Part shown: one piece after another, positions 1-64,000 of the stretch
Position numbering within the stretch: the first letter of the stretch is position 1
Layout of the letters: every line of letters starts with the position of its first letter
Source of the DNA: a virus
Lineage: Duplodnaviria; Caudoviricetes
Strand: one strand, 5' to 3'
IMG/VR virus record: IMGVR_UViG_3300021091_000011
DNA length: 64,000 nucleotides
Notes under the pieces: generated by a model
The model's input: the letters and a program-made list of their open reading frames with translations, nothing else
What the model was told of the DNA's origin: nothing
The model's database searches: none
Position numbers and translations under genes: made by a program

Positions 1-10
1 CCCAAAGGGC

Positions 11-265
11 TTGGCCGAAGCCGAGGCTGCTTACGAGTGCGAGACTTGCTCGTTCGTCGAGGCTGAATACGCGCGGGCCAATGATAGTGACTTGACGCGC
101 GATGCGCTGGCGTTGCAGAACGCCGCGCTCAAAGCCGAAATCGAAAGCCTGCGTTCGGCTATTCGTAATCTGCGCGTTCTACGGTCGTCGTGTGGTGACT
201 CGAAGGACGGCGACTTTCGCGTGCATCTTTGCGAGCGTGAATTTGACGCCCTCGTTCGGTTTTAG
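11..265 (+). CDS. Hypothetical protein with CxxC and coiled coil, probably 5'-truncated by the window edge
   Basis: Frame is open back to position 2; contains YECETCS and a heptad-like LQNAALKAEIESLR segment. Confidence 0.5.
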   Translation: MAEAEAAYECETCSFVEAEYARANDSDLTRDALALQNAALKAEIESLRSAIRNLRVLRSSCGDSKDGDFRVHLCEREFDALVRF

Positions 266-304
266 CCAAACTTCGCATGACCCGCCTATAATCAGGCGTT
301 AGGC

Positions 305-868
305 ATGAACGACCGTCCAATCGTGTTTCTTGATCTCGACGAAACGCTGATTTCTTCGTTTTCGCCCGTCGAGTTATCCCAAGTCGAGAAACTGCTCGAA
401 AAAGCATGGAATAAGCCGCCGACGACGTTTAATCTCAAGAACGTCGAGCGGAGTCAGATTCGCGTCACGCAGATCAAGAATGCGTTTACGATTGACGACC
501 TCATGGTCATCGTAAGACCGGACGCGCAAGCAGCGATTGATTACCTGAGCACGTTCGCTGAAGTTCATATCTTCACCGCAGCGTCGATGGCCTACGCCAA
601 AGCGATTGTCTCTGGCGTCGGCTTGAAGTTCTCTGAGGGCGAGGGTCGGATTTACTCGCTGAGAGACGAACCCGATATGACGTGGGCTGCTGGCAGGCGT
701 TGGGTTCTAATCGACGATACGCAAGCCTATGCGAAGATCCGAGCGTTGCGCGACTTGGACGTAGACGTTCGCGTGATTCTCGTAGACCCGCTGAATCTCG
801 GAAGCCGTTGCGAGCCGCTTATGATTTATGCGCGTGAGGCCGCTCGCAGACTCGGTATCACGTTTTAA
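305..868 (+). CDS. HAD-superfamily phosphatase, NIF/FCP1-like
   Basis: IVFLDLDETL (DxDxT motif I), VRPDAQAAIDYLSTFAEVHIFTAASMAYA (motif II) and VLIDDT (motif IV). A TATAAT box lies at 287-292. Confidence 0.8.
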   Translation: MNDRPIVFLDLDETLISSFSPVELSQVEKLLEKAWNKPPTTFNLKNVERSQIRVTQIKNAFTIDDLMVIVRPDAQAAIDYLSTFAEVHIFTAASMAYAKAIVSGVGLKFSEGEGRIYSLRDEPDMTWAAGRRWVLIDDTQAYAKIRALRDLDVDVRVILVDPLNLGSRCEPLMIYAREAARRLGITF

Positions 869-3800
869 CGATCTTCGTCGTAGGTCAGCGTCAAGTTGCC
901 GATGGTCGCATATTCCGTCGGCCCTACGTCAATGTCCTTCGTCCCGCTATCTTGCCCTACGACGTAAATCGTGGCGTAAGAATACGCGGTGGGCGACGTG
1001 CCAATCGGCAAAGAAATCAGGACGTGATTCGCCGTCAGTTCAAGCCTGCGCGTTTGAATCGCCGTCGTAGTCACATAGCCCTGCGCGATCAGCGTGGCAT
1101 CGTCTGAGTAGCCCACGATGGAACGCCCTTCGGAGCCGAGGATATAGGCGCGACCAATCGCTACGCCAAGCGCGTTCAAACTCGCCGTGCTTTCGAGTAA
1201 ATCGAGCGCGATTTCGTTTTGGAACACGCCCCTGAAATCCGTCGTCTCGCCGCCACCGTCAACCGTGGCCGAATTCAACGGATTGGTCAGGATATAGACG
1301 TTCGCCGCATTTGTGGACAGCGACGACAAAACCACCGACTCCGTCGCCGTGTCGGTCGAAATGACGTCCCATACGACCGTGCTGCGCTCCGCACGAACCA
1401 TCTTCGTTAAAGGCACCACGACGTAAGAGACACCCACGGTTTGCTCGATGACCGAGATTACGTCCGATTGACGCACCGCGTTATCCAGCCGTAGCGAAGC
1501 AAAGAAGTTGTCGAGATTTGTTCGCAAGGCTTGATCGACGACGACGGGGTCGCGGCCTTTTTGCAGGACCACCGTGGCCGAAAGGTCCAAAGGCGCGGGG
1601 ATCGCCTCTTTCACCAGAACGTCAGCCGTCGCGTGTTTCGAATCATCAATCGCATTTTGCGCCAGCGACACGATCAGATTCGTCGTGTAAGTAACCGTGA
1701 AGTTTTCGTCATGCTGATAGTTGACCAACACGGTCGCACCGGACGGAATCGCGCCCGTCTCGACTCGCGTAATCGAAACAGCGGTCGTCTGCGTGCCGAG
1801 CGTAATCGTAAAATCAGGCAGGCCCGAGGGGTCATTCGGGCCTTTGTATTGCGTCAGGCCGTCTGCGCTGAACACTTCAATCGTGAAGTAGTTAGCACCT
1901 AGATTGTCTAAGAACTCGGCGTATTGACCGATCAGAACGTGCTGTTCGCCCGTAATCGTGACCGCGCTACCAGATGCGCCGCCCGAGATTTGCAGGTAAT
2001 CGCCAGATAAAGTCGAACGGCCATAGTCCAAAGGCGATTTCGGATGATAAAGGCCATAGTTGGCCGCATCGAGTGTGCCTGAAACCGTCCCGACAACCGA
2101 CGTGATGGAAGCGACGGGTTGGCGAGGCAGTACGAACTGCGTGCCTGCTTGCTTGCGATAAGAACCAAGCACGATGTCGGTCAGATCAACCACGGGCTGC
2201 GCGATGGCCGTGTTGAGTTGAATGGTGTTATACGAAAGAATCGTGACGCCCGTGAGGTCGAAGATTTCTCCGGTCGAGACGTTCTTGAACTCGTAGCCCG
2301 CCACAGGCACGTCGAGCATTTCGACAATCGGGTTGATCGCTGAAAGCGACGAATCGACAGCCGTAAAAATCAGGTTAGCCGGATTGCCGACGACTTCAAA
2401 CTGCACATCGTCTGCAATCTCATAGGAGAAGGCGAACGTGTCGGTAATCGTGGCGATGTTGCTTTCGCCCTGTACCCAAACGTCCACCTTGCCGCCTCGA
2501 TGGACGCCGTTTTCGTCCAAGTCCCGAAGCATGAGCGCATCGCCAGCGGCGATGACGATGGCTTTAATCACGCCCGGCACGTCCGCTGCGGTCTGCGTGT
2601 AACCTTGAGCGGTGCCGGAATCGACCGAAGCGAGTCGATTTTGCGCGCGTTCGATTAGCGACAGGTTCGACTCGGTGCCCGAACCGCCGAACATCGGCGC
2701 TGAGTTCGTGACAAGCAAGCCGCCCGAGATTTGCGAGAGCACTTGGCGCACTTGGCCCGTGCCCACGTTGCCCGAAGCACCCGCGCTGGTCGCCCGCACA
2801 GGCACGTTGACACGATAACGGCCCGAAACCGGATCGTAGTATGACGCCAACTGCGCGAAGTCGATGGACGCTGCGCGTGACGTGACAAACTGAACGGAGC
2901 CTGAAAGTACGACGGTGCCCAATGGGATTTGGATCGTAAAGGTCGGGCGACGACTCGTGTAAAACGTCACCTCACCCTGCGCCTGTTGCCCCGCACGACG
3001 CAAAACGCCGAAGTTACTCGCGTAAGCATCGAACGATGAATCAATCAGGTTTTGTACGGCTCCATCGGTCGTCAGATAGAACGCGGCTTTGAGCGCCTGC
3101 TTGTAAGCACTTTGGCTGACAGGAATCGACGTGCCCGATCCCTGCGGGTCGTCCACCTGAAGCAAAAGCGTTGGCGTGCGTGTCCGATACAGAAAGTCCA
3201 TCAAGAACCGAAGCCGCTCGGCCTCGGACGAGAAGGGGTCGATTACCGTGTCCCTTAATACAGACCCCGGCTCGACCTTGATCTGAGGGTTAGAGCGATA
3301 AATCGACGTCACGAAACTTTCGACGATTGATTGCCGCGTCGCCAGCGGGAATGAACCAATCGCCGTAGTAATCGACAACGGACGTGCCACGACCTCTTGC
3401 GATAGCGCGGACTCGTATTCGAGATTAGCCGTCGCGTTGTAGTAGACCGCTAAGACCACATAGTAAAGCGGTGTCTCGGCGGGCAACGACGAGAAACTAC
3501 CAACCCGAATGGTCGGAGGGTCCGAAGTCGGGCCATTTGATCGCCCATGCTCGAAAGAATAGACGGTGAACGTCCGAACGCTCTGAATCGTCGCGGACAT
3601 TCGGATATGCCGGACGGTTTCAGGGATGACAAACCGCGTGTCCAAGTCGGCTTGCAGTAAGTCCCGATTCTCGTTCTCTTGACGAGCCAATACCCTGAAA
3701 TACTGCGGGTCCGACAAAGGCACGTCGTTCCCATCGACGGCGACGTTCGTATCCAGATCGATTTCGCCAAACGTCGCCGTTTCCTGTTGGCCCGCACCCT

Positions 3801-4302
3801 GAGTGATCAGGTTCAGGTTGATCTTCGTGTAACCACTCGCGCCACCACCAGATTCGGTGGAGGCGTAGAAGTTCATGCCACGAAAACCAAGTGACGCACT
3901 CGGCTCGGCTTCAATGTCCACCACGGCGTTTTTTTGCGTGACGCGCACATTGGTCGGCGCGGTGGCAATCACCACGTCCGCATCGCTAACCAACCGAATC
4001 GTCGCCGTCGCAGGAGGCGTGGCTACGCCAGAGGGATTGATTGCCCGCACCGAGATCGTGTTCGCGCCGGACAACAAAACCAAGCCGTCCGGCTCATACG
4101 CAGGATTCGGCACCGTGAATACGCCGTCACCCCATAAGGCCAACGACGGATCAGACGAATAGCCGGACCCATTGACGGACACCTGAAAGTCAACGGCGTC
4201 GTCGGGCAGCGTGCCTTGTATGAATCGGCGCGCAAATGTAGTGCTGAACGCGAGCGTTTCCCGCGCCACACCATCAGGTCCGGTAATCGTAACGAGCGGC
4301 AT
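865..4302 (-). CDS. Baseplate J-like wedge protein, extended (1145 aa)
   Basis: FDAYASNFGVLRRAGQQAQGEVTF, VRATSAGASGNVGTGQ, VTNSAPMFGGSGTESNLSLIERAQNRL and GGKVDVWVQG are typical baseplate-J segments. The N-terminal region is beta-rich and Ig/FN3-like. Confidence 0.85.
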   Translation of the reverse strand: MPLVTITGPDGVARETLAFSTTFARRFIQGTLPDDAVDFQVSVNGSGYSSDPSLALWGDGVFTVPNPAYEPDGLVLLSGANTISVRAINPSGVATPPATATIRLVSDADVVIATAPTNVRVTQKNAVVDIEAEPSASLGFRGMNFYASTESGGGASGYTKINLNLITQGAGQQETATFGEIDLDTNVAVDGNDVPLSDPQYFRVLARQENENRDLLQADLDTRFVIPETVRHIRMSATIQSVRTFTVYSFEHGRSNGPTSDPPTIRVGSFSSLPAETPLYYVVLAVYYNATANLEYESALSQEVVARPLSITTAIGSFPLATRQSIVESFVTSIYRSNPQIKVEPGSVLRDTVIDPFSSEAERLRFLMDFLYRTRTPTLLLQVDDPQGSGTSIPVSQSAYKQALKAAFYLTTDGAVQNLIDSSFDAYASNFGVLRRAGQQAQGEVTFYTSRRPTFTIQIPLGTVVLSGSVQFVTSRAASIDFAQLASYYDPVSGRYRVNVPVRATSAGASGNVGTGQVRQVLSQISGGLLVTNSAPMFGGSGTESNLSLIERAQNRLASVDSGTAQGYTQTAADVPGVIKAIVIAAGDALMLRDLDENGVHRGGKVDVWVQGESNIATITDTFAFSYEIADDVQFEVVGNPANLIFTAVDSSLSAINPIVEMLDVPVAGYEFKNVSTGEIFDLTGVTILSYNTIQLNTAIAQPVVDLTDIVLGSYRKQAGTQFVLPRQPVASITSVVGTVSGTLDAANYGLYHPKSPLDYGRSTLSGDYLQISGGASGSAVTITGEQHVLIGQYAEFLDNLGANYFTIEVFSADGLTQYKGPNDPSGLPDFTITLGTQTTAVSITRVETGAIPSGATVLVNYQHDENFTVTYTTNLIVSLAQNAIDDSKHATADVLVKEAIPAPLDLSATVVLQKGRDPVVVDQALRTNLDNFFASLRLDNAVRQSDVISVIEQTVGVSYVVVPLTKMVRAERSTVVWDVISTDTATESVVLSSLSTNAANVYILTNPLNSATVDGGGETTDFRGVFQNEIALDLLESTASLNALGVAIGRAYILGSEGRSIVGYSDDATLIAQGYVTTTAIQTRRLELTANHVLISLPIGTSPTAYSYATIYVVGQDSGTKDIDVGPTEYATIGNLTLTYDEDR

Positions 4303-4502
4303 TAGCCTTCCTCGGGGTCAACGCCTAGTTTCATCGACGAGGTTTCTACGACCGCATCAATGGCGTCTAACGCTTTGACAAACATCGAGAGTTTCTGCTT
4401 GAACTCAGGATCAAACCGAGAAAAGTCCTCTAAGTCAGACTTCAAGCGTGCGATTGCGAGCGTCATGCCGATAAGTTTTTGTGCTTTGACTTTGTCGTTC
4501 AT
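4302..4502 (-). CDS. Hypothetical protein
   Basis: 66-aa ORF overlapping both neighbouring baseplate genes by 1-4 nt. Confidence 0.6.
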   Translation of the reverse strand: MNDKVKAQKLIGMTLAIARLKSDLEDFSRFDPEFKQKLSMFVKALDAIDAVVETSSMKLGVDPEEG

Positions 4503-5641
4503 TTGACCGCCGTAGGTTGAATACCTAGACTAAGACCGTTGGTGCCTTTAAGAGCAACAACACCCGGAACCGTAAACACGATGTTCAGCGTAACGGGCTG
4601 ATTGGATGCGTTTCGCACGGTGACCTGCGCCCTAAACACCGTGGGATCATTCGGATCGATTTGCACCTGCACGTTGCTAATCGAGTATAGCCGTTCTTCG
4701 GGCGTCACCGCCTGATATTTCGACTGCGCCGACTGAAGCGACTTCACCTTTTCCAACGCGGTCTGAATATCCAAGCGCACGAGCGTCTGCGTCGGCGTAA
4801 GTGCCTTCGCGCCAATGCGCGTCGTGACTTCAGAGCCGTAGGTCGGATGATAAGGGTTCGATCCAAGCACCGTCAGGATCGCCTTCAGGCAAGCCTGATA
4901 GAGTAGGTTCTCGTTCTCAATCAGGGTCATATCCCCCTGAATGTCGAACCGATAATCGTTCTCGACGTAAGTACCACCACAACGCGGGCATCTTTCGGAA
5001 GGTGCAGCGTAGGTCACTTTGATTGTCGGGTTGCCAACCAAAGGCCGCACGAACTTCACCCGCCGCGAAGGTACGGGGAATACGCCCGCAGGCAACTCGG
5101 TAGGCAGCACGTCGTAGTAGGTGACTAACTGCCAAGCGGGGTAAATCTCTTTGCCCCTCGCGCCCAACTGCTCAAAACCTAACGCCGCTGCGCCACCACC
5201 GGAGATACGGATGAACGATTCCGTGCTCGGTTCACCGTTGTCCAAGATGGACAGAACACCGTCGGTGTCGTCCACGAGCACGAAATCAGTCTCAAGCCGA
5301 ATCGTTTGCACGATGCGGTTGATGCTGACCTGATCGCCCTCGGGCAGCGTAATAAACACCGTCCCTCGGCGGGTTGTGATGTTCAGAAGATTGCCGTTCG
5401 CACCAATGGGCGGCACGCAACGCTGAATCTTATACGGCCCACGCTTACTCGACGTAAGCGTGGCAATCGAAAACAAACCGCTAGACGGAATGTAGTCCTT
5501 GTCGTTGACGAGGATAAATACCGAATCGGTTGATGCGATTGAAGTCGTGGTGACCAGCGTTTGACGATCATCAGAAATCGTCACGGGTTCTTCCACGATT
5601 AAGTGCGGGCAACGATGCCCTATTTGTGGTTCGCGGCTCAT
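4499..5641 (-). CDS. Baseplate wedge protein with C-terminal gp25/GPW-like domain
   Basis: C-terminal LLYQACLKAILTVLGSNPYHPTYGSEV...ERLYSISNVQVQIDPNDPTVFRAQVTV matches the gp25/GPW pattern. A CPRCGG knuckle and baseplate context support the call. Confidence 0.75.
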   Translation of the reverse strand: MSREPQIGHRCPHLIVEEPVTISDDRQTLVTTTSIASTDSVFILVNDKDYIPSSGLFSIATLTSSKRGPYKIQRCVPPIGANGNLLNITTRRGTVFITLPEGDQVSINRIVQTIRLETDFVLVDDTDGVLSILDNGEPSTESFIRISGGGAAALGFEQLGARGKEIYPAWQLVTYYDVLPTELPAGVFPVPSRRVKFVRPLVGNPTIKVTYAAPSERCPRCGGTYVENDYRFDIQGDMTLIENENLLYQACLKAILTVLGSNPYHPTYGSEVTTRIGAKALTPTQTLVRLDIQTALEKVKSLQSAQSKYQAVTPEERLYSISNVQVQIDPNDPTVFRAQVTVRNASNQPVTLNIVFTVPGVVALKGTNGLSLGIQPTAVK

Positions 5642-5657
5642 TCTAGCCTTATGGCTA

Positions 5658-5671
5658 GATAGCCGCGTTAG
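5658..5671 (-). promoter_or_regulatory. Putative late-promoter motif CTAACGCGGCTATC
   Basis: One of five close copies, all on the minus strand 15-40 nt upstream of a start codon. Followed by hairpin 5642-5659. Confidence 0.6.
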
Positions 5672-5675
5672 CGGC

Positions 5676-7109
5676 TCAAGCGGGCAGCGTGATTGTGACC
5701 GATGCGCCCAATGACTTGAGTGTGCGGAGCGTGCTTTCCAGATTCACCGCCTCGGTCGTTGGACGATTCTCGGCTAGAGCCTTGACCTGCGATGAAAGCG
5801 CCTTGACCTGCTCGGCCAATGTCGTGATGTGCGTTTGCAGGTTGCCCATTGCCACAACCGCCTGCCGCTGCTCGTTCTGAATCGTGTTCACCCAATCCTT
5901 GAGATTGGCGTAATCCTGCGCGGCCTTCTTGAAACGCTCTTCAAAAAAGAGGTTGCCCTTGTTGTTCGCGGCGGGTGCTTGGCTCAAATCACGAAGCAAA
6001 GCCTCAAACCGCGTGATTGAAGCGTTCGCAGAGGCCAAGCCCTTGTCGAGAAGATCGACACGCTTGGTTACGTTCACCGCTTCCTCAAGCCGAATCGAAA
6101 TGTCCAGAATCTCGTCTTGAACCGTCTTGAGAATCTTGCCCTCAACCGCTTCGAACGCCGAAGCCTCGACCGCAGGAGCCGCTGCAACCGCGACGGCGGG
6201 CTTGCTGCGGTTTTGCAGCATGGTCATCTCGAAACCAAAGGCGTCACGGTACTTGGCGAACGCCCTCGGGTCGGCCTGCTTACCGTCAGACAACTCGTGA
6301 TAAGCGTTGTTCACGATGGACGTGCGCTTGGGCCGATCTTCGGCCAGAAGCCACATATAGAAGGAAAGGAACGCATTGGTGTGCCCCTTCAATGAATCGA
6401 CGGCGGGGAGCATCGGGCTCGGGAAGAAACTTCCGTTACCCGCGTCACCGCTCATAAACGCATTACGGATCACCACACGCTCCGCAGGCTTCAGGCTCAA
6501 AACCTTGAAACCCGCCATGTAGAACGTATTGAAAACGGCCCGCTGTATATCTTCGTTCGGGTTCAACTTATTGAAGAACCCCACGAAATTCGCCTCGGGC
6601 GGCAAAGCCTTACCATCAAAGGCAGTCATGCAGCGGTACAAGAATCGTGCGGGCAACTTGCTGTACGAACTGAGCAACTGCTTGACGAAACTGTTGGGCT
6701 TGCCGCTGATTACGGCGTCTGCAATCGCGGCGTTCTCGTCTACTTCGATTTGCATTGGCTTCGATACATCAAAGGTATTGGTTTCCATCGTGAACTCGTG
6801 GATGTGCTTGTTGTTCATCGCGTTAATCGCCATGCGGATACCAGACAGACCGTTCTCGGCCACGATGGGGATACGCCGAGCCTTGGCGTGATTACGCGCC
6901 CGCTCAAGACCGCCATGCGACGAGGACAGGTGCCTGAGCACCATGACGTCAATATCTTGTGGAAACTCGACGGGAGACGAACCCAACAAACGGATTGTGT
7001 GACCGTCTTGCTCAAGCGCAGCGGCGTGGTTCTTAGCGTGGTCAGGCTTGGAGACTATTCCGATAATCATTCGTGATGCGCTTCCTTTCAACAAGGTCAT
7101 ACGCAGCAC
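5676..7109 (-). CDS. DUF2325-like N-terminal domain plus C-terminal coiled coil
   Basis: FPQDIDVMVLRHLSSSHGGLERARNHAKARRIPIV resembles DUF2325. The last ~170 aa show heptad repeats. Confidence 0.55.
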   Translation of the reverse strand: MLRMTLLKGSASRMIIGIVSKPDHAKNHAAALEQDGHTIRLLGSSPVEFPQDIDVMVLRHLSSSHGGLERARNHAKARRIPIVAENGLSGIRMAINAMNNKHIHEFTMETNTFDVSKPMQIEVDENAAIADAVISGKPNSFVKQLLSSYSKLPARFLYRCMTAFDGKALPPEANFVGFFNKLNPNEDIQRAVFNTFYMAGFKVLSLKPAERVVIRNAFMSGDAGNGSFFPSPMLPAVDSLKGHTNAFLSFYMWLLAEDRPKRTSIVNNAYHELSDGKQADPRAFAKYRDAFGFEMTMLQNRSKPAVAVAAAPAVEASAFEAVEGKILKTVQDEILDISIRLEEAVNVTKRVDLLDKGLASANASITRFEALLRDLSQAPAANNKGNLFFEERFKKAAQDYANLKDWVNTIQNEQRQAVVAMGNLQTHITTLAEQVKALSSQVKALAENRPTTEAVNLESTLRTLKSLGASVTITLPA

Positions 7110-7117
7110 GAACCGGA

Positions 7118-8008
7118 CTACACCCCCCTAAAACTCTGAGCCGCACTTTTCACCGAAGCAATCGCCCTTTCGAGCATGAACGGCCTGCACTTGCCCCTAT
7201 AAAACCTTTCGAGGTCGCTTTTCTTGTAGCCCATCGCCATACGCGCGGCGACTTCTTTTGTTAAACTTGCGTCCGCTTGCGTGTCGCTTGCCAACGCTAA
7301 TGCTTTATCTACAAGCGCGTTGAATGCAAAACCTATTTCAGCATTTTCAAATGAATTATGCACTACCATATTCGTAGAAGCGGCGTCGATTGGCTCGCCG
7401 TCTGAGTTATAAATGCCGATTTGCTCAGACGATCCAATACGACCCCATTTACGATGGTAATTGCCCAACACGCATTTAATGATTAAATGGACGTAATGAC
7501 CAAAAGTCGATTTCGACGCATCAAAAGGGCACGTCCCTTTGTTGCGAACCAAGATGCCCTTGTAGACCTCTTGCAGTACGTCTTCAGGGTTATAACCGTA
7601 TCGAACGCATGATCGCGCAAAGCCCGCGTAGAACAACTTGGCGACCTCATGCCCACGCTTGGTCAAATCAATGCCACGCTCGGGCTCGTGAATCGAAAGC
7701 GCGTTGCTCGTCTTGAGGCGAGGCTTTCGTTCGGCAATCGACAAAGGGCTGAACAACGTCAGCGTGTCCAAGCCGCTTGCCGGATTCGAAATCTTGAAAT
7801 AGCGCGCAAACCCAATCTTAGGGTCACGCGCCTCTGGTCCAGGCTGCGGATTGCGATTGGTAATCGCAATCAACGTCTTGCGCGCCGAAGGGTACTGCAT
7901 CGAACCCGTCGGCCAATCGACCTCAAACAAGCCCGAGTCCAACTTTCGGACACGGTGCCCGCCATGAACGATGCGCGCAAAATACGTCTCGACCTGCATC
8001 AGCATCAC
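7118..8008 (-). CDS. Phage-encoded sigma-70 family (ECF-like) sigma factor
   Basis: EDVLQEVYKGILVRNKGTCPFDASKSTFGHYVHLIIKCVLGNYHRK resembles region 2 (D..QE...FD..K..F..Y....I.....NY.R). VAARMAMGYKKSDL resembles a region-4 HTH. Confidence 0.7.
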   Translation of the reverse strand: MMLMQVETYFARIVHGGHRVRKLDSGLFEVDWPTGSMQYPSARKTLIAITNRNPQPGPEARDPKIGFARYFKISNPASGLDTLTLFSPLSIAERKPRLKTSNALSIHEPERGIDLTKRGHEVAKLFYAGFARSCVRYGYNPEDVLQEVYKGILVRNKGTCPFDASKSTFGHYVHLIIKCVLGNYHRKWGRIGSSEQIGIYNSDGEPIDAASTNMVVHNSFENAEIGFAFNALVDKALALASDTQADASLTKEVAARMAMGYKKSDLERFYRGKCRPFMLERAIASVKSAAQSFRGV

Positions 8009-8099
8009 CGCCCTTCACGTTGCAGGCGGGGATACTAACTACACTTGGCACCGATGTAACCCAAAAAGTTACATGGCGTTGCGTTTTTTCCTACGAGAC

Positions 8100-10502
8100 T
8101 CAGTAGACCAAGAAGTTTGCCACGCCAAGAGTGCCGATGGTATTGAATCGCTTACCTGTAAAAGCGTCGATCACTCCATCGGTTAGCACAGCACCAGCGT
8201 TTGCAGTACGAACATTGGCGAGTAATGAACCTAATGGCGCACTTAGCGTGATGTTTCCAAGCAAAGACTCGACTTGGAAACGTCTTAGCGCACGCTGCTC
8301 GATTTCTCCGGTGTCCGCGATGATTGAAATATCCCCGAGATTAGTTTTGAGTTTTATATTGCTGAAACCGAGCGGTGAACTAATCTCAAGACCCGCTTCT
8401 GCGCCTGTAAAACCCGAAATCAATCTAATACCGTCTGCTGCACCCGCTTTGTCGAACGCATTAGCCGGAAAATCAGGCATATTTAACGCGGCCACACCAA
8501 GCGCAAGACCTAACGCACTATGCGTGCTCACATTGAAACTGCCAAAACTCACGTCATGGTCGAATCGGCCCAAGCCGATGTATGATTTCTGCCCGCCAAA
8601 AGGCGCGGCCCATTGATCCACGGTGCCACCAATCGCCCCCGTCGCAGGACTGCCCGTGAACGTCGTGGTTCGAGCCGCCTTCAAACTAAAAGCACCGCCA
8701 CCGTAAGCATATTCAGCATTTCCGGAAACACTTACATTCAAGTTGCTCGTGTTCACGCTCATCGCGTCGCCTGAGTTTAACGCGAGGCTCTGATTCGCCG
8801 TGGAAGTAATGCTTTGGGCGTTGTTTAGTAAAATCTCCGGCGCTTGTATGTTTGCGAGCGTCGTCGCATTTAGTTTGATGCCCGCAGCACTTGTCACACG
8901 CACACCAAACACGCCCGCATCGGGACCGCCCGTTTCAGCACCACCGCCTGAAATCGTGACCGCGCCACTACTTGAGGTAATCTCGATGCCCACGTTGTCC
9001 GTCACTCGCGGACGTGCGACGTTGATCAACGAAACCGTGCCGTCACCACGCACGGTCAAACTCTGGCCGTCTTCGTCCGTGCCGAGTCGCATCTCACGAC
9101 CAACGGCGTGATACTCCTGATTCGACTTCGACCCCTTGCCAGGAAAATAAGACTTGAACACGCCACCCTTCGTGATCGCCATGAAAGCGTCCGGCGCTTT
9201 CAAGTCCACGGGGTTCTTCACGCGCACCAGAAAAGCCGCATGGTCCGTCTCGGGGTCATCGTCCTCGGCAGGCACGATGGATGCCGACACTTGGCCGTCT
9301 TTCGTGAAGACCTGCGGCTTCAACGGACGCGCGTAAGAACCACGGTCACCCGTCGGGTCATTACCAATCGCCGTGCCCAAAACGAACTCGACCATCGGCG
9401 CGTTTGGCGACCGATTCGTAGCGTCGATCTGCTCATCGCCGAGCGGCGTGTTGGGAAGCAAACGATCAATATCGAGGCCGTCGGTTTGCTCGCTGACGGG
9501 CAGCGTGCCGTCAGTTGTATGTGCGACCTCAATGCGGTATTCGGAGTAGGTTTGGCCCGTCGGACCCTGCGTCACCCGCTGATACGGCTTGCCGCCGTAC
9601 ACGATTTCGGGGACGACCTTATCATCATATACGTTATTGTCTTGGTCGATGAACAGCCCCCGCTTCAGAACATCTCGGGGGTCAACGTGATTCGGGATGT
9701 TCGGCAGGTTGACGAAAACCGTATTGACCTCTAACCCACCGCTATTCGTGTTCTCCAACATGGACGGCTCAAGCGGAACGCCGTTTGCGTCCACTTGACG
9801 ATCCCCATCCCAAAATATGCCGTCGGAAATCATCTGCGTCGGCAAAAAGGCCGCGTCACGTTGCACCATGCCGCCGTAGACACGAAAACCCGCGCCAGCA
9901 TGAAACTGTTGAAGCGACCTCACTACAAGGGCTTGGTCTTGATCGCGCAGGGTGATCTCATTGCCACGTCGATTGGCAAGCGTCACCGATTCGTCCAAAA
10001 GCATATCGGCACCTTGCGCCGAAGATGCCGCGACGTTGCCCGCTTCTAGCAGCATGGACTTGTGCCGTCGACGCCCCACGATGCCCTTTAGGTTCTCCTG
10101 AACCTCGGGCGTCATCGCTAAGGCGTCTTGAGCGGTGAACTGCGTGATGAGCCAATCATAACCCTTCGCCACGCCCGGAATCACCCACGCTACAATCAAA
10201 GGCGTGCGGGTACGTCCTGATTCTTGATGCGTGTAACCAATCACCGCGATATCCGCAGGCTCGGGCAACGCGCCCAAGAAATGCCGCGCACCGCCCGCCG
10301 CGAATGGGATTAGCACGTCACGGTAAATCGCGGATTGTCCGGTAAGCGACATCAAATCTACAACACGCTTTCGCGGATCTACGCGAAGCACTTTAGCAAA
10401 CGCTAAAGGGAACGAGTTGCCGTCTTTGTTCGACGCATTTGGCTCAAGCGCGTGTTCAGATGAGAGGTCTTGACGAATCTTCGCATTAGAAATCTTAGTC
10501 AT
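8100..10502 (-). CDS. Baseplate central spike (gp5/gpV/VgrG-like)
   Basis: N-terminal OB-fold-like FAKVLRVDPRKRVVDL...FLGALPEPADIAVIGY and a Gly/Ser/Thr-rich beta-strand C-terminus. Lies next to the hub gene. Confidence 0.7.
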   Translation of the reverse strand: MTKISNAKIRQDLSSEHALEPNASNKDGNSFPLAFAKVLRVDPRKRVVDLMSLTGQSAIYRDVLIPFAAGGARHFLGALPEPADIAVIGYTHQESGRTRTPLIVAWVIPGVAKGYDWLITQFTAQDALAMTPEVQENLKGIVGRRRHKSMLLEAGNVAASSAQGADMLLDESVTLANRRGNEITLRDQDQALVVRSLQQFHAGAGFRVYGGMVQRDAAFLPTQMISDGIFWDGDRQVDANGVPLEPSMLENTNSGGLEVNTVFVNLPNIPNHVDPRDVLKRGLFIDQDNNVYDDKVVPEIVYGGKPYQRVTQGPTGQTYSEYRIEVAHTTDGTLPVSEQTDGLDIDRLLPNTPLGDEQIDATNRSPNAPMVEFVLGTAIGNDPTGDRGSYARPLKPQVFTKDGQVSASIVPAEDDDPETDHAAFLVRVKNPVDLKAPDAFMAITKGGVFKSYFPGKGSKSNQEYHAVGREMRLGTDEDGQSLTVRGDGTVSLINVARPRVTDNVGIEITSSSGAVTISGGGAETGGPDAGVFGVRVTSAAGIKLNATTLANIQAPEILLNNAQSITSTANQSLALNSGDAMSVNTSNLNVSVSGNAEYAYGGGAFSLKAARTTTFTGSPATGAIGGTVDQWAAPFGGQKSYIGLGRFDHDVSFGSFNVSTHSALGLALGVAALNMPDFPANAFDKAGAADGIRLISGFTGAEAGLEISSPLGFSNIKLKTNLGDISIIADTGEIEQRALRRFQVESLLGNITLSAPLGSLLANVRTANAGAVLTDGVIDAFTGKRFNTIGTLGVANFLVY

Positions 10503-10509
10503 TGGCCCC

Positions 10510-13500
10510 TCAAATCCGGTCTTTCAATCGCTTCTTGGCTTCGCTCGCACGGTCACCGATGTTCTTCAGGCTATTGCGCGTAGTGTCCAGCGTGCCCGAG
10601 ATTCGTTCGCCTGCGGCCTTATAATCGAAAGGCTGATTTCCTGAAACGCCCGCCAATGCGTTTTTCGATTGCGACCATAGGTTGCCGACTTCGAGCACTT
10701 GTTCCTGCGTCCATTCTTGAAGCGCGCTCTCGTCAATCAGTTCTGTGCTGCGATTGAAGGCTTCTACTAAGAACGCGGCGTCAGCACTCTTGCAGCCACA
10801 CAAGCCTTCATTCGTCAGCCCGATGCTTGCTAACTGTGCCGCAACATCATCGCCGTATGTAGACTGATACAAGTCAGACGTAGTAATCGGCCTGTTGCGG
10901 GCGAGCACTAAGTCCCTAATTTCCCTACGTCGATTTACGAGGCGTTCTAAAGAATTCGGGCCTGAGATACCAGCCGCACGAAGTATGTTGCGCTCGTTTT
11001 CGTTCAGCTTTTCGTAAAGATTCACCGTGTCATAGCCTCGGGCCTTGATAATAACCAAAGCCCGCTCCGTCGCGTCCATTGAGTTAGGCGTGGCGTTTAA
11101 GTCGGTGTCGGTGAAAAGTTCGTAGTGCTGCGTGAGCGTCATATCACGGCCATAGGGCATCCCGCCGTAAACCTCGAAACCGTTTTGATCGGACACGGGG
11201 AACACGGGCGTATAAAACTTCACGGACGATGGTTTCGTGGACTTCGTTTTCTTCAAGCCCTTTGGAATGGCACTATTGATTCCAAGTGAACGCTCAAACT
11301 GAATCTTGGCCGCATATAGCGTGACCACGATAGCAGCCTGATCGCCGTCTTTAACCATATCCTTCGCAGACGTCATTAGTTGCGAAGCCGTGTTCGCCAT
11401 CGGACCCGCGAGTTTGTCCGCGATCTTGCCGACGCCGGAAGCGTCTTGGTTTTTATATAGGTCCGTGACGAGCACGTTGCCGTCAATGCCGCACGCGACC
11501 AGCATTTTGTTGAAATCGCCCAATGCCGCGTAAACCGCCGAATAAGGCGTGTCCGATTGTTTCGCAACCGGAGTATTCGCAGGCCCCGTTATCTGCATCG
11601 AACTTATCGCAGGTAGCGCGCCCACGAAAGTCTGATACAACGAAGTGAAGTAGGTGTAGACCGTATTATATGCGTCTCTGAACCTAGCAGAAATAATTTG
11701 GCTAGGCTGTTTTTGCTTTGCGGCGGCTGAAATGCGTTCGGCAATCGCTTTTGACAGCGTTACGGGGGCAATGCCCAAGCCGCCTGCATAGGCTTTCGCG
11801 TTTTCCGCGATCTCCTGCGTAGTGGGCAGATTGTTGTAGTGAGGCGCGAAAGATACTTGGCGAACATCGCCCGTCTGTACGTCAATGTAACTCAGACCCG
11901 TCGCGTCGTTGTATACGCCGATGCGAACACCGCGCTTAGGCTCCGACATAATAATCCCCACGCCGTTGTCTGCTCGCGTGAGCGTGGGGATTTGATTCTT
12001 GTCGAGCGACGTTGCGGATTCCTTCACGATTTTAGAATCGGGATTGATCACCAACGTCTCGGGTCCTTGGAAATCGGGCAACAAGTGGCTGCTGCTATAA
12101 TACCTATACTGCCCGCGTAACTCGTTGCCCGGTGCAAACAACGCCTTCAAGTTTACGTTCAGGCTAATCCAAGACGCAAGTTCGCGGTCAGAACGAATCG
12201 CGCTATTGTCCCCCAACGGACTGTTCTGAAAAACACGCACCAGATTATTGTCGAACGAACTAAAACCCGCGACATTCTTGTTCTTCGCGTTTTTTTGAGT
12301 GTCTGTGCCGGAGGATACAATTTCTTGGCGAATCTTCGTGAAGATTTCTAGCAATTCGCTCTTTGGGATTAGCCTGCCGTCATCAGGGCCGTCGCCCGTT
12401 CTTAAGAAATAGTTGTTCTCGTCGCGCTTCTCTAGCACGCCCGGATTCGCGGCAACGATTTGACTCAAGTTGGTTTCGTTCAAGGCTTGCAAAGGAATCG
12501 AATCGGCATCTAACTTGGACGCATCGAGCGCCAAAATGACGTTCGGGAAGCCGATCATGCGGGTCGGGCCGCTGATTTCATTACCGTCGCCAATGTTTTT
12601 CGGATTGACGAATATCGGCATCGCCGGATACTTGCCCGGCTCGTCAAGTTTGATACTGTCCAATCCAGGGTAACTGCCGTCTTTTGGCGCGTCCACCGGA
12701 GGGAACCATTTACGCCTGCGCGCCACGCCATTGATCGAGGTCGTGCATTGACCGCCGAACGTGAACGAGTGGCCGACGCTCTTGGCGTAGTAGAAGCAAT
12801 CTAAATGACGAATGTAGACGGGATAGCCCGCGCGTAACTCCGGACGAAGTGGGATCGAAATCGTCGCCGAGTTCATGCCGATATTCGCCAAGTCCAAGCG
12901 ATTGATCGCTGCGACGAAAATCGAACGAGGGTCGGTGAGATACGTCGTCTCAAACGCCCCGCCCTCTTTCCAACCGAACTGCGCGACGAGTCGGAAATCT
13001 ACATACGTCGAACCGACGCCCATCCAATCATCGGTGCCCGTGCCTTTCCAATTCTCGAAGTGAGCACCCGTGCCCTTGATCATCGTCGCTTCGGGCTCGG
13101 CACTCGCCTCGCTAATCGAAATCAGGTCGGCATCTTCGATCACATAGACGGGGTCTTGCCGCGTATCCAGATTGTAGAACGGTGGCTTGAAAACCAGATC
13201 GCCGTCTACGTCTTGGTAAAACTCATAACCCGTGAGTGCGATGACCGCGTTCGCAATCTCCAACTTGCTCATCATATCGCTGTTGAAGAAGTTGACCTGC
13301 CCCATTGTGCCGAGGTCATTCGCGTAAACCATCATCTTCAACATATCAATACGGGTTTGCTTGCCATTCGCCGAGGCCGTGACGCTCGCCGTCGTGCTCG
13401 AACGGTCGTAACCTAAAGCCCGCATCGTCGTTTGGAAATCGGACGTCGATTGAAGGTCTTTCGTGTTGATATTAAGTTTGCCACCGATGCTTTTGATGAT

Positions 13501-14328
13501 CTTGTTGACTTTTCTCTGATCGCCGGATTGGAAAATCCCTAGATAAGCCTGCTCAAACATCGAGAACAGCGAGCCGTCCACGCCGTACATTCGCAGATTG
13601 CCCGCACGTTGTTCCCAACGCGACGACCAAAGCTCGGCGGCGTGCTTGAACCCCTTGCCCTTCGGGTCATTGAAGTTCGTTTTCTGCGAAAGTTTGTATT
13701 CGACGCCGAACGCAGCACCGAAGCCCGCACGGACCAAAGTGTAAATGATCGAGAACGGACTAAGGCGCATGAGCGAGTGACCTTCAAGGTCCACAAACAC
13801 GCCAGAGTTGTCCGGTCGAGGTCCGAACACCGCACCGTTGGTAGACAGATACAAGTTCTGCCAAAAGTGCAGGATATCGGCGCATGAAAGCGAGGCCGAA
13901 TAAAAGCCGCCGCTAAACTCGTGCGAAGCCTCTTTTACCACGCCTCGAAAGACTTGGTAATACGGATACATAGAGACATCGCTGAGTCCATCTTCTTTGA
14001 CTAGGCCACTTTGGTCAAAGTAGCCGCGAAAAAGAATCTGAATCTCAAGGCCCGGCTGCAATAACCAATTGCCGTCTGAGCCAAATACATCCGTTTCGTG
14101 TTTCGGCACGACGAGCGAGATCGAAGCCGTTGCAATCGGATCGGTGCTGGAATCGACCGATACAGACGTGATGTATTTTTGCAGTTCGATGCGGCGTCTG
14201 CACGTTGAGCACGCTTCAAGCGAAGTCATGCCGTTGACGTACACGAGCACGTCCGGCGTATGGCGATATACCGAACGATTCTGCTTCCACGTCGGCGCAT
14301 AAGGACGGTCTAGCAGACCCATGTTCAA
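10510..14328 (-). CDS. Baseplate hub protein (gp27/gpD-like), large
   Basis: SKLEIANAVIALTGYEFYQDVDGDLVFKPPFYN and MNSATISIPLRPELRAGYPVYIRHLDCFYYAKSVGHSF are hub-type segments. Lies between the tube initiators and the spike. Confidence 0.7.
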   Translation of the reverse strand: MNMGLLDRPYAPTWKQNRSVYRHTPDVLVYVNGMTSLEACSTCRRRIELQKYITSVSVDSSTDPIATASISLVVPKHETDVFGSDGNWLLQPGLEIQILFRGYFDQSGLVKEDGLSDVSMYPYYQVFRGVVKEASHEFSGGFYSASLSCADILHFWQNLYLSTNGAVFGPRPDNSGVFVDLEGHSLMRLSPFSIIYTLVRAGFGAAFGVEYKLSQKTNFNDPKGKGFKHAAELWSSRWEQRAGNLRMYGVDGSLFSMFEQAYLGIFQSGDQRKVNKIIKSIGGKLNINTKDLQSTSDFQTTMRALGYDRSSTTASVTASANGKQTRIDMLKMMVYANDLGTMGQVNFFNSDMMSKLEIANAVIALTGYEFYQDVDGDLVFKPPFYNLDTRQDPVYVIEDADLISISEASAEPEATMIKGTGAHFENWKGTGTDDWMGVGSTYVDFRLVAQFGWKEGGAFETTYLTDPRSIFVAAINRLDLANIGMNSATISIPLRPELRAGYPVYIRHLDCFYYAKSVGHSFTFGGQCTTSINGVARRRKWFPPVDAPKDGSYPGLDSIKLDEPGKYPAMPIFVNPKNIGDGNEISGPTRMIGFPNVILALDASKLDADSIPLQALNETNLSQIVAANPGVLEKRDENNYFLRTGDGPDDGRLIPKSELLEIFTKIRQEIVSSGTDTQKNAKNKNVAGFSSFDNNLVRVFQNSPLGDNSAIRSDRELASWISLNVNLKALFAPGNELRGQYRYYSSSHLLPDFQGPETLVINPDSKIVKESATSLDKNQIPTLTRADNGVGIIMSEPKRGVRIGVYNDATGLSYIDVQTGDVRQVSFAPHYNNLPTTQEIAENAKAYAGGLGIAPVTLSKAIAERISAAAKQKQPSQIISARFRDAYNTVYTYFTSLYQTFVGALPAISSMQITGPANTPVAKQSDTPYSAVYAALGDFNKMLVACGIDGNVLVTDLYKNQDASGVGKIADKLAGPMANTASQLMTSAKDMVKDGDQAAIVVTLYAAKIQFERSLGINSAIPKGLKKTKSTKPSSVKFYTPVFPVSDQNGFEVYGGMPYGRDMTLTQHYELFTDTDLNATPNSMDATERALVIIKARGYDTVNLYEKLNENERNILRAAGISGPNSLERLVNRRREIRDLVLARNRPITTSDLYQSTYGDDVAAQLASIGLTNEGLCGCKSADAAFLVEAFNRSTELIDESALQEWTQEQVLEVGNLWSQSKNALAGVSGNQPFDYKAAGERISGTLDTTRNSLKNIGDRASEAKKRLKDRI

Positions 14329-15443
14329 CGTCTCCCAAGTAACTCAAACGGCGTCTGCGCTTGTGCTGGATTAGCATACGCCTGACCCGACGTACTTGCG
14401 GGCGTGGTGGGCGTCACGGGCACCGCTCCCGACAATGGGTTCACATAAGGACCACGCATAGGCCCCAATGAAGCAGGCTGACCCGCACGGTCGAAGATTT
14501 TGTCCGCGACGAATTCCATGTTCCATTCGATTCGATGCGGCATATCAGACTTGTACGAGTAGTCGAAACTCTCGATATGGCCGATGTAAGTAAACTGATC
14601 GTAGTCAATCGCCACCGCGCCAATCGCCAAATGCGCCTCGGTCTTTCCGTAGGTGTCACGCAAATAGCCGTTGTGACGATAGAACTGATACAGGGCCGTG
14701 AAGTTCTGGAACGCAGCCGAGTTTCGCTTCGACGCAAACTGAACGCCCGTCGGCGTCGTCGTTTGCATTGAGTTTGCGACCGCACGTTGCGAGTTCTCGC
14801 CCGCGATGAAAGCACCCGTCGTGCCCGAGAAACTGATTTTTACTTGTTCCTCGCCCCAACGCTCAAACACGAAACCGAAGCGCGTCCGGTCGCTGTATTT
14901 CTGAACCGTCGCATAGGCCGTGTTCATATTATTGGGATTGACGAGCAACGTCAGAGGCGGGGCTTTGCGAATCTGCTCGACTTGATACTTAATGTCGGTG
15001 GCGGTGAACTTGTCGGACAACGTGACCATTTTGCGGGTCGTGCCGTTGACCTGAAGTACGGCCTCGCCCTCATAGTAAAGTTGCTCTGCGAACGAAGGCG
15101 TGCCCCGCGTTGATGTGCCTACAACCGCACTCGTAACCATGTTCACGCCGAATTGCCGCTGGACCACACCCGCCGTCACGTTATTGCGCGCGATTTCTTC
15201 GCCCGCGCCCGAGTAAACGTCAACGGTGACCCGATTAGGGTTTGAGGATGCCTGATTGTAAAAAGGCGTGTCCCTTAGATGCTCGGGCAACACGAGCCGC
15301 AACGTAAAGGGGGAAAGGTCGCGGGGCAGTTGTCGCGTACCGTCTATGGGTACGGCGTCTTGCTCTTCAAACGAGTAGAGCAACGACGGGCCTGCGGGTA
15401 AGCCGTCATAGCGCGAAGCGATTAGGTCGGGCCTGATGCTCAT
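14325..15443 (-). CDS. Tail tube initiator/baseplate-tube junction-like protein
   Basis: LLVNPNNM...WGEEQVKISFSGTTGAF is paralogous to 15440-16015. Located downstream of the tape measure gene. Confidence 0.55.
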   Translation of the reverse strand: MSIRPDLIASRYDGLPAGPSLLYSFEEQDAVPIDGTRQLPRDLSPFTLRLVLPEHLRDTPFYNQASSNPNRVTVDVYSGAGEEIARNNVTAGVVQRQFGVNMVTSAVVGTSTRGTPSFAEQLYYEGEAVLQVNGTTRKMVTLSDKFTATDIKYQVEQIRKAPPLTLLVNPNNMNTAYATVQKYSDRTRFGFVFERWGEEQVKISFSGTTGAFIAGENSQRAVANSMQTTTPTGVQFASKRNSAAFQNFTALYQFYRHNGYLRDTYGKTEAHLAIGAVAIDYDQFTYIGHIESFDYSYKSDMPHRIEWNMEFVADKIFDRAGQPASLGPMRGPYVNPLSGAVPVTPTTPASTSGQAYANPAQAQTPFELLGRR

Positions 15444-16015
15444 CGGCTCTCCGCAGGCGCGGGGTTATACACGGTGCGCCAAGTCTGAATCTCTTTGGAA
15501 ACCGTGAAATCAGCCGTCATCGTGAACATGAAAGGCTTGTCCGGCGACTCCGTCACGTTGAACGATGAAAACCAACCGAGATACACGCCACCATCGAAGG
15601 TGACTTTGATGATCCCTTGAGCGACGATTTGGCCGTAGGTGTCGTAAATCGAACCGTTGCCATGAAATAGCGATAGAAAGTCCAAGTAACTATCGTAAGC
15701 GAGAGTTTCACGACGAGTGCCGCCCGTGAAACCAGGCTCCGTCGTAGATACCAAGCCTGTGTAAAGGCGCATGAACGCGCCCGTGACCGCCTCAAACGAG
15801 ATCGTTTGAGGTTCATCGCCCCAATGCTGTTCGACGAACCCGCCTTTGGTCTGAATGCGCTCAATCTTCGTGGCGTACTTCAGGCTCATCGACTGCGGGT
15901 TAATGTGCAGTATGAGTTTCCAGCCGTCCGGCAACAAAGACGTTTCGTGGTCAGGACCGAGTACGTCGAAGATCACGGGCCGTAGGTCACGGTATTTCTC
16001 GTTGAACACGGCCAC
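15440..16015 (-). CDS. Tail tube initiator-like protein
   Basis: LHINPQSM...WGDEPQTISFEAVTGAF...GWFSSFNVTESPDKPFMFTMTADFTV; gene follows the tape measure. Confidence 0.6.
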   Translation of the reverse strand: MAVFNEKYRDLRPVIFDVLGPDHETSLLPDGWKLILHINPQSMSLKYATKIERIQTKGGFVEQHWGDEPQTISFEAVTGAFMRLYTGLVSTTEPGFTGGTRRETLAYDSYLDFLSLFHGNGSIYDTYGQIVAQGIIKVTFDGGVYLGWFSSFNVTESPDKPFMFTMTADFTVSKEIQTWRTVYNPAPAESR

Positions 16016-16018
16016 GGA

Positions 16019-19000
16019 TTAGCGGCCTCCCGCTGGTGCCCGAAGGCCCGACTCCTGAATCACGCGCTTGACGACGTTGTAGACCTTGGCTTCATCGCCG
16101 CTGATGTAAATGTTGACGACGCCACCACCGCCGTTGATCGCCTTGTCAATCGCACCGCCCGGCTTCGCGCCGAAGAACTCGTCACGCTTGTTGATCGGAT
16201 TGATCGTGCCTCGGGTTCCGTCGCCACGGTAGATGAAGTCCTCAACGGGGAATCCTGCTTTAGCGGCAAGTGCCTTAGCTGCCTTATCACTACCAATAGC
16301 CCTTTTTAGAAAGGATATGTCACCGACTATCGCAGCACCTACCGCACTACCGTATCGTGCCTCTAATAGACTAAGGGCTTGGCCTTCTTCAAGCGTTTTA
16401 ACTATCTCAATGTTTTGCTTTTCGTTCTCTTTGAGTGAATCTTCCATCTTCTTTTGCGCGATTACGTCGTCTGACGCTTTCTTTAGAGCGATATCTTTTT
16501 GCGCTATGTTTTCTTTGAGGACTTGTTCCTCAGTTCGACGCGCTTTAACACCCCCGGCTACGGCTTCGCCAAAGGCATCTAAGGCACTAGGCGCTGCCTC
16601 GGATGGTGCAACGCCAAGGGCTCCGGCTTGGGCATTTGCCATCGAATAGCCTTTGCCCAAACCCTCTAGCGTTTTCTCGCCGATCTCTTTGCGCTTGTCA
16701 GCCTCGGCTTTTTGGGCTTTCAGGGTGTCGAGGGTTTTCCCCAAACCCTCGACTGCCGCCGCGTTGCGTTCTTTTTCGGGTTTCGCCATTTCAGCGGCAA
16801 TAGTGCTTTCTATTGATTTTATGGAATCGGCGAGGCTCCCACTTGTCTCTTTGGTATCCTTGACTTCTTGCTCGACGCGCAACCGTTCTTCACGCTTCTT
16901 TTTCGTGTCTCCGATCTTGTTACTCCACTCAGCCAACCCGTCGAAGATATCAGTCAGGGTGCTGCCGATAGTCTCAAGCAAGCCTGCAATCTTGTTTTTC
17001 AGGACATCAGTAATAGAAGTAGTCGCATTGACTTGGTCTTGGGCAAGTTGTTCCATCGACTGTGGCTTTGCCTTGCTGAGTTCATCGAATAGTTTTTTAT
17101 CACCCTCGGTTATCGGCACTTCGCCCGAAGCCATTTTCTCCAAAATCTCGGGGATAGTGGCTTCTGGAAAGTTAGCCTGATAGCGGTTTAGAAGTGACGC
17201 CATCTGGTCGAAGTTCTCGCCGGAGATGCCCGTCAAGTCCTCGAAGTTTTTGCGCGCGATGTAGCCCATTTCGTCAAGGCTTTGCGCGCCGACCAACGAC
17301 ATACCTTCTGTAAGGCGCATGGCTACGTCGGACAAACCCGAAAGGCCGGACATACCCTTCGCCATACCCATCGTGCCGCCCTGCGCGCCTTGGGCCACCT
17401 TACGCAGTTTCTCCAACCGCTGACCCGCCATCGCCGCTTGCTCGGGTGCCAAGCCCTTACGCTGCCCTTCGGCAATAAGGGCCTGTTGCAAGCCGCCGAT
17501 TTCCTTGCCCGACATGTTGGCAAGTTTCGTCATATCGATCTCACTAAGGGTTTCGGAAAAAGTATTTCCAAAATCCTTCGTGAAGTTCTCCATTTGATCC
17601 GTCAAGGCCGCTTGAAAGATTTTCTGGCCCCTACCGCCGACGAGCATACTTGCTTTGAAGCGTTCTTCGATGCCTTTGCCGCCCATCTCTTTGGATTGCA
17701 GGAGTTCTTGGGCCTTCTCTTTGTCCATGATTTTCATCAGGCCGAGAAGTTGGGCAGCGGTCTTGTCCAGACGGATGTTGTAAAGCGCGAGGCCCGAAGT
17801 GGTTTGACTAACAGCGGTGAAGAAGTCTTTGACGTTCAATCCGGCGACTTGAGCACCCGCCGTGATCGCGCCGAAAGAGTCTTTGATGCTGTCTAAGCCC
17901 ATGCCCATCTTGCCGAACATCATGCTGAAGTTTTGCGTGAGTTCGTCTACGGTGATGCCTAACGCCCGCGTGTAAGTATTAGCGAACATCGCCATCTCGG
18001 TATAGGCTTCCGTCGCGTTGCCCGTCTTAGAAAACTCCGAACGCAACTGACTCAACGCCATGCCAGAGTCATTAAACTTGGTGATTAAATTCAGCGCGTC
18101 CTGCGCGGATACTTTTGTGATATCTGAGAACTCAATCGCCGCGTCACGAACTTCTTTCAGGCTCGACTTGAGATTGAATCCAGACTCAAAAACCGACTTG
18201 CCGAAAAGGTCAACGGCTGGCGCGGCATCTAGTATGGTCTTGTTGAACTCTCTGACTTGTCCATCGGCGGCGAAAGCAACAGCGGCCAAACCCGCGACCG
18301 CAGCACTAAGCCCCAACAGGACGGGACCGAGCTTTGTACCGACCGCTAAGAGGGCATCCAACGCACCCGCTTTTTCACCAGGAGCACGTCCCGCAGCGCG
18401 CTGCTCTAATGCACGCGCGCTTGCGCGTTGGATAGCCATCCCGCCTTTAGAGAGGCCACTCGTAAGAATCTTGCCGAAATCCTCCGCGCTAACGGTCAGC
18501 GCACCCGAAAGTGCCTCACCCGCCAACTCGCCGCCTTCTTGGATGCGCGTGCGAAGTAACTTCGCTGAAGCATCCTGCGCGTCCTTTAGGATTTTCTGCT
18601 GCTCTTCAATGCGGGCAAGCGACTTTCGGCTCTGATCTTCGAAAGCCTGCATCGCTTTGCGCGAAGCAAGGTTCGCTTCTTGCCTTCGCTTGGCGAACTC
18701 TTTTGTGAGTTCTTCTTTCCTCTGCGTTAGTTCTTCCCTTACGGCATCGTTTTTTTCATCATTGATCTGTCTCTGAAGTTCCGCTTCTTCTTCAGCAAAC
18801 TTTTTCTGTTCAGCGTTTAACTTATCGCCCGCTTCAGTTATTGATTTCGTGGCCTTCTCAAACGCTTTAGTCACACCTTTGGCTGAAGAGTCCGCGCCGA
18901 TTTGGAAAGCCTGCGCGATGGCTTTACGGACATCGTCACTTCCCAACTTCAGGCTTTTCTTGAAATCTTCGCCAAACGAATCAGCGGCGTTGCTGAAACT

Positions 19001-19051
19001 ATCTAGGGCCGACTCTGATTTTGGGTCAAGACCGATTAGGATTTTGCTCAT
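16019..19051 (-). CDS. Tape measure protein (1010 aa)
   Basis: Long Ala/Gly/Lys/Glu-rich helical protein with hydrophobic segment GPVLLGLSAAVAGLAAVAFAA, in the canonical position after the tail chaperones. Confidence 0.8.
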   Translation of the reverse strand: MSKILIGLDPKSESALDSFSNAADSFGEDFKKSLKLGSDDVRKAIAQAFQIGADSSAKGVTKAFEKATKSITEAGDKLNAEQKKFAEEEAELQRQINDEKNDAVREELTQRKEELTKEFAKRRQEANLASRKAMQAFEDQSRKSLARIEEQQKILKDAQDASAKLLRTRIQEGGELAGEALSGALTVSAEDFGKILTSGLSKGGMAIQRASARALEQRAAGRAPGEKAGALDALLAVGTKLGPVLLGLSAAVAGLAAVAFAADGQVREFNKTILDAAPAVDLFGKSVFESGFNLKSSLKEVRDAAIEFSDITKVSAQDALNLITKFNDSGMALSQLRSEFSKTGNATEAYTEMAMFANTYTRALGITVDELTQNFSMMFGKMGMGLDSIKDSFGAITAGAQVAGLNVKDFFTAVSQTTSGLALYNIRLDKTAAQLLGLMKIMDKEKAQELLQSKEMGGKGIEERFKASMLVGGRGQKIFQAALTDQMENFTKDFGNTFSETLSEIDMTKLANMSGKEIGGLQQALIAEGQRKGLAPEQAAMAGQRLEKLRKVAQGAQGGTMGMAKGMSGLSGLSDVAMRLTEGMSLVGAQSLDEMGYIARKNFEDLTGISGENFDQMASLLNRYQANFPEATIPEILEKMASGEVPITEGDKKLFDELSKAKPQSMEQLAQDQVNATTSITDVLKNKIAGLLETIGSTLTDIFDGLAEWSNKIGDTKKKREERLRVEQEVKDTKETSGSLADSIKSIESTIAAEMAKPEKERNAAAVEGLGKTLDTLKAQKAEADKRKEIGEKTLEGLGKGYSMANAQAGALGVAPSEAAPSALDAFGEAVAGGVKARRTEEQVLKENIAQKDIALKKASDDVIAQKKMEDSLKENEKQNIEIVKTLEEGQALSLLEARYGSAVGAAIVGDISFLKRAIGSDKAAKALAAKAGFPVEDFIYRGDGTRGTINPINKRDEFFGAKPGGAIDKAINGGGGVVNIYISGDEAKVYNVVKRVIQESGLRAPAGGR

Positions 19052-20283
19052 TTCAGATTCTCCAAACCGGGCTTCCTAGCGGCTAGTTTGTCTTGCAACG
19101 TCGCACCGCCTGAGTCCTTGCCGTACTCTTCGGGCATCTGCGTCGTGCTGATCCAACCTGCTCTGATTTCCGACCCAATGACCTTGTCGTACAAATGCGA
19201 GGCAATAGCCGAACTAGGACCATCCGACTTCACGCTGACCTGCGTGTTGAAGCCGAGTTCTGCCAATTGCTCAGGCGTGTACCCAACCATTGTGGTCGTG
19301 CCCGAAGTGCCCGCGACATACCCTTCTTGATCGCGCGCCGCTTGAAGTGCCGCCTCGTAATCAGCCTTGCGCTGCGCCATGTTGGATTGAATGCGGTTTA
19401 GATACTCGTCTACGACGAGATCGTGCGCGTCTTTCCGGCCTTCGACGAATCGACGCATTTGCTCATCGAGTTCGTCGAACGAACGTGCGGCTTGAATATG
19501 GTCCACGACGTACTCTTCGCCGCCGACCATGATTTTTACTTTGACCGTCCCATTCCAATCAGGTCCATAAAGGACTTTATGCAGCGTGTCTGAAATCTGC
19601 TTCTGACGGCGATCTTCTTCTCGGGACTTCAGCCGCTCCAACTCTCGCGTCAAGTGTTGGGCACCCTTGCCTGATACCGAACCGACCTGCGCGCGGGTAT
19701 GCTCCCACCGCCGCAGGTCATCTAAATACTCGTCCTCGGCGATGTTGTGGGCAACCCACATCCGACGCACGTTGTTGTCGTCAGATTGCACAGCCTTACG
19801 GCCTTGCAGACGCCACAATGCCCGCGAGTAGTTTTCATAGCAGTAGCACTCGGATAGCAGCATGGTGCGATCCAAGCGGTTCTGCAAAGTGTTGTAGATG
19901 TCGAACAGCGCGTTCAAGTGCTCAAGGCGCAAGTCCTTGAAGAACTCGTTACGCAAATGGAACGCCGCGTTTCGATCATCGAATACGTCGTATCCATTCA
20001 CCATCCAGACGGACGATGAAAGCACCCAACGCATCACGTCGCCTTTGATTAGCGCGGATTCACATCGCGCACGCAACTGCGTCATTCGATCCAGCGGCAA
20101 CGTGCGAAACGTAATCACGCTGCCATTTAGATACGCGGGTGCGTGCAGAAAGCCGTCAGTCAATAGGCTTTCCACATCGTTGTAAAGGAACCGTCTGCGG
20201 AAAGAATCATCAAGCCGTTGCTTGGCTAGATGCGCTTGGTATTCCTCATTCGGTTCTTCGGCGTTGGTCCCGATTTCATCCAC
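19048..20283 (-). CDS. Tail assembly chaperone-like protein
   Basis: Lies between the tube and tape measure genes. N-terminal TFRTLP...WVLSSSVWMVNG resembles the neighbouring 20276-21163. GTG start. Confidence 0.55.
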   Translation of the reverse strand: MDEIGTNAEEPNEEYQAHLAKQRLDDSFRRRFLYNDVESLLTDGFLHAPAYLNGSVITFRTLPLDRMTQLRARCESALIKGDVMRWVLSSSVWMVNGYDVFDDRNAAFHLRNEFFKDLRLEHLNALFDIYNTLQNRLDRTMLLSECYCYENYSRALWRLQGRKAVQSDDNNVRRMWVAHNIAEDEYLDDLRRWEHTRAQVGSVSGKGAQHLTRELERLKSREEDRRQKQISDTLHKVLYGPDWNGTVKVKIMVGGEEYVVDHIQAARSFDELDEQMRRFVEGRKDAHDLVVDEYLNRIQSNMAQRKADYEAALQAARDQEGYVAGTSGTTTMVGYTPEQLAELGFNTQVSVKSDGPSSAIASHLYDKVIGSEIRAGWISTTQMPEEYGKDSGGATLQDKLAARKPGLENLK

Positions 20284-21163
20284 GCCGGAAGTTCGGATTC
20301 ACCTCGCCCTTCGGCGTGGGGTTCAACTCGGGACGTCCTTTGGGTGCCGCGTCCTTCCCACGATTGCTCAATACCTGCGGGGGAAGCCGCATCGCCGTAG
20401 CGTCTAACTCAGGCATCGGAGCGGGCGGGTCCGGAGGCGGCGCGGGCGGGCCAGGAGGCGGCGAAGAAGCTGGAATCACCGACTCACGCTTTGCCGCCTC
20501 TGCACGCTGCGCCTGCACATAAGCACGCTGCGCGTTGTCTGATTCTTCAATCGCCGTGTTCGCCTTCAACAGCGAATCGACCTGATCCTTGAAAATCGTC
20601 GGATCACCCACCGTGCGCTTCTCACGCTCGGCCTTAACCTCAATCAAACGACCCTCAAGCCGCGCGATCTCAACGTCCAAATCGTCAATCGACTTGCGAA
20701 CGATGTTGTCGGCTTCATCCTGAAGCTGCTGCGTCAAATCGCCGTAGGCTTCAAACGCCAACGTCAACGACGAACGTGCCCACTCGTTGCGAATCATCTC
20801 ACGCAACGCGGTTGCCTTCGTGACTTTGATAGGCGTGCCGTCCTCTAAGACCTCACCCGTGGCGATGAACTTCTCACGGCGCAAATCCAAATCACCGATC
20901 TGGATAATGGCGTGCGAAATCACCTCGATACGAAAGCGGTCGAAGTAGTCTAAGGCTGCGGCTCGGGACATATTGCCGTCCTCAGTAGCCTCATCCTTAG
21001 ACTCTTCGATCACTTCGGCGGCGTAGCGGTGAACTTGCGTTTCTTCAACAGGTAACAATGGCCTGATGGTGATATTCAAATCACCAATCTGAAACGTATG
21101 CTCATTCTTGCCGAAAGTCTCAAGCGGCTCAAGAGCCTGCTTCAAGTGCGAGAGTGAAATCAA
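20276..21163 (-). CDS. Tail assembly chaperone-like protein
   Basis: Directly downstream of the tail tube gene; TIRPLLP...VISHAIIQIG segment and a Pro-rich C-terminal tail. Confidence 0.55.
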   Translation of the reverse strand: MISLSHLKQALEPLETFGKNEHTFQIGDLNITIRPLLPVEETQVHRYAAEVIEESKDEATEDGNMSRAAALDYFDRFRIEVISHAIIQIGDLDLRREKFIATGEVLEDGTPIKVTKATALREMIRNEWARSSLTLAFEAYGDLTQQLQDEADNIVRKSIDDLDVEIARLEGRLIEVKAEREKRTVGDPTIFKDQVDSLLKANTAIEESDNAQRAYVQAQRAEAAKRESVIPASSPPPGPPAPPPDPPAPMPELDATAMRLPPQVLSNRGKDAAPKGRPELNPTPKGEVNPNFRRG

Positions 21164-21183
21164 AGCAGTTGTTCTTTCAGTTG

Positions 21184-21972
21184 TTATACGGCAGCGGGAT
21201 TCACGCCTAGAAGCCCGTTGTTATTGTTGAGAATACCAGCGAGACTTGCTGCGCTATCGCTTAAAGTTTTGCCATACTGAATCGAGCCGTACTGACCAAT
21301 GGTCGGGTCGTTGCCCGTCTGCATGAACTCGCCGTACACGCTAGAAAAGTCATGCACGTCGGTCGCAGAGAAATCTCCGGTTTCAGAGATAAGCGCCGCG
21401 TCCTTGCCTACGCTTGCCGACCAAGACTCCCACCAGCAGGCTTCGTACATGGTCACGAGGATACGGTGCGTGCCATCCACGTTACCGTTCGGACCCCAAG
21501 ACTTGCCGTAAGCAAGGGGCTTGGTCGTGTTGGCGTCGCCGATTTCAACGTCGGCGATGGTGCTGAACACGATTTGCTGAAGTACGTCGAACGGCCAACG
21601 GTGATGGCGAAGCGAACGCACAGGACCGGAAACGCCACCCGCATAACCCGTAGACTGCCAGAGATTGCTCAAGTAGAGCAACGTGCGCTCGGTATTGACC
21701 TTCATAGGTTCGGTCTTTCCCGGCACCAACTCAGCGATGATATCGCCGAAACCGATGCTCGCCACAGGCTCCGTGGTACGGCTGTCAGAAGGATTCAACG
21801 TGCCAAGCACGCCGATTTGATACAACTGACCGCTGTTTTGAGCGCCGTAGGCAGGCGCTAGAACTCGAATCTTTTGGCTGACAACCGCGCGAGTATTTGG
21901 CGAAGTGCCATACTTGTAAATATAAGAAGTGCCCTGTGCAGGGCCATTCGGATTCAGGTCATTGTTAGCCAC
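21184..21972 (-). CDS. Tail tube protein
   Basis: QIGVLGTLNPSDSRTTEPVASIGFGDIIAELVPGKTEPMKVNTER...LRHHRWPFDV...MYEACWWESWSASV is a tube-type beta pattern and heads the tail operon. Confidence 0.7.
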   Translation of the reverse strand: MANNDLNPNGPAQGTSYIYKYGTSPNTRAVVSQKIRVLAPAYGAQNSGQLYQIGVLGTLNPSDSRTTEPVASIGFGDIIAELVPGKTEPMKVNTERTLLYLSNLWQSTGYAGGVSGPVRSLRHHRWPFDVLQQIVFSTIADVEIGDANTTKPLAYGKSWGPNGNVDGTHRILVTMYEACWWESWSASVGKDAALISETGDFSATDVHDFSSVYGEFMQTGNDPTIGQYGSIQYGKTLSDSAASLAGILNNNNGLLGVNPAAV

Positions 21973-22029
21973 GGGTCTACTCCGGCGTTAGTGCTACATC
22001 GTTTGTGGGCCTATAATCGTTCTAACGCT

Positions 22030-22398
22030 ATGAACAAGCCGACACCTTACGTTTACCACGGCAACGTGATTTCCAATTATGACGGCGACACGCTGATTGC
22101 CGACTTGGACCTCGGCATGGGCGTCCGCATGAAAGCTAATTGCCGCCTACTCGGACTCGATGCGCCCGAGATTAAGGGCAAAACCGCAAACGAAAAAGCC
22201 GCCGCCGTTGCAGCGAAGCAACGACTAGCGGCTTTACTCGCATCTGCACCACTCGTATTTCACTCATGCGCCAAACCCGATAAGTACGGGCGGCTTCTGG
22301 TGAAGATTTGGGCGGGTGCTGTTTGCGTGAACGACGTCATGCTCGCCGAAGGGCACGCAATCCCTTATGACGGCGGCGCGAAAGAATCGACGTTTTAG
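22030..22398 (+). CDS. Thermonuclease (SNase-like)
   Basis: NYDGDTL, CRLLGLDAPE, DKYGRLL and VNDVMLAEGHA. True start is probably ATG 22030, with TATAAT at 22012-22017. Confidence 0.9.
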   Translation: MNKPTPYVYHGNVISNYDGDTLIADLDLGMGVRMKANCRLLGLDAPEIKGKTANEKAAAVAAKQRLAALLASAPLVFHSCAKPDKYGRLLVKIWAGAVCVNDVMLAEGHAIPYDGGAKESTF

Positions 22399-22616
22399 GC
22401 GTCGGTCTTCGCAGGCTTCGCCGCCTTGCGAGTCTCGCTCACGCTCTTCTTGAGCGCGGCCAAAGCCTTCTGGCTCTCCGTCGCCACCTTACGCAGACGA
22501 GTGCCCGGAACGCCCGTCTTGCCGCCGTCGAACTTCGACGCATCTTCCTTCGCGGAATTCAGATTCGCAATCACCGCATCAATCTGCTCAACAAAAGTCG
22601 CCATGACAATCTCCAT
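22395..22616 (-). CDS. Histone H1-like (Hc1-type) nucleoid protein
   Basis: AKEDASKFDGGKTGVPGTRLRKVATESQKALAALKKSVSETRK matches the Hc1 N-terminal pattern (DA.KF..G....GTR.RK). Probable start is MATF. Confidence 0.7.
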   Translation of the reverse strand: MEIVMATFVEQIDAVIANLNSAKEDASKFDGGKTGVPGTRLRKVATESQKALAALKKSVSETRKAAKPAKTDA

Positions 22617-22722
22617 AGGTTAGAGGAACACCCCGATCACTCGATCAGGTAGGTACGCCCAAAAATATACCATGCGGCGTCGATTCTCGGCCCCCCGAGA
22701 AACATCGCCCCAATCAGGCCAA

Positions 22723-23217
22723 TCAAACATCGTCCAAGTCCCCACGTTGTAACCGCTCAAGGACCAAAAGACGATACACCACACGGTCCACCCAATCCGT
22801 CATGCGCTCATTAGGCAAGCGGGGGACGACCGATTCGGCACGATTAAACGACTCCAACGCCTCTGCCAACTGCGCCGTAAATGCAACCTCGTCGATGGGC
22901 ACCTTCGGGTCATATCCTGATACCTCACGGCACACGGCTAAAATCCGTTCGACGCCACGCAACTTCGCCATATCCATCACAAGCGACGGCATGGCGTTGC
23001 GAAGCCCAACAATCAAAAGCATCAGGGCTTCTGAATGTCCCGGCTCCAATAACCGCGTCACACGGAATAACGCCGTGTCCTTCGCCGCCACCATGTACCT
23101 CCGAGACTCATTCGTTTCCTTCGGGTTCGGAGATACGACCCATTCGCCCTCCGGCAGTTTTTTCATCAAATGCCAGAGATTAGCGAGATATGGGGGAACG
23201 GTGAGTAAGCGAGACAT
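22723..23217 (-). CDS. Hypothetical protein
   Basis: 164-aa ORF in a run of abutting minus-strand genes. Confidence 0.6.
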   Translation of the reverse strand: MSRLLTVPPYLANLWHLMKKLPEGEWVVSPNPKETNESRRYMVAAKDTALFRVTRLLEPGHSEALMLLIVGLRNAMPSLVMDMAKLRGVERILAVCREVSGYDPKVPIDEVAFTAQLAEALESFNRAESVVPRLPNERMTDWVDRVVYRLLVLERLQRGDLDDV

Positions 23218-23314
23218 CTACTACTAATTCATGTTCGCAGGGATCGGCTTAGGCCGCTTAATCTTCACCACCAAAATCTCACGGCCCGTCTTTCGATCTT
23301 CGATCTTACGAGTC

Positions 23315-23500
23315 TCAACGCCCTGTTTCGTCGTAGCCAACTTCAATCAACCCTAACGCTTGTTCGACTTCACTCGGAGTAAGGACCACCCCCACTCCGT
23401 TTTCATCAAGCACCATGACGACCTGCCAACTTGACTCATGCACGGCAAACACAGTCAAAGCCGCATCACCGCGATAAATAGTCACCGTAGCGTCATTCAT
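23315..23500 (-). CDS. Hypothetical protein
   Basis: Start revised to MNDATV (23500), overlapping the stop of the upstream ORF. Confidence 0.5.
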   Translation of the reverse strand: MNDATVTIYRGDAALTVFAVHESSWQVVMVLDENGVGVVLTPSEVEQALGLIEVGYDETGR

Positions 23501-23741
23501 TTTCTTCGTCGCACTCCGGACATTCATCTTCAAGGTCATACTTGGTTGTGATGCCGACGCTAACAGCGTTATGGAATAGCTGCGCGTAGTCTCTAGCAAC
23601 CTTAGAGGCCAAAGGTTCGCCGTTTTCGTCGAAAAGCACAACCATTATCTCGAATATCAGCGAGAAATTTTCGGGAGCACCTTTCTCAAAGTGAATCTGC
23701 AAGTTCTCTACGGCTTGCGCCAACGTCTTTATTGTGCTCAT
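23493..23741 (-). CDS. Hypothetical protein with C-terminal CxxC
   Basis: 82-aa ORF ending ECPECDEENE, in an overlapping gene chain. Confidence 0.55.
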   Translation of the reverse strand: MSTIKTLAQAVENLQIHFEKGAPENFSLIFEIMVVLFDENGEPLASKVARDYAQLFHNAVSVGITTKYDLEDECPECDEENE

Positions 23742-24117
23742 TGTGTGCCCTTCTTTCGTTTTCGCTCAAGGGGCAGCGTTGTGCCGCCTCTAGCAAGATA
23801 GAATCTACCCCATACACCGACAAGTCGCCGAAAGGCACACCGCATAATCCCGTGTCCCCGATCCACGGGCACGAAAAACAGGCGTCACACGGCAAAGGCT
23901 TGCACTCAGGTTTCTCGGCCACGCCAACCGACAAGACCGTTAGATGCAGTCCTGATTTTGACAAGTAATGCGCGAGATAGTCCGTTTCGTCCGCGCTCAA
24001 GTAAAGCGTGTGAAACGTGTCTATGTTTCCGTGATGCACCAGCCATGGATTATCGCCTGGCTGAATCGCAATCGACGTAGACCCGCAGACCTGAACCCGC
24101 CTTACTTGTCGTACCAC
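23686..24117 (-). CDS. Hypothetical Cys-rich protein
   Basis: PCDACFSCPW...LCG...RCPL; overlaps both neighbours. Confidence 0.5.
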   Translation of the reverse strand: MVRQVRRVQVCGSTSIAIQPGDNPWLVHHGNIDTFHTLYLSADETDYLAHYLSKSGLHLTVLSVGVAEKPECKPLPCDACFSCPWIGDTGLCGVPFGDLSVYGVDSILLEAAQRCPLSENERRAHNEHNKDVGASRRELADSL

Positions 24118-24386
24118 TTAAGTACGGCCTTGTGCTCCGCGCTAGGGTATTCCTCGCCGCCATTACAAACCACAAACGGACCTGCCTCGGGCGGCGATAG
24201 AAACCCTAAAGCCTTGATCGTGCGGCCATCTTTGCCCGTCCAGACCAAGTTGTCTTGCTGGAACCCACAAATCGCCAATGCACGATAGGCCAGCGTGACC
24301 TTGCTTTCGGGCACCAAGATATTCAGGTGCGCCTTGCGATTTGGATTCTCGATTTCACGAACTATGTTCTCGACAAGCATATTCAT
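24102..24386 (-). CDS. Hypothetical protein
   Basis: 94-aa ORF with ATGA overlap to the upstream gene. Confidence 0.6.
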   Translation of the reverse strand: MNMLVENIVREIENPNRKAHLNILVPESKVTLAYRALAICGFQQDNLVWTGKDGRTIKALGFLSPPEAGPFVVCNGGEEYPSAEHKAVLKWYDK

Positions 24387-25117
24387 TCGGCCACTCCGTT
24401 TCTAACGATCCACCCAAATTGCCGCTCCGGAATGTTCGAAACCGGAACTACGCAGAAAGGCAACGGACCCACTTGCTCAAAGCGCGCACGCAGCACACCC
24501 TCGAAATAAGAAACTGCGGCTTCGACGGGACTGAAATCTTCCAACAAGTCCTCGGGGCCATGCACGGTCATCACCCAACGAATGTCGGAATGAAGCGTTG
24601 AACGCTTGTAAGCACCCGCGCTCACGCCCAAACGACGCTCCAACTCAGCCTGAATCGCAGGCGCAAGGCTGCGACGACCTTGTGTGGTCGCAAACGCCAG
24701 CCAAGAGAAATAGCGCGCCTTGTCCGGAGGGACGTCGGCCAAAATCGAAGCGGGCGGGGCTTCAACCACCATCGGTTCCGGAATCTCACCCGCAACGTAA
24801 CCCTGAACGCTCACGGGCAGATTCGCAGGTTGAGCCAACGTAAGTGCAGTCTGCTCGGCTGCATCACGCGCAATCTGAAACCGCGCCTCGATTTCACGAG
24901 AAGCGCGTTCCAACATCAAACCCACCAGAATCGGATTCAACGAATCCGTCACCACGGGTACTGCGGGACGAAAGCCCTCAACAGGCAACGGTTCGTTCGG
25001 GTCACGAAACTCAGGAACGTCACCGTCAATCGACGCCCGCTCAATCACCGCTGCGCGGAACATGGGATTGGCGTTGTGCGTATACAGATCGATTCTAGGG
25101 AATGTGTAATCTTTCAT
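24383..25117 (-). CDS. Hypothetical protein
   Basis: 244-aa ORF with ATGA overlaps on both sides. Confidence 0.65.
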   Translation of the reverse strand: MKDYTFPRIDLYTHNANPMFRAAVIERASIDGDVPEFRDPNEPLPVEGFRPAVPVVTDSLNPILVGLMLERASREIEARFQIARDAAEQTALTLAQPANLPVSVQGYVAGEIPEPMVVEAPPASILADVPPDKARYFSWLAFATTQGRRSLAPAIQAELERRLGVSAGAYKRSTLHSDIRWVMTVHGPEDLLEDFSPVEAAVSYFEGVLRARFEQVGPLPFCVVPVSNIPERQFGWIVRNGVAE

Positions 25118-25878
25118 GGTTCCTTCTTACCGCCGCCCAAAACCACCTTTGCCCCCACCTTGATTACACGCTCGGGAACTGCCCAAGGGTCAGGTTGTTC
25201 CGACTGCGAAGGCGCTTGACCTCCACCAATCATAATCCCACCACTCGGAATCTTCGTATTCTGTGACGGCGGCAAAAACGGAGCAGGACGTGAATTCGCA
25301 ACAGGAGTAATAGGCATAACAGGAGCAACAAGCGCGTCAGGCGCACGCGAAAGTTTCTCGGCTATGTCCTGAATGTGCTTACACGCTTTCTTGAAAGCGA
25401 ACGCCTTACAAGAACACGTCCATTGATCATCCGACGTCCGCGTGACCTCATAGACGCTATCTTTGTCGCCCTTCACCGTCCAACGCTCAGGCTCAGGCTC
25501 AGGCGGTTTGACGATTTCGGGCGGCTTGACGAAACCCGATGGGGGAAGCCCGACAAGTTCACGCGCCGCGTTCGTGACCTCATTAGGTGACGCCACAGAC
25601 CAATCACCCTTGCGCTCACTAATCTCCAACGCCAACGCCCGCTGAATCAGGTCCTTAAAATCAGGCAAACCCTCGCCCAAGCCCCCCGGCGCAAAGTTCG
25701 GATTGCGTAGCAGCGTTTCTTCCTGCGTCAACATTCGGGACATCCAAAGCGATTGCCCCGTGCGTGAATTCTTGCAGCCCGAGTTCTGGCACGCGGCGCA
25801 AAACGTCTGCTTGAATTGTTCGGGCGAACTTTTCTGGTGCTCGCCCGAATAGCATTGGTTGAAAAGATCAGGCAACAT
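25114..25878 (-). CDS. SWIM zinc-finger protein
   Basis: WTVKGDKDSVYEVTRTSDDQWTCSCKAFAFKKACKHI (CxC...CxH). An additional N-terminal Cys cluster CAACQNSGC is present. Confidence 0.75.
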   Translation of the reverse strand: MLPDLFNQCYSGEHQKSSPEQFKQTFCAACQNSGCKNSRTGQSLWMSRMLTQEETLLRNPNFAPGGLGEGLPDFKDLIQRALALEISERKGDWSVASPNEVTNAARELVGLPPSGFVKPPEIVKPPEPEPERWTVKGDKDSVYEVTRTSDDQWTCSCKAFAFKKACKHIQDIAEKLSRAPDALVAPVMPITPVANSRPAPFLPPSQNTKIPSGGIMIGGGQAPSQSEQPDPWAVPERVIKVGAKVVLGGGKKEP

Positions 25879-26395
25879 ACTTTGACCAGCAGGTTCGACA
25901 ACGGGCCTCGTAAACGCCGTGTGAACCGACTTCGATCAAATCTGAACTGCGCGAGAGTTTATACGTCCGATTTGCTTTCACGCCACACTTGCACTTGGCG
26001 TTAATCTTCGTGACGCGATCTGCCACGGCCAACAACGCGGGCATCGGCCCAAACGGTTGCCCCTTGTAGTCCAAGTCCAGCCCCGAACAAATCACGCGCA
26101 CGCCTTGATCGGCCAAGACATTGACGACAAGTACGAGTGAATCCGGAAAAAACTGACACTCATCAATGCCCACGACTTTTGCGCCTTTAGACTTCTCCAA
26201 GATCACGTCGAGTCCAGCAGTAGACGTAGGGACATTGATTGCCGGAAACGTAGCGCCGTCGTGAGTCGCCAAATGCGTTTCGTGGTATCTGGTGTCAATG
26301 CTCGGCTTAAAAGCAATCGCCTCGACGCCAATCAAGCGGCGCACGAGTTCGGTCGTCTTACCCGCGTACATACACCCTGCAATCACTTCGATCAT
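25868..26395 (-). CDS. tdk: Thymidine kinase
   Basis: GCMYAGKTTEL (P-loop), FKPSIDTRY, GIDECQFF, GLDLDYKGQPF, and the zinc site CKCG...YEARCRTC. Confidence 0.95.
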   Translation of the reverse strand: MIEVIAGCMYAGKTTELVRRLIGVEAIAFKPSIDTRYHETHLATHDGATFPAINVPTSTAGLDVILEKSKGAKVVGIDECQFFPDSLVLVVNVLADQGVRVICSGLDLDYKGQPFGPMPALLAVADRVTKINAKCKCGVKANRTYKLSRSSDLIEVGSHGVYEARCRTCWSKYVA

Positions 26396-26399
26396 GTTC

Positions 26400-26855
26400 T
26401 CACACTAAGTTGAAACCGTCGCCCATGACGACGATTGGATGACGACCCTCACGGATCAGCAGGGCTACAAGTTCCGCGTTCGGAAGATTCGTGGTAAAGC
26501 AATCAGGTGGGCCTAATGGGTCTTTCTTACGAGACCCTACCCCTCCGACGCGGCACAGGTTCGCATTCCAGCCGATGCATCGCGTTTGGCACTCAGCGTG
26601 CTTTTGCTCAATCTGCCTGCCCCTCGCGTGCGGCGAAGGACCAAGTTGACGAAGCAACGGCTCGAACCAGCCGTGATAAGCGTGGGACAACGCCTCGTTG
26701 CTGATTTCACGAACCAGCACCGACCAAGGCGTATTCATGAATGACGTAAATCCACCCCAAGGCGCATCCGGTTCGGAGTACGCGATCAGAAGTCGGATTA
26801 GCCCTTCTTTGGCGCAGACGAAATCGAGTTCACGGAGTCTCGGTGTTCCGGACAT
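26400..26855 (-). CDS. Hypothetical protein
   Basis: 151-aa ORF with scattered cysteines, co-oriented with tdk. Confidence 0.6.
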   Translation of the reverse strand: MSGTPRLRELDFVCAKEGLIRLLIAYSEPDAPWGGFTSFMNTPWSVLVREISNEALSHAYHGWFEPLLRQLGPSPHARGRQIEQKHAECQTRCIGWNANLCRVGGVGSRKKDPLGPPDCFTTNLPNAELVALLIREGRHPIVVMGDGFNLV

Positions 26856-27025
26856 AGATAGCGTTTATTCCCCGAGACTTCTTTTGGACGTCGCCACAAG
26901 GTCTTACCGCAGACCGTACAGGCTACGGCGACCGTAGCTCCACGTTTACGCGCTAACGGAGGCGGCGTATTGGCAGATGCGTTGAAAGTAGGCGAGAGCA
27001 GGTTGATAAGTGCTCGCCAAAACAT
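26798..27025 (-). CDS. Small zinc-finger protein
   Basis: CTVCGKTLWRRPKEVSGNKRYLCPEH. Confidence 0.45.
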   Translation of the reverse strand: MFWRALINLLSPTFNASANTPPPLARKRGATVAVACTVCGKTLWRRPKEVSGNKRYLCPEHRDSVNSISSAPKKG

Positions 27026-27049
27026 AACAACGTAGAAGCAATAACCCCG

Positions 27050-27379
27050 CTAACGAATAACTGAGACTTGTTTGAAAAACCTTGAAGCCGAACCGAATGT
27101 CTTGTCTGAACCGCTGGTGACATAATTCGTGATTTCACCGTTGTTGTTAAAAATCCTAGCACCGTCAGTTCTGTTCCAAGTGCCGCCAGCACAATTGGGG
27201 AAACGATTGACCGTGTTCGCTTCGCCGTCGTGTACAAGATTCGCGGGCCAACGACCAATAGGCTGTTTGAAGGTGGTGCCAGCGTCACGCTTGTATCTCC
27301 AATTTTCAGAGCCGTCGTGACGTTCAGAACCGTTTTCTGCGTAGGCTCCACCGTTTAGATTGTCAGACGTGACGATCAT
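27050..27379 (-). CDS. Stand-alone middle (TRD-region) module of a beta-class DNA methyltransferase, copy B3, N-terminally shortened
   Basis: GRWPANLVHDG...SASRFFKQV. Starts at an ATGA overlap with the stop of the DPPY gene. 135 bp are nearly identical to copy B2. Confidence 0.7.
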   Translation of the reverse strand: MIVTSDNLNGGAYAENGSERHDGSENWRYKRDAGTTFKQPIGRWPANLVHDGEANTVNRFPNCAGGTWNRTDGARIFNNNGEITNYVTSGSDKTFGSASRFFKQVSVIR

Positions 27380-27939
27380 ATTGGCTTTCTTGCGACGATG
27401 ATTGGTTCCCAAGCGGGCTTTAATGCGGTGCCGTAACCGGACCATTGCCGAGCGGCATCGGTCGCGGGTGCGGTGATGTTGATGGGTTGATGCTCTTGCC
27501 CCTGATCCATTGCGCGATCAAATGCTTTGCCACCTTTGACCTGCGATTTAGGTCGGTCGTTTGCTGACACGCCCACCACCTCTCGCTCCGCTCCCGCCGC
27601 CTTGTCAATCGCCTTACTGACGTCCATGGACTTCGGGAAGCCTGATCCGTAAGTCCAAGCATGGACTTCAAAACCCACGAATCCCGATTTTTTCAGGGCT
27701 TGGGTCATCCGATGAAAAGTTCTCGTGCCTGAGAAGGCTTTGATAACGCCGTTAGGCTTTAGAATCCTAAAGCATTCGCCCCAAAGTTCGGGTGAATAAG
27801 CGATTCCGGTCGAGTCCCACCCTTTACCCATGAAGCCCAATTCATACGGGGGGTCTGAAACTACGGCGTCTACTGAGTTTGGCGATAGGTCTTTGAGTTT
27901 GACTAGGCTATCGCCGAGAATCAGTCTAACGGTGTTCAT
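27376..27939 (-). CDS. Catalytic (DPPY) N-terminal half of a beta-class N4/N6 DNA methyltransferase
   Basis: LGDSLVKLKDLSPNSVDAVVSDPPYELGFMGKGWD...YGSGFPKSMDVSKAIDK...GTALKPAWEPIIVARKPI*. No FxGxG motif. Confidence 0.85.
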   Translation of the reverse strand: MNTVRLILGDSLVKLKDLSPNSVDAVVSDPPYELGFMGKGWDSTGIAYSPELWGECFRILKPNGVIKAFSGTRTFHRMTQALKKSGFVGFEVHAWTYGSGFPKSMDVSKAIDKAAGAEREVVGVSANDRPKSQVKGGKAFDRAMDQGQEHQPINITAPATDAARQWSGYGTALKPAWEPIIVARKPI

Positions 27940-28706
27940 TCGTCCAGCCCGAAGAAATCGTCAAAGTCAACGTCACGCTGTTTCGGCGTCGTGTCGCAAT
28001 CGGACGTGATTATCGCGCGACCTTCTAAAATGCTGCGCTCGCTATTCCAATGCCGAACTCGGGCGTCCGCAATCGGCAGATAGTCCGGCGTAATCTCGAT
28101 GCCCGTGAAGTTCATGTGCGCGTTCAAGCAGGCAATACCCGTAGTGCCCGAACCCAAAAATGGGTCTACGACGTGCGAGCCTTTGGCGATGTCTTCAAGG
28201 CACCACTCCATGATTTCAACAGGCTTTACTGTTGGATGAAAGTTAGATCGTGCTGAATTAGAACGATTGCGAGGGTTATTAGGACCCGGAGCGTCGGCAT
28301 CACGATCTTCTTCCCAACGCCGTTCTTCTAAATCATGCGTACCCGCTTCGCGTTCCGAAGTCGCGGCTTTCGCCGTGTACGAAAAATTACTCTCAGACGT
28401 CGCCACGAAAATCGCGTCGCGGACCTCAAAGCCCGAGTCCTCGGCTACGCAGACACAATCTGACCCCGTAGCGTCAACGTCATCAGCAGACGCGATGAGC
28501 AAATGACCGCCCGGCTTCAATACGCGCAAGGCTTCGACTTGCCAAACGTCACCCACGCCCCGCGTGACCAACAGCCCATGCGCCGTCGAATCCTCGTGGG
28601 CTTGCCAATCAAAAGCAATCGGGTCATCTACTCGCAGAACCTTCAAGTCCGGCACAGGAGTAGAAATCAGTTTTGTAAGGTAGTCCCAAAGATTGATTGT
28701 GGTCAT
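27936..28706 (-). CDS. SAM-binding C-terminal half of a beta-class DNA methyltransferase, with degenerate N-terminal domain
   Basis: YTAKAATSEREAG, NFHPTVKP, VVDPFLGSGTTGIAC, FTGIEITPDY. The N-terminal part keeps LRVLKPGGHLL and GFEVRDAI but lacks DPPY. Confidence 0.85.
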   Translation of the reverse strand: MTTINLWDYLTKLISTPVPDLKVLRVDDPIAFDWQAHEDSTAHGLLVTRGVGDVWQVEALRVLKPGGHLLIASADDVDATGSDCVCVAEDSGFEVRDAIFVATSESNFSYTAKAATSEREAGTHDLEERRWEEDRDADAPGPNNPRNRSNSARSNFHPTVKPVEIMEWCLEDIAKGSHVVDPFLGSGTTGIACLNAHMNFTGIEITPDYLPIADARVRHWNSERSILEGRAIITSDCDTTPKQRDVDFDDFFGLDE

Positions 28707-29311
28707 TTGATTGTCACCTGTTGAAAGAATCTTGAAGCGCCGCCTTGGTCACCAAGGCCACCGGAGTTTGCGCCATTACGATCTAGTGCGTATTTACCGT
28801 ATGTGAGTCTGCCTAACGCGCCTCTAGACTTCTCACCTGCGCCGCCCGAGGATTTGGTTAAACCGCTTTGTTGGTCTAGTGCGTGTATTGGGCAATCTTC
28901 GTGGCAGAGCCAATTCGTGATCGTTTCTTTTTTTAGGCTGACTTCTTCTAGGTCATTTTGTCCGGCGTGACCCGAAGTAGAGATGCCGCCTTTTGATCTT
29001 GTTCGTGGCGAGTGGCCGTTTGATTTGACGGTCTTGGTGCCTGCGTTAAAGCATTCGGGCAAGTGGTTTAGAACGAGATTAGCGGGCCAGCGACCAATAG
29101 GCTGTTTGAAGGTGATGCCCGCGTCACGCTTGTATCTCCAATTTTCAGAGCCGTCGTGACGTTCAGAACCGTTTTCTGCGTAGGCTCCACCGTTTAGATT
29201 GTCAGACGTGACGATCCGGCATCCGTCGATGTTCAACGCCCCGCAACCGTGTTGCAGGGCGTTTTGAGCGACGGTGCCGATCAGGGGCTTTCTCAGGACG
29301 TGAACGATCAT
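28703..29311 (-). CDS. Stand-alone middle module of a DNA methyltransferase, copy B2
   Basis: MIVHVLRKPLIGTVAQNALQHGCGALNIDGCR...GRWPANLV...GASRFFQQVTIK. Confidence 0.8.
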   Translation of the reverse strand: MIVHVLRKPLIGTVAQNALQHGCGALNIDGCRIVTSDNLNGGAYAENGSERHDGSENWRYKRDAGITFKQPIGRWPANLVLNHLPECFNAGTKTVKSNGHSPRTRSKGGISTSGHAGQNDLEEVSLKKETITNWLCHEDCPIHALDQQSGLTKSSGGAGEKSRGALGRLTYGKYALDRNGANSGGLGDQGGASRFFQQVTIK

Positions 29312-29739
29312 TTGATTGTCACCTGTTGAAAGAAACGAGCAGCCGAACCGTCGTCGTCGTAGCCCGTTGATTCATTACTCCCACCAAGTTTTAGATTGGC
29401 CACACCGCCTTTGTTTGCCGCCCGTCCACCTTGCGATTTGCCTGTCTCTGGAAAAAGCTCCAGCACGTCGTCGCTGCCGTCGTGGACGAGATTAGCGGGC
29501 CATCGACCCGCTTGATGTTGTTGTGTGTCGAAGGCATTACGTTCCCGATTGTTTTGTACGCCGCCTGCGAGTGATCCGCTCTTTGCTGTCAGACTCCCAC
29601 CGGGGAATGCACTCGTTTTGTCTGCTTCCGAGACGAAGCCGACTCTGCATCCGTCGATGTTCAACGCTCCGGCTCCATGAGCCAAGGCGTTTTGAGCGAC
29701 CGTGTCTGACAACGGCTTTCTCAGGACGTGAACGATCAT
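29308..29739 (-). CDS. Stand-alone middle module of a DNA methyltransferase, copy B1
   Basis: MIVHVLRKPLSDTVAQNALAHGAGALNIDGCR...GRWPANLVHDGSDDVL...SAARFFQQVTIK. Start revised to ATG 29739. Confidence 0.8.
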   Translation of the reverse strand: MIVHVLRKPLSDTVAQNALAHGAGALNIDGCRVGFVSEADKTSAFPGGSLTAKSGSLAGGVQNNRERNAFDTQQHQAGRWPANLVHDGSDDVLELFPETGKSQGGRAANKGGVANLKLGGSNESTGYDDDGSAARFFQQVTIK

Positions 29740-29740
29740 C

Positions 29741-30280
29741 TTACTTGCGCTTTCGACGAACGGTGGCTTCGCCCTTACGCAGTTTGATGAGCAACGCCTT
29801 ATTCTCGTCACTCAAAACCATGTTGCCCGTCAACGTCGCCACGCCCGTATCTTTGTCTAGCAATCTTGACGTCAGACCGATTGCCTTGGGCATGATCGAC
29901 TTGACCAACTTGGGGTCCATGTGCCGAATAGCGATGTCCCAAACCATATCGAGATAGACGCCCGCCGCGATTTGCAACGGCTGACCGTTATACTCCGCAG
30001 ACTGACGCTCTTTGTAGAGCAAACGTCCGTCCTCGGTGCAGAGTTCCAAGTCGAAATGCGAGACGGGCATCGGCACTTCAGGGCGGTCGAAATCAAGCCT
30101 GAAAGCGATGCTCACACGCAAGTCGCCAAACGTCACTCGGGGACGATTGACGTGCCCCCAACCGACGATGTTGACCCGCAACGAACCAGACTCGATCAGG
30201 CGGGCAATGACCTCCTGTTCGACTTCCGACATCGGCGTGTATAGGCTCTTGTTGTTGCCGCCGCCGAACGCATTTGCCAT
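29741..30280 (-). CDS. Hypothetical protein
   Basis: 179-aa ORF immediately upstream of the methyltransferase cluster and co-oriented with it. Confidence 0.7.
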   Translation of the reverse strand: MANAFGGGNNKSLYTPMSEVEQEVIARLIESGSLRVNIVGWGHVNRPRVTFGDLRVSIAFRLDFDRPEVPMPVSHFDLELCTEDGRLLYKERQSAEYNGQPLQIAAGVYLDMVWDIAIRHMDPKLVKSIMPKAIGLTSRLLDKDTGVATLTGNMVLSDENKALLIKLRKGEATVRRKRK

Positions 30281-30291
30281 GTAGGGGACCC

Positions 30292-30313
30292 CGCTGAATA
30301 GCGTTATTCAGCG
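30292..30313. terminator. 9-bp hairpin at the end of the cold-shock gene
   Basis: CGCTGAATA-gcgt-TATTCAGCG; no clear U-tract. Confidence 0.35.
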
Positions 30314-30744
30314 AACCTTACCCCGCAAGCCCTAATGCGGTCCCCCTTGCCGACGGCCTCATAAAACAAGACGTCGTCGCCAATCACGGGCACTCGTTGG
30401 TCCGCGATATCAGCGCGGTGCAGGAAACAAACGCGGGCTTGCTCGTCTTCAATGAAGCCCCAACCTGTACGAATATCAAATGACCGTATGCGGCCTAAGA
30501 CTTCGATAGGCTGCGATACACGCCGGACCATCGCGGCTTTAGGGCTTTGGCCCTCTCCGATAAAATCCGAACGAAGCATGATTTCAACAGGTTCGCCCGG
30601 CAAAGGCGGCGCTTTGTCCTCGCCATTTAGTCGGACGAAAACCGACACATGGAAAAACACACGCTCACGACCGTCACGAGATTTGCAGAAGCCGAAGAAT
30701 CGAATAGGGTCGTATATGTCTACAACCATGACGGGCGCGGGCAT
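30304..30744 (-). CDS. Tandem cold-shock-domain protein
   Basis: Two CSDs: FFGFCKSRDGRERVFFHVS and IRSFDIRTGWGFIEDEQARVCFLHRADI. Confidence 0.8.
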   Translation of the reverse strand: MPAPVMVVDIYDPIRFFGFCKSRDGRERVFFHVSVFVRLNGEDKAPPLPGEPVEIMLRSDFIGEGQSPKAAMVRRVSQPIEVLGRIRSFDIRTGWGFIEDEQARVCFLHRADIADQRVPVIGDDVLFYEAVGKGDRIRACGVRFAE

Positions 30745-30750
30745 GGCGTT

Positions 30751-31053
30751 TTAGATTCCAATGGCAACCGCGATTTTGTTGACTAAATCGGATTTCTTAG
30801 TCGAGACGTCCAAGTCCAAGCCGATCTCTACGCCAAACTTAGCGAGTTCAGCCTTGGTCTTGGTGTTCAACATTTCGCGGGTTAGTTCAATAGCAGGCGC
30901 TTCTTCGGGCTCAGGCGTCTTTTCGACCGCAGGCTCGATCACAGGCTCAGGCACTTTTTCGGGCGAGGGCGTTGAAACCACAGGAGCCGCGAACACTTGG
31001 CGTGGCCGAAGTTTGTTGATCGGGCGCATGGTCATAATAGCAAGGCGGGACAT
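30751..31053 (-). CDS. Protein with C-terminal Rho-N/HeH-like domain
   Basis: LNTKTKAELAKFGVEIGLDLDVSTKKSDLVNKI follows a PE-rich linker. Confidence 0.6.
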   Translation of the reverse strand: MSRLAIMTMRPINKLRPRQVFAAPVVSTPSPEKVPEPVIEPAVEKTPEPEEAPAIELTREMLNTKTKAELAKFGVEIGLDLDVSTKKSDLVNKIAVAIGI

Positions 31054-31063
31054 AGCAGTTCTC

Positions 31064-31435
31064 CTATGCAGGCTTGGGCACGTTCAGATGAATGCCCTTA
31101 GTGACCTGATTGCGTTGAATCCGGTCACCGTAAGTGGTGCTCTCTTCGAGAATCCATTGGACTTGGGGATTGTTGACCACAAGGGCCTCAAGGCGCGCTT
31201 GTGAAACAGCGTCCATCGTCGGAAAGAGTATGTTGAAATCCCGACGCGCAATCAGACTACGCCGTAGCGCGTACAGGATAAACTCGTCCTCAAGCACCGC
31301 AGGGTGCGAGGGGTCTTTCACGATAACCCTTCGACCATCGGGCAAAACCTCAATGGTCGAAGGCGCACCGTAAAGTGCGTTCTGCTTGCCGTTATTGAAC
31401 GACCAATAACCGTAAGGACTAGGTGTGCGTGCCAT
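31064..31435 (-). CDS. Hypothetical protein
   Basis: Start revised to MARTPS (ATG 31435). Confidence 0.6.
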   Translation of the reverse strand: MARTPSPYGYWSFNNGKQNALYGAPSTIEVLPDGRRVIVKDPSHPAVLEDEFILYALRRSLIARRDFNILFPTMDAVSQARLEALVVNNPQVQWILEESTTYGDRIQRNQVTKGIHLNVPKPA

Positions 31436-31469
31436 CGTGCATTTCGCACGACAATAGCCCAAAAAACGA

Positions 31470-31500
31470 AAACCCCGTGGGGTTATAGCCCACGGGGTTT
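31470..31500 (-). terminator. Intrinsic terminator (12-bp stem)
   Basis: AAACCCCGTGGG-7 nt-CCCACGGGGTTT, followed by a T-rich run on the minus strand, downstream of 31540-32055. Confidence 0.75.
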
Positions 31501-31539
31501 ATCTGACCTTGCGATTAAGTATTAGACAGCCGCTCAGAT

Positions 31540-32055
31540 TCAGACGAACTGAGACGAACCGTTCGTATTCTGCTGCGCGAGGCGGGCCACGATCAGGCCC
31601 TTCTTGCGCCCGAGGTCCGAGATGTCGATGCCGAGTTCAGCCGCCTTCTTGCGGAGGTCGTCAAGCGAGGGACCCTTCGCGCTGTCGTCCGAAGCAGCGT
31701 CCGTCGAAGCCGTCGCGTCCGTCGAAGTCGTAGAAGCCGCCGCCGTCGCCTTGCGCCGACCACCACGCCCGCGATTGCCCGTGTTGACCGTGGCAAACAA
31801 CTCGCCACCGTCCACGCTGATCGTGCCGGACTTCGCGCCACGAACCGTAGCGACCACCGCATCGCCCGCGATCTTCGTCAGCGGGTGAGCGAGTGCCGCC
31901 GTCGCCGCACCCGCAAGCGTCGTGTACGCATCGAGCAACGCACCGAACGTCGTGATGGGCGCACCGTTGAACGTCAAGCCCTCGATTGAGGGGACCGTCA
32001 GGTCACGCAGCGCCGAAGAAATCTCGGAAGGAACAGAAACACGCTTAGTCGCCAT
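31540..32055 (-). CDS. Protein with C-terminal Rho-N/HeH-like domain
   Basis: PSLDDLRKKAAELGIDISDLGRKKGLIVARL follows a low-complexity linker. Confidence 0.6.
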   Translation of the reverse strand: MATKRVSVPSEISSALRDLTVPSIEGLTFNGAPITTFGALLDAYTTLAGAATAALAHPLTKIAGDAVVATVRGAKSGTISVDGGELFATVNTGNRGRGGRRKATAAASTTSTDATASTDAASDDSAKGPSLDDLRKKAAELGIDISDLGRKKGLIVARLAQQNTNGSSQFV

Positions 32056-32165
32056 AGTAGTTAGACTCCCAAAGTTGGTTGATACTATCCGACCCGTTTT
32101 GTGGGCGGCTGAAAATCAAGATAAGCAGTAAGTTTGGTCTTGTAAAGAAGTTTGATGAAAAAAGT

Positions 32166-32384
32166 TTAGAGCCGCTTCGCTTTTTCGTTCAAGCCCTTTG
32201 TGCGGGGCACTTCGGGCGCATCTTGTTCCTCTCCATACGAATCCCGAACAGGCGGGAAAAGCGAGCCGTCGCTCATATCCTCAGTACGGCGATGCCCATA
32301 CTCGACGGAACCCTCTTCCCACCCATTAGCGCCTCGTTCACCCTCTAACCAACGAGCGACGATCCGACGTGCCGAAGGTCGCAT
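32166..32384 (-). CDS. Small putative virion protein beginning MRPSARRIVARWLE
   Basis: Start revised to ATG 32384, in a TAATG overlap with the upstream 59-aa ORF. Confidence 0.55.
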   Translation of the reverse strand: MRPSARRIVARWLEGERGANGWEEGSVEYGHRRTEDMSDGSLFPPVRDSYGEEQDAPEVPRTKGLNEKAKRL

Positions 32385-32563
32385 TAGAAACCGTTGCCCG
32401 CGATGAACAATCGCGTCGCACCGCCCGTCGGCGGGCAGCACATATTAGGCTGCTTCGCCCCCGCCGCAGCGTCACTCAACGCGACCTTCAAGATCACGTT
32501 GCCACGCTGAAAACGATTGATAGGAGGGGAAGGATACTGCGCCGACGTTGTTGAACGCGCCAT
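32384..32563 (-). CDS. 59-aa hypothetical protein (not in the ORF track)
   Basis: Manual translation MARSTTSAQYPSPPINRFQRG...FIAGNGF. GGAG SD-like sequence, late motif at 32602-32615 and a TAATG coupling. Confidence 0.55.
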   Translation of the reverse strand: MARSTTSAQYPSPPINRFQRGNVILKVALSDAAAGAKQPNMCCPPTGGATRLFIAGNGF

Positions 32564-32601
32564 GAGGCTACTCCACGCTAAGGTTGCAAACCTAGCCGCA
32601 G

Positions 32602-32615
32602 GATAGCCGCATTAT
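32602..32615 (-). promoter_or_regulatory. Putative late-promoter motif ATAATGCGGCTATC
   Basis: 38 nt upstream of ATG 32563; followed by a bulged hairpin at 32577-32596. Confidence 0.5.
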
Positions 32616-33011
32616 TTAGTAGTCGTAGCGGTCGTCGTATCGGTCATCGACGTCGTAGTCGTAATCTTCCTGACCACGATCCTCCAGATACTCTTCGCCA
32701 AGGCTTTCGGCCTCGGACTTGGTCAAATCAATCGGATACCACAACCCGTTATCACGGAGGAAGTACGCGCCATAAGCCGTGGCCGACTCGTCCCATGAAG
32801 GGTCGTCCCATCCGCCGTTCTGCGCGGGCTCGTACTCAATGTCGTAGGAGATCGTCAACTCGTGGTCGTCGTCCCCTCGGGTGATCGTCCCCTCGTATTG
32901 TCCCGGAGGGCTCCGCAGCGGCGTGACCCGATTGCCCGCGCAATGCGCGTCAAGAGCGGCGAGTCGGGCATTCACGGCCTGCTTCTTGTCCTTGCACTTG
33001 TAGCTGTTCAT
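32616..33011 (-). CDS. Hypothetical acidic protein (island 1)
   Basis: GGAGG SD, D/Y-rich C-terminus, preceded by bipartite element 33036-33078. Confidence 0.7.
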   Translation of the reverse strand: MNSYKCKDKKQAVNARLAALDAHCAGNRVTPLRSPPGQYEGTITRGDDDHELTISYDIEYEPAQNGGWDDPSWDESATAYGAYFLRDNGLWYPIDLTKSEAESLGEEYLEDRGQEDYDYDVDDRYDDRYDY

Positions 33012-33035
33012 CGAAGCCTCCTAGTCTAGTTGGGG

Positions 33036-33078
33036 TTACACCATCCAAACGGTTTGGGACCGCTTGGAAAACCGAAAA
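33036..33078 (-). promoter_or_regulatory. Bipartite element, single copy
   Basis: TTTTCGGTTTTC-N13-ACCGTTTGGATGGTGTAA on the minus strand. Confidence 0.7.
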
Positions 33079-33081
33079 TCG

Positions 33082-33219
33082 TCAGTTCTTCGCGCTATCC
33101 TCGATGAAGAGGCTGCGTGCGCGGCGTACCGCGCGGATCGCGGCCTTGCGAGCCGCCTTGGATCGCACGATTCCCGCCTCGGTGCGGGCGGTGGCAATCT
33201 TGTTGTCGCGGAACTTCAT
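33082..33219 (-). CDS. 45-aa basic protein (island 1)
   Basis: MKFRDNKIATARTEAG... with GGAGG SD. The longer 33082-33639 call merely runs through the repeat cassette. Confidence 0.6.
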   Translation of the reverse strand: MKFRDNKIATARTEAGIVRSKAARKAAIRAVRRARSLFIEDSAKN

Positions 33220-33249
33220 CGAATCCTCCCTAGAAAGTGGTTTCTTGCG

Positions 33250-33348
33250 CTTACACCATCCAAACGGTTGATTCGGACTAGGAAAACCGAAAAAACGACG
33301 TCGATTTTCGGTTTTTCGTGGGTGGCCTAACCGTTTGGATGGTGTAAG
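33250..33348. promoter_or_regulatory. 99-bp bidirectional cassette (two inverted bipartite elements)
   Basis: Elements at 33250-33293 (-) and 33305-33348 (+), with central CGACGTCG. Divergent genes lie on both sides. Confidence 0.75.
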
Positions 33349-33379
33349 CGACACTATCAAAGCCCGACAGGAGTGAGTA

Positions 33380-33736
33380 ATGTCCGTCACGTTTTTCACA
33401 GGCTCGGACGCCGACTTTGACGCGCCCGACGTGAACTTCTCGAACGCCAACGCGCGCAATCTGCTCGCGCTTATCAAAATCGACGTCGAAGAAGACGACG
33501 GCCTTTGCGGTGAAATCCCGCACGACCAAATCGCTAACGTGCGCCGCGAGATTACCCGCGCACGCAATAGCGATAGGTCGCAAGCAGTCTCGCCCACCAC
33601 CATATCGCGTGAAGCCAACGGCCCACTCGTGATCGACATCGGCTCGACCGACGATCAAGTGCTCCGCAGGCTGGACGCACTAGATATGGTGCTAGATTAC
33701 GCGCAAAAGAAAGGTTGCACCGTCTATTGGGGATAA
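33380..33736 (+). CDS. Hypothetical protein (island 1)
   Basis: AGGAG SD; VNFSNANARNLLALI...VYWG. Confidence 0.7.
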   Translation: MSVTFFTGSDADFDAPDVNFSNANARNLLALIKIDVEEDDGLCGEIPHDQIANVRREITRARNSDRSQAVSPTTISREANGPLVIDIGSTDDQVLRRLDALDMVLDYAQKKGCTVYWG

Positions 33737-33980
33737 AGTGGGGATAAAGCCACTATCCAAGCGGCTAAAGCATCGTGGACCATTTAGTAAACCTGCAAAG
33801 AGGCGAGGAAATCATCGCCTACATTTTATTCCCTGACGTCGGCCAACGAAAATGGTTCGTTTGCTACTTCATGGGATTCATAGGACGCACAAATCTCGTT
33901 CAGATTCGCGTGATGGTAGGACATAGGACGCATTACCTAGTTATTAGGCGTGAGTGTATCCGCAAAATGAGGCTCATTCG

Positions 33981-34283
33981 ATGAATGATGAACATGATGA
34001 CGATCCCTTCGGCATTCTCGCGCTCTTAAAGCCGAAGCCCGCGAGCAAGCCTCGCACGGACTATATCTATGGGCAGGCTCAGGTCTGCGATGAAGCAATC
34101 TTAGAGGGGAACGCGCGCATCGGCGGGTTCGCCAAAGTCTATGGCGGGCACTTCAAAGGTGAAGCGCGCATCGGTGGATTCGCTAGAATCTACGGAGGCG
34201 TTTGGGACGGCACCGAAGGCGTTATCGTCAGCGGCTCTTGGAATGCCCCTAATCAGCCCCGCCTAGAAACACGGCCAATCTAG
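33981..34283 (+). CDS. Short hexapeptide-repeat protein
   Basis: GNARIGGFAKVYGG...GGVWDGTEGVIVSGSW is paralogous to the C-termini of 35336-36103 and 36141-37451. Start revised to 33981. Confidence 0.65.
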   Translation: MNDEHDDDPFGILALLKPKPASKPRTDYIYGQAQVCDEAILEGNARIGGFAKVYGGHFKGEARIGGFARIYGGVWDGTEGVIVSGSWNAPNQPRLETRPI

Positions 34284-34306
34284 CCCTGACGTTTTCAAGG
34301 TCAGTA

Positions 34307-35275
34307 TCACAATGGAGGCAAGATATGGGCATGAAATACTCCTTGAAGTATATCGTGCCCTAAAAGCGTGATAAAAACAACTACAAAGTTACGAGGACTC
34401 AGAACTCCTCGACCCACAAAGGGACCGAAGGCCGAACGAACACCACGTCCGAAACGTGGTTGGGACAAACCACGCATATATTTCGTTGTTCTTGCTTTTG
34501 CTTCGACGAGTTTATCCCATTGTTCTTCGGCATTTTGCTTTAGGCTCTCATATTTAGATGACTTTTCAAGGTTTAGACTGATACCGCCGATAGAGTAGTC
34601 AAACTCATTTGCAGTCCAATTATAAGCCAAGGCTTGCGCGGCGTTTACTAATGCTCCCCACAGGATAGAAGCCTTCCAAGCGGGCTTCTGTTGGCAGAGC
34701 CGATCTAAGTTGTTGAGTTCTTCCGTCTCGGGCGGGTGGGCGTTCCACTTCCAGAGGGCGATCTCTAAATACTCGGCGAACTCTGCATCCTCCCAAATGT
34801 AGCCGAAGACCTGATTGTAACAACCAACCTCGCCTTCGGACTTAGGTGGAGCGAACCTATAATTTTTGTCGGGGTTATTATCGCGTGTGAGAATCCGCAT
34901 TTTGTTAATCAGGTCTGCGACGCATCCAGAGTATGCGGATTCGGACGTGACGACGGACGCGGAGACGACGCCGAACTCTTGGACAGCACCTTCTTGTGCT
35001 GACGCAGCGGTTTCCCGAAAGAGCCAACGGATGCGATAGTCGCCGGGCGCGGCGTTAGACGGCACTTGAAGTGCGGCGTAATACTCGCCCACAGCCGGAT
35101 TGACCGGAGTGCGCGCATTGGAGCCGATCAAGACTTCGGCTTGCGTCGAGGGGTCTACCAGATAGATCGCGTAGGTGATTTGGTAGACGTTAAGGGGGTT
35201 GCCAGAGGCGTTGGACAGGAAGATGTCCAAGTCCCCACGACCGAGCAATTGGCCTTGCGTAAAGACGACGGACAT
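34307..35275 (-). CDS. Putative head-tail/neck structural protein
   Basis: Ig-like N-terminus (PVNPAVGEYYA...GDYRIRW), NEFDYSIGGISLNLEKSSKYESLK, late motif upstream. Function inferred from context only. Confidence 0.5.
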   Translation of the reverse strand: MSVVFTQGQLLGRGDLDIFLSNASGNPLNVYQITYAIYLVDPSTQAEVLIGSNARTPVNPAVGEYYAALQVPSNAAPGDYRIRWLFRETAASAQEGAVQEFGVVSASVVTSESAYSGCVADLINKMRILTRDNNPDKNYRFAPPKSEGEVGCYNQVFGYIWEDAEFAEYLEIALWKWNAHPPETEELNNLDRLCQQKPAWKASILWGALVNAAQALAYNWTANEFDYSIGGISLNLEKSSKYESLKQNAEEQWDKLVEAKARTTKYMRGLSQPRFGRGVRSAFGPFVGRGVLSPRNFVVVFITLLGHDILQGVFHAHILPPL

Positions 35276-35277
35276 AA

Positions 35278-35314
35278 AAAAGCCCCTAGTACGATCAACG
35301 CACTAGGGGCTTTT
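35278..35314. terminator. Perfect 13-bp hairpin with A/T tails, abutting ATG 35275
   Basis: AAAAGCCCCTAGT-11 nt-ACTAGGGGCTTTT. Confidence 0.7.
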
Positions 35315-35315
35315 G

Positions 35316-35329
35316 GATAGCCGTATTAG
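35316..35329 (-). promoter_or_regulatory. Putative late-promoter motif CTAATACGGCTATC
   Basis: 40 nt upstream of ATG 35275. Confidence 0.55.
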
Positions 35330-35335
35330 CGGGAA

Positions 35336-36103
35336 TCAGGCCGGAACGCCAGGCTCTCGCCACTTGCCCGAAGTGATCTCACCCTCGGAGCCGTCCCATT
35401 CGCCGCCGAGGATAATCGCCGTACCGCCGATTCTGGCCCTGCCAAAGCATCTGGCTTCGCCTCTAACCAAGGCACTCTCGTACACCTTGGCGTTGCCGTA
35501 CACCTCGGCGTCGTCCCACACCAAGGCGTTGCCGAACACTTGGGCATTGCCGTACACCTTGGCGTTGCCGTCCACATGGGCTATGCCATACACATAAGCT
35601 CTGTCATACACCTCGGCTTTGCCTCTCACCTCGGCGTTGCCGTACACCACGGCATTGCCGTACACCTGGGCGTCGCCGCCCACAATGGCGTTGTCGGACA
35701 CATTGGCGTCGCCGTACACCTTGGCGTTGCCGTACACCTTGGCGTCGTCCCACACCCAGGCTTCGTCGTACACCTTGGCGTTGCCTTTCACATCGGCTTT
35801 GCCGTACACCTGGGCGTCGTCGGACACCACGGCATTGCCGTACACCTGGGCGTCGTCGGACACCACGGCATTGCCGTACACCTTGGCGTCGCCCTTCACC
35901 AAGGCGTCGCCGAACACCTTGGCGTTTCCGGTCACAATGGCATTATCAAAGATGTGCTTCCCAGGGATGTTTACATCAACAGAAGCCGACCTGCTCAGAC
36001 CCTGAAGTCCAACAAGAATAGCCTTTCTCTCGGACGAACCGACGGGCAGGCTAGAAGCCAACTTGATCAGAGCAGAACGGTCGCTTGAACTCAACTTACG
36101 CAT
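35336..36103 (-). CDS. Hexapeptide-repeat (left-handed beta-helix-like) protein
   Basis: Many [AK]-V-Y-[GD]-[ND]-A repeats with an 18-nt DNA period. N-terminal SALIKLASSLPVGSSERKAIL motif. Confidence 0.8.
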   Translation of the reverse strand: MRKLSSSDRSALIKLASSLPVGSSERKAILVGLQGLSRSASVDVNIPGKHIFDNAIVTGNAKVFGDALVKGDAKVYGNAVVSDDAQVYGNAVVSDDAQVYGKADVKGNAKVYDEAWVWDDAKVYGNAKVYGDANVSDNAIVGGDAQVYGNAVVYGNAEVRGKAEVYDRAYVYGIAHVDGNAKVYGNAQVFGNALVWDDAEVYGNAKVYESALVRGEARCFGRARIGGTAIILGGEWDGSEGEITSGKWREPGVPA

Positions 36104-36140
36104 GGGGGGTCAAACCTTCTTGTGTTCTAGGCTAGGGGAC

Positions 36141-37451
36141 TCAGGCGGGAACGTCAGGGGCTTCCCACTTACCTGAAGTGATTTCGCCTTCGGAGCCGTC
36201 CCATTCGCCGCCGAGGATAATCGCCGTACCGCCGATGCGGGCGTCTCCGTATATCTCGGCGCGACCGTACACCTTGGCGTTGCCGTATATCTCGGCGTCG
36301 TCGTACACCATGGCAAGGCCATACACCTCGGCCCTGTCGTACACCCTGCCGCTAATCACCTTGGCGCCGCCGTACACCTGGGCGTCGTCGGACACCACGG
36401 CTTTGCCGTACACCTCGGCGCCGCCGTACACCTGGGCGTCTCCGTAAACTTCGGCGTTGTCGTACACATGGGCGTTGTCGTACACAATGGCTTTGCCGTA
36501 CACCTTGGCTTCGTCCCTCACCTGGGCGCCGCCGGACACCTTGGCGTTGTCGTACACCTTGGCCTTGCCCTTCACCTTGGCGTCGTCGGACACCTTGGCG
36601 TTGCCGGACACCTCGGCGTCTTCGTACACCCGAGCGTCGCTAAACACCGAGGCTTTGCCGTACACCTCGGCGCTGCCGTACACCTTGGCTTTGCCGTACA
36701 CCTGGGCGTTGTCGTACACATGGGCGTTGTCGTACACAATGGCTTCGTCCCTCACCTGGGCGCCGCCGGACACCTTGGCGTTGTCGTACACCTTGGCCTT
36801 GCCCTTCACCTTGGCGTTGCCGGACACCTTGGCGTTGCCGGACACCTCGGCGTCTTCGGACACCTTGGCGGCGTTGAAGATATGCTTTCCAGGAATGTTG
36901 TAATTTCCCGAAGCCTTCTTGCTTGAACTCTGAAGTCTAACAAGAATCGCCTTTCTCTCGGTAGAACCGACGGGAAGGCTAGAGGCCAAGCGAATCAACG
37001 CAGAACGGTCAGAGGCGGTAAGTTTACGCGAGGCCATTTTCTTAGCTCCATCTTCAAGATTCGTGAAACCTGAAAAGTCAACCATGTAAGTAGTTCCGTT
37101 GGGAAGCACGATCACGTCGCCCACGGACATACTCGTATGTCCGGTTTTTGAAATCGCGGGCATGGTGTTAGCCTCGCCGTAAGGCGACCAAACTTCACCC
37201 TGCATCATATTGAAGATTTCGCTCAGGTTCGTCTCGTCGACGAGCCCGATGCGTGTATGCGTATTTTCCAAATCAGCGAGAACGGCAGATAAGTCCAAGC
37301 CGCGCGTGCCACGGCTGAACTTGGAAAACAGACCACGATTGTAGTAGAGGATTTGGGTGCGGCCTCGACCGTAACGATCATCACCCGTGACACCACCTGC
37401 GCCTCTCAGGGTGTTGTAACCATTAAAGCCGCCGTCCGAAAAATAGTTCAT
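36141..37451 (-). CDS. YodL-like domain fused to hexapeptide repeats
   Basis: GHTSMSVGDVIVLPNGTTYMVDFSGF resembles the YodL signature, followed by the SALIRLASSLPVGSTERKAIL motif and repeats. Start revised to MNYFSDGG (37451). Confidence 0.7.
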   Translation of the reverse strand: MNYFSDGGFNGYNTLRGAGGVTGDDRYGRGRTQILYYNRGLFSKFSRGTRGLDLSAVLADLENTHTRIGLVDETNLSEIFNMMQGEVWSPYGEANTMPAISKTGHTSMSVGDVIVLPNGTTYMVDFSGFTNLEDGAKKMASRKLTASDRSALIRLASSLPVGSTERKAILVRLQSSSKKASGNYNIPGKHIFNAAKVSEDAEVSGNAKVSGNAKVKGKAKVYDNAKVSGGAQVRDEAIVYDNAHVYDNAQVYGKAKVYGSAEVYGKASVFSDARVYEDAEVSGNAKVSDDAKVKGKAKVYDNAKVSGGAQVRDEAKVYGKAIVYDNAHVYDNAEVYGDAQVYGGAEVYGKAVVSDDAQVYGGAKVISGRVYDRAEVYGLAMVYDDAEIYGNAKVYGRAEIYGDARIGGTAIILGGEWDGSEGEITSGKWEAPDVPA

Positions 37452-37520
37452 GGGTAATCCCACTTCGTTGAAGGGTCCCCCAAGCCCTAATGATAGCGAT
37501 ACTATCGAAAGGTACAGGTT

Positions 37521-38807
37521 ATGACCGACAAGCCGATCCCTTACACGCTCGCGCAAAACCCTGCACCGAATCCGGCTAATCAAGGCCAAGCCTATCAGCA
37601 GGACAAATCGGCGTTGGTTCAACGCATCATGGCCGCTTTCAGGTCCGTGCTGCCTTCTAACTACGTCGCGGCAACCAACGGCCCTTGGTACTCGTTGCAG
37701 TTTCAAGCCATGGCCGAGCAGTTGGCCGAGATTCAGATTAACGCCAGCGAACTCGCCACGGATTGCGATTGGGATTTCACGCGCTCTGATTTTTTGTGGG
37801 ACTTGCTCGGCGGCGTCGTGTTCCCGAACTCGTCCTCGGGCATCCCTTACATAAACGGCGATGTTGACTATCGGACGTTCCTGCGTCGAATGGTCGAGTT
37901 ACTATTGCAAGGCGCGACCAAAGCCTCGATTCAAGGCGGCATCGAAGCCTTAAACCCGAACGTCACCGCCTATGTGCTCGAAAGATACCTGCAAACGCCG
38001 CCTCGTGACCCGAACGGCGCGTACACGATTGCAGATCAGTTTGCGTTAGACATTCTAATCGACGCCGGAAACTCGTTCCCCGACAATCCGGCGATCTTAC
38101 AAGCCAACATCGAACTCGTACTGCGTGCGCTAAAGCCCGCCCATGTGCTTTGTTCGTATTCGACGCTCTTTCGAGATACTTTCCCGACGCCCGAAGATAA
38201 CGGCGATGCGTTTTCGTGGGACGTTGAGCCGTATTACTACGACGACACTCGCAAGTATTGTCTCGGTGCTAAAGAAATCAGCGGCATCAGCGGCGCGTTC
38301 TTAGCGCGTAGGGATTACTTCTCGGACCCGAGCGTGTCCTTCTCGTCCATTCCGTCCGGCGCGTTGCTTATGATCGGCACGGACCAATACCGTGTTCGCA
38401 GTACGCGGGCATTGCTTACAGGTGCCGATGCGGTCGCAAGGGCGTACACGACATCGCCCTCTGGACTTTCGGGCATGGTCGTCGCTCTCAATGCGACTGA
38501 TTTATACGATGCCGCTCAAGATTGGGGCGCAAGCGCAGTCGAAGGCGAAGTGATTACGATTTTGACGGGGCCGAACTCGGGCGCGTCGTATCGACTTGAG
38601 ACGGTGCTCGGTTCCGACGGTGGGCCTTTGGGCGAGGCCGGATTGTCCGGCAATCGCGTTCGATTGGCACCAACGATCCTCGTGCTGAATCGTCGAGCGT
38701 CGGCTGCTGCGTCTGGTTTGACGTACACGGTCACGGTGGACCGTTTAGGTCAACAGCCCGTGCGTGAAGTCTTGGCCGAAGACGTCGCTATTCAGTTTTG
38801 GTTATAG
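37521..38807 (+). CDS. Baseplate wedge subunit (gpI/gp47-48-like), plus strand
   Basis: FRSVLPSNYVA...TRSDFLWDLLG...DVDYRTFLRRMVELLLQGATKASIQ...LVLRALKPAHV is typical of tail protein I-like subunits. Confidence 0.65.
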   Translation: MTDKPIPYTLAQNPAPNPANQGQAYQQDKSALVQRIMAAFRSVLPSNYVAATNGPWYSLQFQAMAEQLAEIQINASELATDCDWDFTRSDFLWDLLGGVVFPNSSSGIPYINGDVDYRTFLRRMVELLLQGATKASIQGGIEALNPNVTAYVLERYLQTPPRDPNGAYTIADQFALDILIDAGNSFPDNPAILQANIELVLRALKPAHVLCSYSTLFRDTFPTPEDNGDAFSWDVEPYYYDDTRKYCLGAKEISGISGAFLARRDYFSDPSVSFSSIPSGALLMIGTDQYRVRSTRALLTGADAVARAYTTSPSGLSGMVVALNATDLYDAAQDWGASAVEGEVITILTGPNSGASYRLETVLGSDGGPLGEAGLSGNRVRLAPTILVLNRRASAAASGLTYTVTVDRLGQQPVREVLAEDVAIQFWL

Positions 38808-39201
38808 CCCACGGAGCTTCCGTGAGTACGGAGATTCCGTAGTCGTCCTGCAAGATACGCGAGCACTCGCTCACGGCTTCGTCTCGGGTCGTGAACGGAC
38901 CAATCTCCATGATTGAATCCGCGTCCATCAAGACCGCCTGAAAGAACGACGGGTCAGACCTGTATATACGAGCGACGGGCCGATTCGACCCGACCGACTT
39001 TAGCGCGATGGCAAGCGCATAAGGGTTGCTCTCGTACTCCGCGTACAAATCAATATCGACGATGAACGCGGCGTCGCCATTGTCGTAAATGGGTGGCGGG
39101 TAAAAAGAAGAAGGTTCCGCATGGAACAAAGCCCGCTCGACGCAAATGCGATTCAGCGGGTCAGCCAGCATCGCCTTTACTATCTTGTACCTTTCGGTCA
39201 C
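38788..39201 (-). CDS. Hypothetical protein
   Basis: 137-aa ORF converging on the plus-strand baseplate gene. Confidence 0.55.
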   Translation of the reverse strand: MTERYKIVKAMLADPLNRICVERALFHAEPSSFYPPPIYDNGDAAFIVDIDLYAEYESNPYALAIALKSVGSNRPVARIYRSDPSFFQAVLMDADSIMEIGPFTTRDEAVSECSRILQDDYGISVLTEAPWAITKTE

Positions 39202-39574
39202 GCAATTCTCCGAACTTTGCTTCTAGCATTTTAAGCCCCATACGCCTCACACGATACCCCAAAATCTCATCGTTGTCTCTATCGTTGTAGTAAAGGGCTT
39301 CAGCCAAGCAGTTAGCGAGTTCTTTTCGCGTCGCCTCAAGTACGGCGTTTCCAATCTCGTCTAATTCTTCCTCGGTGATCTTCGATAGCAACTGAAGCGA
39401 AAGCGAATCGTTGTCAATCGCGGCTTGCCTTATCGCCTCGCGCACGCTTTCAAACGATTCCGCGTAAAGTCCGGAAACGCGGTCGTACTCGTCTACGCAT
39501 CCCGGACAAACAAGGTTAGAGATAGATAGTAACCACTTCGCTGACGTTGCCATCGGATTCGACCTCGGGTTCAT
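39161..39574 (-). CDS. Hypothetical protein
   Basis: Helical ORF with CPGC near the N-terminus. Confidence 0.55.
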   Translation of the reverse strand: MNPRSNPMATSAKWLLSISNLVCPGCVDEYDRVSGLYAESFESVREAIRQAAIDNDSLSLQLLSKITEEELDEIGNAVLEATRKELANCLAEALYYNDRDNDEILGYRVRRMGLKMLEAKFGELRDRKVQDSKGDAG

Positions 39575-39674
39575 CCTCGCCGATGACGATCACACGGCGA
39601 GGCTCCCTCTCTTGCTTCTTTACCTCCACAGGGGGTGGTGGCGGTGGTAGCGGTAGTTGAAGATCGTTACTCAT
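39516..39674 (-). CDS. Small Pro/Glu-rich hypothetical protein
   Basis: MSNDLQLPLPPPPPPV..., GGGGA SD-like sequence. Confidence 0.45.
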   Translation of the reverse strand: MSNDLQLPLPPPPPPVEVKKQEREPRRVIVIGEDEPEVESDGNVSEVVTIYL

Positions 39675-39794
39675 AGATTCCCCCCTTCCATCTGAGAATT
39701 GCGTTTGCGAAGCGTTCTTCGCGCTCGATCTCGGTCCTGCGTTTGTGGCGCAGTACCCATATAATAGTTCCAATAGCCATTATTACGCCGACCG

Positions 39795-40220
39795 TCATCC
39801 CGCGTACCCCGCGATACCCTGAATCGACGTGCCGCCGCCGCCGCCGTGCATCCCGTCAAAGCGACCCGCGTTCGGGTTCGCCGTGAACCCGCGCACGGGC
39901 TTATCGAACTCACGGTGCTTCAGCTTGAAGCCGTAGGCCGCGAGTTCGGCCTTGATGTTCGCCACGATCTTTTGCGTCGTCGCGTTCAACACTTGAAGTT
40001 CGAACGCCGTGTATTCCTCACGGTCGTTGTCTGCCAAGTGCTCTGCGAACGCCTCGACCGAAGCAAACTCCGGCTCCTTCGGATTCAGCCCGCCGAAGCG
40101 GACCAGCCCCGTCTGAACAGGCTCGGCGACTTCACGCCGCATCGCACGCCGCTCGGCGCGCTCTTCGGCAATCTGGTCTTCACGGTCTTGATTGTGGGGG
40201 ACGAAACCGATGCGGCGCAT
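39795..40220 (-). CDS. Hypothetical protein (island 2)
   Basis: MRRIGFVPH... with AAGGAG SD supplied by the end of the bipartite element. Confidence 0.65.
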   Translation of the reverse strand: MRRIGFVPHNQDREDQIAEERAERRAMRREVAEPVQTGLVRFGGLNPKEPEFASVEAFAEHLADNDREEYTAFELQVLNATTQKIVANIKAELAAYGFKLKHREFDKPVRGFTANPNAGRFDGMHGGGGGTSIQGIAGYAG

Positions 40221-40229
40221 GGCAGGCTC

Positions 40230-40273
40230 CTTACACCATCCAAACGGTCGGCAACCGCTTGGAAAACCGAAAA
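40230..40273 (-). promoter_or_regulatory. Bipartite element, single copy in tandem with the cassette
   Basis: Same consensus and spacing as the other copies. Confidence 0.7.
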
Positions 40274-40295
40274 TCGGCGGGAGCACCATGCCCCG

Positions 40296-40394
40296 CTTAC
40301 ACCATCCAAACGGTTCAAGTCGGGCTAGAAAACCGAAAATCGACGTCACTTTTTCGGTTTTCTAGGGCCTGCCCGACCGTTTGGATGGTGTAAG
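40296..40394. promoter_or_regulatory. 99-bp bidirectional cassette
   Basis: Elements at 40296-40339 (-) and 40351-40394 (+), with an 11-nt core TCGACGTCACT. Confidence 0.75.
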
Positions 40395-40411
40395 CACAAC
40401 CTCAAGGAGCG

Positions 40412-40927
40412 ATGAACATGGAACACTTCAACGGAAAGGACATCTTCGCGGCAATCGCCGCGAAGTTCGACTACATCCCCCGCCCCCACACTACCGGCCA
40501 CGTCACGGACTACGACGTGTCTAGGCTGATCTCCGGACTTCTCGACTCCCTTGCGGAGATTGAGAACGTCTACTTCACCAAGCCAAACCGGAAAGGGCGC
40601 GACCGTCTGACCGCTGCGGAGTTCATCACGGAGACGGTCAATTTGACAATCGCGGACTACCGCGAAAACTATGAGCGGCCCGCGCCCGCCGATCTCATGC
40701 GCGGCTTGCAGGACATCGCGGCGACGCTCACGCAAGACGCCGTCCGCGAGGCTTGCGCCGCGTTGGAAGAGCGGGTCAGCGTTGACGTTTGCCACTTCTT
40801 TGGCGACATCGACGACTTGATGACGGGCAGGCTTGAAATCCCTCGGAATTTCCTGCGCGATCTGATTAGCGAGGGTGCGATGATTATCTCACAGGAGATC
40901 AAGAAGGAAGCGGCAAAGGCCGCTTAA
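40412..40927 (+). CDS. Hypothetical protein (island 2)
   Basis: AAGGAG SD immediately after the cassette. Confidence 0.7.
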   Translation: MNMEHFNGKDIFAAIAAKFDYIPRPHTTGHVTDYDVSRLISGLLDSLAEIENVYFTKPNRKGRDRLTAAEFITETVNLTIADYRENYERPAPADLMRGLQDIAATLTQDAVREACAALEERVSVDVCHFFGDIDDLMTGRLEIPRNFLRDLISEGAMIISQEIKKEAAKAA

Positions 40928-40942
40928 GGCTTCTTGATTGCG

Positions 40943-41698
40943 TCAGACGTAATCTTCGCCCTCAAGCGGGCGCACAGCAAAGACGGCTCGATAATCTCGG
41001 GCGGTCTTGCCATGAATCGAACGCACGGACTTGATCACGCCCTCGTGACGAGTCCCATCGGGCTTCTTGCCGCCTGCGTTCCCCTCATACGTCTCAAACT
41101 TGCCGTCCGGATTTAACGCCGTCGCCGCCAAAGTGACGTGGGCACCGTCGGCATCGCCCTCCGGCCCAATCACGACGATGTCGCCAGGCTGAATACCCGA
41201 CAGCGGGATTCGACGTGCGTTACCCTTCGACCAAACCCAAAGTCGATACGTCGAAGCGATGTGCTTCTTGCGGAGCAGAGGCTTCAGGCCGACCTGCCCA
41301 TAGCACCACGCCGCAAATGCACCGCACCACTCGAACATTCCGTTCTTCGTGTACGGAATGTTCGGTCTCGCAGTAGGCCCAATCTCCGCAGTAGACCAAC
41401 CTAAGCCGGACGCGCCACGGATATACTCGTCGATGCGAGCCGCGCCGTTTTTCGGGCCACCGGAAACAGGCTCCGTCACGCCGCGCATCCACTCGGTATG
41501 CGCGACCTGAATCAGCCGATCCATGCGCGACTGATGAGCGTCGAGCGCCGGAGGCTCGCAAACAAGAGCCTTCTCGTCTACGGGTTCGTCCGGATGGCCG
41601 TTGAGTTTCGCCATCTGGACTTCACGGCCCATACGACGCATCTCGGTCGCAACGGTTTCCGTCAGGGCTTCAAGGGCTAGGGAGATCAGAGGGTTCAA
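40943..41698 (-). CDS. CHAP-domain peptidoglycan hydrolase
   Basis: EWCGAFAAWCY (Cys), QPGDIVVI, GAHV (His) and ETYEGN. Confidence 0.75.
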   Translation of the reverse strand: MNPLISLALEALTETVATEMRRMGREVQMAKLNGHPDEPVDEKALVCEPPALDAHQSRMDRLIQVAHTEWMRGVTEPVSGGPKNGAARIDEYIRGASGLGWSTAEIGPTARPNIPYTKNGMFEWCGAFAAWCYGQVGLKPLLRKKHIASTYRLWVWSKGNARRIPLSGIQPGDIVVIGPEGDADGAHVTLAATALNPDGKFETYEGNAGGKKPDGTRHEGVIKSVRSIHGKTARDYRAVFAVRPLEGEDYV

Positions 41699-42152
41699 TG
41701 TGAGGTCTCCTGCTGCGTGGGATGTATTTCTCGTAGAAAGAATGGGTCAGCGTGCCGACCAAGTTCTTTCTACCAGCGTGGCAAACAGCCGGATTATCGG
41801 AAGGACCGCAGTAGAAGTAAGCGTCATGTGCCCATGCCGGAACAGGCAGGGAGTCGAAAGTAGCGAGTATGCCGAGTGTCAGGTGATGGGGCTTCCAGAA
41901 TCGAGGCGATTCAGGGCACTTGGTCGCGTAAGCGTTGGGGTAACTCAGCGCGTCAAAGAGCGAATAGCCAAACTTCTTAGAGCGATTCACGGCGGTCTGC
42001 AAAACCACCGCGCCGTCTTGGGAGTCGATGCCGGACTCGCAACGGACTACGTTGGTTGCGAGTTTGATAGTCTTGATCGTGTCAAGCGATTTCGGGATTT
42101 CGGGGATGATGTGGGCTTTTGCTGCCAAAACAAATGCAATGAAAGAGAGCAT
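41670..42152 (-). CDS. SleB-like cell-wall hydrolase with hydrophobic N-terminus
   Basis: VVRCESG...GAVVLQTAVNRS...YPNAYA...AYFY...HSFY follows the Hydrolase_2 pattern. Confidence 0.55.
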   Translation of the reverse strand: MLSFIAFVLAAKAHIIPEIPKSLDTIKTIKLATNVVRCESGIDSQDGAVVLQTAVNRSKKFGYSLFDALSYPNAYATKCPESPRFWKPHHLTLGILATFDSLPVPAWAHDAYFYCGPSDNPAVCHAGRKNLVGTLTHSFYEKYIPRSRRPHIEPSDLPSP

Positions 42153-42153
42153 T

Positions 42154-42270
42154 TCAGCGTCCTTCGGTTAGGGCGCAAATAAGCGCGAGCACCGTCCAAA
42201 GGATCAGCGCCACGCTAGGCGAGATCAATGGAACGGCTTTACGTCTGATTTCAGGGTCATAACGGCGCAC
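42154..42270 (-). CDS. 38-aa single-transmembrane peptide (not in the ORF track)
   Basis: Manual translation from GTG: MRRYDPEIRRKAVPLISPSVALILWTVLALICALTEGR. Stop lies 1 nt before the SleB-like ATG. Confidence 0.4.
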   Translation of the reverse strand: MRRYDPEIRRKAVPLISPSVALILWTVLALICALTEGR

Positions 42271-42312
42271 GGAGTAATCTTACCGCGCACTATGTAGGTT
42301 TATGCCCCTTAT

Positions 42313-42588
42313 TTAGTCAAACTGATTTCCACCTTGGGCTGCTTCAAGCAATCCAGAGTATGAAACGTATTGGCCTTCGCCGAAAGCGGGCGGTGCCGCA
42401 CCGACGTCATCGAACGCGCGTGCAAAAATCAGGAATACGGCGAGAATGTCCTGCTTTGAGTAGCCCTCGTCACGAAGGCTATTTACGAATGCCAACGAGT
42501 TCGCGCCAAGTGCCTGCGACAAAAGTTCTTCAGGCGGCAGGTTGTCGACGTACACCTGCCAATCTTCCAACGTGATCGGATATTCCAT
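42313..42588 (-). CDS. Hypothetical protein
   Basis: 91 aa, in a TAATG overlap with the helicase gene. Confidence 0.6.
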   Translation of the reverse strand: MEYPITLEDWQVYVDNLPPEELLSQALGANSLAFVNSLRDEGYSKQDILAVFLIFARAFDDVGAAPPAFGEGQYVSYSGLLEAAQGGNQFD

Positions 42589-45500
42589 TATGGGCTCCCT
42601 TGCTTGCCGATTTGCGTGGCGTAAGGTGAAAGCGCACGCTCAAGCATCTTGCGGTCAAGGCTATACGTCCCCGACCGCTGACGCTCGATGTTCGTCCACG
42701 TCTCGCCAAGCACGAACGTCTTGCTGTCCTTGATGATGCTGTCGAACAGCGCGGAGTCCATCTCCTGCATATAGCGGCGAATCAGGTCGAGCGTCATATC
42801 GTCTTTCGCGTTCGCGCGGGGGTTCGAATACACGGTGTCCATCGTGAATTCGGTGACGGGCTGACGCTGACCGGAACGCCACGCACGCGCGGTGCGCTGC
42901 TTCATCGTCTCGCTTGACCACGAATCGCGGTCAAGGTGAACGACCGATGAGAACGCCTGAAGATTCTGGCCGACCGCGTACTTGCCGGACAAGGTCAACG
43001 TGAGAAGCGTGCTATCACGTTGAATCTGCTTCAGGATGACCGTGGCCCATTCAGCGGGCTTGGCCTTCAAGCCCGTATCAGGGTCCGTGTACGCCTTCTG
43101 GCGATAGACCGTTTCCTTGCCCATCGCGTCACGGAAAATGATCTGGTCGCTCAAAGCAAGCGCGTGGGCACGCATCGGGTATGTGTCGACGAAGTTCTGG
43201 AAAGCGCGTTGAACCAGCGGGACAGAATCGCCGAAGAAGATCGTCTTGCTCGTGAGCCTATCACGCAAAATCGAGTTCGCTCGCTCAAGTTTCGGGTTAG
43301 AAGCACCCGGAACAATCTCTTCCGGCACGTCGGAGAGTTTGGTGAGCAACGCGATCAACTTCGCCAACTTGACGCGGGAAGCCTCGATTGCGATGGGCTG
43401 ATTGCTTCGCACGCCCTTATTGGCGACGTTCTTCAGTTCACTAAGCAACTGCCCCATCGTCTGACGATACATAGCCTCCACTTGGGGGTCCATCGTCAAC
43501 GCAGCGGAGGGCGTTACTATGAGTTCGGGCAAGCCCGTCTCATCGCGCGTATCCCGCTTGTCGCCATAGTAGAGGTTACGCTTCACCCACGACCGCATAT
43601 CTTCTTCGAGATCGGGGTCATCCGTCACGCCGACAATACGATTGCCGACTTTCTTAGCGAAGCGGTTGATGAAGAGCCGTTCTTCCGTCCGGCCCTCTCT
43701 CGTGTTCAAATCCACGCCGTTCGTCACGGACGCCATCGTGTAGATATCACGCGGCGTATTGACGATAGGCGACGCAGACAAAATGATCTTGCGATCACAC
43801 TTGACCGCAGTAGCGGCCTTGTATTTCGCTGAAGAACGCTTGATCAAGTGCAAATGCGCTTCGTCGAAGAAGATCGCGGTGTAATCATCACCGTAGGTGG
43901 GGTCGTCCTTGCGGTTCTTCAGGAACATCGCATAGGTCACAACATCGGTGTTCTCAAGGATGTTCGCGGCGTCGTAAGAACCCCTATCGTCGCTCAGATT
44001 CGCCGTGACCTCTTTGGCGAAGTTACCGAGCAAAGACTTCTCGCAGACGAACAAGAAACGCCCGTTGCCGGAGATTTCCTCACCCTGATTCATACGCATT
44101 TGCAGATTGCGAATCGTCGCAATTGCCACGGTCGTTTTTCCCAAGCCCGTGTCTAACGCGCAAACGCCACGGTCGCCATTGGCCTCAAGCCAAGCGAGGG
44201 CCTTCTTTTGGAAGTGCCAAAGGGGTCGGCGCATCCCAAGATCGTCGAAACGTGCAAGGTCCTCGGACTCCGCAGCCTGTTGAGCGCGAAGCAGATCGTC
44301 AAAATATGCCTTGAGGAAACGCGCAGCGGCATTGGACATAGCAACGCCGCCAACGCGCTTCTTGATCGCCGTAAAATCTTTCGCGTCGAATATGAACAGG
44401 TTGCCAAGGTCATTCTTGACCTTGATGATAGTCGGCTGGATTAGCGAGAGTTTGTCAACAGCCTCTCGCGCCGCGCCCTTGATCTTCTTCTCTTTGAGCA
44501 ACACGGGGTCTTTGGGGTCACGCCCACGGGTGCTATGCAAGCGAATCAGGAGTTTCTGCTTGCCCTTGTGCTTGACGAGCGTGATATACGGCTCTTGCTC
44601 GGCGCGAATCAGTTTATCAATCGCGGTGCCCTTGGGATTCTCACGGCGCGTAATGCGCTGCGAGTCCGCATCATAGTAATAGACCGAGCCTTCGATTTGA
44701 CGGCCCGCGACGTTCACTAGATCGGGAAGCGCGAAACCCTTGAAGCGCCCCGACTGCACATAGTCCGTACCGTTGATTTCCACGACGGGGTACAGACGAG
44801 TCAGGGCTGAGTCTTTCAGCGGGTCATCTGTGAGGCTGACGTAACGAATCTGGTCAACCGGAACTTCACTCAAGCGGTCGATCATCTCAGGCGTCAAAGA
44901 ACGCATCGAATTCAAGTCCTTCAGGGACTTAGGATTAATGCGGGCCTCTTCCTGATACTGCTTGTTCGACTCGCGGATTTTGGCGAAATACTCGTCAATC
45001 GGAGTGCGGCTACCGTCAATGTCGTAGACGATGCGCTCACCCGTATCCGCATCTTGGCCGACCATCACGACACGGCCAAAGATGTTGGCTCGCGTCGGCG
45101 TCAGGCCGTCTTTGACGATGCGCGATTCGATCTTAACCGTGAGTTTCTTGATCTGCTCTTGGCTCTTGAGCGTGCGCGCGTATAAATCAGGATCGTCGTA
45201 CTTTAGTTTCTCGACCACTTCTTGCTTCGCCGAAGCCAAACGCAACTGCGGCCAGCGCAGATTCGGAAGGTTCACGAAGGTAACAGAAGTGAACACGCCC
45301 TTGTCAGCCAAATACGCACGAAGCAACTCGGCGTAGTTATTGGCAACCGTGCGCCACATCGTCAGCGGGATGACCGCGTTCGGATTACCGATGCGCCGAA
45401 TCGAGGGCAACAAAACGCGGTACTGCTGCTCGACAATATCGAACAGGTCGTTGCGCTTGATACCCTTAGAAATCAGGGAATACGCGATCCGAAAACGATT

Positions 45501-45713
45501 GGCGAGTTCGCTATCAGGCCCTTCATCTAGGCTTACGTCGAAATCGTCAATGACATCGTCTTCTGAAACCACCGCAACGTACTTTTGCCGCAGGTCCTCG
45601 TAGACCACGAGGATATCGAGCGCGCGGGGGTTCGTACCAACTTCACGGCGCAGCCCGACGAACACGGCGCGGGAAAACGCTGAAGTCAGCGTAGGTACAG
45701 GATTAGGCGTCAT
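42588..45713 (-). CDS. SNF2-family helicase with long N-terminal extension (1041 aa)
   Basis: WHFQKKAL (Q motif), LDTGLGKT (I), FFDEAH (II), LSASP (III), GQNLQ (V), KQRTARAWRSGQ (VI). Confidence 0.85.
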   Translation of the reverse strand: MTPNPVPTLTSAFSRAVFVGLRREVGTNPRALDILVVYEDLRQKYVAVVSEDDVIDDFDVSLDEGPDSELANRFRIAYSLISKGIKRNDLFDIVEQQYRVLLPSIRRIGNPNAVIPLTMWRTVANNYAELLRAYLADKGVFTSVTFVNLPNLRWPQLRLASAKQEVVEKLKYDDPDLYARTLKSQEQIKKLTVKIESRIVKDGLTPTRANIFGRVVMVGQDADTGERIVYDIDGSRTPIDEYFAKIRESNKQYQEEARINPKSLKDLNSMRSLTPEMIDRLSEVPVDQIRYVSLTDDPLKDSALTRLYPVVEINGTDYVQSGRFKGFALPDLVNVAGRQIEGSVYYYDADSQRITRRENPKGTAIDKLIRAEQEPYITLVKHKGKQKLLIRLHSTRGRDPKDPVLLKEKKIKGAAREAVDKLSLIQPTIIKVKNDLGNLFIFDAKDFTAIKKRVGGVAMSNAAARFLKAYFDDLLRAQQAAESEDLARFDDLGMRRPLWHFQKKALAWLEANGDRGVCALDTGLGKTTVAIATIRNLQMRMNQGEEISGNGRFLFVCEKSLLGNFAKEVTANLSDDRGSYDAANILENTDVVTYAMFLKNRKDDPTYGDDYTAIFFDEAHLHLIKRSSAKYKAATAVKCDRKIILSASPIVNTPRDIYTMASVTNGVDLNTREGRTEERLFINRFAKKVGNRIVGVTDDPDLEEDMRSWVKRNLYYGDKRDTRDETGLPELIVTPSAALTMDPQVEAMYRQTMGQLLSELKNVANKGVRSNQPIAIEASRVKLAKLIALLTKLSDVPEEIVPGASNPKLERANSILRDRLTSKTIFFGDSVPLVQRAFQNFVDTYPMRAHALALSDQIIFRDAMGKETVYRQKAYTDPDTGLKAKPAEWATVILKQIQRDSTLLTLTLSGKYAVGQNLQAFSSVVHLDRDSWSSETMKQRTARAWRSGQRQPVTEFTMDTVYSNPRANAKDDMTLDLIRRYMQEMDSALFDSIIKDSKTFVLGETWTNIERQRSGTYSLDRKMLERALSPYATQIGKQGSP

Positions 45714-46374
45714 AGATCGTTTCGCCCCACTCAGAGTCTAAAGAACCGTAATCAGGACGAAGCGACAAAGGCTGCTCCATGTATTCGCCACGGTCGCGGC
45801 CCTTGTGCTTTTCAGCACGGTCGTACTTGCTCTTGTCCCGATGCGCGCCGCCACCCGAAGGCGGGTTCAGGATCATCGCACGCGCAGCAGGGTCACGCTG
45901 CGGCGGCAACTTGCCTTTGATCTTGACCAAGGATTTACCCGCGACACGCTTCGTGCCACCCTCGGCGTAACCTTGAGCGGCTTCCCACGCCGTAAAGCCG
46001 TCGTCAAAACCGTACTTGGCGAGGCGGTCGTGCAAATGCGGCGGCAAGTCGACGAGCTTCGCCAAATACGCCGAACCCAAGTCGTCCTCGCCGACCACGC
46101 CAAGCCAATAGTCTTTGTTCATCGCGTTGGGCATATCGGCGATGCCGAACAAATACCCATCCGTCGAAACCAGCGCCCAAACCTCGGTGAACGCTGCGGT
46201 CTTGCGACCTTTGCCCGTGAAATAACCTTCAGGCCCACGCTTACAATGGGGGCTACCAGGCTTCTTATACTTGCACCAGCGCGACCATGCAATCGCCCAC
46301 GCTTTAGACTCGGGCATCCCCGCGTCTAAGCCCTCTTGAACGTAGCGTTCAACATCAGCAGGTAAGTTTGGCAT
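45703..46374 (-). CDS. Putative virion protein with ChaB-like N-terminal helix pair
   Basis: LPADVERYVQEGLDAGMPESKAWAIAWSRWCK; basic C-terminus. Confidence 0.45.
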   Translation of the reverse strand: MPNLPADVERYVQEGLDAGMPESKAWAIAWSRWCKYKKPGSPHCKRGPEGYFTGKGRKTAAFTEVWALVSTDGYLFGIADMPNAMNKDYWLGVVGEDDLGSAYLAKLVDLPPHLHDRLAKYGFDDGFTAWEAAQGYAEGGTKRVAGKSLVKIKGKLPPQRDPAARAMILNPPSGGGAHRDKSKYDRAEKHKGRDRGEYMEQPLSLRPDYGSLDSEWGETIYDA

Positions 46375-46415
46375 TTACGGCTCCTGGAATTCGCCTATGT
46401 TCGACAATAGGCAAA

Positions 46416-47237
46416 CTACAACGCCGTGTTCGCTTCCTCGCCGCTCGCCACATCGTTCATCAAGTTCGGGTACGCCGCGAGTGCTTCGGTATTGGACGCA
46501 GCATTGACCGACACGGTGCCGTCCTCAGAGGGCACATGGTAGATCGAATCCACCGTGTAAACGATCTTCGCCACAGTCAGGTCGTCGTCGTAACGGCTCT
46601 CGTCGTAAATCATCGAAGAAACGCCGTAGCCTCGAACAGCCCAACATAAATCGTCCAACTCCTGCTCCAACTGCTCACGCAGGTCGCAGAGTTTCAGAAT
46701 GCGGTGCTCAATCGCGTTGCGCTTGAACTTGATTTCTTTGCTCACCCACTTGCGGGACCGCAGGATCAAATCGCCCGTAGGTCCGTCGGGCGTAATCACG
46801 GGTCCACCGCTTCGGCTAGGCTTGAACTTTTGAATCGTAGAATCAGACGTTGTAGGCGGGCCACCATACGAATAGGCAAATCCCACCGATGTCGAAACGC
46901 CGCCCGAAGGCTGCGAGGATTGACCATCGACGCTATCGGGCAACGCCTTGTCCGGTGACAAGAACATCGAGATATCAAACGGATTGCCGCCCAAAGACAC
47001 ATAGGCCGAAAACAGTTTGCCGAGACTCGTTAAAGGCTCGACGGTGATGCTCAGGCGCGTTTCATTCGTGACGCCGTTCGTAGAACCGTAACGAATCGTC
47101 ACGTCGCCGATTCGACCCATCTCGGCCAGAATCGCCAACTCACGTTTGCTCGCGTCACGCCGTTCGTCAAGGATGAACTTGCGGTACGCACGCCATTGAC
47201 CCTCACGAAATCGTCCTGTCCATGAAAACGAAGGCAT
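46416..47237 (-). CDS. Putative structural protein
   Basis: 273 aa, in an overlapping chain with 47237-49624 below a late motif. Confidence 0.55.
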   Translation of the reverse strand: MPSFSWTGRFREGQWRAYRKFILDERRDASKRELAILAEMGRIGDVTIRYGSTNGVTNETRLSITVEPLTSLGKLFSAYVSLGGNPFDISMFLSPDKALPDSVDGQSSQPSGGVSTSVGFAYSYGGPPTTSDSTIQKFKPSRSGGPVITPDGPTGDLILRSRKWVSKEIKFKRNAIEHRILKLCDLREQLEQELDDLCWAVRGYGVSSMIYDESRYDDDLTVAKIVYTVDSIYHVPSEDGTVSVNAASNTEALAAYPNLMNDVASGEEANTAL

Positions 47238-49624
47238 TAGATCAACCCTAAAAGTTCGAACAGTAAACGATTAGGCCCACCCGCAACGACCACCATGCCC
47301 GCACCAAAAGCATCAGGCCCGTCAGACGGCTTGTTCGTCGAATTCACGAAGTTTGACAATACGCCGTCCGTGCCGTCACCCACGGTGATCAAAGCCGACA
47401 TAGGACTAATCGTGAACGCCGAAAGCGAACGCAATAACGCGCGGATTGTTTCTAGCAACGCCTGAAGTTGATTCAGACGCGCACGAATCGCTTGGATAGC
47501 CGCTTTGATCGAGTCAATAATGGATTGAACAGTCGATAGCGCGCTCGTTAGAAAACCCTCTACTACGTCCAACAGGTCCGTGATAGGCGTTACGTTCTGC
47601 CCGAAAATGCGAATCGCTGTCCAAGAACCGTCATTGGGCGAACGGGCCAGAATGCCCGCTGCGATACGAATGACGTCGGCTGCGGGCACAAGGAGGTTTT
47701 CGTTAATCGCCGTGTTTCGAAAAAACGTGATTTCATCCTCAACATCAAATTGAAGGTCATATAAAACAGGCGAGTTGTCGCAAGAACCCACGCCCATCTC
47801 AAAAGTATCAACGCCTTCGACGACGCCGTTTTTCACCATGAAACCTGGAGCACGGCGCGGTTCAGATATACCGAAATTAGTCGCGCTATCTACTAGCTTA
47901 GGATTCGCCCCCAAGCCTAATGCAGAATCTTTCGACTCTAACAGTTGCAAAAGCGATTGGTCCCGAAACCGATAGTCTAAGATCGGCTGCGCCTGATTTA
48001 TCACTAACGCCGCGAGTTCGTCCGACGGCGGGTTTTTTTGCACCAGATTGGCCGCAATCGCCGTGGACACGCTCAGGACTTCATCACGAAATGCATCGAC
48101 GTTTCTGAACTTCTCTTGGGCTGACGGCGAGGCCAGATTGAACCACTTGTAGCGCACGAGCATTTGGGAGATGAAATCTTCCAGATTTGTCTCGTTGCCA
48201 CTTGCGACGCGATTCACCGCGTAAGTGCTCGATGGTTTCAGATCCATGCGCGCCAAAATCGCAACGGCGACCGCAAGCCGAACCGTGTTGCGATATTCTT
48301 TGACCGCTGCACTCGGAAACGTCACGGACACGGGCGATGACGCGAGGCTGTAAAGATTCGCCCGAAGTTCGCTATTCGCCAAGCCCGTGTTCGCGTCGGG
48401 AAAGAACGTCTTGTTACTGCCAGAGTTTCTGACACCATCGGTCGAGAAGAAGAAAAGCCTAGCCGCTTTTCCATACAGCGGTATCGCATCACCGACATCT
48501 AAAACGCCGACGTTGAGCGTTTCTTCCATCAAGTCCGCTAAATCAGACGCCACGGCGCGCACCCGAATATAATATGAGCGCGTGTCGTCCACGACGCTCG
48601 CACTACCACCCTCAAACGAAGCGTGCTTGGGCAGCATATCCCGAGTAAACGTCGTGGTGAACGTCTGACCGGGCACTAACTTTGGGAACACGCCCGCCTT
48701 GACGTAATAGGCCGAACCCAATAGCAGGTCGTCGCCGTTCACGAGTTCCGAAGGCTTAATCAACGGCGACGTTTGATCGAGCCGGAAACGAAGTTGTTGC
48801 GTGCCCTTTTCGAGACTATCCCAATCTTGGCCCGAGTCGCCCGCACCGCAGACTCCGACACCACCGTAGACGTTCAAGACCTTGTTCGATTGCGGGTCCA
48901 GAGCGAGGTAAGTGCTTTTCGGAGGGTTTGGCGATGCCGAGTTTCCGTCGTCCGCAGTTTGGCTCACAACCTGTAAGCCCGTCGGCACCGTCGAAATCTC
49001 AACGATGAATCCAGCAGGCGCGGGCGCAAGCAAACCACTTACTACGCCCGCCACCTGCGAATACGACCACGTCACCACCAACTCGTCCGAGTCGTTGATT
49101 TCAGCCTTCGGCGCAGTCGGAGGCGGGAAAGACGTCGTGCCCGTTTTGTAAGGGCCAAACAAAGCCAATAGCGACGAAATAGCCTTGATTACTTTGCCGA
49201 TGTCGCCCGACGAAACGTAAAAGAAAACACCCGCCGTAGGCGTATTGGACGAAAAATCAGGACGATTGACGTCCGTGCGGTCCACGAACCGCGCAATCAT
49301 GCGCTGCTCGTAAGCCGAGTACCCGCCGACGACATCGGCAAATAGATTGCTAGGCGTCAATAAGGCGAAGTCACCCGCGATGTAAACGCCCGTGTTCGCC
49401 AAGTCGCTAATCAACGCGCGTAACTCGTCCAACAACGCTTCGACGATTGCCCGAATCGGGTCAATCAGGCCGAAGAGAAGCGATTGCATCACGGACAAAA
49501 CTAAGTCCGCGAGTTCGAGTATCGTAATCCCGAACTCTAGGATGCCGTCGAGCGTGTCTAAAATGCCGCCTAAAAAGGCGTTGGGGTCTAGTGTGAGACT
49601 AAACCCCTGCCACTCATCGGCCAC
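47237..49624 (-). CDS. Putative structural protein (795 aa)
   Basis: Helical N- and C-termini with an FN3-like middle (PTAPKAEINDSDELVVTWSY). Confidence 0.55.
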   Translation of the reverse strand: MADEWQGFSLTLDPNAFLGGILDTLDGILEFGITILELADLVLSVMQSLLFGLIDPIRAIVEALLDELRALISDLANTGVYIAGDFALLTPSNLFADVVGGYSAYEQRMIARFVDRTDVNRPDFSSNTPTAGVFFYVSSGDIGKVIKAISSLLALFGPYKTGTTSFPPPTAPKAEINDSDELVVTWSYSQVAGVVSGLLAPAPAGFIVEISTVPTGLQVVSQTADDGNSASPNPPKSTYLALDPQSNKVLNVYGGVGVCGAGDSGQDWDSLEKGTQQLRFRLDQTSPLIKPSELVNGDDLLLGSAYYVKAGVFPKLVPGQTFTTTFTRDMLPKHASFEGGSASVVDDTRSYYIRVRAVASDLADLMEETLNVGVLDVGDAIPLYGKAARLFFFSTDGVRNSGSNKTFFPDANTGLANSELRANLYSLASSPVSVTFPSAAVKEYRNTVRLAVAVAILARMDLKPSSTYAVNRVASGNETNLEDFISQMLVRYKWFNLASPSAQEKFRNVDAFRDEVLSVSTAIAANLVQKNPPSDELAALVINQAQPILDYRFRDQSLLQLLESKDSALGLGANPKLVDSATNFGISEPRRAPGFMVKNGVVEGVDTFEMGVGSCDNSPVLYDLQFDVEDEITFFRNTAINENLLVPAADVIRIAAGILARSPNDGSWTAIRIFGQNVTPITDLLDVVEGFLTSALSTVQSIIDSIKAAIQAIRARLNQLQALLETIRALLRSLSAFTISPMSALITVGDGTDGVLSNFVNSTNKPSDGPDAFGAGMVVVAGGPNRLLFELLGLI

Positions 49625-49838
49625 GCTTCGCCTCCAACTTATTCAGCGTGAGTTGAAGGTCCGTAATCTTGGCTTTATCCGCATCAATCTGAACCTGAAT
49701 GACCTGCTCTAATCGCTTGAACAGGTTGATCTCAGCGTCCAGACCCGCCTTGCGCTCCGGCTTTTCCTGCCAAGCGTCGAGCGGCACACCTGCTTCTCGC
49801 AAGGCTTTTTCGAGTTCTTCTTTAGTGCGGTACGCCAT
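49614..49838 (-). CDS. Small coiled-coil protein
   Basis: 74 aa; first gene after the late motif at 49854. Confidence 0.6.
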   Translation of the reverse strand: MAYRTKEELEKALREAGVPLDAWQEKPERKAGLDAEINLFKRLEQVIQVQIDADKAKITDLQLTLNKLEAKRGR

Positions 49839-49853
49839 ACATGATCGTACCGC

Positions 49854-49867
49854 GATAGCCGCGTTAG
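49854..49867 (-). promoter_or_regulatory. Putative late-promoter motif CTAACGCGGCTATC
   Basis: Identical to the copy at 5658-5671. An 8-bp hairpin (49827-49853) encloses the ATG. Confidence 0.6.
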
Positions 49868-50082
49868 GGCGTCGGGCTTGCCTTGACGATCACCTTGACG
49901 GTATCGACGGGCAAGATCACCGTCAGGCTTCGACGGATATCCCAATCCACCGAGAGATACGTCTGCCCATAGGACGAAGAAATCTCCCGCACCTTGCCTC
50001 GCGTGCCAGCGGGGATCGGATCGGGATCGTCGGGCATATCGACGAGTTCAATGGTATCACCAATCGAGATATCCGGTTCCAT
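49864..50082 (-). CDS. DUF4314-like protein
   Basis: IGDTIELVDMPDDPDPIPAGTRGKV...VDWD..RSL. Start revised to MEPDIS. Confidence 0.7.
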   Translation of the reverse strand: MEPDISIGDTIELVDMPDDPDPIPAGTRGKVREISSSYGQTYLSVDWDIRRSLTVILPVDTVKVIVKASPTP

Positions 50083-50290
50083 GAGGGGTCCACCTTTTCT
50101 TGAAAGTTTCAATGCACCGTTCAGCGTATTCACGGCTTGGCCGAGTACCCAAACAGGGTTCAAAGTCCTCGTCAGCCTTTCCGCATGGGCCTTTTACCGT
50201 GACCCAAGTGTAAAACGCCGAGTTAACTTTGCGACGGTCCCGAATGAGAACCGTGTAGCCGTCGCGCTCTAGCACGGTCCACGGCTTCAT
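50057..50290 (-). CDS. Hypothetical protein
   Basis: 77 aa, in a TGATG overlap with the upstream gene. Confidence 0.5.
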   Translation of the reverse strand: MKPWTVLERDGYTVLIRDRRKVNSAFYTWVTVKGPCGKADEDFEPCLGTRPSREYAERCIETFKKRWTPHGTGYLDW

Positions 50291-51078
50291 CAGCCCGCCA
50301 GAGCCTCAAGCGCACTCTCGCGCACCGTCACGTCCGCGTTCGTCGCAGCCGTGACCGCCGCACCACCCGCCTTCAGAATCCAGCCCGCGTTCGGGTCCAA
50401 GCGGTAACTCACGAACCGCGCGACGGGCAGCGTGGCGCGAATCGCGTCCTTTGCGACCGTCTTGGCACCGCTCTTCGTCGCGGGCGCAGGGCCGTTCGCG
50501 GCAGGCGTGATCACCTTGCTCCCGATGCTCAACCCGCTCAGGTTGATCTGACCGTCGATAGGCGCGCGGGCGTCACCCGTGCAGGCTCGGCATCGGCACT
50601 TGTGCGCCGTACCCGCCACACACTTGTAGACCCGCGCACCGCGCACCGTCTCCGACGGGCCGATCAGGTCGTCAATGACCAGCGGCTCGTACACATGGTC
50701 CGTGGTCGCCTCGTTCGTGCCGTTCAGCGTCTCCATGAACGACGCCACCAACTCGTCCCGCGCCGCTTGCGCGTCAGCCAGCGTCACCGCCCGCTCGACC
50801 GCGCTCTTGCCGCGACCGTCCATGCCCGTCTTGCCGTCGATCAGGCGGGCGAGGTCCGCGTCCGTCATGGCGACCACCTTGTCGAGCGACCGCTGGACCA
50901 AGCGGTCGTAGCGGAAGCCCGTCACGATCACGGTCAACACCGTGTCGTCGCCGTACACGACCCCGCCCTTCTCGACGCCCTGCTTCGTCGTCAGGAGAGA
51001 AGTGAAGGTCCCCTTGTTCGCGTTGGCGAGGGCGAGGGCGTTGGCGAGCGAAAGAGCGTTGGAAGAAACCGCGTTCAT
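50290..51078 (-). CDS. Hypothetical protein (island 3)
   Basis: GGAG SD before MNAVSS; contains CxxxxxxxCxCxxC. Confidence 0.7.
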   Translation of the reverse strand: MNAVSSNALSLANALALANANKGTFTSLLTTKQGVEKGGVVYGDDTVLTVIVTGFRYDRLVQRSLDKVVAMTDADLARLIDGKTGMDGRGKSAVERAVTLADAQAARDELVASFMETLNGTNEATTDHVYEPLVIDDLIGPSETVRGARVYKCVAGTAHKCRCRACTGDARAPIDGQINLSGLSIGSKVITPAANGPAPATKSGAKTVAKDAIRATLPVARFVSYRLDPNAGWILKAGGAAVTAATNADVTVRESALEALAG

Positions 51079-51128
51079 AAGGCACTCCAAAAAAGCAGGT
51101 AGAACCGTGAGCGACCGCCTATCGGCCC

Positions 51129-51171
51129 CTCACACCATCCAAACGGTCGGCACCGCCCGAAAAACCGAAAA
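51129..51171 (-). promoter_or_regulatory. Bipartite element, variant copy (spacer 1 nt shorter, GTGAG end)
   Basis: CTCACACCATCCAAACGGT...AAAACCGAAAA on the plus strand. Confidence 0.65.
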
Positions 51172-51183
51172 TCGGCAATCGAC

Positions 51184-51426
51184 TCAGAGATTGTTGGCCG
51201 CAGCCTCAATCTCTTCGGTGGGAACGCCGTCCCACGAGCGGCGGGGACGGAACCCCCGCGTCTCCTTGTACGAGTCCTCGTACTCGGAGATAGCGAGGAA
51301 CCGCCGAAGTTCCTCGCCCGAGTGGACCCCCATCGACGCCCAATGCGCCGCGTCCTCGACCATCTTAAAGATGGCGTTGTGCTTGGCGTTGATCTCGGCG
51401 GCGTACTGCGAAGCGGTCATGGTCAT
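51184..51426 (-). CDS. Small phage protein with YKETRGFRPR motif (island 3)
   Basis: AAGGAG SD. The D.YK...GFRPR pattern is common in small phage early proteins. Confidence 0.65.
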   Translation of the reverse strand: MTMTASQYAAEINAKHNAIFKMVEDAAHWASMGVHSGEELRRFLAISEYEDSYKETRGFRPRRSWDGVPTEEIEAAANNL

Positions 51427-51457
51427 GTTCGTTGCTCCTTGAAAGTGATTCGTTGTG

Positions 51458-51556
51458 CTTACACCATCCAAACGGTTCGGGACCGCCCGAAAAACCGAAA
51501 ATCGACGTCACTTTTTCGGTTTTTTCAGCCCGAATCAACCGTTTGGATGGTGTAAG
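51458..51556. promoter_or_regulatory. 99-bp bidirectional cassette
   Basis: Elements at 51458-51501 (-) and 51513-51556 (+); the core TCGACGTCACT is identical to the island 2 core. Confidence 0.75.
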
Positions 51557-51574
51557 CAATCTCAAGGAGCGAAC

Positions 51575-52462
51575 ATGGCGATCATCAACAAGTCTGACGG
51601 CACGGTTTCCTACGCGGGCGCGGTTCTTGCGATTGATTGCCGAACCGTCCGGATTATGTCGGACGTGTGGGCGAGCGAAAGTTGCGCCACCGTACTTTGC
51701 GACGACGGCGCAACAAAGGTCATCACGCTCGGGAACGACGAGTTTGGGTACGCATCAACCGCAGAGGTTGACGCGCCCCACGCGGTCATTGAAAAGTGGA
51801 AGGCCGCGCAGGAGCGCGCCCTTGCCGAAGAGATTGCGCGTGATCGAGCCTACCGCGCCGAAAACTACTGCACCCGCATCGAAGCGGGCCGCAAGGTGGT
51901 CGTCGTGCGTGGCCGTAAGGTCAAGGTCGGCACGAAGGGCACCGTCAAGACCGTGCGAAGCGGGGCTTATGGAACATCGGCGTTGATCGCCACGGACACC
52001 GCCGCTGTTTGGTGGATCAACATCGGCAATCTCGCCGTTGAACACGCGCTGCTCAACAATGGCGAGCCGATCAGCGGCGAAACTTGGGAGTCCGTTCAGG
52101 CGGCGATGATGGCCGAAGAGGATGCGCGCCTTGCCGCGATGCCCAAGAACGGCGACAAGGTTCGGCTCAAGTCCGACCCCTCGCGTCAGGGTGTGGTCTT
52201 TTGGGTACGCGGGGATCGCCTCGGTTTCAAGGAGGCTCCGACAGCCGACCCCGTGTGGGCGAACGCTTCTGAAGTCGAGGCCGTGACCGCCGACTTTACG
52301 ATTCCCGCAAATATCGCGGCGAGTCTGCCCGCTCCGTTCAATCGCCTGAGCGTGCTCAAGCCGGACGGCGATAAGTACGTCGCGCTCGACGAGAAGGGCC
52401 GCATGATCGCCACGATGCCTTTGACGAGCGCGATGGTGCTTATCGAGCGTGTCTCGATTTAA
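51575..52462 (+). CDS. Hypothetical protein with two SH3/KOW-like barrels (island 3)
   Basis: AAGGAG SD; AGRKVVVVRGRKVKVGTKGTV and NGDKVRLKSDPSRQGVVFW. Start revised to 51575. Confidence 0.65.
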   Translation: MAIINKSDGTVSYAGAVLAIDCRTVRIMSDVWASESCATVLCDDGATKVITLGNDEFGYASTAEVDAPHAVIEKWKAAQERALAEEIARDRAYRAENYCTRIEAGRKVVVVRGRKVKVGTKGTVKTVRSGAYGTSALIATDTAAVWWINIGNLAVEHALLNNGEPISGETWESVQAAMMAEEDARLAAMPKNGDKVRLKSDPSRQGVVFWVRGDRLGFKEAPTADPVWANASEVEAVTADFTIPANIAASLPAPFNRLSVLKPDGDKYVALDEKGRMIATMPLTSAMVLIERVSI

Positions 52463-55400
52463 CTTGCGGCTTCCAGCACGACGGTCGTAATCGTCGGACT
52501 TGGCAACGGCGAACCGCCGACCAACGTAAATGCGGACGTCGGCAAAGGCGCACCGCCCGCCAGCAAAGACCTCGGCGTGAGACTCGAAAGCCCGCCCCAA
52601 GGCCCAAGCCTTGAAGTCCCTGTGCTCGCATAGTCGATGATTTGAGCGACGCAGGCACCGTTACCGAAAACGCCAGGCGTGCCGTCAGGATTTACGGCAC
52701 CGCTAATCGCAGACGGCGGGACGTTATCGCCCATGCTCGCGGGCAAATCCCAAGTGTCGTCTTGAACGTCGCGCAAGTAGAGCGCGAAGTCCTGATTCAT
52801 GCCGAACCCGCCAGCGGGCACTTGTCCGCTTGGCCCACGCGCATTCGGGTAAGTGATCGCGCTATTGAGTTCGCCATTCGCAGGCGTCGGTCTACGTCCA
52901 CCCGCCGCAATAAGCGACACGCCGCCAAAGCGCATCGCACTCCCTCTAAACGTCGATGAACCCCTGAAAGGTCCAGCCGGACCATCTAGCACCGTAAAGG
53001 GATCGGTCGTAAAGCGACCGTCAATCTCGATTTCGGCCAAGCCCAAGCCCGGACCAGCGCCGTCGCAGAGAGAAGTCAGCGGTACGTCGTCACCGACCTC
53101 GTTTTGGCAAAAGTCCACGCTCGCGTACAAACTCGTCTGGTCATACGAGAACTGCACTTCATCGCCATTCGGCGTCGCCACGATGGACCGCGTGATTGCC
53201 CCATCCCGACTCATCGGTACAGGTGGCGTTCCGGCGTTGAGCACCGTGACGGTTTCGTCAATCGGGCGCGAACATTGATACGTCTTGGTCTGCGGTCGAG
53301 CAGGCGCAAACGTGACTTCAACCAACGTCCCGATTGCGACCGGATTTGCCAGCCTGATTTCTTGCGTGGCCGAATCAAACTGCCAGCCCGCAGCCGGAAT
53401 CGTCACGCCGTCGATACGGACCAAAAATACGCGGTCGCCGTTTATGGCCGAGTCGTTGACGAAAACCGATTGCGTGTCCCGAGCAGGTATCAACCGTACT
53501 TCGGGTGTCGCATCCAAGTTCCAATCACCCGACTTGAAGGTGATCGCCCTATTCAGCACCATGCCAGTTTGAGCGATGCCATAGCCGTAAGGCCGTGCGC
53601 GGACTCGATACGAAACGTCGTCCCAACGTGAGCGGGATACAGACTTAGGGTCGAGCGAACCAAAAGAAATCTCGCCTCGCGCCTGCGTTTGACGAGGCAA
53701 GCGTCGATACTCGACGTTAATCCACGCATCCGACGGATTGACCGTTTCGGTGATATATCCTGCCGCCGTCGATGTAGGCGGCAAGGGCAAATCAGGACGG
53801 TAGAAACTCGCGCCCCATGTGGGATCGACGTACAGCCGCAACTCGCACGTCGCCGTCCAATCCATTGCGATTGGCATAGCAAAAATCGACGAGTTAGGAT
53901 TGTTCGTGACGTCAGAGCGCGGGATGATATAGTTGTTTATGTCCGCAACGTCGCCGCCAAGCCAAATGCCGAACGTGCGGTCAATCGTCGAACCGATTAG
54001 CGCGACAGGGCGCAAAGGAACGACGGTGAACTCGTACCACTCGGTATCAACCGAACCCGCGCCATTGACGCCGAAAATCGCCGTAAAGTCCGTCGTAGTG
54101 GCCGAGAACAGCGACAAAGCAACGCTGCCCGCGAGTGCGTTGTCTACGAACACGGTCACTAGATCAGCGGTCGGGTCACAAACGATTCGATACTCGTGCG
54201 TGTCCCCATCCGTCCAAGTCACGCCCGCGATTGGCCCGAGTTTTACAACGCCGAGTTCATTCGTCAGCGTCAACGTATCGCCCGCACTAAATACCGCGCG
54301 AACGTATTGGGCCGTTGCAGCGCCCGTCTTGACCCGCGCCGCGATGTAGGCATTCGCCACGCCGCTCAGATTCTCAGCAGAGAACCGAGCGGTAAGCACC
54401 GCGCCTTCATGCCCGCAGGCAACAGACGCCGGAACAGTCTGCGTCCATTCAGGCGTCAACGCCGCAGGTTTGTTGATGCCGAGGCTTTGCCCCCACGCAA
54501 TCGGCGTCACCGCAACGCCGTTGGAAACCCAACCCTCGTCCTCAAGGGTTTGCAGGCCCGAGAAGAAGTTAGAAGGCAGGTCCGTAATCAAGCTGCGTTG
54601 GGGGTTTATGACGAAGCCGACAGGCTTTTTGTAGAGCAGATTCACGAGACGCACTTCGCGTGCGCCGTCCCTGATTCTTAGCGCGATATCACCCGCACCC
54701 AACGTCGCAGATTCGACTGTGGTGGTCGCTAAGAAGTTCGTCGTGACTTTGTTCGTGAGATGCGGCTCGACGCGAGAGTAACCAAACTCGAAATCGAGCG
54801 CGTTAGACCGTGCCGAGGAAGAAAGCACCAACTCGCCAAGCGACAAACTGCCCGCGCCGTAGCCGCCCGTGATAAACCACGGGTCCGTGGCATCTTCGGG
54901 CAGCACGGTCATATCGTCGGCTACATAGACGCCAGAAACGGTCTGCGTAAGTGCGATGGGGTTTGCGGCATACTGCGCTAAATCCCACGCCGATTTGTTC
55001 GCAGCCCTTCGGGAAATCGAACCGAAGAAATACCCGCCCGAAATGCTCGCCGGAATCAACAGTCCAGTTTCAGCCGGATACGCTGGCGCTTGGACCGAAC
55101 CAATCGTCCCCGATACGCGCCCGCTCAAATAGGCCGTGACGGTCCCATTCGGGAAGTCTACAATGGCCCGAACGCCATTGAAATCCTGAGCCAACCACGG
55201 TGTCTCGTAGAAAACCGTGAATTGCCCGCCACCGAACGAGTTAATGTTTGTCGGAAGGGCGGGCGTAAAAGTCAGGCTCACGCCTCCGTCCGTTTGTGCG
55301 ACGATGCCGCAGGACGAAATCGTGTAAATGCCCGCTTGAGGACCATCGGCTACTCGGAATCGTGAGCCGTAGCCCAAGCCGACCGCGTACTCTGCCGAAG

Positions 55401-57528
55401 TGACGGTGATCGTATTTTGACTCGTCGCCGTCGCCGTCGCGCTCGGACCAATCTGCCAAGACGCTTCCAAGTCCGGTCGATTGCCGTCGAGCAATAGGCC
55501 GAAGTGCTGAACGCCGCTTACGAGCAACGCGCCGATTACGATAAGCCTGCGCCCATCGTAAGTGCCGAAAGCCAAGCCCGAGAACACGCCATCGTAAGTG
55601 CTTACTTCAACGCCCTTGAATCGAGCGGAGGCTTGAACGATGGTGGGGAGCGCAATATCCAGATTCTTGTAGTAAAGCGAAGCGGTGCCGTCCGGATAAT
55701 CGCCCGCGTTCGCGTCTACGATGAGATAGGACCCATCGCCAATCACGACTCCGGCGTCCGCGCCCGTCAATAACCAACCTTGATTCGCAGGCGTGGACGT
55801 GCCCGTAAACCGTCCGATTTGTCGAACAGACGCCGCCGTAAGTTGGCCGTTTGAGATCGCGTGCGGATTATTATTGAGCAGCAGCGTCGTCGGGTCATTG
55901 GTCAACGCCGAGTAGTCGCGCTGATACCCGATGTAAGTATGCCCGACTCGCTTCGGCTCAGGTCTAACCAGCGGACCAAGAACGGTCGAGTAGGGAAAGC
56001 GCATGGTGTTTTGCACACCACGGCCATAAGCAACCGGAGGCGGCAACGCCGTGTGGCCGTTTGCACGTCCCCAATTGTTCAGCGTCAATCCTGATGTGTT
56101 CAAACCCGAAAGCGCGAAGATCGGGTTCACGATCCAACAGTAATCAACCTCAACAGTCGCCGCACCCGCTGGAAACAAAGGAATAGGCACTATGGGGAAA
56201 ATCTCACCCGTGTACGGATTCACGTCGGCGATTGCTATTGAAACGCCGTTGACTCTGACTTCAACGTCGTTAGGACCAGCAGGCGTCCAATCGCCCCACG
56301 ATTTAACCAGCGGGCCGCGTTTCGTGCGAATACGGTCATTGGCAAGGCCGGATACACCGACAAAACCATAGACCAGATTGAACACGAAGTTCCACGCCGC
56401 CGTGTAAATCGTCTCCGATGCCTGCAAGCCTACGGACGAGATTTTCAATCCCGAGGCCGAAAGCCCCGCATCGAGAAACACGCCCACGCCCGCAGGCATA
56501 CTCGCAGGCTGTGTCAACGCCGCATCGCTGAACGAATCGAAAGGGATGCCGTCAATCAGGACGGTGCATAGCCCCGCCTGACTGTTTCTAATAACGGTGA
56601 GTTCGAATACCGACGCAGACCAATCGAACTCCATGGTAGACGCAAAGCCGCCCGCTTCGATGCTGATTTCTTTGATCGGGCCGGATACGCCTAGTGTAAC
56701 ATCAATCTGCGATACGCCGTCGCTCACTAAAAAGCGCGGCGCACCAGAGGCCGTCGTCGCGTCAATTGAAAACACGGCTTGGAAAGACGCCGAAGCGGTG
56801 ATTTTGCCGCTCGTGTCCTCAAACTGCCAGCCGTAGGTCGCCGCAGACAAAGGCTTTTCGAGAAGCAGATTGCCCGCGACTATTGAAGAAGAACCCGAGC
56901 CGATCTCTACGCCATCGAAGCCCACGGCCAGATTCGGCAACACGGACGCATCGTAAGAGAGGGCTTCAGCCGGACCAACTTCGCCGTTGTATGAAATCGT
57001 CGTGATTTGCCCGATTTCGAGCGTAATCTCGCCGCCGTCAAAACTCGCGCCATTGATCGAAGGGCTAATCGGGTAATCGCCCGAGATGACGTAAGAACCA
57101 TCCTCTTGCACAGCACCGTTGTCGAGCAACGGCGCTGCACGACCCAAGTCGTCTTTGACGGTGATGGTGACCGAGCCGACGTCTACGCTGACATCCGTGG
57201 TGAGCGTTTGGCCGAGAGCTAAGAACGACTCGGTGTTGTAAGGAGATGCGAGAACTTGGCCCGTGAGGTTTTCGGGTCCAGAGACGATGACCGAGTAAAT
57301 GCCGCCGAGCGTCGTTCCAGAGACGGTCAAGTCCACGGCTAAGAAGCCGCCGCTTGACGGATTGGCCGTTTGAACACTTTGAACGACGACGGCTGCGCCT
57401 AAAAGCGCGGTGATTGAGTATGAAGAAGTGGCGGTCAAAGCAGCGTTGCCCGCCATAGGGACGTTAAACGCCACCCTGACTCGGCAACCGTCTAGCGATG
57501 AGACATCAGTTATCTCCGGCACGGGCAT
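52459..57528 (-). CDS. Very large beta-rich structural protein (1689 aa), probably baseplate-attached/adsorption
   Basis: Ig-like and ConA/LamG-like segments (HEYRIVCDP...VTVFVDNAL); late motif upstream. Confidence 0.6.
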   Translation of the reverse strand: MPVPEITDVSSLDGCRVRVAFNVPMAGNAALTATSSYSITALLGAAVVVQSVQTANPSSGGFLAVDLTVSGTTLGGIYSVIVSGPENLTGQVLASPYNTESFLALGQTLTTDVSVDVGSVTITVKDDLGRAAPLLDNGAVQEDGSYVISGDYPISPSINGASFDGGEITLEIGQITTISYNGEVGPAEALSYDASVLPNLAVGFDGVEIGSGSSSIVAGNLLLEKPLSAATYGWQFEDTSGKITASASFQAVFSIDATTASGAPRFLVSDGVSQIDVTLGVSGPIKEISIEAGGFASTMEFDWSASVFELTVIRNSQAGLCTVLIDGIPFDSFSDAALTQPASMPAGVGVFLDAGLSASGLKISSVGLQASETIYTAAWNFVFNLVYGFVGVSGLANDRIRTKRGPLVKSWGDWTPAGPNDVEVRVNGVSIAIADVNPYTGEIFPIVPIPLFPAGAATVEVDYCWIVNPIFALSGLNTSGLTLNNWGRANGHTALPPPVAYGRGVQNTMRFPYSTVLGPLVRPEPKRVGHTYIGYQRDYSALTNDPTTLLLNNNPHAISNGQLTAASVRQIGRFTGTSTPANQGWLLTGADAGVVIGDGSYLIVDANAGDYPDGTASLYYKNLDIALPTIVQASARFKGVEVSTYDGVFSGLAFGTYDGRRLIVIGALLVSGVQHFGLLLDGNRPDLEASWQIGPSATATATSQNTITVTSAEYAVGLGYGSRFRVADGPQAGIYTISSCGIVAQTDGGVSLTFTPALPTNINSFGGGQFTVFYETPWLAQDFNGVRAIVDFPNGTVTAYLSGRVSGTIGSVQAPAYPAETGLLIPASISGGYFFGSISRRAANKSAWDLAQYAANPIALTQTVSGVYVADDMTVLPEDATDPWFITGGYGAGSLSLGELVLSSSARSNALDFEFGYSRVEPHLTNKVTTNFLATTTVESATLGAGDIALRIRDGAREVRLVNLLYKKPVGFVINPQRSLITDLPSNFFSGLQTLEDEGWVSNGVAVTPIAWGQSLGINKPAALTPEWTQTVPASVACGHEGAVLTARFSAENLSGVANAYIAARVKTGAATAQYVRAVFSAGDTLTLTNELGVVKLGPIAGVTWTDGDTHEYRIVCDPTADLVTVFVDNALAGSVALSLFSATTTDFTAIFGVNGAGSVDTEWYEFTVVPLRPVALIGSTIDRTFGIWLGGDVADINNYIIPRSDVTNNPNSSIFAMPIAMDWTATCELRLYVDPTWGASFYRPDLPLPPTSTAAGYITETVNPSDAWINVEYRRLPRQTQARGEISFGSLDPKSVSRSRWDDVSYRVRARPYGYGIAQTGMVLNRAITFKSGDWNLDATPEVRLIPARDTQSVFVNDSAINGDRVFLVRIDGVTIPAAGWQFDSATQEIRLANPVAIGTLVEVTFAPARPQTKTYQCSRPIDETVTVLNAGTPPVPMSRDGAITRSIVATPNGDEVQFSYDQTSLYASVDFCQNEVGDDVPLTSLCDGAGPGLGLAEIEIDGRFTTDPFTVLDGPAGPFRGSSTFRGSAMRFGGVSLIAAGGRRPTPANGELNSAITYPNARGPSGQVPAGGFGMNQDFALYLRDVQDDTWDLPASMGDNVPPSAISGAVNPDGTPGVFGNGACVAQIIDYASTGTSRLGPWGGLSSLTPRSLLAGGAPLPTSAFTLVGGSPLPSPTITTVVLEAAS

Positions 57529-57566
57529 TGGCCGACCCTTTTCTATGCGCGCAAAAGGGCAGGAGG

Positions 57567-57580
57567 GATAGCCGTGTTAG
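57567..57580 (-). promoter_or_regulatory. Putative late-promoter motif CTAACACGGCTATC
   Basis: 38 nt upstream of ATG 57528. Shares the flank ATTCCCG with the 35316 copy. Hairpin at 57536-57559. Confidence 0.6.
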
Positions 57581-57703
57581 CGGGAATAGCGCGGATTATT
57601 AGGCGGCTCCAGCCTGAAGCTACGCCCGCGCCGAGGCCATACTCGCCATAGAGCCTCCGCACTATGAGGGGTCGATAGCCGAAATATGCGGTATGATTAG
57701 GCT

Positions 57704-57964
57704 ATGAACCGGATCAGCCGCAGAGAATACCTTTTCGCTACGCACGTCCCGCTCAAGAACGAGATTGTGCGCTATACGACCCGAGAGATCGCCAACATGA
57801 TCGGCATCAACCTTGTCGAAGGATACCGAATCGGTGCGCGATTATGTCGCAAGGGCATCGTGAAAAAAGATCACGACTTTGAAGCGTATTACCTAACGCC
57901 CCGAGGTTATGATTGGTGCCTGCAAGTCTATCCGCGTATTTGGCGTCAGACCTCAGACGAATAA
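57704..57964 (+). CDS. Small winged-HTH-like protein
   Basis: YTTREIANMIGINL...GARLCRKGIV...YYLTPRG. Confidence 0.55.
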   Translation: MNRISRREYLFATHVPLKNEIVRYTTREIANMIGINLVEGYRIGARLCRKGIVKKDHDFEAYYLTPRGYDWCLQVYPRIWRQTSDE

Positions 57965-58188
57965 ATCAGGCTTTTCATCGTTCGAATCATTTGTCCGAAC
58001 GATTGAGCCGGAACCTTGGCTTCGTCCGCAAAATACTGCCGACGAAACTCGCGCATTACCGATGCGCCTTGGTCCTCAAATAAAAAGTGGACACGATTGC
58101 CTTCCCGTTCAACATCAATGAACGGAACGCCTGCTACACGCAGGAAGGCCGCAAAGTAGAGGTCGCTGGTCTTGTACGTCGTGAACAT
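57946..58188 (-). CDS. DUF5659-like small protein
   Basis: YKTSDLYFAAFL...RVHFLFED...YF....VPA..F...IR.MKSLIY. Confidence 0.65.
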   Translation of the reverse strand: MFTTYKTSDLYFAAFLRVAGVPFIDVEREGNRVHFLFEDQGASVMREFRRQYFADEAKVPAQSFGQMIRTMKSLIYSSEV

Positions 58189-58194
58189 TTACCA

Positions 58195-58305
58195 TCATTC
58201 CGAAATCCCGTAGAGGTCGAGTTTTGCCTCTAACGCCGAAAGTTGGCGGGGTGAAAGATCGCGTCCGTGTTTCAGACCTTCTCCTAGTGACTTCGCAAAA
58301 TCCAT
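58195..58305 (-). CDS. 36-aa hypothetical protein (not in the ORF track)
   Basis: Manual translation MDFAKSLGEGLKHGRDLSPRQLSALEAKLDLYGISE; fills the gap between a terminator and the next gene. Confidence 0.5.
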   Translation of the reverse strand: MDFAKSLGEGLKHGRDLSPRQLSALEAKLDLYGISE

Positions 58306-58342
58306 CGTCCAAACTTATATAGCGGCTAATGCTAAAAGCAAA

Positions 58343-58373
58343 AAACCCGCAAGGCACAAGGCCGAGCGGGTTT
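58343..58373 (-). terminator. Intrinsic terminator after 58399-59064
   Basis: AAACCCGC...GCGGGTTT stem followed by a T-run on the minus strand. Confidence 0.6.
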
Positions 58374-58398
58374 CAGCAGACTTGAAAGAGTCTAAAAA

Positions 58399-59064
58399 TC
58401 AGGGACCCGTGTAAAGCGCGCCCGCATCGGTGTAAATCACAATAGCCGTGCTAGATACACCGTCGTACTCGAAGCCAGAGGACAAGAACGCCGCGATCTG
58501 GCCTTCGTAGTACGAGATGTTGAAAGGCGCACCGGAGGCGTAAATCTTGCGCTCCGTGAGCGTGCCGAACGTCTCAGTAGCGCGCGTAGCAGGCTGCGTA
58601 CCCGCAATCAGCGTGCCAGCGGGCAGGAGGTAATCACCACCCGCCACGACGGACAGCAGATTGGCGAGCACACCGTTAGAACCAGCACCCGTCAACTGCG
58701 TGCCCGCACCCGCACCAGCGGCCACGAGGTCCGCGTTCACGTTAACGGCAGAAATGGTGCCGCCCGCATCGAGGCGAGCGATGATCAACAAAGCGGCGGC
58801 ATTTGCGATAGCCGGAGTGATCGCCACGTTCGCAACATTGTCCTCAACGTGGTCGAGCAAGTACGCCGCAATGCCGTGATAGGCAAGCGGGGTGCTGCCA
58901 CCCGAGAGGGCGACCGTGTCATTGGCGGGACGACCAAGGTACTTGGTCTGACCCTTGGGGTCAATCGCGCCATTACGCTGCGAGGTGTTCGGGGAGAGAT
59001 CGAGTAACTGAAGGACACCGTTGGGGATGTCCGTCCGCTTCACGCAAATATAAACAGCAGCCAT
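58399..59064 (-). CDS. Putative structural protein (Ala/Gly-rich)
   Basis: 221 aa, GGAG SD, own terminator (suggests a highly expressed gene). Confidence 0.6.
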   Translation of the reverse strand: MAAVYICVKRTDIPNGVLQLLDLSPNTSQRNGAIDPKGQTKYLGRPANDTVALSGGSTPLAYHGIAAYLLDHVEDNVANVAITPAIANAAALLIIARLDAGGTISAVNVNADLVAAGAGAGTQLTGAGSNGVLANLLSVVAGGDYLLPAGTLIAGTQPATRATETFGTLTERKIYASGAPFNISYYEGQIAAFLSSGFEYDGVSSTAIVIYTDAGALYTGP

Positions 59065-59137
59065 GACTAACTCCTAGAGTTTGTTGAAGGGGGACGATCC
59101 CCACGATTAGAAAGCAGTATAAACGCCCTAACGTCAT

Positions 59138-59827
59138 TCAAGCCTGAATACCGTTCACTATGCCAGCCGTCATCGTGAAAGGAACGGCACCACCAGAACC
59201 CCGAAGCAAAATCTCATTCGCGCCGGATTCAGCGTAGCCTCGGCTTGTTTCAGCGGGCACCCGCATTTCAACCAAGCCAATGCCCAACGAAAGGTAAAGG
59301 TCGTCGCCGCCCGAAGCATTTTCGTTGTAGATACGCAGTTCTTCTGCAAACTTCGGCAGATATACCCGCAGGCCATTTTCAGGCGGCAGGTTATTGCCAC
59401 GGCTCGCAAGGTTCGGAGCCGTGCCAACTAGCACTAAACTACGTCGTCCCGTTTTGAAGAAATCAGGCGGCGGGATCACGAGAATCGGGCCATTCGGTAA
59501 AAAGCCCGCCGCAGTCTGCTCGGCCACACGCAAGTAAAGAATGTCCGTGTCGCCCGGAATCGTCGCATTCGCATAATCGTTGATGTCTAACCACAAGCGA
59601 GTCAAACCAAGATTCGAGCCGTCATTGCGATAAGCCCGATTACGCTGCACCGTAGGCGACGAGAAAACGTCGCTACTACGGACAGTTAAAAAGTTCGTCG
59701 GAGCGGAGAACGCCGTGTCTAAATCATTCGCCGCACTCAGTCGATAGCCGATCACGCCCGGACGATTCCGAATCGCCAAGTCCATGATCCCCAAGGCCCG
59801 TCTCACAAGTCTCGGTACTACCGACAT
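59138..59827 (-). CDS. Putative structural protein
   Basis: 229 aa, beta-rich, GGAG SD. Confidence 0.6.
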   Translation of the reverse strand: MSVVPRLVRRALGIMDLAIRNRPGVIGYRLSAANDLDTAFSAPTNFLTVRSSDVFSSPTVQRNRAYRNDGSNLGLTRLWLDINDYANATIPGDTDILYLRVAEQTAAGFLPNGPILVIPPPDFFKTGRRSLVLVGTAPNLASRGNNLPPENGLRVYLPKFAEELRIYNENASGGDDLYLSLGIGLVEMRVPAETSRGYAESGANEILLRGSGGAVPFTMTAGIVNGIQA

Positions 59828-59979
59828 TCTCGCTCTCCTGCTTCGTCTCCACGCTTACCGGATTGGTAAAAGTGCGGCCCCACATGGAACACGCATCACC
59901 CCAACCGTCCATCATCTATAAAGCCTTTGAATGACGTAAGCGTAGATACCCCCGCAGGCTTATAGCCCGCCTAACGTGG

Positions 59980-60357
59980 TCACTTCTTTTCCTTCGTCGC
60001 CATCTTTTCATAACCCGAAGTGTCCTTGCCTTTGGACTTGGCGAGTTTCGCCGCTTCGGACCACGAATCTACGCGCTCGCCGCCGACGTTCGGCACGAGT
60101 CTCACGCCAGGACCGTCATTCTTCATTTCGCGCTGCTTCGCATCTAGCCGTCGATTCTTCTCGGCCATTTGCTTCGCAACACGTCCGTTTTTAGAAGCCC
60201 AACCGTCGCCCGCCAAGACAAACCCGACGGGTGCCACGGTCTTGCGAGCCGTCACACCGCAAGTCGGGCAGGCTTGCGGTTCATCGTATCGGGCTAAAGG
60301 AAGAACCTGCTCGAATTCGCACCCGCAGGCGTCACACGCATAAGTGTAAATCGGCAT
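59980..60357 (-). CDS. FmdB-family zinc-ribbon protein
   Basis: MPIYTYACDACGCEFEQV...CPTCG...GFVLAGDGW. Confidence 0.85.
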   Translation of the reverse strand: MPIYTYACDACGCEFEQVLPLARYDEPQACPTCGVTARKTVAPVGFVLAGDGWASKNGRVAKQMAEKNRRLDAKQREMKNDGPGVRLVPNVGGERVDSWSEAAKLAKSKGKDTSGYEKMATKEKK

Positions 60358-60361
60358 AAGA

Positions 60362-61165
60362 TCAAACCGCCATGTAGTTCATATCGACTTCGCCCTGAAC
60401 GCCCGCGACCTTGCCCTTGTTCGTGTATTGCCAAATGTGCCAATTGCCCCAAGGGTTCAAGTTCACAGGCTGATCGCCCCAACGCGGCGTCCACAAAGGA
60501 TAAGCCTCAAGCCCCGCACCGCCGCTGAGTTTTTCAGTTATGATGCGCCTGCTCGTGTAAACGATAGGACGACGCTTGAACTCGCGCTCGGCTTCCTGCA
60601 ACCACGAAATCGCCCACTCGGTCGCCGCTTGACCTGATACGCCGAAATCAGCCTCAAGGTCCAACGCGGCGGGCAGGTCGAGATTCCAATGCCCGACGAC
60701 GGACATAAAGTTATCGAACTCGGCCCACGGCGTATTCGTCCCCATGCGCGCAAAGTGATAGGCACCGAACTTGAGGCCGACGCCTCTTGCGCCCGAACAA
60801 TGCGAGGCAAACTCTTGGGATTTCCACGTCACGCCTTCGCTCGCCTTGGCGTACACGAAGTCAATGCCCGCGACGGACGACCAGACGATGCCCTTTTGGT
60901 AATCCGAAACATCCATGCCCGTCGTGACTTGAGCGTACACGCCGAGTGACGTAAGAACCTCCGGACCCGCGATACCGTCTACGGACAGTTCGAGTTGGGT
61001 CTGGTAGTTTCTGACGGCTTGCTCGGTGTTTGATCCGAACAAGCCGTCGACGTTGGCGTATGAACTCGCCATAGGCCAAGCCCAAGCGGGCAAGGTGCGC
61101 TGAAGATACTTGACTTCAGAACCCTTGTCGCCGCGTTTGAGGGACTTGAAGATTCGCATGAGCAC
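60362..61165 (-). CDS. Endolysin: PG-binding domain plus GH25 muramidase
   Basis: LKRGDKGSEVKYLQ...VDGLFGSNTEQAVRNYQ...VDGIAG (PG_binding_1). GMDVSDYQ, YAKASEG, GAYHF, ALDLEA, WQYT and VDMN (GH25). Confidence 0.9.
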   Translation of the reverse strand: MLMRIFKSLKRGDKGSEVKYLQRTLPAWAWPMASSYANVDGLFGSNTEQAVRNYQTQLELSVDGIAGPEVLTSLGVYAQVTTGMDVSDYQKGIVWSSVAGIDFVYAKASEGVTWKSQEFASHCSGARGVGLKFGAYHFARMGTNTPWAEFDNFMSVVGHWNLDLPAALDLEADFGVSGQAATEWAISWLQEAEREFKRRPIVYTSRRIITEKLSGGAGLEAYPLWTPRWGDQPVNLNPWGNWHIWQYTNKGKVAGVQGEVDMNYMAV

Positions 61166-61251
61166 CTGTTCGTGAGAAGTGGTGCCACACTATACCGCTT
61201 TTTTGCGGTCAATCCTTAGATTTCTTGGCAAACGGATTCTTAGCGTCGATC

Positions 61252-61380
61252 TTATATTCCGCAATATCGGAATCCGGAATCTCTACTCGGGATGATGATG
61301 AAGTTCACCGCAAGGAACGGTGCCATGTTCTCGTGGGCGTTTCCACCACCCGCATTGTCAATAGTCAATGCGATAGGCGT
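61252..61380 (-). pseudogene. Orphan C-terminal fragment of a tail-collar-domain protein
   Basis: Manual translation ...LTIDNAGGGNAHENMAPFLAVNFII... The only in-frame ATG lies inside the motif, and an in-frame TGA occurs about 80 nt upstream. Confidence 0.55.
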
Positions 61381-61391
61381 GGTATTTAACC

Positions 61392-62141
61392 TTACGAATG
61401 GTGATAACCTGCGTAACGCCGAGCGACTATGATCGCACTCGGCGCAGGCTCAATCGTCGCTCCGGACAAGTTCAAACCCAAGCCATTCGCAAATCGAAAC
61501 TTGCGGGCCTTATTCAACACGGCGACGGCGTGCTTACAAAGCCAATGCTTCCCGCTTGGATCTTTTTCGACGGGCTTAGAGGCCGTGCCGACGGGCTTGC
61601 CGTATAAATACTGATTGACCTTGGCCCAATGCTCCGGCCCTTGCCACCGAAAGAAGTTGCAACTGCAAGAGATTTGAACGTGATGTTTGTCAACCGACTT
61701 CGCGTTGCCCTTGCGTTGGACTTTCAGGCGAATCGAGTATTTCTCGCCTTTCGATCCGTTCACCGAGAACGACCAAAAGCCCTTACCCGGCAAAACACGG
61801 CTGATGCTCGGGTTGATCCCATTCGCTTTAGCGATCACGTCGGGGCTGACTTTCGCCAGCACGTCCGAGATTAACGCCGCGCGTTTCGGATACGTCATTT
61901 CACCCTGCACGAAATCCGTGACGCCATTTTGGGTCACGCGCGACGTAGGGGGGTTTGCTTCGTCGTGATGCTGATTCGGCAGTTGGTTGCCCTTCGGCAA
62001 ACCCTTCTTGTCGTCCGGCGAATGCGTGTAGGTCGTCGAAGTATCAGCGCGATACCCCACGTTGTCGTCAGGCTGATTAACTTCGTCATTGGGGCTGGAT
62101 TGGTCGTAGAGGACCAAATCACCCGCGCGCTTAGAATTCAT
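61392..62141 (-). CDS. SWIM-type zinc-finger protein, putative virion component
   Basis: VQISCSCNFF...WLCKHAVAVL; C-terminal PSAIIVARRY. Start revised to MNSKRA. Confidence 0.65.
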   Translation of the reverse strand: MNSKRAGDLVLYDQSSPNDEVNQPDDNVGYRADTSTTYTHSPDDKKGLPKGNQLPNQHHDEANPPTSRVTQNGVTDFVQGEMTYPKRAALISDVLAKVSPDVIAKANGINPSISRVLPGKGFWSFSVNGSKGEKYSIRLKVQRKGNAKSVDKHHVQISCSCNFFRWQGPEHWAKVNQYLYGKPVGTASKPVEKDPSGKHWLCKHAVAVLNKARKFRFANGLGLNLSGATIEPAPSAIIVARRYAGYHHS

Positions 62142-62559
62142 CTTGGCTACCCAACATCGAATCGGCCCAAGCGAAAAGCACTTGCGCGTCCTCGGGACTA
62201 TCGAACACGGCCAAATCCGTGAATACGTCGAGCGGCAAACAAAACGGATGCTCGCTCTCGAACTCAGACTCCAACTCAAACTGCACGACGCCCGTGTCAG
62301 TCACGTTCACGACCACACCGGGCGTTTCGTTTTTACCAAACGAAAATACGATCTCCTGCATGATATCGGACGCGATGCGGCGATGTGCAGAAGGACTTTG
62401 CAGATACTTACGTCGAGTTATCTTGGCGCGGGATTTGTTGCGCCTACGCCACGATTTCGCGCGCATCTTGATCTTAGTTTTATGCGTGCGGTAATAGGCT
62501 TTGGCTTTAGTGCGGGCCAAGCCACGAGATTTACGCTGACGCCGGAACGCGGTTTTCAT
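62131..62559 (-). CDS. Hypothetical protein, basic N-half and acidic C-half
   Basis: KAKAYYRTHKTKIKMRAKSWRRRNK followed by an acidic domain after RRIAS. Confidence 0.65.
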   Translation of the reverse strand: MKTAFRRQRKSRGLARTKAKAYYRTHKTKIKMRAKSWRRRNKSRAKITRRKYLQSPSAHRRIASDIMQEIVFSFGKNETPGVVVNVTDTGVVQFELESEFESEHPFCLPLDVFTDLAVFDSPEDAQVLFAWADSMLGSQDEF

Positions 62560-63641
62560 TACTCACCATCTCTACGACTGATGCCACGGCGCTTATACTT
62601 AAGCGGGTTTTCACGATACTCTTTGCGCTTCTTCATGCAATCTCTATCACGGCGGCAGAACTCATGGTATCGCCGCTTGGCTTGCACTTTCTCGCGCGAC
62701 TTGTTTCTTTTGTACGCCTTGCTCTCTTCGAGTTTGCGTTTTGGGTCTTGATTCTTCTGAAAGGTAGGCGCGGGCAATCCAGACTCCCACGCGCACTTCT
62801 CAAGATAGCGAGCCAAAACGCGAGCGGTCATGCTTCGACGAGTGGGCATATTGTAATCGAACTTCGTCGGATGCCCATACTCGTCGCCAGGCAAACCCGA
62901 TGAACGCGGTTGAATGTTACGATTCGAGTCCGGCGTGTTTTCCTCTACGCGAGGTATATCACGCCCGCCGCTCGGCATCGCCGTCGAAGGGTTCGTCGCG
63001 CTATCTGGCTCACGGTCAATGTCCGTAGGCAGATTGTTCTTAGACTTCGGATGAACGTAAGTCTGGACGCTCGGTACGACTATGGACGCCGTGCGGTTAC
63101 AAAAAGCCTCATTCACCGGACGAGGCTTATCATCGTTGGCCCAAAACGCCGTGATTAGCCTTACAGACAAATCAGACTTAATGGCGAAAACGATGGTGAG
63201 GCCGATTTTCGGGTCTGACCAACGCACGCCTTCGTCGCGGCGCAAATCGGCAACCCATTTCGTGTATTGAGAATCGCCACGCGACTTCGAGTTCAAAAAC
63301 GCCCTATTAAAAGACGCCAGCGCGATTCGCACTTCGGGGACGGTGATGCCACGCAAGTCCATTCGGTATTGCGCGTGGGCACTAATCTGAATGTTCTTAA
63401 ACTGCGTCTTATCAGGCGCACGCTCTTGCTCAATCCCATAGACTTTGGAAGCCTCGGGATTGCTCAGGTCTGCGCCAACTTCGACGTCATCAATCAAATC
63501 TTCGGCCAAGGCCGGATTCGTGACGTTCTGGCGAATACGCTGCATGACGTGGCACGGACCACCCGGATAACCGAGCGGCGGTGCCAAGTCAGAGTTCATA
63601 TAGCGCGAAGCAACTCGCTTAGGTAATGCGGCGTACTGCAT
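62559..63641 (-). CDS. Putative virion protein with DUF4258/RelE-like domain
   Basis: QISAHAQYRMDLRGITVPEV...GLTIVFA....VRLITAFW; N-terminal PKRVASRYM; basic C-terminus. Confidence 0.55.
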   Translation of the reverse strand: MQYAALPKRVASRYMNSDLAPPLGYPGGPCHVMQRIRQNVTNPALAEDLIDDVEVGADLSNPEASKVYGIEQERAPDKTQFKNIQISAHAQYRMDLRGITVPEVRIALASFNRAFLNSKSRGDSQYTKWVADLRRDEGVRWSDPKIGLTIVFAIKSDLSVRLITAFWANDDKPRPVNEAFCNRTASIVVPSVQTYVHPKSKNNLPTDIDREPDSATNPSTAMPSGGRDIPRVEENTPDSNRNIQPRSSGLPGDEYGHPTKFDYNMPTRRSMTARVLARYLEKCAWESGLPAPTFQKNQDPKRKLEESKAYKRNKSREKVQAKRRYHEFCRRDRDCMKKRKEYRENPLKYKRRGISRRDGE

Positions 63642-63672
63642 ATACAGTACGGGGCGATAACCTAAAAACCGC

Positions 63673-64000
63673 TTAGAACGTGATGCGCCAAGTGATCGAG
63701 AGCCGAGCCGTAGCAGGGCAACTAAGCACGGCGAAGGTCAAATAGTTCACGAGGATGTCGTAAACCGTAAGATCAACCGTCGTGTCTCGCGTCGGGAAGG
63801 TATTGGGGTTCGGATTCGTGGTCAGCGGGTTCGCTGAGATCGTCGAAAGAATCCCCATCTCGTTCAAAGGTCCAACGGCTTCACCCTCGTCAAACGTGCA
63901 GGTGAAGTCCACGATGTTCGTCGGGATCGCCACGGCATTACCCGAGCCATCACGAAACGTCGTGGTCGAAAACGGCTTCCGCGCGATTTCCGCGTTAAGT
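63673..64000 (-). CDS. C-terminal part of a baseplate/tail-fibre-attachment-like protein, truncated by the window edge
   Basis: The frame stays open to 64000: LNAEIARKPF...TNIVDFTCTFDEGEAVGPLNEMG...RLSITWRITF. Confidence 0.5.
   Translation of the reverse strand, partial: LNAEIARKPFSTTTFRDGSGNAVAIPTNIVDFTCTFDEGEAVGPLNEMGILSTISANPLTTNPNPNTFPTRDTTVDLTVYDILVNYLTFAVLSCPATARLSITWRITF

Follow-up and report, generated by a model that had tools for sequence, protein, structure and literature searches.

A putative beta-class DNA amino-methyltransferase divided among three kinds of polypeptide, with proposed exchangeable target-recognition modules, in an uncultured lake-water phage

In Type I systems (HsdM2HsdS) the specificity of DNA methylation lies in a separate subunit, in which two variable regions stand between constant ones, and recombination gives rise to new specificities. 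M.AquI and M.EcoHK31I are natural two-chain C5 methyltransferases (PMC3404938), and partnerships of an active with an eroded unit are described for METTL3-METTL14, for the ciliate MTA1-MTA9 with its DNA-binding partners and for the M.EcoP15I Mod2 and CcrM dimers (PMC7544214). The Bacillus phages SPR, phi3T and rho11s carry multispecific C5 methyltransferases (refs 86-87, as cited in PMC7544214). Phages also encode single-chain beta-class amino-methyltransferases with a large insert in the middle (PF01555; phrog_67), such as Mycobacterium phage Makemake gp60 and a 515-aa ORF of the uncultured phage LR745208. For split, multi-subunit or modular phage amino-methyltransferases, the literature yielded only C5 examples, engineered splits and a beta-class review silent on split forms, and no description of a tripartite system was found in the searchable literature.

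The locus analysed here lies in a window (the whole stretch of DNA under analysis) of 64,000 nucleotides from a lake-water phage and comprises five genes:

29308-29739, minus strand: B1, putative stand-alone target-recognition module, 143 aa
28703-29311, minus strand: B2, putative stand-alone target-recognition module, 202 aa
27936-28706, minus strand: C, scaffold subunit, 256 aa
27376-27939, minus strand: A, catalytic half, 187 aa
27050-27379, minus strand: B3, N-terminally truncated B module, 109 aa

The ORF coordinates bear out the first-pass annotation, which had read the region as five genes chained by ATGA overlaps in the order B1-B2-C-A-B3: all five are on the minus strand, an ATGA overlap is present at each of the B1/B2, B2/C, C/A and A/B3 junctions, and the stop of the upstream gene is separated from the B1 start by a gap of 2 nt. 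Every piece has its own start codon and internal stops are absent. A check of the assembly with reads, proposed at the same time, was met in part, as three lake-water runs supply Logan contigs that are 100% identical and span the upstream/B1, B1/B2, B2/C and C/A junctions, while the A/B3 junction (27376-27379) is bridged by none of the listed Logan pieces, the contigs breaking at repeats. Runs X4-X14, having only small word shares, were left out of the habitat reading. One short-sided joint (27776->29666) at baseline depth was also seen in the Logan contigs and was given no interpretation.

Alignment to Makemake gp60 and to the LR745208 ORF showed that each piece matches one consecutive segment of the single-chain phage enzymes, in the order A-B-C, which is the order given for intact phage beta-class enzymes in the first-pass annotation. 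Laid out in this order, the pieces share with them DPPY...EP..V.RKP, then TVA.N.L.HG.GALNI..CR...GRWPAN...RFF, then Y.AKA..ER...HPTVKP...FxGSG; identity is 55% between A and the mycobacteriophage single-chain enzymes and 39.5% (tblastn) between B2 and the middle region of the LR745208 enzyme. The single-chain enzymes, however, are one polypeptide with one middle region, whereas loci of the kind described here have three kinds of polypeptide, several B and sometimes several A, genes in permuted order and, on the SAM subunit, an additional A-like half that is dead. The positions on which the division of the fold rests are the following:

27844-27855, minus strand: DPPY motif of A
28377-28706, minus strand: C residues 1-110 (A'), degenerate copy of the catalytic half
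28611-28631, minus strand: VDDPIAF in C, at the place of DPPY, eroded motif IV
28032-28259, minus strand: C residues 150-225, SAM-binding half
28221-28238, minus strand: HPTVKP of C, motif X (HPTxKP type)
28140-28166, minus strand: DPFLGSGTT of C, SAM-binding motif I (FxGxG)
27939-27974, minus strand: acidic/hydrophobic C-terminal tail of C, DVDFDDFFGLDE, conserved in the C family as ..SLDDFFGL..

A motif check agreed with the first reading of A as a protein that has DPPY, lacks a SAM motif and stops at EPIIVARKPI: FxGxG is absent and the protein ends at the last sheet strand. D29-P30-P31-Y32 is invariant among 32 A proteins, and the motif is absent from C and from every B gene. C had been described as carrying HPTVKP and DPFLGSGTT without DPPY, and this description stands, with the qualification that C is more than a SAM half: its first ~110 residues are a degenerate A fold that lacks the last sheet strand. 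Among 21 C proteins, HPTVKP and FxGSG do not vary, and a DPPY-type motif was found in 0 of the 120 closest C homologue clusters. DPPY being invariant in A and the SAM motifs in C, each is kept, but only on different proteins. The Pfam family PF01555 is divided in the same way, with A matching the N-terminal half (model 1-90; 27.6 bits, barely over the gathering threshold of 26.7) and C the C-terminal half (model 149-219; 62.7 bits), and the SAM half of C aligns with the C-terminal halves of M.RsrI, CcrM and M.BceJIV.

Membership of the described classes was assessed on these motifs. Motif IV, (D/N/S)PP(Y/F/W), is present in A, and motifs X and I in C, as expected of the beta class; the arrangement of motifs IV-VIII, TRD, X and I-III in order on one chain is not met, there being three polypeptide kinds in the order B-B-C-A-B. 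Nor is the locus a split C5 enzyme with the catalytic PC and ENV on two chains, as the pieces carry DPPY and match PF01555, not the C5 family. With M.AquI and M.EcoHK31I it would have in common one methyltransferase fold made from more than one gene and assembled in trans, but these enzymes are cytosine-C5, have two chains and a single specificity, and possess neither an interchangeable module nor a dead half-domain. C recalls the METTL3-METTL14-type systems in being a subunit with an eroded motif IV that would serve as scaffold or recognition partner of an active subunit; there, both partners are complete folds, while the dead unit of C is only a ~110-residue half-fold, joined in one chain with the sole SAM-binding half, and recognition appears to be given to a third, exchangeable protein. 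The definition of an MT-A70-like heterodimer (two complete folds) is not met, with one SAM-binding half per A+C pair. Of 120 homologue clusters, 89 have the C-terminal tail of C, which is a candidate for sliding-clamp binding; in T4, the gp43 tail EKASLDFLFG binds gp45 (PMC6212786).

The same split is kept in four syntenic relatives that share flanking genes, with 1, 3 or 7 B, 1-2 A and always one C:

L045: B-C-A
L123: B-B-B-C-A
L003: 6B-C-A-A-B
GCA_041443045.1 (NCBI assembly): B-C fusion, then A

Separate A, B and C genes are also present in ~35-40 more distant viral contigs (C ~40% identical), with 1-6 A, 1-6 B and a single C. C is the sole part found exactly once in every locus. A survey of relatives for the split points and for the number of B copies had been suggested from the start, and it gave the anticipated outcome, with the same split points recurring and the B copy number varying among syntenic relatives. 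Because identical break points recur in ~40 independent viral contigs, the architecture is far above chance. Family members are characterised by a stand-alone A ending in ..EP....[RK]K, by stand-alone B running from MI..[VL].RKP to ..SRFF.., by one C composed of a dead half and a SAM half, and by overlapping genes; all four are seen in the window, save that B3 has no B start. A search with the C profile retrieved 1,610 clusters (50% identity) at E<=1e-30, and the system is a large uncultured-phage family, not unique to the lake-water phage. No match to the 3.1-kb region came from 50,697 phage records searched by megablast, none of the cultured-phage records covers >=80% of C in tblastn, and the C profile searched against genomes of 185,579 prokaryote species found only ordinary methyltransferases (24-31% identity, or the SAM half alone) and no host or prophage lead.

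Some candidates were set aside. L049, which had seemed to be split in two (A / B-SAM half), proved to be a single frame interrupted by an in-frame stop, and L092 and L098 resemble intact genes that have been frameshifted; none of the three was counted. The row of 'DNA methyltransferase' CDSs in mycobacteriophage MTBP1 is a gene broken up in another way and includes no C type, and Proteus phage Isfahan has an intact 400-aa gene.

Selection on the pieces was estimated as dN/dS (NG86), for which a value near 1 had been named as a refutation. We obtained 0.055-0.078 for C, 0.08-0.15 for A and 0.088 for B2, comparable to the flanking genes (0.05-0.085) and indicative of purifying selection; B3 was left out of these values, its dS being saturated. 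Joined genes also occur in the family: among 250 C-family proteins there are ~100 B-C fusions, 5 C-A, 2 A-B-C and 1 B-C-A, and in the C-A fusions A directly follows the SAM half. In L003, L045 and L038 the HP|TVKP motif of C is interrupted by an intein (Hint + LAGLIDADG). An insertion of ~395 aa in A of L020 has intein-like ends and is probably an intein as well, although Pfam found no Hint domain in it.

The B genes carry the variation of the locus, and two direct repeats fall within them:

27234-27377: 144-nt direct repeat, 97% identical to 29073-29216 in B2
29212-29311: constant 5' block of B2, a 100-nt direct repeat of the B1 block at 29640-29739 (81% identity)

The common ends that had been noticed in the first-pass annotation (IVHVLRKPL at the start of B1 and B2, A[SA]RFF at the end of all three) are there in the sequence, B1 and B2 both beginning MIVHVLRKPL. 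B1 is made of a constant N-terminal block (29641-29739), a first variable region (VR1), GRWPAN, a second variable region (VR2) and the constant end ...AARFFQQVTIK. B2 carries a long VR2 type with PEC...CHEDCP cysteines, and its type of middle region is also found inside the single-chain 515-aa enzyme of LR745208. B2 is 86% identical to Ba of L003; B1 and Bc of L003 share 91% identity in VR1 and 32% in VR2, and the L003 modules Be and Bf share 16% in VR1 and 82% in VR2. As judged from these identities, the two variable regions are reshuffled independently of each other, as in HsdS. The B paralogues differ almost only in two loops, placed as the TRD of beta-class enzymes, and the docking blocks are kept by all intact paralogues. 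The 100-nt repeat is a substrate for expansion, loss and reshuffling of the array. No match was found for B1-B3 among Pfam, NCBIfam or PADLOC-type families, and the sole family match of the B genes is phrog_3008 'DNA methyltransferase', over the first ~85 residues. Two strands of B have counterparts elsewhere, ..RKP in A and ..F.Y.AKA in C, and the final topology is still provisional.

B3 has a different history. It lacks the constant 32-residue N-terminal block, a 144-nt stretch of it is 97% identical to B2, and it is a mosaic, with VR1 copied from B2 and VR2 of the type of L003 Bg and L045 B. On this sequence evidence the 144-nt repeat was left by the recombination from which B3 arose; a microhomology, ATCGTCACGTC, is shared with the normal B start. 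Without the block predicted to dock on C and A, B3 is probably defective and may be inert. Of the three interchangeable middle modules originally proposed, B1 and B2 thus remain as intact modules; B3 is a truncated recombinant, and the window holds two intact B modules, not three.

The likeness of B to HsdS, including the phase-variable hsdS shufflons, is functional only and consists of two variable regions between constant blocks; no sequence relation to the HsdS fold (Pfam Methylase_S, two TRDs with conserved helical spacers between them) was detected, as B has no Pfam or NCBIfam match. HsdM is a complete gamma-class enzyme, while here the catalytic fold itself is split, and the locus has no restriction subunit and has its B genes in direct tandem arrays without an invertase. 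With the Bacillus phage C5 enzymes it would share the strategy of one catalytic core with several target-recognising domains by which several restriction systems are evaded; in those phages the TRDs are in tandem in one C5 polypeptide, whereas here they would be separate proteins of an amino-methyltransferase.

In order to examine the assembly of the parts, C, A and B2 were modelled together with SAM, as had been proposed for A, C and each B. The complex model passed its controls: the ipSAE for the partner B2 was 0.93, and the highest of the 3 controls gave 0.45. In the calibration, 58 of 80 solved complexes and 2 of 110 mismatched pairs attained this mark. The runs share >=69% of contacts and partner pLDDT is >=57, B's own pLDDT being modest in the complex (57-58). 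The model sets residues 3-8 of B2 between C 66-72 and C 93-100 and brings B2 13-31 and 74-83 into contact with A 92-114 and 162-177; the N-terminal strand of B is thus predicted to fill the missing-strand slot of the C dead half, with the B constant block against A. The job was unlike the calibration in that it used author-made alignments and a riding SAM, and the pass may be due in part to a resemblance to single-chain beta-class folds, since fragments of split genes tend to do so. No A-to-C contacts appear in the output, so the pairing of A with the SAM half is inferred only from the fold-search ranges and the fusions.

C alone folds poorly in AF2 (pLDDT 56.7, pTM 0.40) and its fold search served for this reason only as a weak pointer. 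A natural B-C fusion, P0006, folds well (pLDDT 84.9, pTM 0.74), and its SAM half aligns with M.RsrI 1eg2 (Z 6.9, rmsd 1.7 A, 86 residues, model 211-314) and with CcrM 6pbd_B (Z 7.0, rmsd 3.2 A, 92 residues). Beta-class enzymes align with the SAM half of P0006 only, never with the dead half simultaneously; in this model the two halves of C do not pack against each other, and the sheet edge of the SAM half is left open and free for A.

Taken together, we favour the reading, with a probability of roughly 0.7, that the locus encodes one beta-class DNA amino-methyltransferase (N6-adenine or N4-cytosine) of three polypeptide kinds with B as plug-in specificity, methylation and specificity being inferred. 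The first-pass annotation had likewise inferred a multi-subunit enzyme assembled in trans with alternative B subunits, and that proposal gains support from the conserved split, selection, the fusions, the complex model and the two reshuffled regions of B. C would be the scaffold, its C-terminal half binding SAM and its N-terminal half, the dead copy of the A fold without one sheet strand, acting as the socket for B that is central to the mechanism. A would give the active DPPY half and, by inference, complete the Rossmann fold with the SAM half of C. Each B would clip its constant N-terminal strand and its C-terminal ...RFF strand into the dead half, place its constant block (TVAxNAL..GALNIDxCR, GRWPAN) on A as in the single-chain enzymes, and read DNA with VR1 and VR2. 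The ATGA overlaps suggest that the parts may be co-translated; several B proteins would compete for, or alternate on, one core, so that several motifs become methylated, the likely (inferred) purpose being escape from host restriction. Through recombination between the constant ends the array would gain, lose and reshuffle cassettes. A further, tentative extension, which we regard as somewhat less probable than not being the case, is a combinatorial holoenzyme in which a C tethered to the phage sliding clamp through its ..SLDDFFGL-type tail accepts several A and several B and methylates nascent phage DNA in many motifs at the replication fork, the B array being a fast-evolving specificity library that recombines VR1 and VR2.

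The alternative that we take most seriously, while considering it unlikely, is that the complex forms and the B paralogues are not alternative specificity subunits: one could work while the others are regulators, decoys or spares, or they could act in DNA binding or anti-restriction without several motifs. There are no specificity data to set against this, B3 is truncated and the variable parts of B are modelled with low confidence (pLDDT 57-58). Yet the intact paralogues are under purifying selection (B2 dN/dS 0.088), their differences are almost confined to the two loops at the beta-class TRD place, and the docking blocks are kept in all, with DPPY and the SAM motifs invariant. Much less probable is a split that is only apparent, the ORFs being joined in expression by frameshift or read-through at ATGA or by protein splicing. 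Every junction is a 4-nt overlap, the in-frame B-C, C-A and A-B-C fusions of relatives indicate that covalent joining is tolerated, and inteins are present in the C family; however, the junctions have no common slippery sequence (AAATGA, GAATGA, ATATGA; AAGTGA/GTGA in L003), and the inteins are complete cis inteins within C, not split inteins at gene ends. The products would also be odd, as joining A to B would double the ..RKP strand, joining B to C yields B-A'-S, unlike the A-B-S order of intact enzymes, and 6-7 tandem B genes cannot all enter one canonical chain.

That the genes are decaying fragments of tandemly duplicated methyltransferase genes is already contradicted and seems very improbable to us. 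The internal direct repeats and the truncated B3 do show recent recombination, and fragmented methyltransferase genes are known in some cultured phages, e.g. MTBP1, but a dN/dS of 0.05-0.15, equal to that of neighbouring genes, the same break points in ~40 contigs with 1,610 protein clusters, the pieces' own start codons, the lack of internal stops and the maintained inteins all speak against debris; the original argument, that breaks at module boundaries are not those of random decay, is upheld by the conserved split, the purifying selection and the start codons. The least credible explanation is that the tandem B genes and permuted order are an assembly artefact. Repeats of 100-144 nt lie in the region and short Logan contigs break there, but the same architecture is found in independent assemblies from other samples and pipelines (IMG/VR, ENA, NCBI), and the 100%-matching contigs of the three lake-water runs bridge four junctions.

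If the plug-in model holds, this would be an undescribed build, as far as we could find, of sequence-specific DNA methyltransferases, in which two proteins share the Rossmann fold, a dead half-fold has become a socket and recognition falls to exchangeable proteins of only 140-220 residues. Phages short of coding space could then answer many restriction systems at once, because each added specificity costs only 0.4-0.6 kb, and a change of specificity via cassette recombination would be explained; should the combinatorial extension be true, the B array would be the phage-side counterpart of shuffling host restriction specificities. The plug-in design would also be an attractive start for methyltransferases with exchangeable specificity. 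Where the C family is named in any source, it is only as 'DNA methylase' or 'hypothetical protein'; since the 1,610 scaffold clusters are absent from the searched cultured-phage and prokaryote sets and are poorly named, the methylomes and host-range determinants of many uncultured phages are probably misread. The layout is kept under selection in many uncultured phages, probably so that one core, whose activity and specificity are inferred, marks phage DNA at several sequence motifs.

The locus consists of five tightly chained ORFs, all on the minus strand of the window at 27050-29739, which are transcribed in the order B1-B2-C-A-B3:

29308-29739, minus strand: B1, a middle-module gene that starts 2 nt past the stop of the upstream gene
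28703-29311, minus strand: B2, a second middle-module gene
27936-28706, minus strand: C, a dead A-like half followed by a SAM half, with HPTVKP and DPFLGSGTT
27376-27939, minus strand: A, the catalytic half, with DPPY and without a SAM motif
27050-27379, minus strand: B3, a middle-module gene without the 32-residue constant N-terminal block
25114-26395 and 30304-30744: neighbours of the locus, namely a 254-aa SWIM-zinc-finger protein, a 175-aa thymidine kinase and a 146-aa protein whose N-terminus is cold-shock-domain-like

All four internal junctions are ATGA overlaps, and the Pfam domain N6_N4_Mtase (PF01555) is split over two genes: A covers model positions 1-90 with 27.6 bits, barely exceeding the threshold of 26.7, and C covers positions 149-219 with 62.7 bits. 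The B genes have no match in Pfam or NCBIfam. Over its first ~110 residues C repeats the A fold in degenerate form, keeping the LKPGGH and GFEVRD blocks and having VDDPIAF at the motif IV position instead of ..DPPYEL. The first-pass annotation, which had proposed a split, permuted beta-class methyltransferase assembled in trans from these parts and three interchangeable B modules, was correct as to the ORFs, their overlaps, the motif split and the A-B-C order of single-chain homologues. Most of the large ORFs in the window, baseplate wedge proteins excepted, match no PHROG, and on this evidence its phage is only distantly related to known phages.

In the single-chain homologues A, B and C lie in one polypeptide, whereas the window carries them as separate genes. 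Such homologues include mycobacteriophage methylases, e.g., Makemake gp60 (window A is 55% identical), and a 515-aa ORF with a B2-type middle region in the uncultured phage LR745208. Judged by sequence, the parts fall within the superfamily of beta-class amino-methyltransferases and do not meet its defining single-chain organisation. Those natural split methyltransferases that could be documented are two-chain C5 enzymes (PMC3404938), and a 2020 review of the beta class covers homodimers whose subunits divide the labour and heterodimers of an active and an eroded subunit, and no split forms (PMC7544214); a three-part or plug-in amino-methyltransferase was not found described in the literature searched. 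In logic, not in sequence, the reshuffled B array parallels HsdS of type I systems, and its inferred purpose parallels that of the multispecific C5 enzymes carried by Bacillus phages. A aligns nearly end to end with phrog_6025 (profile 11-190 of 192 positions), and phrog_3008 (244 positions) is matched by B at positions 2-84 and by the SAM half of C at 143-217. Both are annotated just as 'DNA methyltransferase', and some PHROGs families look like stand-alone pieces. Mycobacterium phage MTBP1 (locus L207, OR195094.1 36267-39296) has four consecutive CDSs annotated as DNA methyltransferase, which are fragments of one A-B-S enzyme (an N-terminal portion of A plus additional sequence, the remainder of A together with B, and the SAM half); it was rejected as the same system, since its pieces are cut at other places and the lack of the dead-half scaffold makes it a different kind of fragmentation.

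Debris of a decaying gene would be expected to show dN/dS near 1 and relatives with only an intact gene, as the first-pass annotation had itself pointed out. Four relatives share the flanking genes of the locus: upstream lies a 179-aa protein, and downstream lie a 151/165-aa protein and thymidine kinase. All of them retain the split, with a varying number of B copies and different B/A arrays: B-C-A in L045 (IMG/VR), B-B-B-C-A in L123 (ENA scaffold), six B, C, two A and one further B in L003 (IMG/VR), and an in-frame B-C fusion followed by A on a 43.5-kb contig of NCBI assembly GCA_041443045.1. Nei-Gojobori dN/dS between the window and syntenic relatives was 0.055-0.078 for C, 0.08-0.15 for A and 0.088 for B2, like that of the neighbouring genes (0.05-0.085), and these low values together with the retained split rule out debris. 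Misassembly of the overall layout is likewise excluded, because Logan contigs from three lake-water metagenomes are 100% identical to the window and span the upstream/B1, B1/B2, B2/C and C/A junctions, and because the relatives were assembled independently; no independent bridging of the A/B3 junction was found among the Logan contigs listed. One of the three metagenomes may be the one from which the window came. No runs other than those labelled lake-water metagenome contained a majority of the words sampled from the region. In GCA_041443045.1, a 392-aa Tet_JBP (TET/JBP dioxygenase) gene comes directly after the B-C fusion and A. Phage TET enzymes act on 5mC, which makes it an odd neighbour for an amino-methyltransferase.

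Searching IMG/VR with C and with an alignment of B turned up another ~35 contigs, in which C is ~40% identical; the genomes behind some of them span 170-375 kb. In these contigs separate genes encode A, B and C, and most of the genes overlap. A-B-C is the usual order and the arrays vary (B-A-B-A-A-B-A...C in L004, A-B-B-A-B-B-C in L008, C and then six A and six B genes in L117), with C always single per locus. D-P-P-Y is invariant in 32 A proteins, as are HPTVKP and F.GSG in 21 C proteins, whose motif IV position is eroded and unconserved; 0 of the 120 closest C clusters have a DPPY-type motif. Out of 1.84 billion representatives, the C profile retrieved 1,610 clusters (50% identity) at E<=1e-30. 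At 80% coverage or more, none of 50,697 phage records, whether of cultured phages or otherwise deposited, contains the C type, nor was it found in 185,579 prokaryote species, one genome each; so far it would thus be a feature of uncultured phages. The 250 C-family proteins include ~100 B-C fusions, five C-A, two A-B-C and one B-C-A, and these natural fusions argue that the three parts may act in one complex. Every fusion containing A has DPPY in the A part and still has the dead half, which is therefore no relic shed once A became attached. At L119:6915-8849, a 645-aa protein carries an extra B domain ahead of a complete A-B-S enzyme, and at L073:7995-9485 a short, separate A of 153 aa and a further stand-alone B flank a B-C fusion. 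Where a locus has several A genes, the copies differ in an internal variable stretch with two subtypes (..GTALKPAWEP.. and ..LKKSWEP..), so the core may also be combinatorial.

B occupies the position of the beta-class target-recognition domain, between motif VIII and motif X, from which we infer a putative specificity module, without specificity data. Intact B proteins have their docking blocks in common, and their differences lie in two regions, VR1 (bounded by ..CR and GRWPAN) and VR2 (bounded by GRWPAN.. and ..G.A.RFF). VR1 and VR2 are 91 and 32% identical, respectively, between window B1 and Bc of L003, 72 and 32% between Bb and Be of L003, and 16 and 82% between Be and Bf; across these sequences the two regions assort independently. 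The constant ends are conserved at the DNA level too, as repeats of 81-100 nt, which would be substrates for the gain, loss and reshuffling of B genes observed among syntenic phages. The proposal of three B modules holds insofar as B1 and B2 start at MIVHVLRKPL and all three end at A[SA]RFF, but B3 is, by its sequence, an N-terminally truncated recombinant: 144 nt within it are 97% identical to B2, its VR1 is 95% identical to that of B2, and its VR2 is of the type found in Bg of L003 (76% identical) and in the B gene of L045. It probably formed via a microhomology, ATCGTCACGTC, that a site inside B2 shares with the usual start of B genes, and is probably defective. In a further run (X4), the contig of a related strain (90-95% identity) continues at the loose end at window 27371 from the end of A into a canonical B start; the continuation, in reverse complement CACGTCCTGAGAAAGCCG, reads HVLRKP and differs from the truncated B3 start. 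One Logan contig in each of the three lake-water runs (X1-X3) joins 27776 (A interior) to 29666 (B1 constant block), skipping 1,889 nt at ~baseline depth with a short side of just ~30 nt; this joint may reflect a rearranged variant that co-occurs with the phage, or it may be a match by chance.

When C, A and B2 were predicted as a complex with riding SAM, B2 as partner scored 0.93, against 0.45 for the best of three controls. In calibration 58 out of 80 solved complexes attained that mark, as did 2 out of 110 mismatched pairs; contact agreement between runs was at least 69% and partner pLDDT at least 57. Pieces of split genes tend to pass such a prediction because of their likeness to solved single-chain folds, and with our own alignments and a ligand the calibration applies only roughly. 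In the model, the B2 segment VHVLRK (residues 3-8) is inserted between C 66-72 and C 93-100, filling a slot that corresponds to the predicted sheet strand absent from the dead half; the B2 C-terminus (...RFFQQVTIK) contacts the first 110 residues of C, and the constant block (13-31, 74-83) contacts A 92-114 and 162-177, the surfaces that flank it in single-chain enzymes. All confident contacts of C fall in residues 3-110 and none in the SAM half. The modelling of A, C and B suggested by the first-pass annotation was thus passed by B2, but A-C contacts were not reported.

C alone was predicted to fold poorly (pLDDT 56.7, pTM 0.40), and P0006, a natural B-C fusion of the same lineage, to fold well (pLDDT 84.9, pTM 0.74). 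Solved beta-class enzymes match only the SAM half of the P0006 model: M.RsrI (1eg2; Z 6.9, rmsd 1.7 A, 86 residues, model 211-314), CcrM (6pbd_B; Z 7.0, rmsd 3.2 A, 92 residues) and M.BceJIV (9c3u_C; Z 6.7, rmsd 1.4 A, 76 residues). Together with the B strand, the dead half (about 75-210) separately matches second halves of other class I methyltransferases (2pwy_B; Z 7.0, rmsd 5.2 A, 111 residues). Since no solved beta-class DNA methyltransferase among the alignments listed spans both halves, the dead half in the model would not sit at the canonical place beside the SAM half, whose sheet edge would be left free. In C-A fusions A comes directly after the SAM half, i.e., SAM-binding motif I ahead of catalytic motif IV. 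Read most simply, A would pair with the SAM half of C to form the active site, and the dead half would be an adaptor that holds B. This pairing rests on DPPY occurring only in A, the SAM motifs only in C and the order in C-A fusions; in the absence of reported A-C contacts it remains an inference, and activity and stoichiometry are not shown.

C of L003 (6001-7836) and L045 (1693-3528) contains a 355-residue intein (Hint and LAGLIDADG) exactly between HP and TVKP, a site also intein-occupied in the distant L038 (5995-7908). A of L020 (3495-5261) has an insertion of ~395 residues with intein-like ends between YG and SGFPKS, in which Pfam did not find a Hint domain; C and A of the window are without such insertions. 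The last 12 residues of C (window 27939-27974) form a conserved acidic/hydrophobic tail, which reads DVDFDDFFGLDE here and ..SLDDFFGL or ..ISIFDLF elsewhere; such a tail is found in 89 of 120 homologue clusters. It is similar to EKASLDFLFG, the tail through which T4 DNA polymerase binds the gp45 sliding clamp (PMC6212786). By this analogy alone, the tail suggests that the methyltransferase core may be recruited to the replication fork. The split methyltransferase system is widespread, and the mechanism proposed for it is specific and testable.

What the first reader, a model, noticed from the sequence alone, without database searches (positions are those of the whole stretch)
33036..51556. Nine-copy bipartite element forming exactly 99-bp bidirectional cassettes
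Seen: consensus TTTTCGGTTTTY-N13-ACCGTTTGGATGGTGTAAG at 33036, 33250, 33305, 40230, 40296, 40351, 51129, 51458 and 51513. Eight copies have exactly 18 nt between CGG and ACC and one has 17; the spacer sequence varies. Three inverted pairs are each 99 bp, with an 11-nt core containing GACGTC. Every copy points to a start codon within ~10-50 nt. Inference: an early promoter. TGGTGTAAG resembles an extended -10 (TGnTATAAT), and the T-rich box falls at about -40 to -50 with no conserved -35, so a phage activator, a virion RNAP or an unusual host sigma may be needed. The fixed geometry and palindromic core also fit a shared regulator site or a recombination site.
Basis: partly seen in the sequence, partly recalled or inferred. 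Interest (0 to 1): 0.8.

Follow-up and report, generated by a model that had tools for sequence, protein, structure and literature searches.

The report
Phage sigma-type promoter in back-to-back modules
The nine repeats are copies of one phage-specific promoter that switches on small accessory genes of an uncultivated giant lake phage.

Summary
There are nine copies of ACCGTTTGGATGGTGTAAG (at most 1 mismatch, 0 expected by chance). Each has GnCGATTTTCGGTTTTYY upstream at a fixed distance, and there are three 99-bp back-to-back pairs. All copies are intergenic and point at genes.

In 8 independent cassettes of relatives and in the window (40230-), the Shine-Dalgarno sequence AAGGAG(G) begins inside the last bases of the motif. 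Transcription must therefore start within GTGTAAG, not 5-8 nt after it.

Three other huge-phage lineages have their own many-copy promoter modules. All four lineages share one core, (G/C)GTT-N17/18-CCGTW, and all four carry a homologue of the window's sigma-like gene (7118-8008). I therefore read:
- GGTT, inside the T-rich box, as the -35 element
- CCGTY as an ECF-like -10 element
- the transcription start at about G15 of the 19-mer

The gene at 7118-8008 is the best candidate in the window, but this link is not shown.

Relatives have inserted, lost or moved genes exactly at these copies. This resembles the PeSL cassettes of T4-type phages, but without a sigma70-type promoter or a terminator.

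The scan had already noted the same promoter class elsewhere in this genome (e1-5374548). No RNA data could be found.

The parts
33035..33083 (-). Promoter copy 1 (unpaired). It has the 19-mer at 33035-33053 (last base C) and the T-box at 33068-33078. The predicted start is near 33039. It drives the 131-aa gene 32616-33011.
   Evidence: The stop codon of the preceding gene overlaps the upstream edge of the element.
33250..33298 (-). Promoter copy 2, the left half of back-to-back module 1. The predicted start is near 33254. It drives the 45-aa gene 33082-33219.
33300..33348 (+). Promoter copy 3, the right half of module 1 (module 33250-33348, 99 bp). The predicted start is near 33344. It drives the 118-aa gene 33380-33736.
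40230..40278 (-). Promoter copy 4 (unpaired). The Shine-Dalgarno sequence AAGGAG starts at base 17 of the 19-mer, and the ATG lies 9 nt after the motif. It drives the 141-aa gene 39795-40220.
   Evidence: The same gene family has a 22-nt leader in L046.
40296..40344 (-). Promoter copy 5, the left half of module 2. It has no gene of its own and reads into copy 4, which lies 66 bp downstream. It is probably the scar of a lost cassette.
   Evidence: A similar tandem occurs in L111.
40346..40394 (+). Promoter copy 6, the right half of module 2 (module 40296-40394, 99 bp). It drives the 169/171-aa gene 40412-40927.
51129..51176 (-). Promoter copy 7 (unpaired). Its box spacing is 1 nt shorter, its 19-mer ends TGTGAG, and its leader is 50 nt. 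It drives the 262-aa gene 50290-51078.
   Evidence: The orthologue in L098/L105 has the standard spacing.
51458..51506 (-). Promoter copy 8, the left half of module 3. It drives the 80-aa gene 51184-51426.
51508..51556 (+). Promoter copy 9, the right half of module 3 (module 51458-51556, 99 bp). It drives the 295-aa gene 51575-52462.
7118..8008 (-). Sigma-like gene (295/296 aa): an N-terminal beta domain followed by sigma regions 2 and 4. It is the candidate reader of the promoter class. That link is an inference and has not been shown.
   Evidence: Pfam Sigma70_r2 matches only weakly (E 0.09). A family profile hits PDB 3mzy sigma-H at E 3.8e-7 across both domains. The AlphaFold model (pLDDT 81.5) matches almost only ECF sigmas in the PDB, with weak E-values. 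Homologues occur in the lineages that share the promoter core.

Best explanation
Each copy is a promoter of about 49 bp, read by bacterial RNA polymerase carrying a phage-encoded sigma factor of the two-domain (ECF-like) type.

Proposed anatomy:
- The GGTT inside TTTTCGGTTTT is the -35 element.
- CCGTY, at the start of the 19-mer, is the -10 element. The two are held 17 nt apart.
- Transcription starts at about G15 of the 19-mer, inside GTGTAAG. Every mRNA of the class therefore begins with roughly GUAAG, followed by a short A/C-rich leader and a strong Shine-Dalgarno sequence.
- The rest of the conserved sequence (GnCGATTTT upstream, GGATGGTGTAAG around the start) is specific to this lineage. 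It may tune promoter strength or bind a further factor.

The promoters head tightly packed cassettes of small, non-structural genes of unknown function. These sit in three islands inside the virion-gene region. Two promoters placed back to back at the smallest possible distance give the 99-bp module.

Because the copies are near-identical, relatives have gained, lost and moved genes at them.

Status of each step:
- Shown from sequence: the repeats, their rigid geometry, their position before genes, the transcribed status of the last motif bases, the shared core in four lineages, and the cassette differences between relatives.
- Inferred: the exact start site, which sigma reads the promoter, and the timing of expression.
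For: (1) Nine copies against 0 expected. All are intergenic and all point at a start codon.

(2) I collected 86 distinct copies from about 30 related contigs. Of these, 84 have identical box spacing. CGGTTTT and most of the 19-mer are invariant, while the 13-nt spacer carries almost no information.

(3) 75 copies have an SD and an ORF, with a median of 23 nt from the motif to the start codon. In 7 distinct copies from 5 gene families, plus one more in G004, the sequence AAGGAG(G) starts at A17/A18 of the motif and the ATG follows 9-13 nt after it. Four of the five families have ordinary 16-22-nt leaders in other contigs. Several of these copies belong to divergent pairs and have no same-strand promoter upstream.

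(4) Relatives that carry a homologue of the window's sigma have their own repeated modules with the same core:
- G010: GGGTTCC-N15-CCGTA, 29 copies against 1 in the control.
- G009: GGTTCAACTC...TCTCCGTATAG, 24 copies at N18.
- G008: CGTTAAAA-N7-CTGCTTCCGTAAGTA, 17-18 copies.
- In the window, GGTT-N17-CCGTW occurs 9 times, against 0-3 at other spacings.

(5) In G010 the SD starts pile up 13-17 nt after the first C of CCGT and never closer. One 209-aa exonuclease gene has its ATG at index 13 with no SD, as a leaderless mRNA starting at the predicted +1 would.

(6) With a start at G15, CGGTTTT spans -35 to -29 and CGTYTG spans -12 to -7, which is the canonical geometry of the sigma70 family. A CGT core in the -10 element is typical of ECF sigmas (general knowledge).

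(7) The window encodes a sigma-like protein.

(8) The virion genes use a different motif, TAAYRCGGCTATC, so there are at least two promoter classes.

(9) The genes behind this class in relatives are non-structural: AAA_5, VWA/CobT-like, a phosphoesterase, an HTH protein and an exonuclease.
Against: No transcript data exist, so the start site is inferred only from Shine-Dalgarno positions and from geometry.

The -35 core GGTT is not the AAC typical of ECF promoters.

The 12 bases GGATGGTGTAAG around the predicted start are far more conserved than the start region of a sigma promoter usually is. This is not explained.

The sigma gene in the window lies inside a baseplate (late) operon, which sits oddly with a role in switching on early-looking genes. 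Its possible own promoter, GTTACA-17-TAGTAT, matches the sigma70 consensus at only 8 of 12 positions.

Earlier notes report two more sigma-like genes elsewhere in this genome. I could not read them, and either could be the true reader.

LR745208 has a homologue of the sigma but shows no enrichment of the core motif.

The copies used for the logo were found with the 18-mer itself, so conservation inside that box is partly a result of how they were collected.
Confidence: 0.72

Rival explanations
1. TGgTGTAAG is an extended -10 element and the T-rich box is an UP-like or activator site at -40 to -50. Transcripts start 5-8 nt after the motif. The reader is host polymerase with an activator, or a virion polymerase.
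For: TGnTGTAAG resembles TGnTATAAT at 4 of 6 hexamer positions (sequence). G008's module also contains GTAAG, and with a canonical geometry its TAAGTA could serve as a -10 element. In the window's lineage the SD offsets rise sharply at 9 nt after the motif.
Against: TGTAAG has G at the -11 and -7 positions, the two bases that a sigma70-type -10 element needs most (general knowledge). A start 5-8 nt downstream removes the SD from the mRNA in 9-13 of 75 cassettes. These include divergent-pair members in which a perfect AAGGAGG begins inside the motif. The ACCGTYTGG part would have no role in this model, although CCGTW is the part shared with other lineages. No T7-like polymerase was found in three large relatives, although that search rang in no control genome and so says little.
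Confidence: 0.1
2. The conserved blocks are mainly the binding site of a phage DNA-binding regulator, either a repressor that shuts the class off or an activator. This site would be laid over a simpler core promoter. The palindromic centre of the 99-bp module would be a shared site controlling both directions.
For: The conservation extends well beyond the core shared across lineages. GnCGATTTT and GGATGGTGTAAG are lineage-specific and nearly invariant. The pair distance takes only two values, 81 or 82 nt, in 20 distinct pairs. The two T-boxes lie about two helical turns apart (sequence).
Against: The unpaired copies (38 of 86) keep the same boxes, so the functional unit is the single directional element. 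The centre GACGTC arises simply from two upstream edges (CGA) abutting. No regulator gene was identified. This reading does not exclude the sigma promoter and could be true in addition to it.
Confidence: 0.12
3. The element is chiefly a recombination or mobility signal: a site for a recombinase, or the end of a small mobile cassette. Any promoter activity would be secondary.
For: Genes differ between relatives exactly at the copies. One small gene family sits in island 1 in some phages and in island 3 in others. Three different genes follow the same promoter in different phages. There are tandem copies with nothing between them, and truncated half copies in L116.
Against: Copies mark only the 5' side of cassettes and always point into the gene. 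The 3' sides carry no repeat. G001's promoter at 6446- heads a 12-gene run without further copies. None of the large proteins scanned matched a recombinase family. Ordinary homologous recombination between 49-99-bp repeats is enough to explain the pattern, as was shown for PeSLs (PMC2839356).
Confidence: 0.05

Closest known systems
PeSL (promoter-early stem-loop) cassettes of T4-type phages (Arbiol et al. 2010, PMC2839356)
   Same: Both are many near-identical copies of a short regulatory module in front of small genes of unknown function. Both lie in variable regions of a large lytic phage genome, and both are the points where close relatives differ by insertion, deletion and replacement of genes.
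   Different: PeSLs carry a strong sigma70-like promoter plus a stem-loop terminator. Here the promoter is not sigma70-like and there is no terminator: unpaired copies abut the previous stop codon. About half the copies are fused back to back at a fixed 81/82-nt distance. Mini-circles could not be tested.
Private promoter classes of phage-encoded sigma factors, such as SPO1 gp28 and gp33/34, T4 gp55 late promoters and phiEco32 gp36 (general knowledge; SPO1 cascade mentioned in PMC13401047)
   Same: Both involve a highly conserved, non-host promoter consensus with fixed box spacing, repeated before one temporal or functional class of genes, in a phage that encodes its own sigma-like proteins and no RNA polymerase.
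   Different: The consensus (GGTT-N17-CCGTY) is new. The sigma is a divergent ECF-like protein with an extra N-terminal domain, encoded inside a baseplate operon. The pairing of sigma and promoter is untested. A common core is shared across several deeply diverged lineages of uncultivated huge phages.
Bacterial ECF (group 4) sigma promoters, such as GGAAC-N16/17-CGT (general knowledge)
   Same: Both are two short boxes with a rigid 16-17-nt spacer, have a CGT core in the -10 element, and are read by a two-domain sigma.
   Different: The -35 core reads GGTT(T/C) rather than GGAAC. The conserved sequence runs on through the start site. The promoters occur in tens of copies per genome rather than a handful.

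Membership tests
Bipartite promoter of a sigma70-family (ECF-like) sigma | Two conserved boxes separated by a spacer of fixed length and free sequence | tested here: met
   84 of 86 distinct copies share one spacing, and the spacer columns carry 0.0-0.7 bit. GGTT-N17-CCGTW occurs 9 times in the window, against 0-3 at other spacings.
Bipartite promoter of a sigma70-family (ECF-like) sigma | Intergenic, on the same strand as a gene and just upstream of it | tested here: met
   8 of 9 window copies and 75 of 86 family copies have an SD and an ORF within 90 nt, with a median of 23 nt.
Bipartite promoter of a sigma70-family (ECF-like) sigma | Transcription starts 6-8 nt downstream of the -10 box | tested here: inconclusive
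   No RNA run was listed. Indirect evidence: the SD can begin at base 17 of the 19-mer. In G010 the SD never starts closer than 13 nt to CCGT, and one gene has its ATG at index 13 without an SD. All of this is consistent with a start about 12-13 nt after the first C of CCGT.
Bipartite promoter of a sigma70-family (ECF-like) sigma | ECF-type box sequences (-35 AAC, -10 CGT) | tested here: inconclusive
   The -10 core CGT is invariant in 84/84 (G4) and 83/84 (C3, T5) copies. The -35 reads GGTT, not AAC.
Bipartite promoter of a sigma70-family (ECF-like) sigma | A cognate sigma is encoded and binds these boxes | tested here: inconclusive
   A sigma-like gene is present at 7118-8008, and its homologues co-occur with the shared core in G001, G004, G008, G009 and G010. 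Binding cannot be tested here. LR745208 has a homologue but no enrichment of the core.
   The hexamer TGTAAG has G at both positions in 61-77 of 84 copies.
   A start 5-8 nt after the motif lies behind the SD start in 9-13 of 75 cassettes.
PeSL cassettes of T4-type phages | Strong sigma70-like early promoter | tested here: not met
   The boxes do not match TTGACA/TATAAT. The sigma70 scan of 32000-42500 found 2 sites against 4.5 expected, none of them at the copies.
PeSL cassettes of T4-type phages | Stem-loop terminator as part of the module | tested here: not met
   Most unpaired copies start 0-3 nt after the stop codon of the previous gene, as in cTGA-GTCGATTTT. No terminator-like site was found at the copies, apart from a weak 5-pair hit between the tandem copies.
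PeSL cassettes of T4-type phages | Copies flank small unknown genes in variable regions and mark indels between relatives | tested here: met
   All 8 downstream proteins have no Pfam hit. PHROGs gave one hit, to a family of unknown function. Gene content differs at the copies between the window, G001, L047, L088 and L031/L098/L105.
PeSL cassettes of T4-type phages | Recombination between copies yields mini-circles | not testable with these tools
   Only assembled contigs of DNA runs were available, and they break at the repeats.
Site-specific recombination site (integron attC-like) | Repeat at the 3' end or at both ends of each cassette, independent of gene direction | tested here: not met
   Copies lie only at the 5' ends and always point into the gene. 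A 12-gene run follows one copy in G001.

The most novel reading that the evidence does not exclude
One sigma-promoter pair is conserved across several deeply diverged lineages of uncultivated huge phages. An ECF-like sigma encoded in the baseplate operon would read a common core, (G/C)GTT-N17/18-CCGTW, and each lineage has dressed this core with its own long invariant flanks and leader modules. If that sigma is made late with the baseplate proteins and carried in the virion, the class would be fired immediately on the next infection by an injected sigma factor. No such mechanism is known.
Probability: 0.12. Interest if true: 0.8.

Novelty: new variant of a known kind. Interest (0 to 1): 0.45.

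Why it matters
Huge phages without their own RNA polymerase are thought to steer the host enzyme with phage sigma factors, but no promoter of such a sigma has been defined for the uncultivated lineages.

This work gives a concrete, testable promoter model with its boxes, spacing, start site and a candidate sigma. It also gives a core motif that can be used to find the non-structural regulon in at least four lineages from sequence alone.

The identical copies also explain how these phages shuffle their accessory genes.

The 49-bp element and its sigma could serve as an orthogonal expression pair if the link is confirmed.

Tried and rejected
RNA evidence: no RNA holder was listed for the islands, so expression and 5' ends could not be examined.

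Read laying on four DNA runs: only assembled contigs were available, and they end at the promoter repeats. The joints listed between copies are repeat artefacts of assembly and say nothing about recombination.

Whole genome: none is held for this window. I did not walk the 80 kb to the two other sigma-like genes that earlier notes report. One look-up extended the sequence by 10 kb beyond the window and found no further copy there.

Sigma-54 type reading: rejected. There is no GG/GC pair at the -24/-12 spacing, and the start would lie far behind the SD.

Bacteroidota-type promoter (TTTG...TAnnTTTG): considered because the 19-mer holds CCGTTTG. Rejected because the TA is missing.

N4-like hairpin promoter: rejected, because no stable hairpin exists in the 19-mer.

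Cruciform or structural palindrome: rejected, because the spacers of the two halves of a pair are unrelated.

Virion or single-subunit RNA polymerase:
- The Pfam RNA_pol family gave no hit in G008-G010, but it also rang in no control genome, so this is weak.
- A 3246-aa ORF next to the promoter array of a relative has no Pfam or PDB match.
- The large window ORFs scanned had no polymerase domain.

Nearest large relative in GenBank, LR745208: it has neither the 18-mer, nor the late motif, nor enrichment of the core.

Literature searches found no description of this motif.


Full report
**What the window is.** The window has about 55% G+C and most genes lie on the minus strand. It encodes a baseplate J protein, an SNF2 helicase and many large proteins with no family match. 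The nearest GenBank relative is a 485-kb uncultured phage, LR745208, at 31-45% protein identity. No whole genome is held. Sequencing runs that hold the stretch are lake and freshwater metagenomes. This is part of an uncultivated huge phage.

**The observation.** The 19-mer ACCGTTTGGATGGTGTAAG occurs nine times with at most one mismatch, against none expected. TTTTCGGTTTT occurs exactly nine times, always beside a 19-mer.
- When the copies are aligned, the element runs from GnCGATTTTCGGTTTTYY through a 13-nt G+C-rich spacer of free sequence to the 19-mer. Eight copies have identical spacing and one (51129-) is 1 nt shorter.
- Three pairs stand back to back as 99-bp units: 33250-33348, 40296-40394 and 51458-51556.
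- Eight copies are followed by a Shine-Dalgarno sequence and a start codon 9-50 nt after the motif. The ninth (40296-) sits 66 bp upstream of another copy and has no gene of its own.
- The eight downstream proteins have no Pfam hit. PHROGs gave one hit, to a family of unknown function.

**The family of copies.** Exact-pattern scans of viral and metagenome collections gave about 30 contigs that carry the two-box element.
- One of them, G001 (47 kb), is about 82% identical in DNA to window 34-34264 and collinear with it. It has the same three promoters at the orthologous island.
- Among 86 distinct copies, 84 have the same box spacing. CGGTTTT, C3-G4-T5, T7-G8 and G15-T16 are invariant or nearly so, while the spacer columns carry almost no information. 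The copies were collected with the 18-mer, so conservation inside that box is partly a result of the search. The upstream box and the spacing were not used for collection.
- Twenty distinct back-to-back pairs show only two distances, 81 or 82 nt.
- The 38 unpaired copies keep CGA at -27 to -25. Most begin within three bases of the stop codon of the preceding gene, as in cTGA-GTCGATTTT.
- The functional unit is therefore the single directional element of about 49 bp. Cassettes are packed head to tail without terminators, and the 99-bp palindrome is simply two units abutting at their upstream edges. The spacers of the two halves are unrelated, so the pair is not a structural hairpin.

**Where transcription starts.**
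- Of 75 distinct copies with an SD and an ORF, the median distance from the motif end to the start codon is 23 nt.
- In seven distinct copies from five unrelated gene families, the sequence directly after ...GTGTAAG is GAG or GAGG, and the ATG follows 9-13 nt after the motif. AAGGAG(G) therefore begins at A17/A18 of the motif.
- An eighth case, with a new gene, is in G004.
- Four of the five families occur in other contigs with ordinary 16-22-nt leaders. For one family the short form is visibly a deletion of the first 12-14 leader bases.
- Several short-leader copies belong to divergent pairs and have no same-strand promoter upstream. One of them heads a run of about 12 overlapping genes in G001. 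Read-through from elsewhere therefore cannot supply the mRNA.
- A ribosome-binding site that is selected must be transcribed, so transcripts start no later than about base 17-19 of the 19-mer.
- A start 5-8 nt after TGTAAG would leave 9-13 of the 75 cassettes without their SD.
- TGTAAG also has G where a housekeeping -10 hexamer needs A (-11) and T (-7).

**Other lineages.**
Pfam Sigma70_r2 matches only weakly. A profile of 37 homologues hits a solved sigma-H over both domains (E 3.8e-7). An AlphaFold model (pLDDT 81.5) matches almost only ECF sigmas in the PDB, with weak E-values but good local fits to region 2.
- The family is widespread on contigs of 100-600 kb.
- I read three large relatives in full and looked for their most repeated words. 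Each has its own many-copy module:
  - G008 (sigma 47% identical): CGTTAAAA-N7-CTGCTTCCGTAAGTA, 17-18 copies, some back to back.
  - G009 (41%): GGGGGGTTCAACTC...TATCTCCGTATAG, about 24 copies.
  - G010 (40%): GGGTTCC-N15-CCGTA, 29 copies against 1 for the reversed control pattern.
- Aligned on CCGT, all four lineages share (G/C)GTT, then 17 nt (18 in G009), then CCGT(A/T), then a conserved GTG(A/T) about 10-11 nt further on.
- In the window, GGTT-N17-CCGTW occurs nine times, against 0-3 at other spacings.
- In G010, where leaders are short, SD starts pile up 13-17 nt after the first C of CCGT and never closer. In G009 the minimum is 12, and in the window's lineage it is 15.
- One G010 copy is followed, with no SD, by the ATG of a 209-aa DEDD-type exonuclease exactly at index 13. 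This is what a leaderless mRNA starting at the predicted +1 would look like.
- The genes behind the class in relatives are non-structural: AAA_5, VWA/CobT-like, a metallophosphoesterase, an HTH protein and an exonuclease.

**The model.**
- Placing the start at about G15 of the 19-mer puts CGGTTTT at -35 to -29 and CGTYTG at -12 to -7. This is the canonical geometry of the sigma70 family. The CGT core in the -10 box is typical of ECF sigmas (general knowledge).
- The T-rich box is therefore the -35 element, not an UP-like element at -40 to -50. The first half of the 19-mer is the -10 element, and GTGTAAG spans the start site.
The sigma of the baseplate operon is the candidate I could test for presence. 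Its region 2 is the best conserved part.
- This link is an inference. Earlier notes report two more sigma-like genes 79 kb beyond the window, which I could not read. LR745208 has a homologue of the sigma but no enrichment of the core.
- The sigma gene lies in a late-looking operon. Its upstream region holds a conserved GTTACA-17-TAGTAT that matches the sigma70 consensus at only 8 of 12 positions, so its own expression time is open.
- The virion genes carry a different motif, TAAYRCGGCTATC, at 5658, 32602, 35316, 49854 and 57567 on the minus strand. There are thus at least two phage promoter classes.
- Whether the bipartite class is early or middle cannot be decided.
- The strong conservation of GGATGGTGTAAG around the start, and of GnCGATTTT upstream, is lineage-specific and remains unexplained. 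A further DNA-binding factor is possible.

**Cassette flux.**
- The 44/45-aa gene MKFRDNK... follows a promoter in island 1 in the window, G001, L047 and L088. In L031/L098/L105 it forms an extra promoter-plus-gene unit in the orthologue of island 3.
- The plus-strand promoter of island 1 is followed by one gene family in the window and L088, by a different family in L047, and by two extra, translationally coupled genes ahead of the window's family in G001.
- Tandem copies with nothing between them occur in the window (40296-/40230-) and in L111. L116 holds two truncated half copies facing each other.
- This is the pattern described for PeSL modules of T4-type phages (PMC2839356). Here, however, the promoter is not sigma70-like and no terminator is part of the unit.
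- Copies lie only at the 5' ends of cassettes and always point into the gene. This argues against a dedicated recombination site. Homologous recombination between repeats is sufficient to explain the pattern.

**Comparison and novelty.**
- The kind is known: a private promoter class of a phage sigma, repeated before accessory genes and acting as a shuffling point.
- New here are the consensus, the fixed back-to-back module, the evidence that the conserved block runs through the start site, and the shared core across four huge-phage lineages.
- An earlier follow-up in this scan (e1-5374548) reached the same general reading for 13 copies elsewhere in this genome, so the finding is not new to the scan. 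I reached the box assignment, the start site and the cross-lineage core independently.
- Literature searches found no description of the motif.

**Verdict.** This is a real and well-supported promoter class. Interest is moderate.

Noticed in passing
window 5658-5670, 32602-32614, 35316-35328, 49854-49866, 57567-57579 (all minus strand): A second motif, TAAYRCGGCTATC, lies directly upstream of virion-gene runs. There are five exact copies, and 11 with up to 2 mismatches against 3.5 expected. At 32602 its TAA lies right after the last gene of island 1. It is probably the late promoter class, as earlier notes also say.
   Followed up: partly
window 7118-8008 (-) and 8009-8099: The sigma-like gene has an extra N-terminal beta-strand domain of about 110 aa and lies inside the baseplate operon. 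The 90-nt region upstream of it is conserved in five relatives, down to the one with 63% sigma identity. That region includes an invariant TTAGTAT and a possible GTTACA-17-TAGTAT promoter.
   Followed up: partly
L174-L184 (G008), e.g. G008 39451-39590, 94156-94300: The G008 lineage has a different module: CGTTAAAA-N7-CTGCTTCCGTAAGTA, followed by a 45-60-nt leader. The leader contains a conserved small hairpin (gcccCACAGGggc) and CAA just before the SD.
   Followed up: partly
L197 (G010) 12588-12650, i.e. G010 92588-92650: A DEDD-type exonuclease gene (209 aa) starts 13 nt after the CCGT of its promoter and has no Shine-Dalgarno sequence. Its mRNA is probably leaderless.
   Followed up: partly
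L116 5212-12023 and L117 3629-10442: A 3246-aa ORF lies next to the promoter array of a close relative. The 2271 residues I could read have no Pfam or PDB sequence match.
   Followed up: partly
L116 1182-1290: Two truncated promoter copies face each other. Each is cut just after ACCGTT(T), and about 30 nt of unrelated sequence lies between them. This may be a recombination or inversion scar inside the -10 box.
   Followed up: no
L085 1850-2090, L032 1430-1690, L030 2500-2580, L116 380-640: Promoter copies ending TGTGAG are followed not by a gene but by a conserved unit beginning (a/g)(a/g)cggttctttgaCAGATTGTGCG. Its 3' end, CGCACAATCTG, pairs with that 5' arm and abuts the next promoter. This is the small structured RNA array already noted for this genome (e1-5374535).
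   Followed up: no
window 33954-37706: These are beta-helix (YdcK/bactofilin-like hexapeptide repeat) paralogues. A related strain in run X4 carries a 1.6-kb replacement between 35332 and 36943.
   Followed up: no
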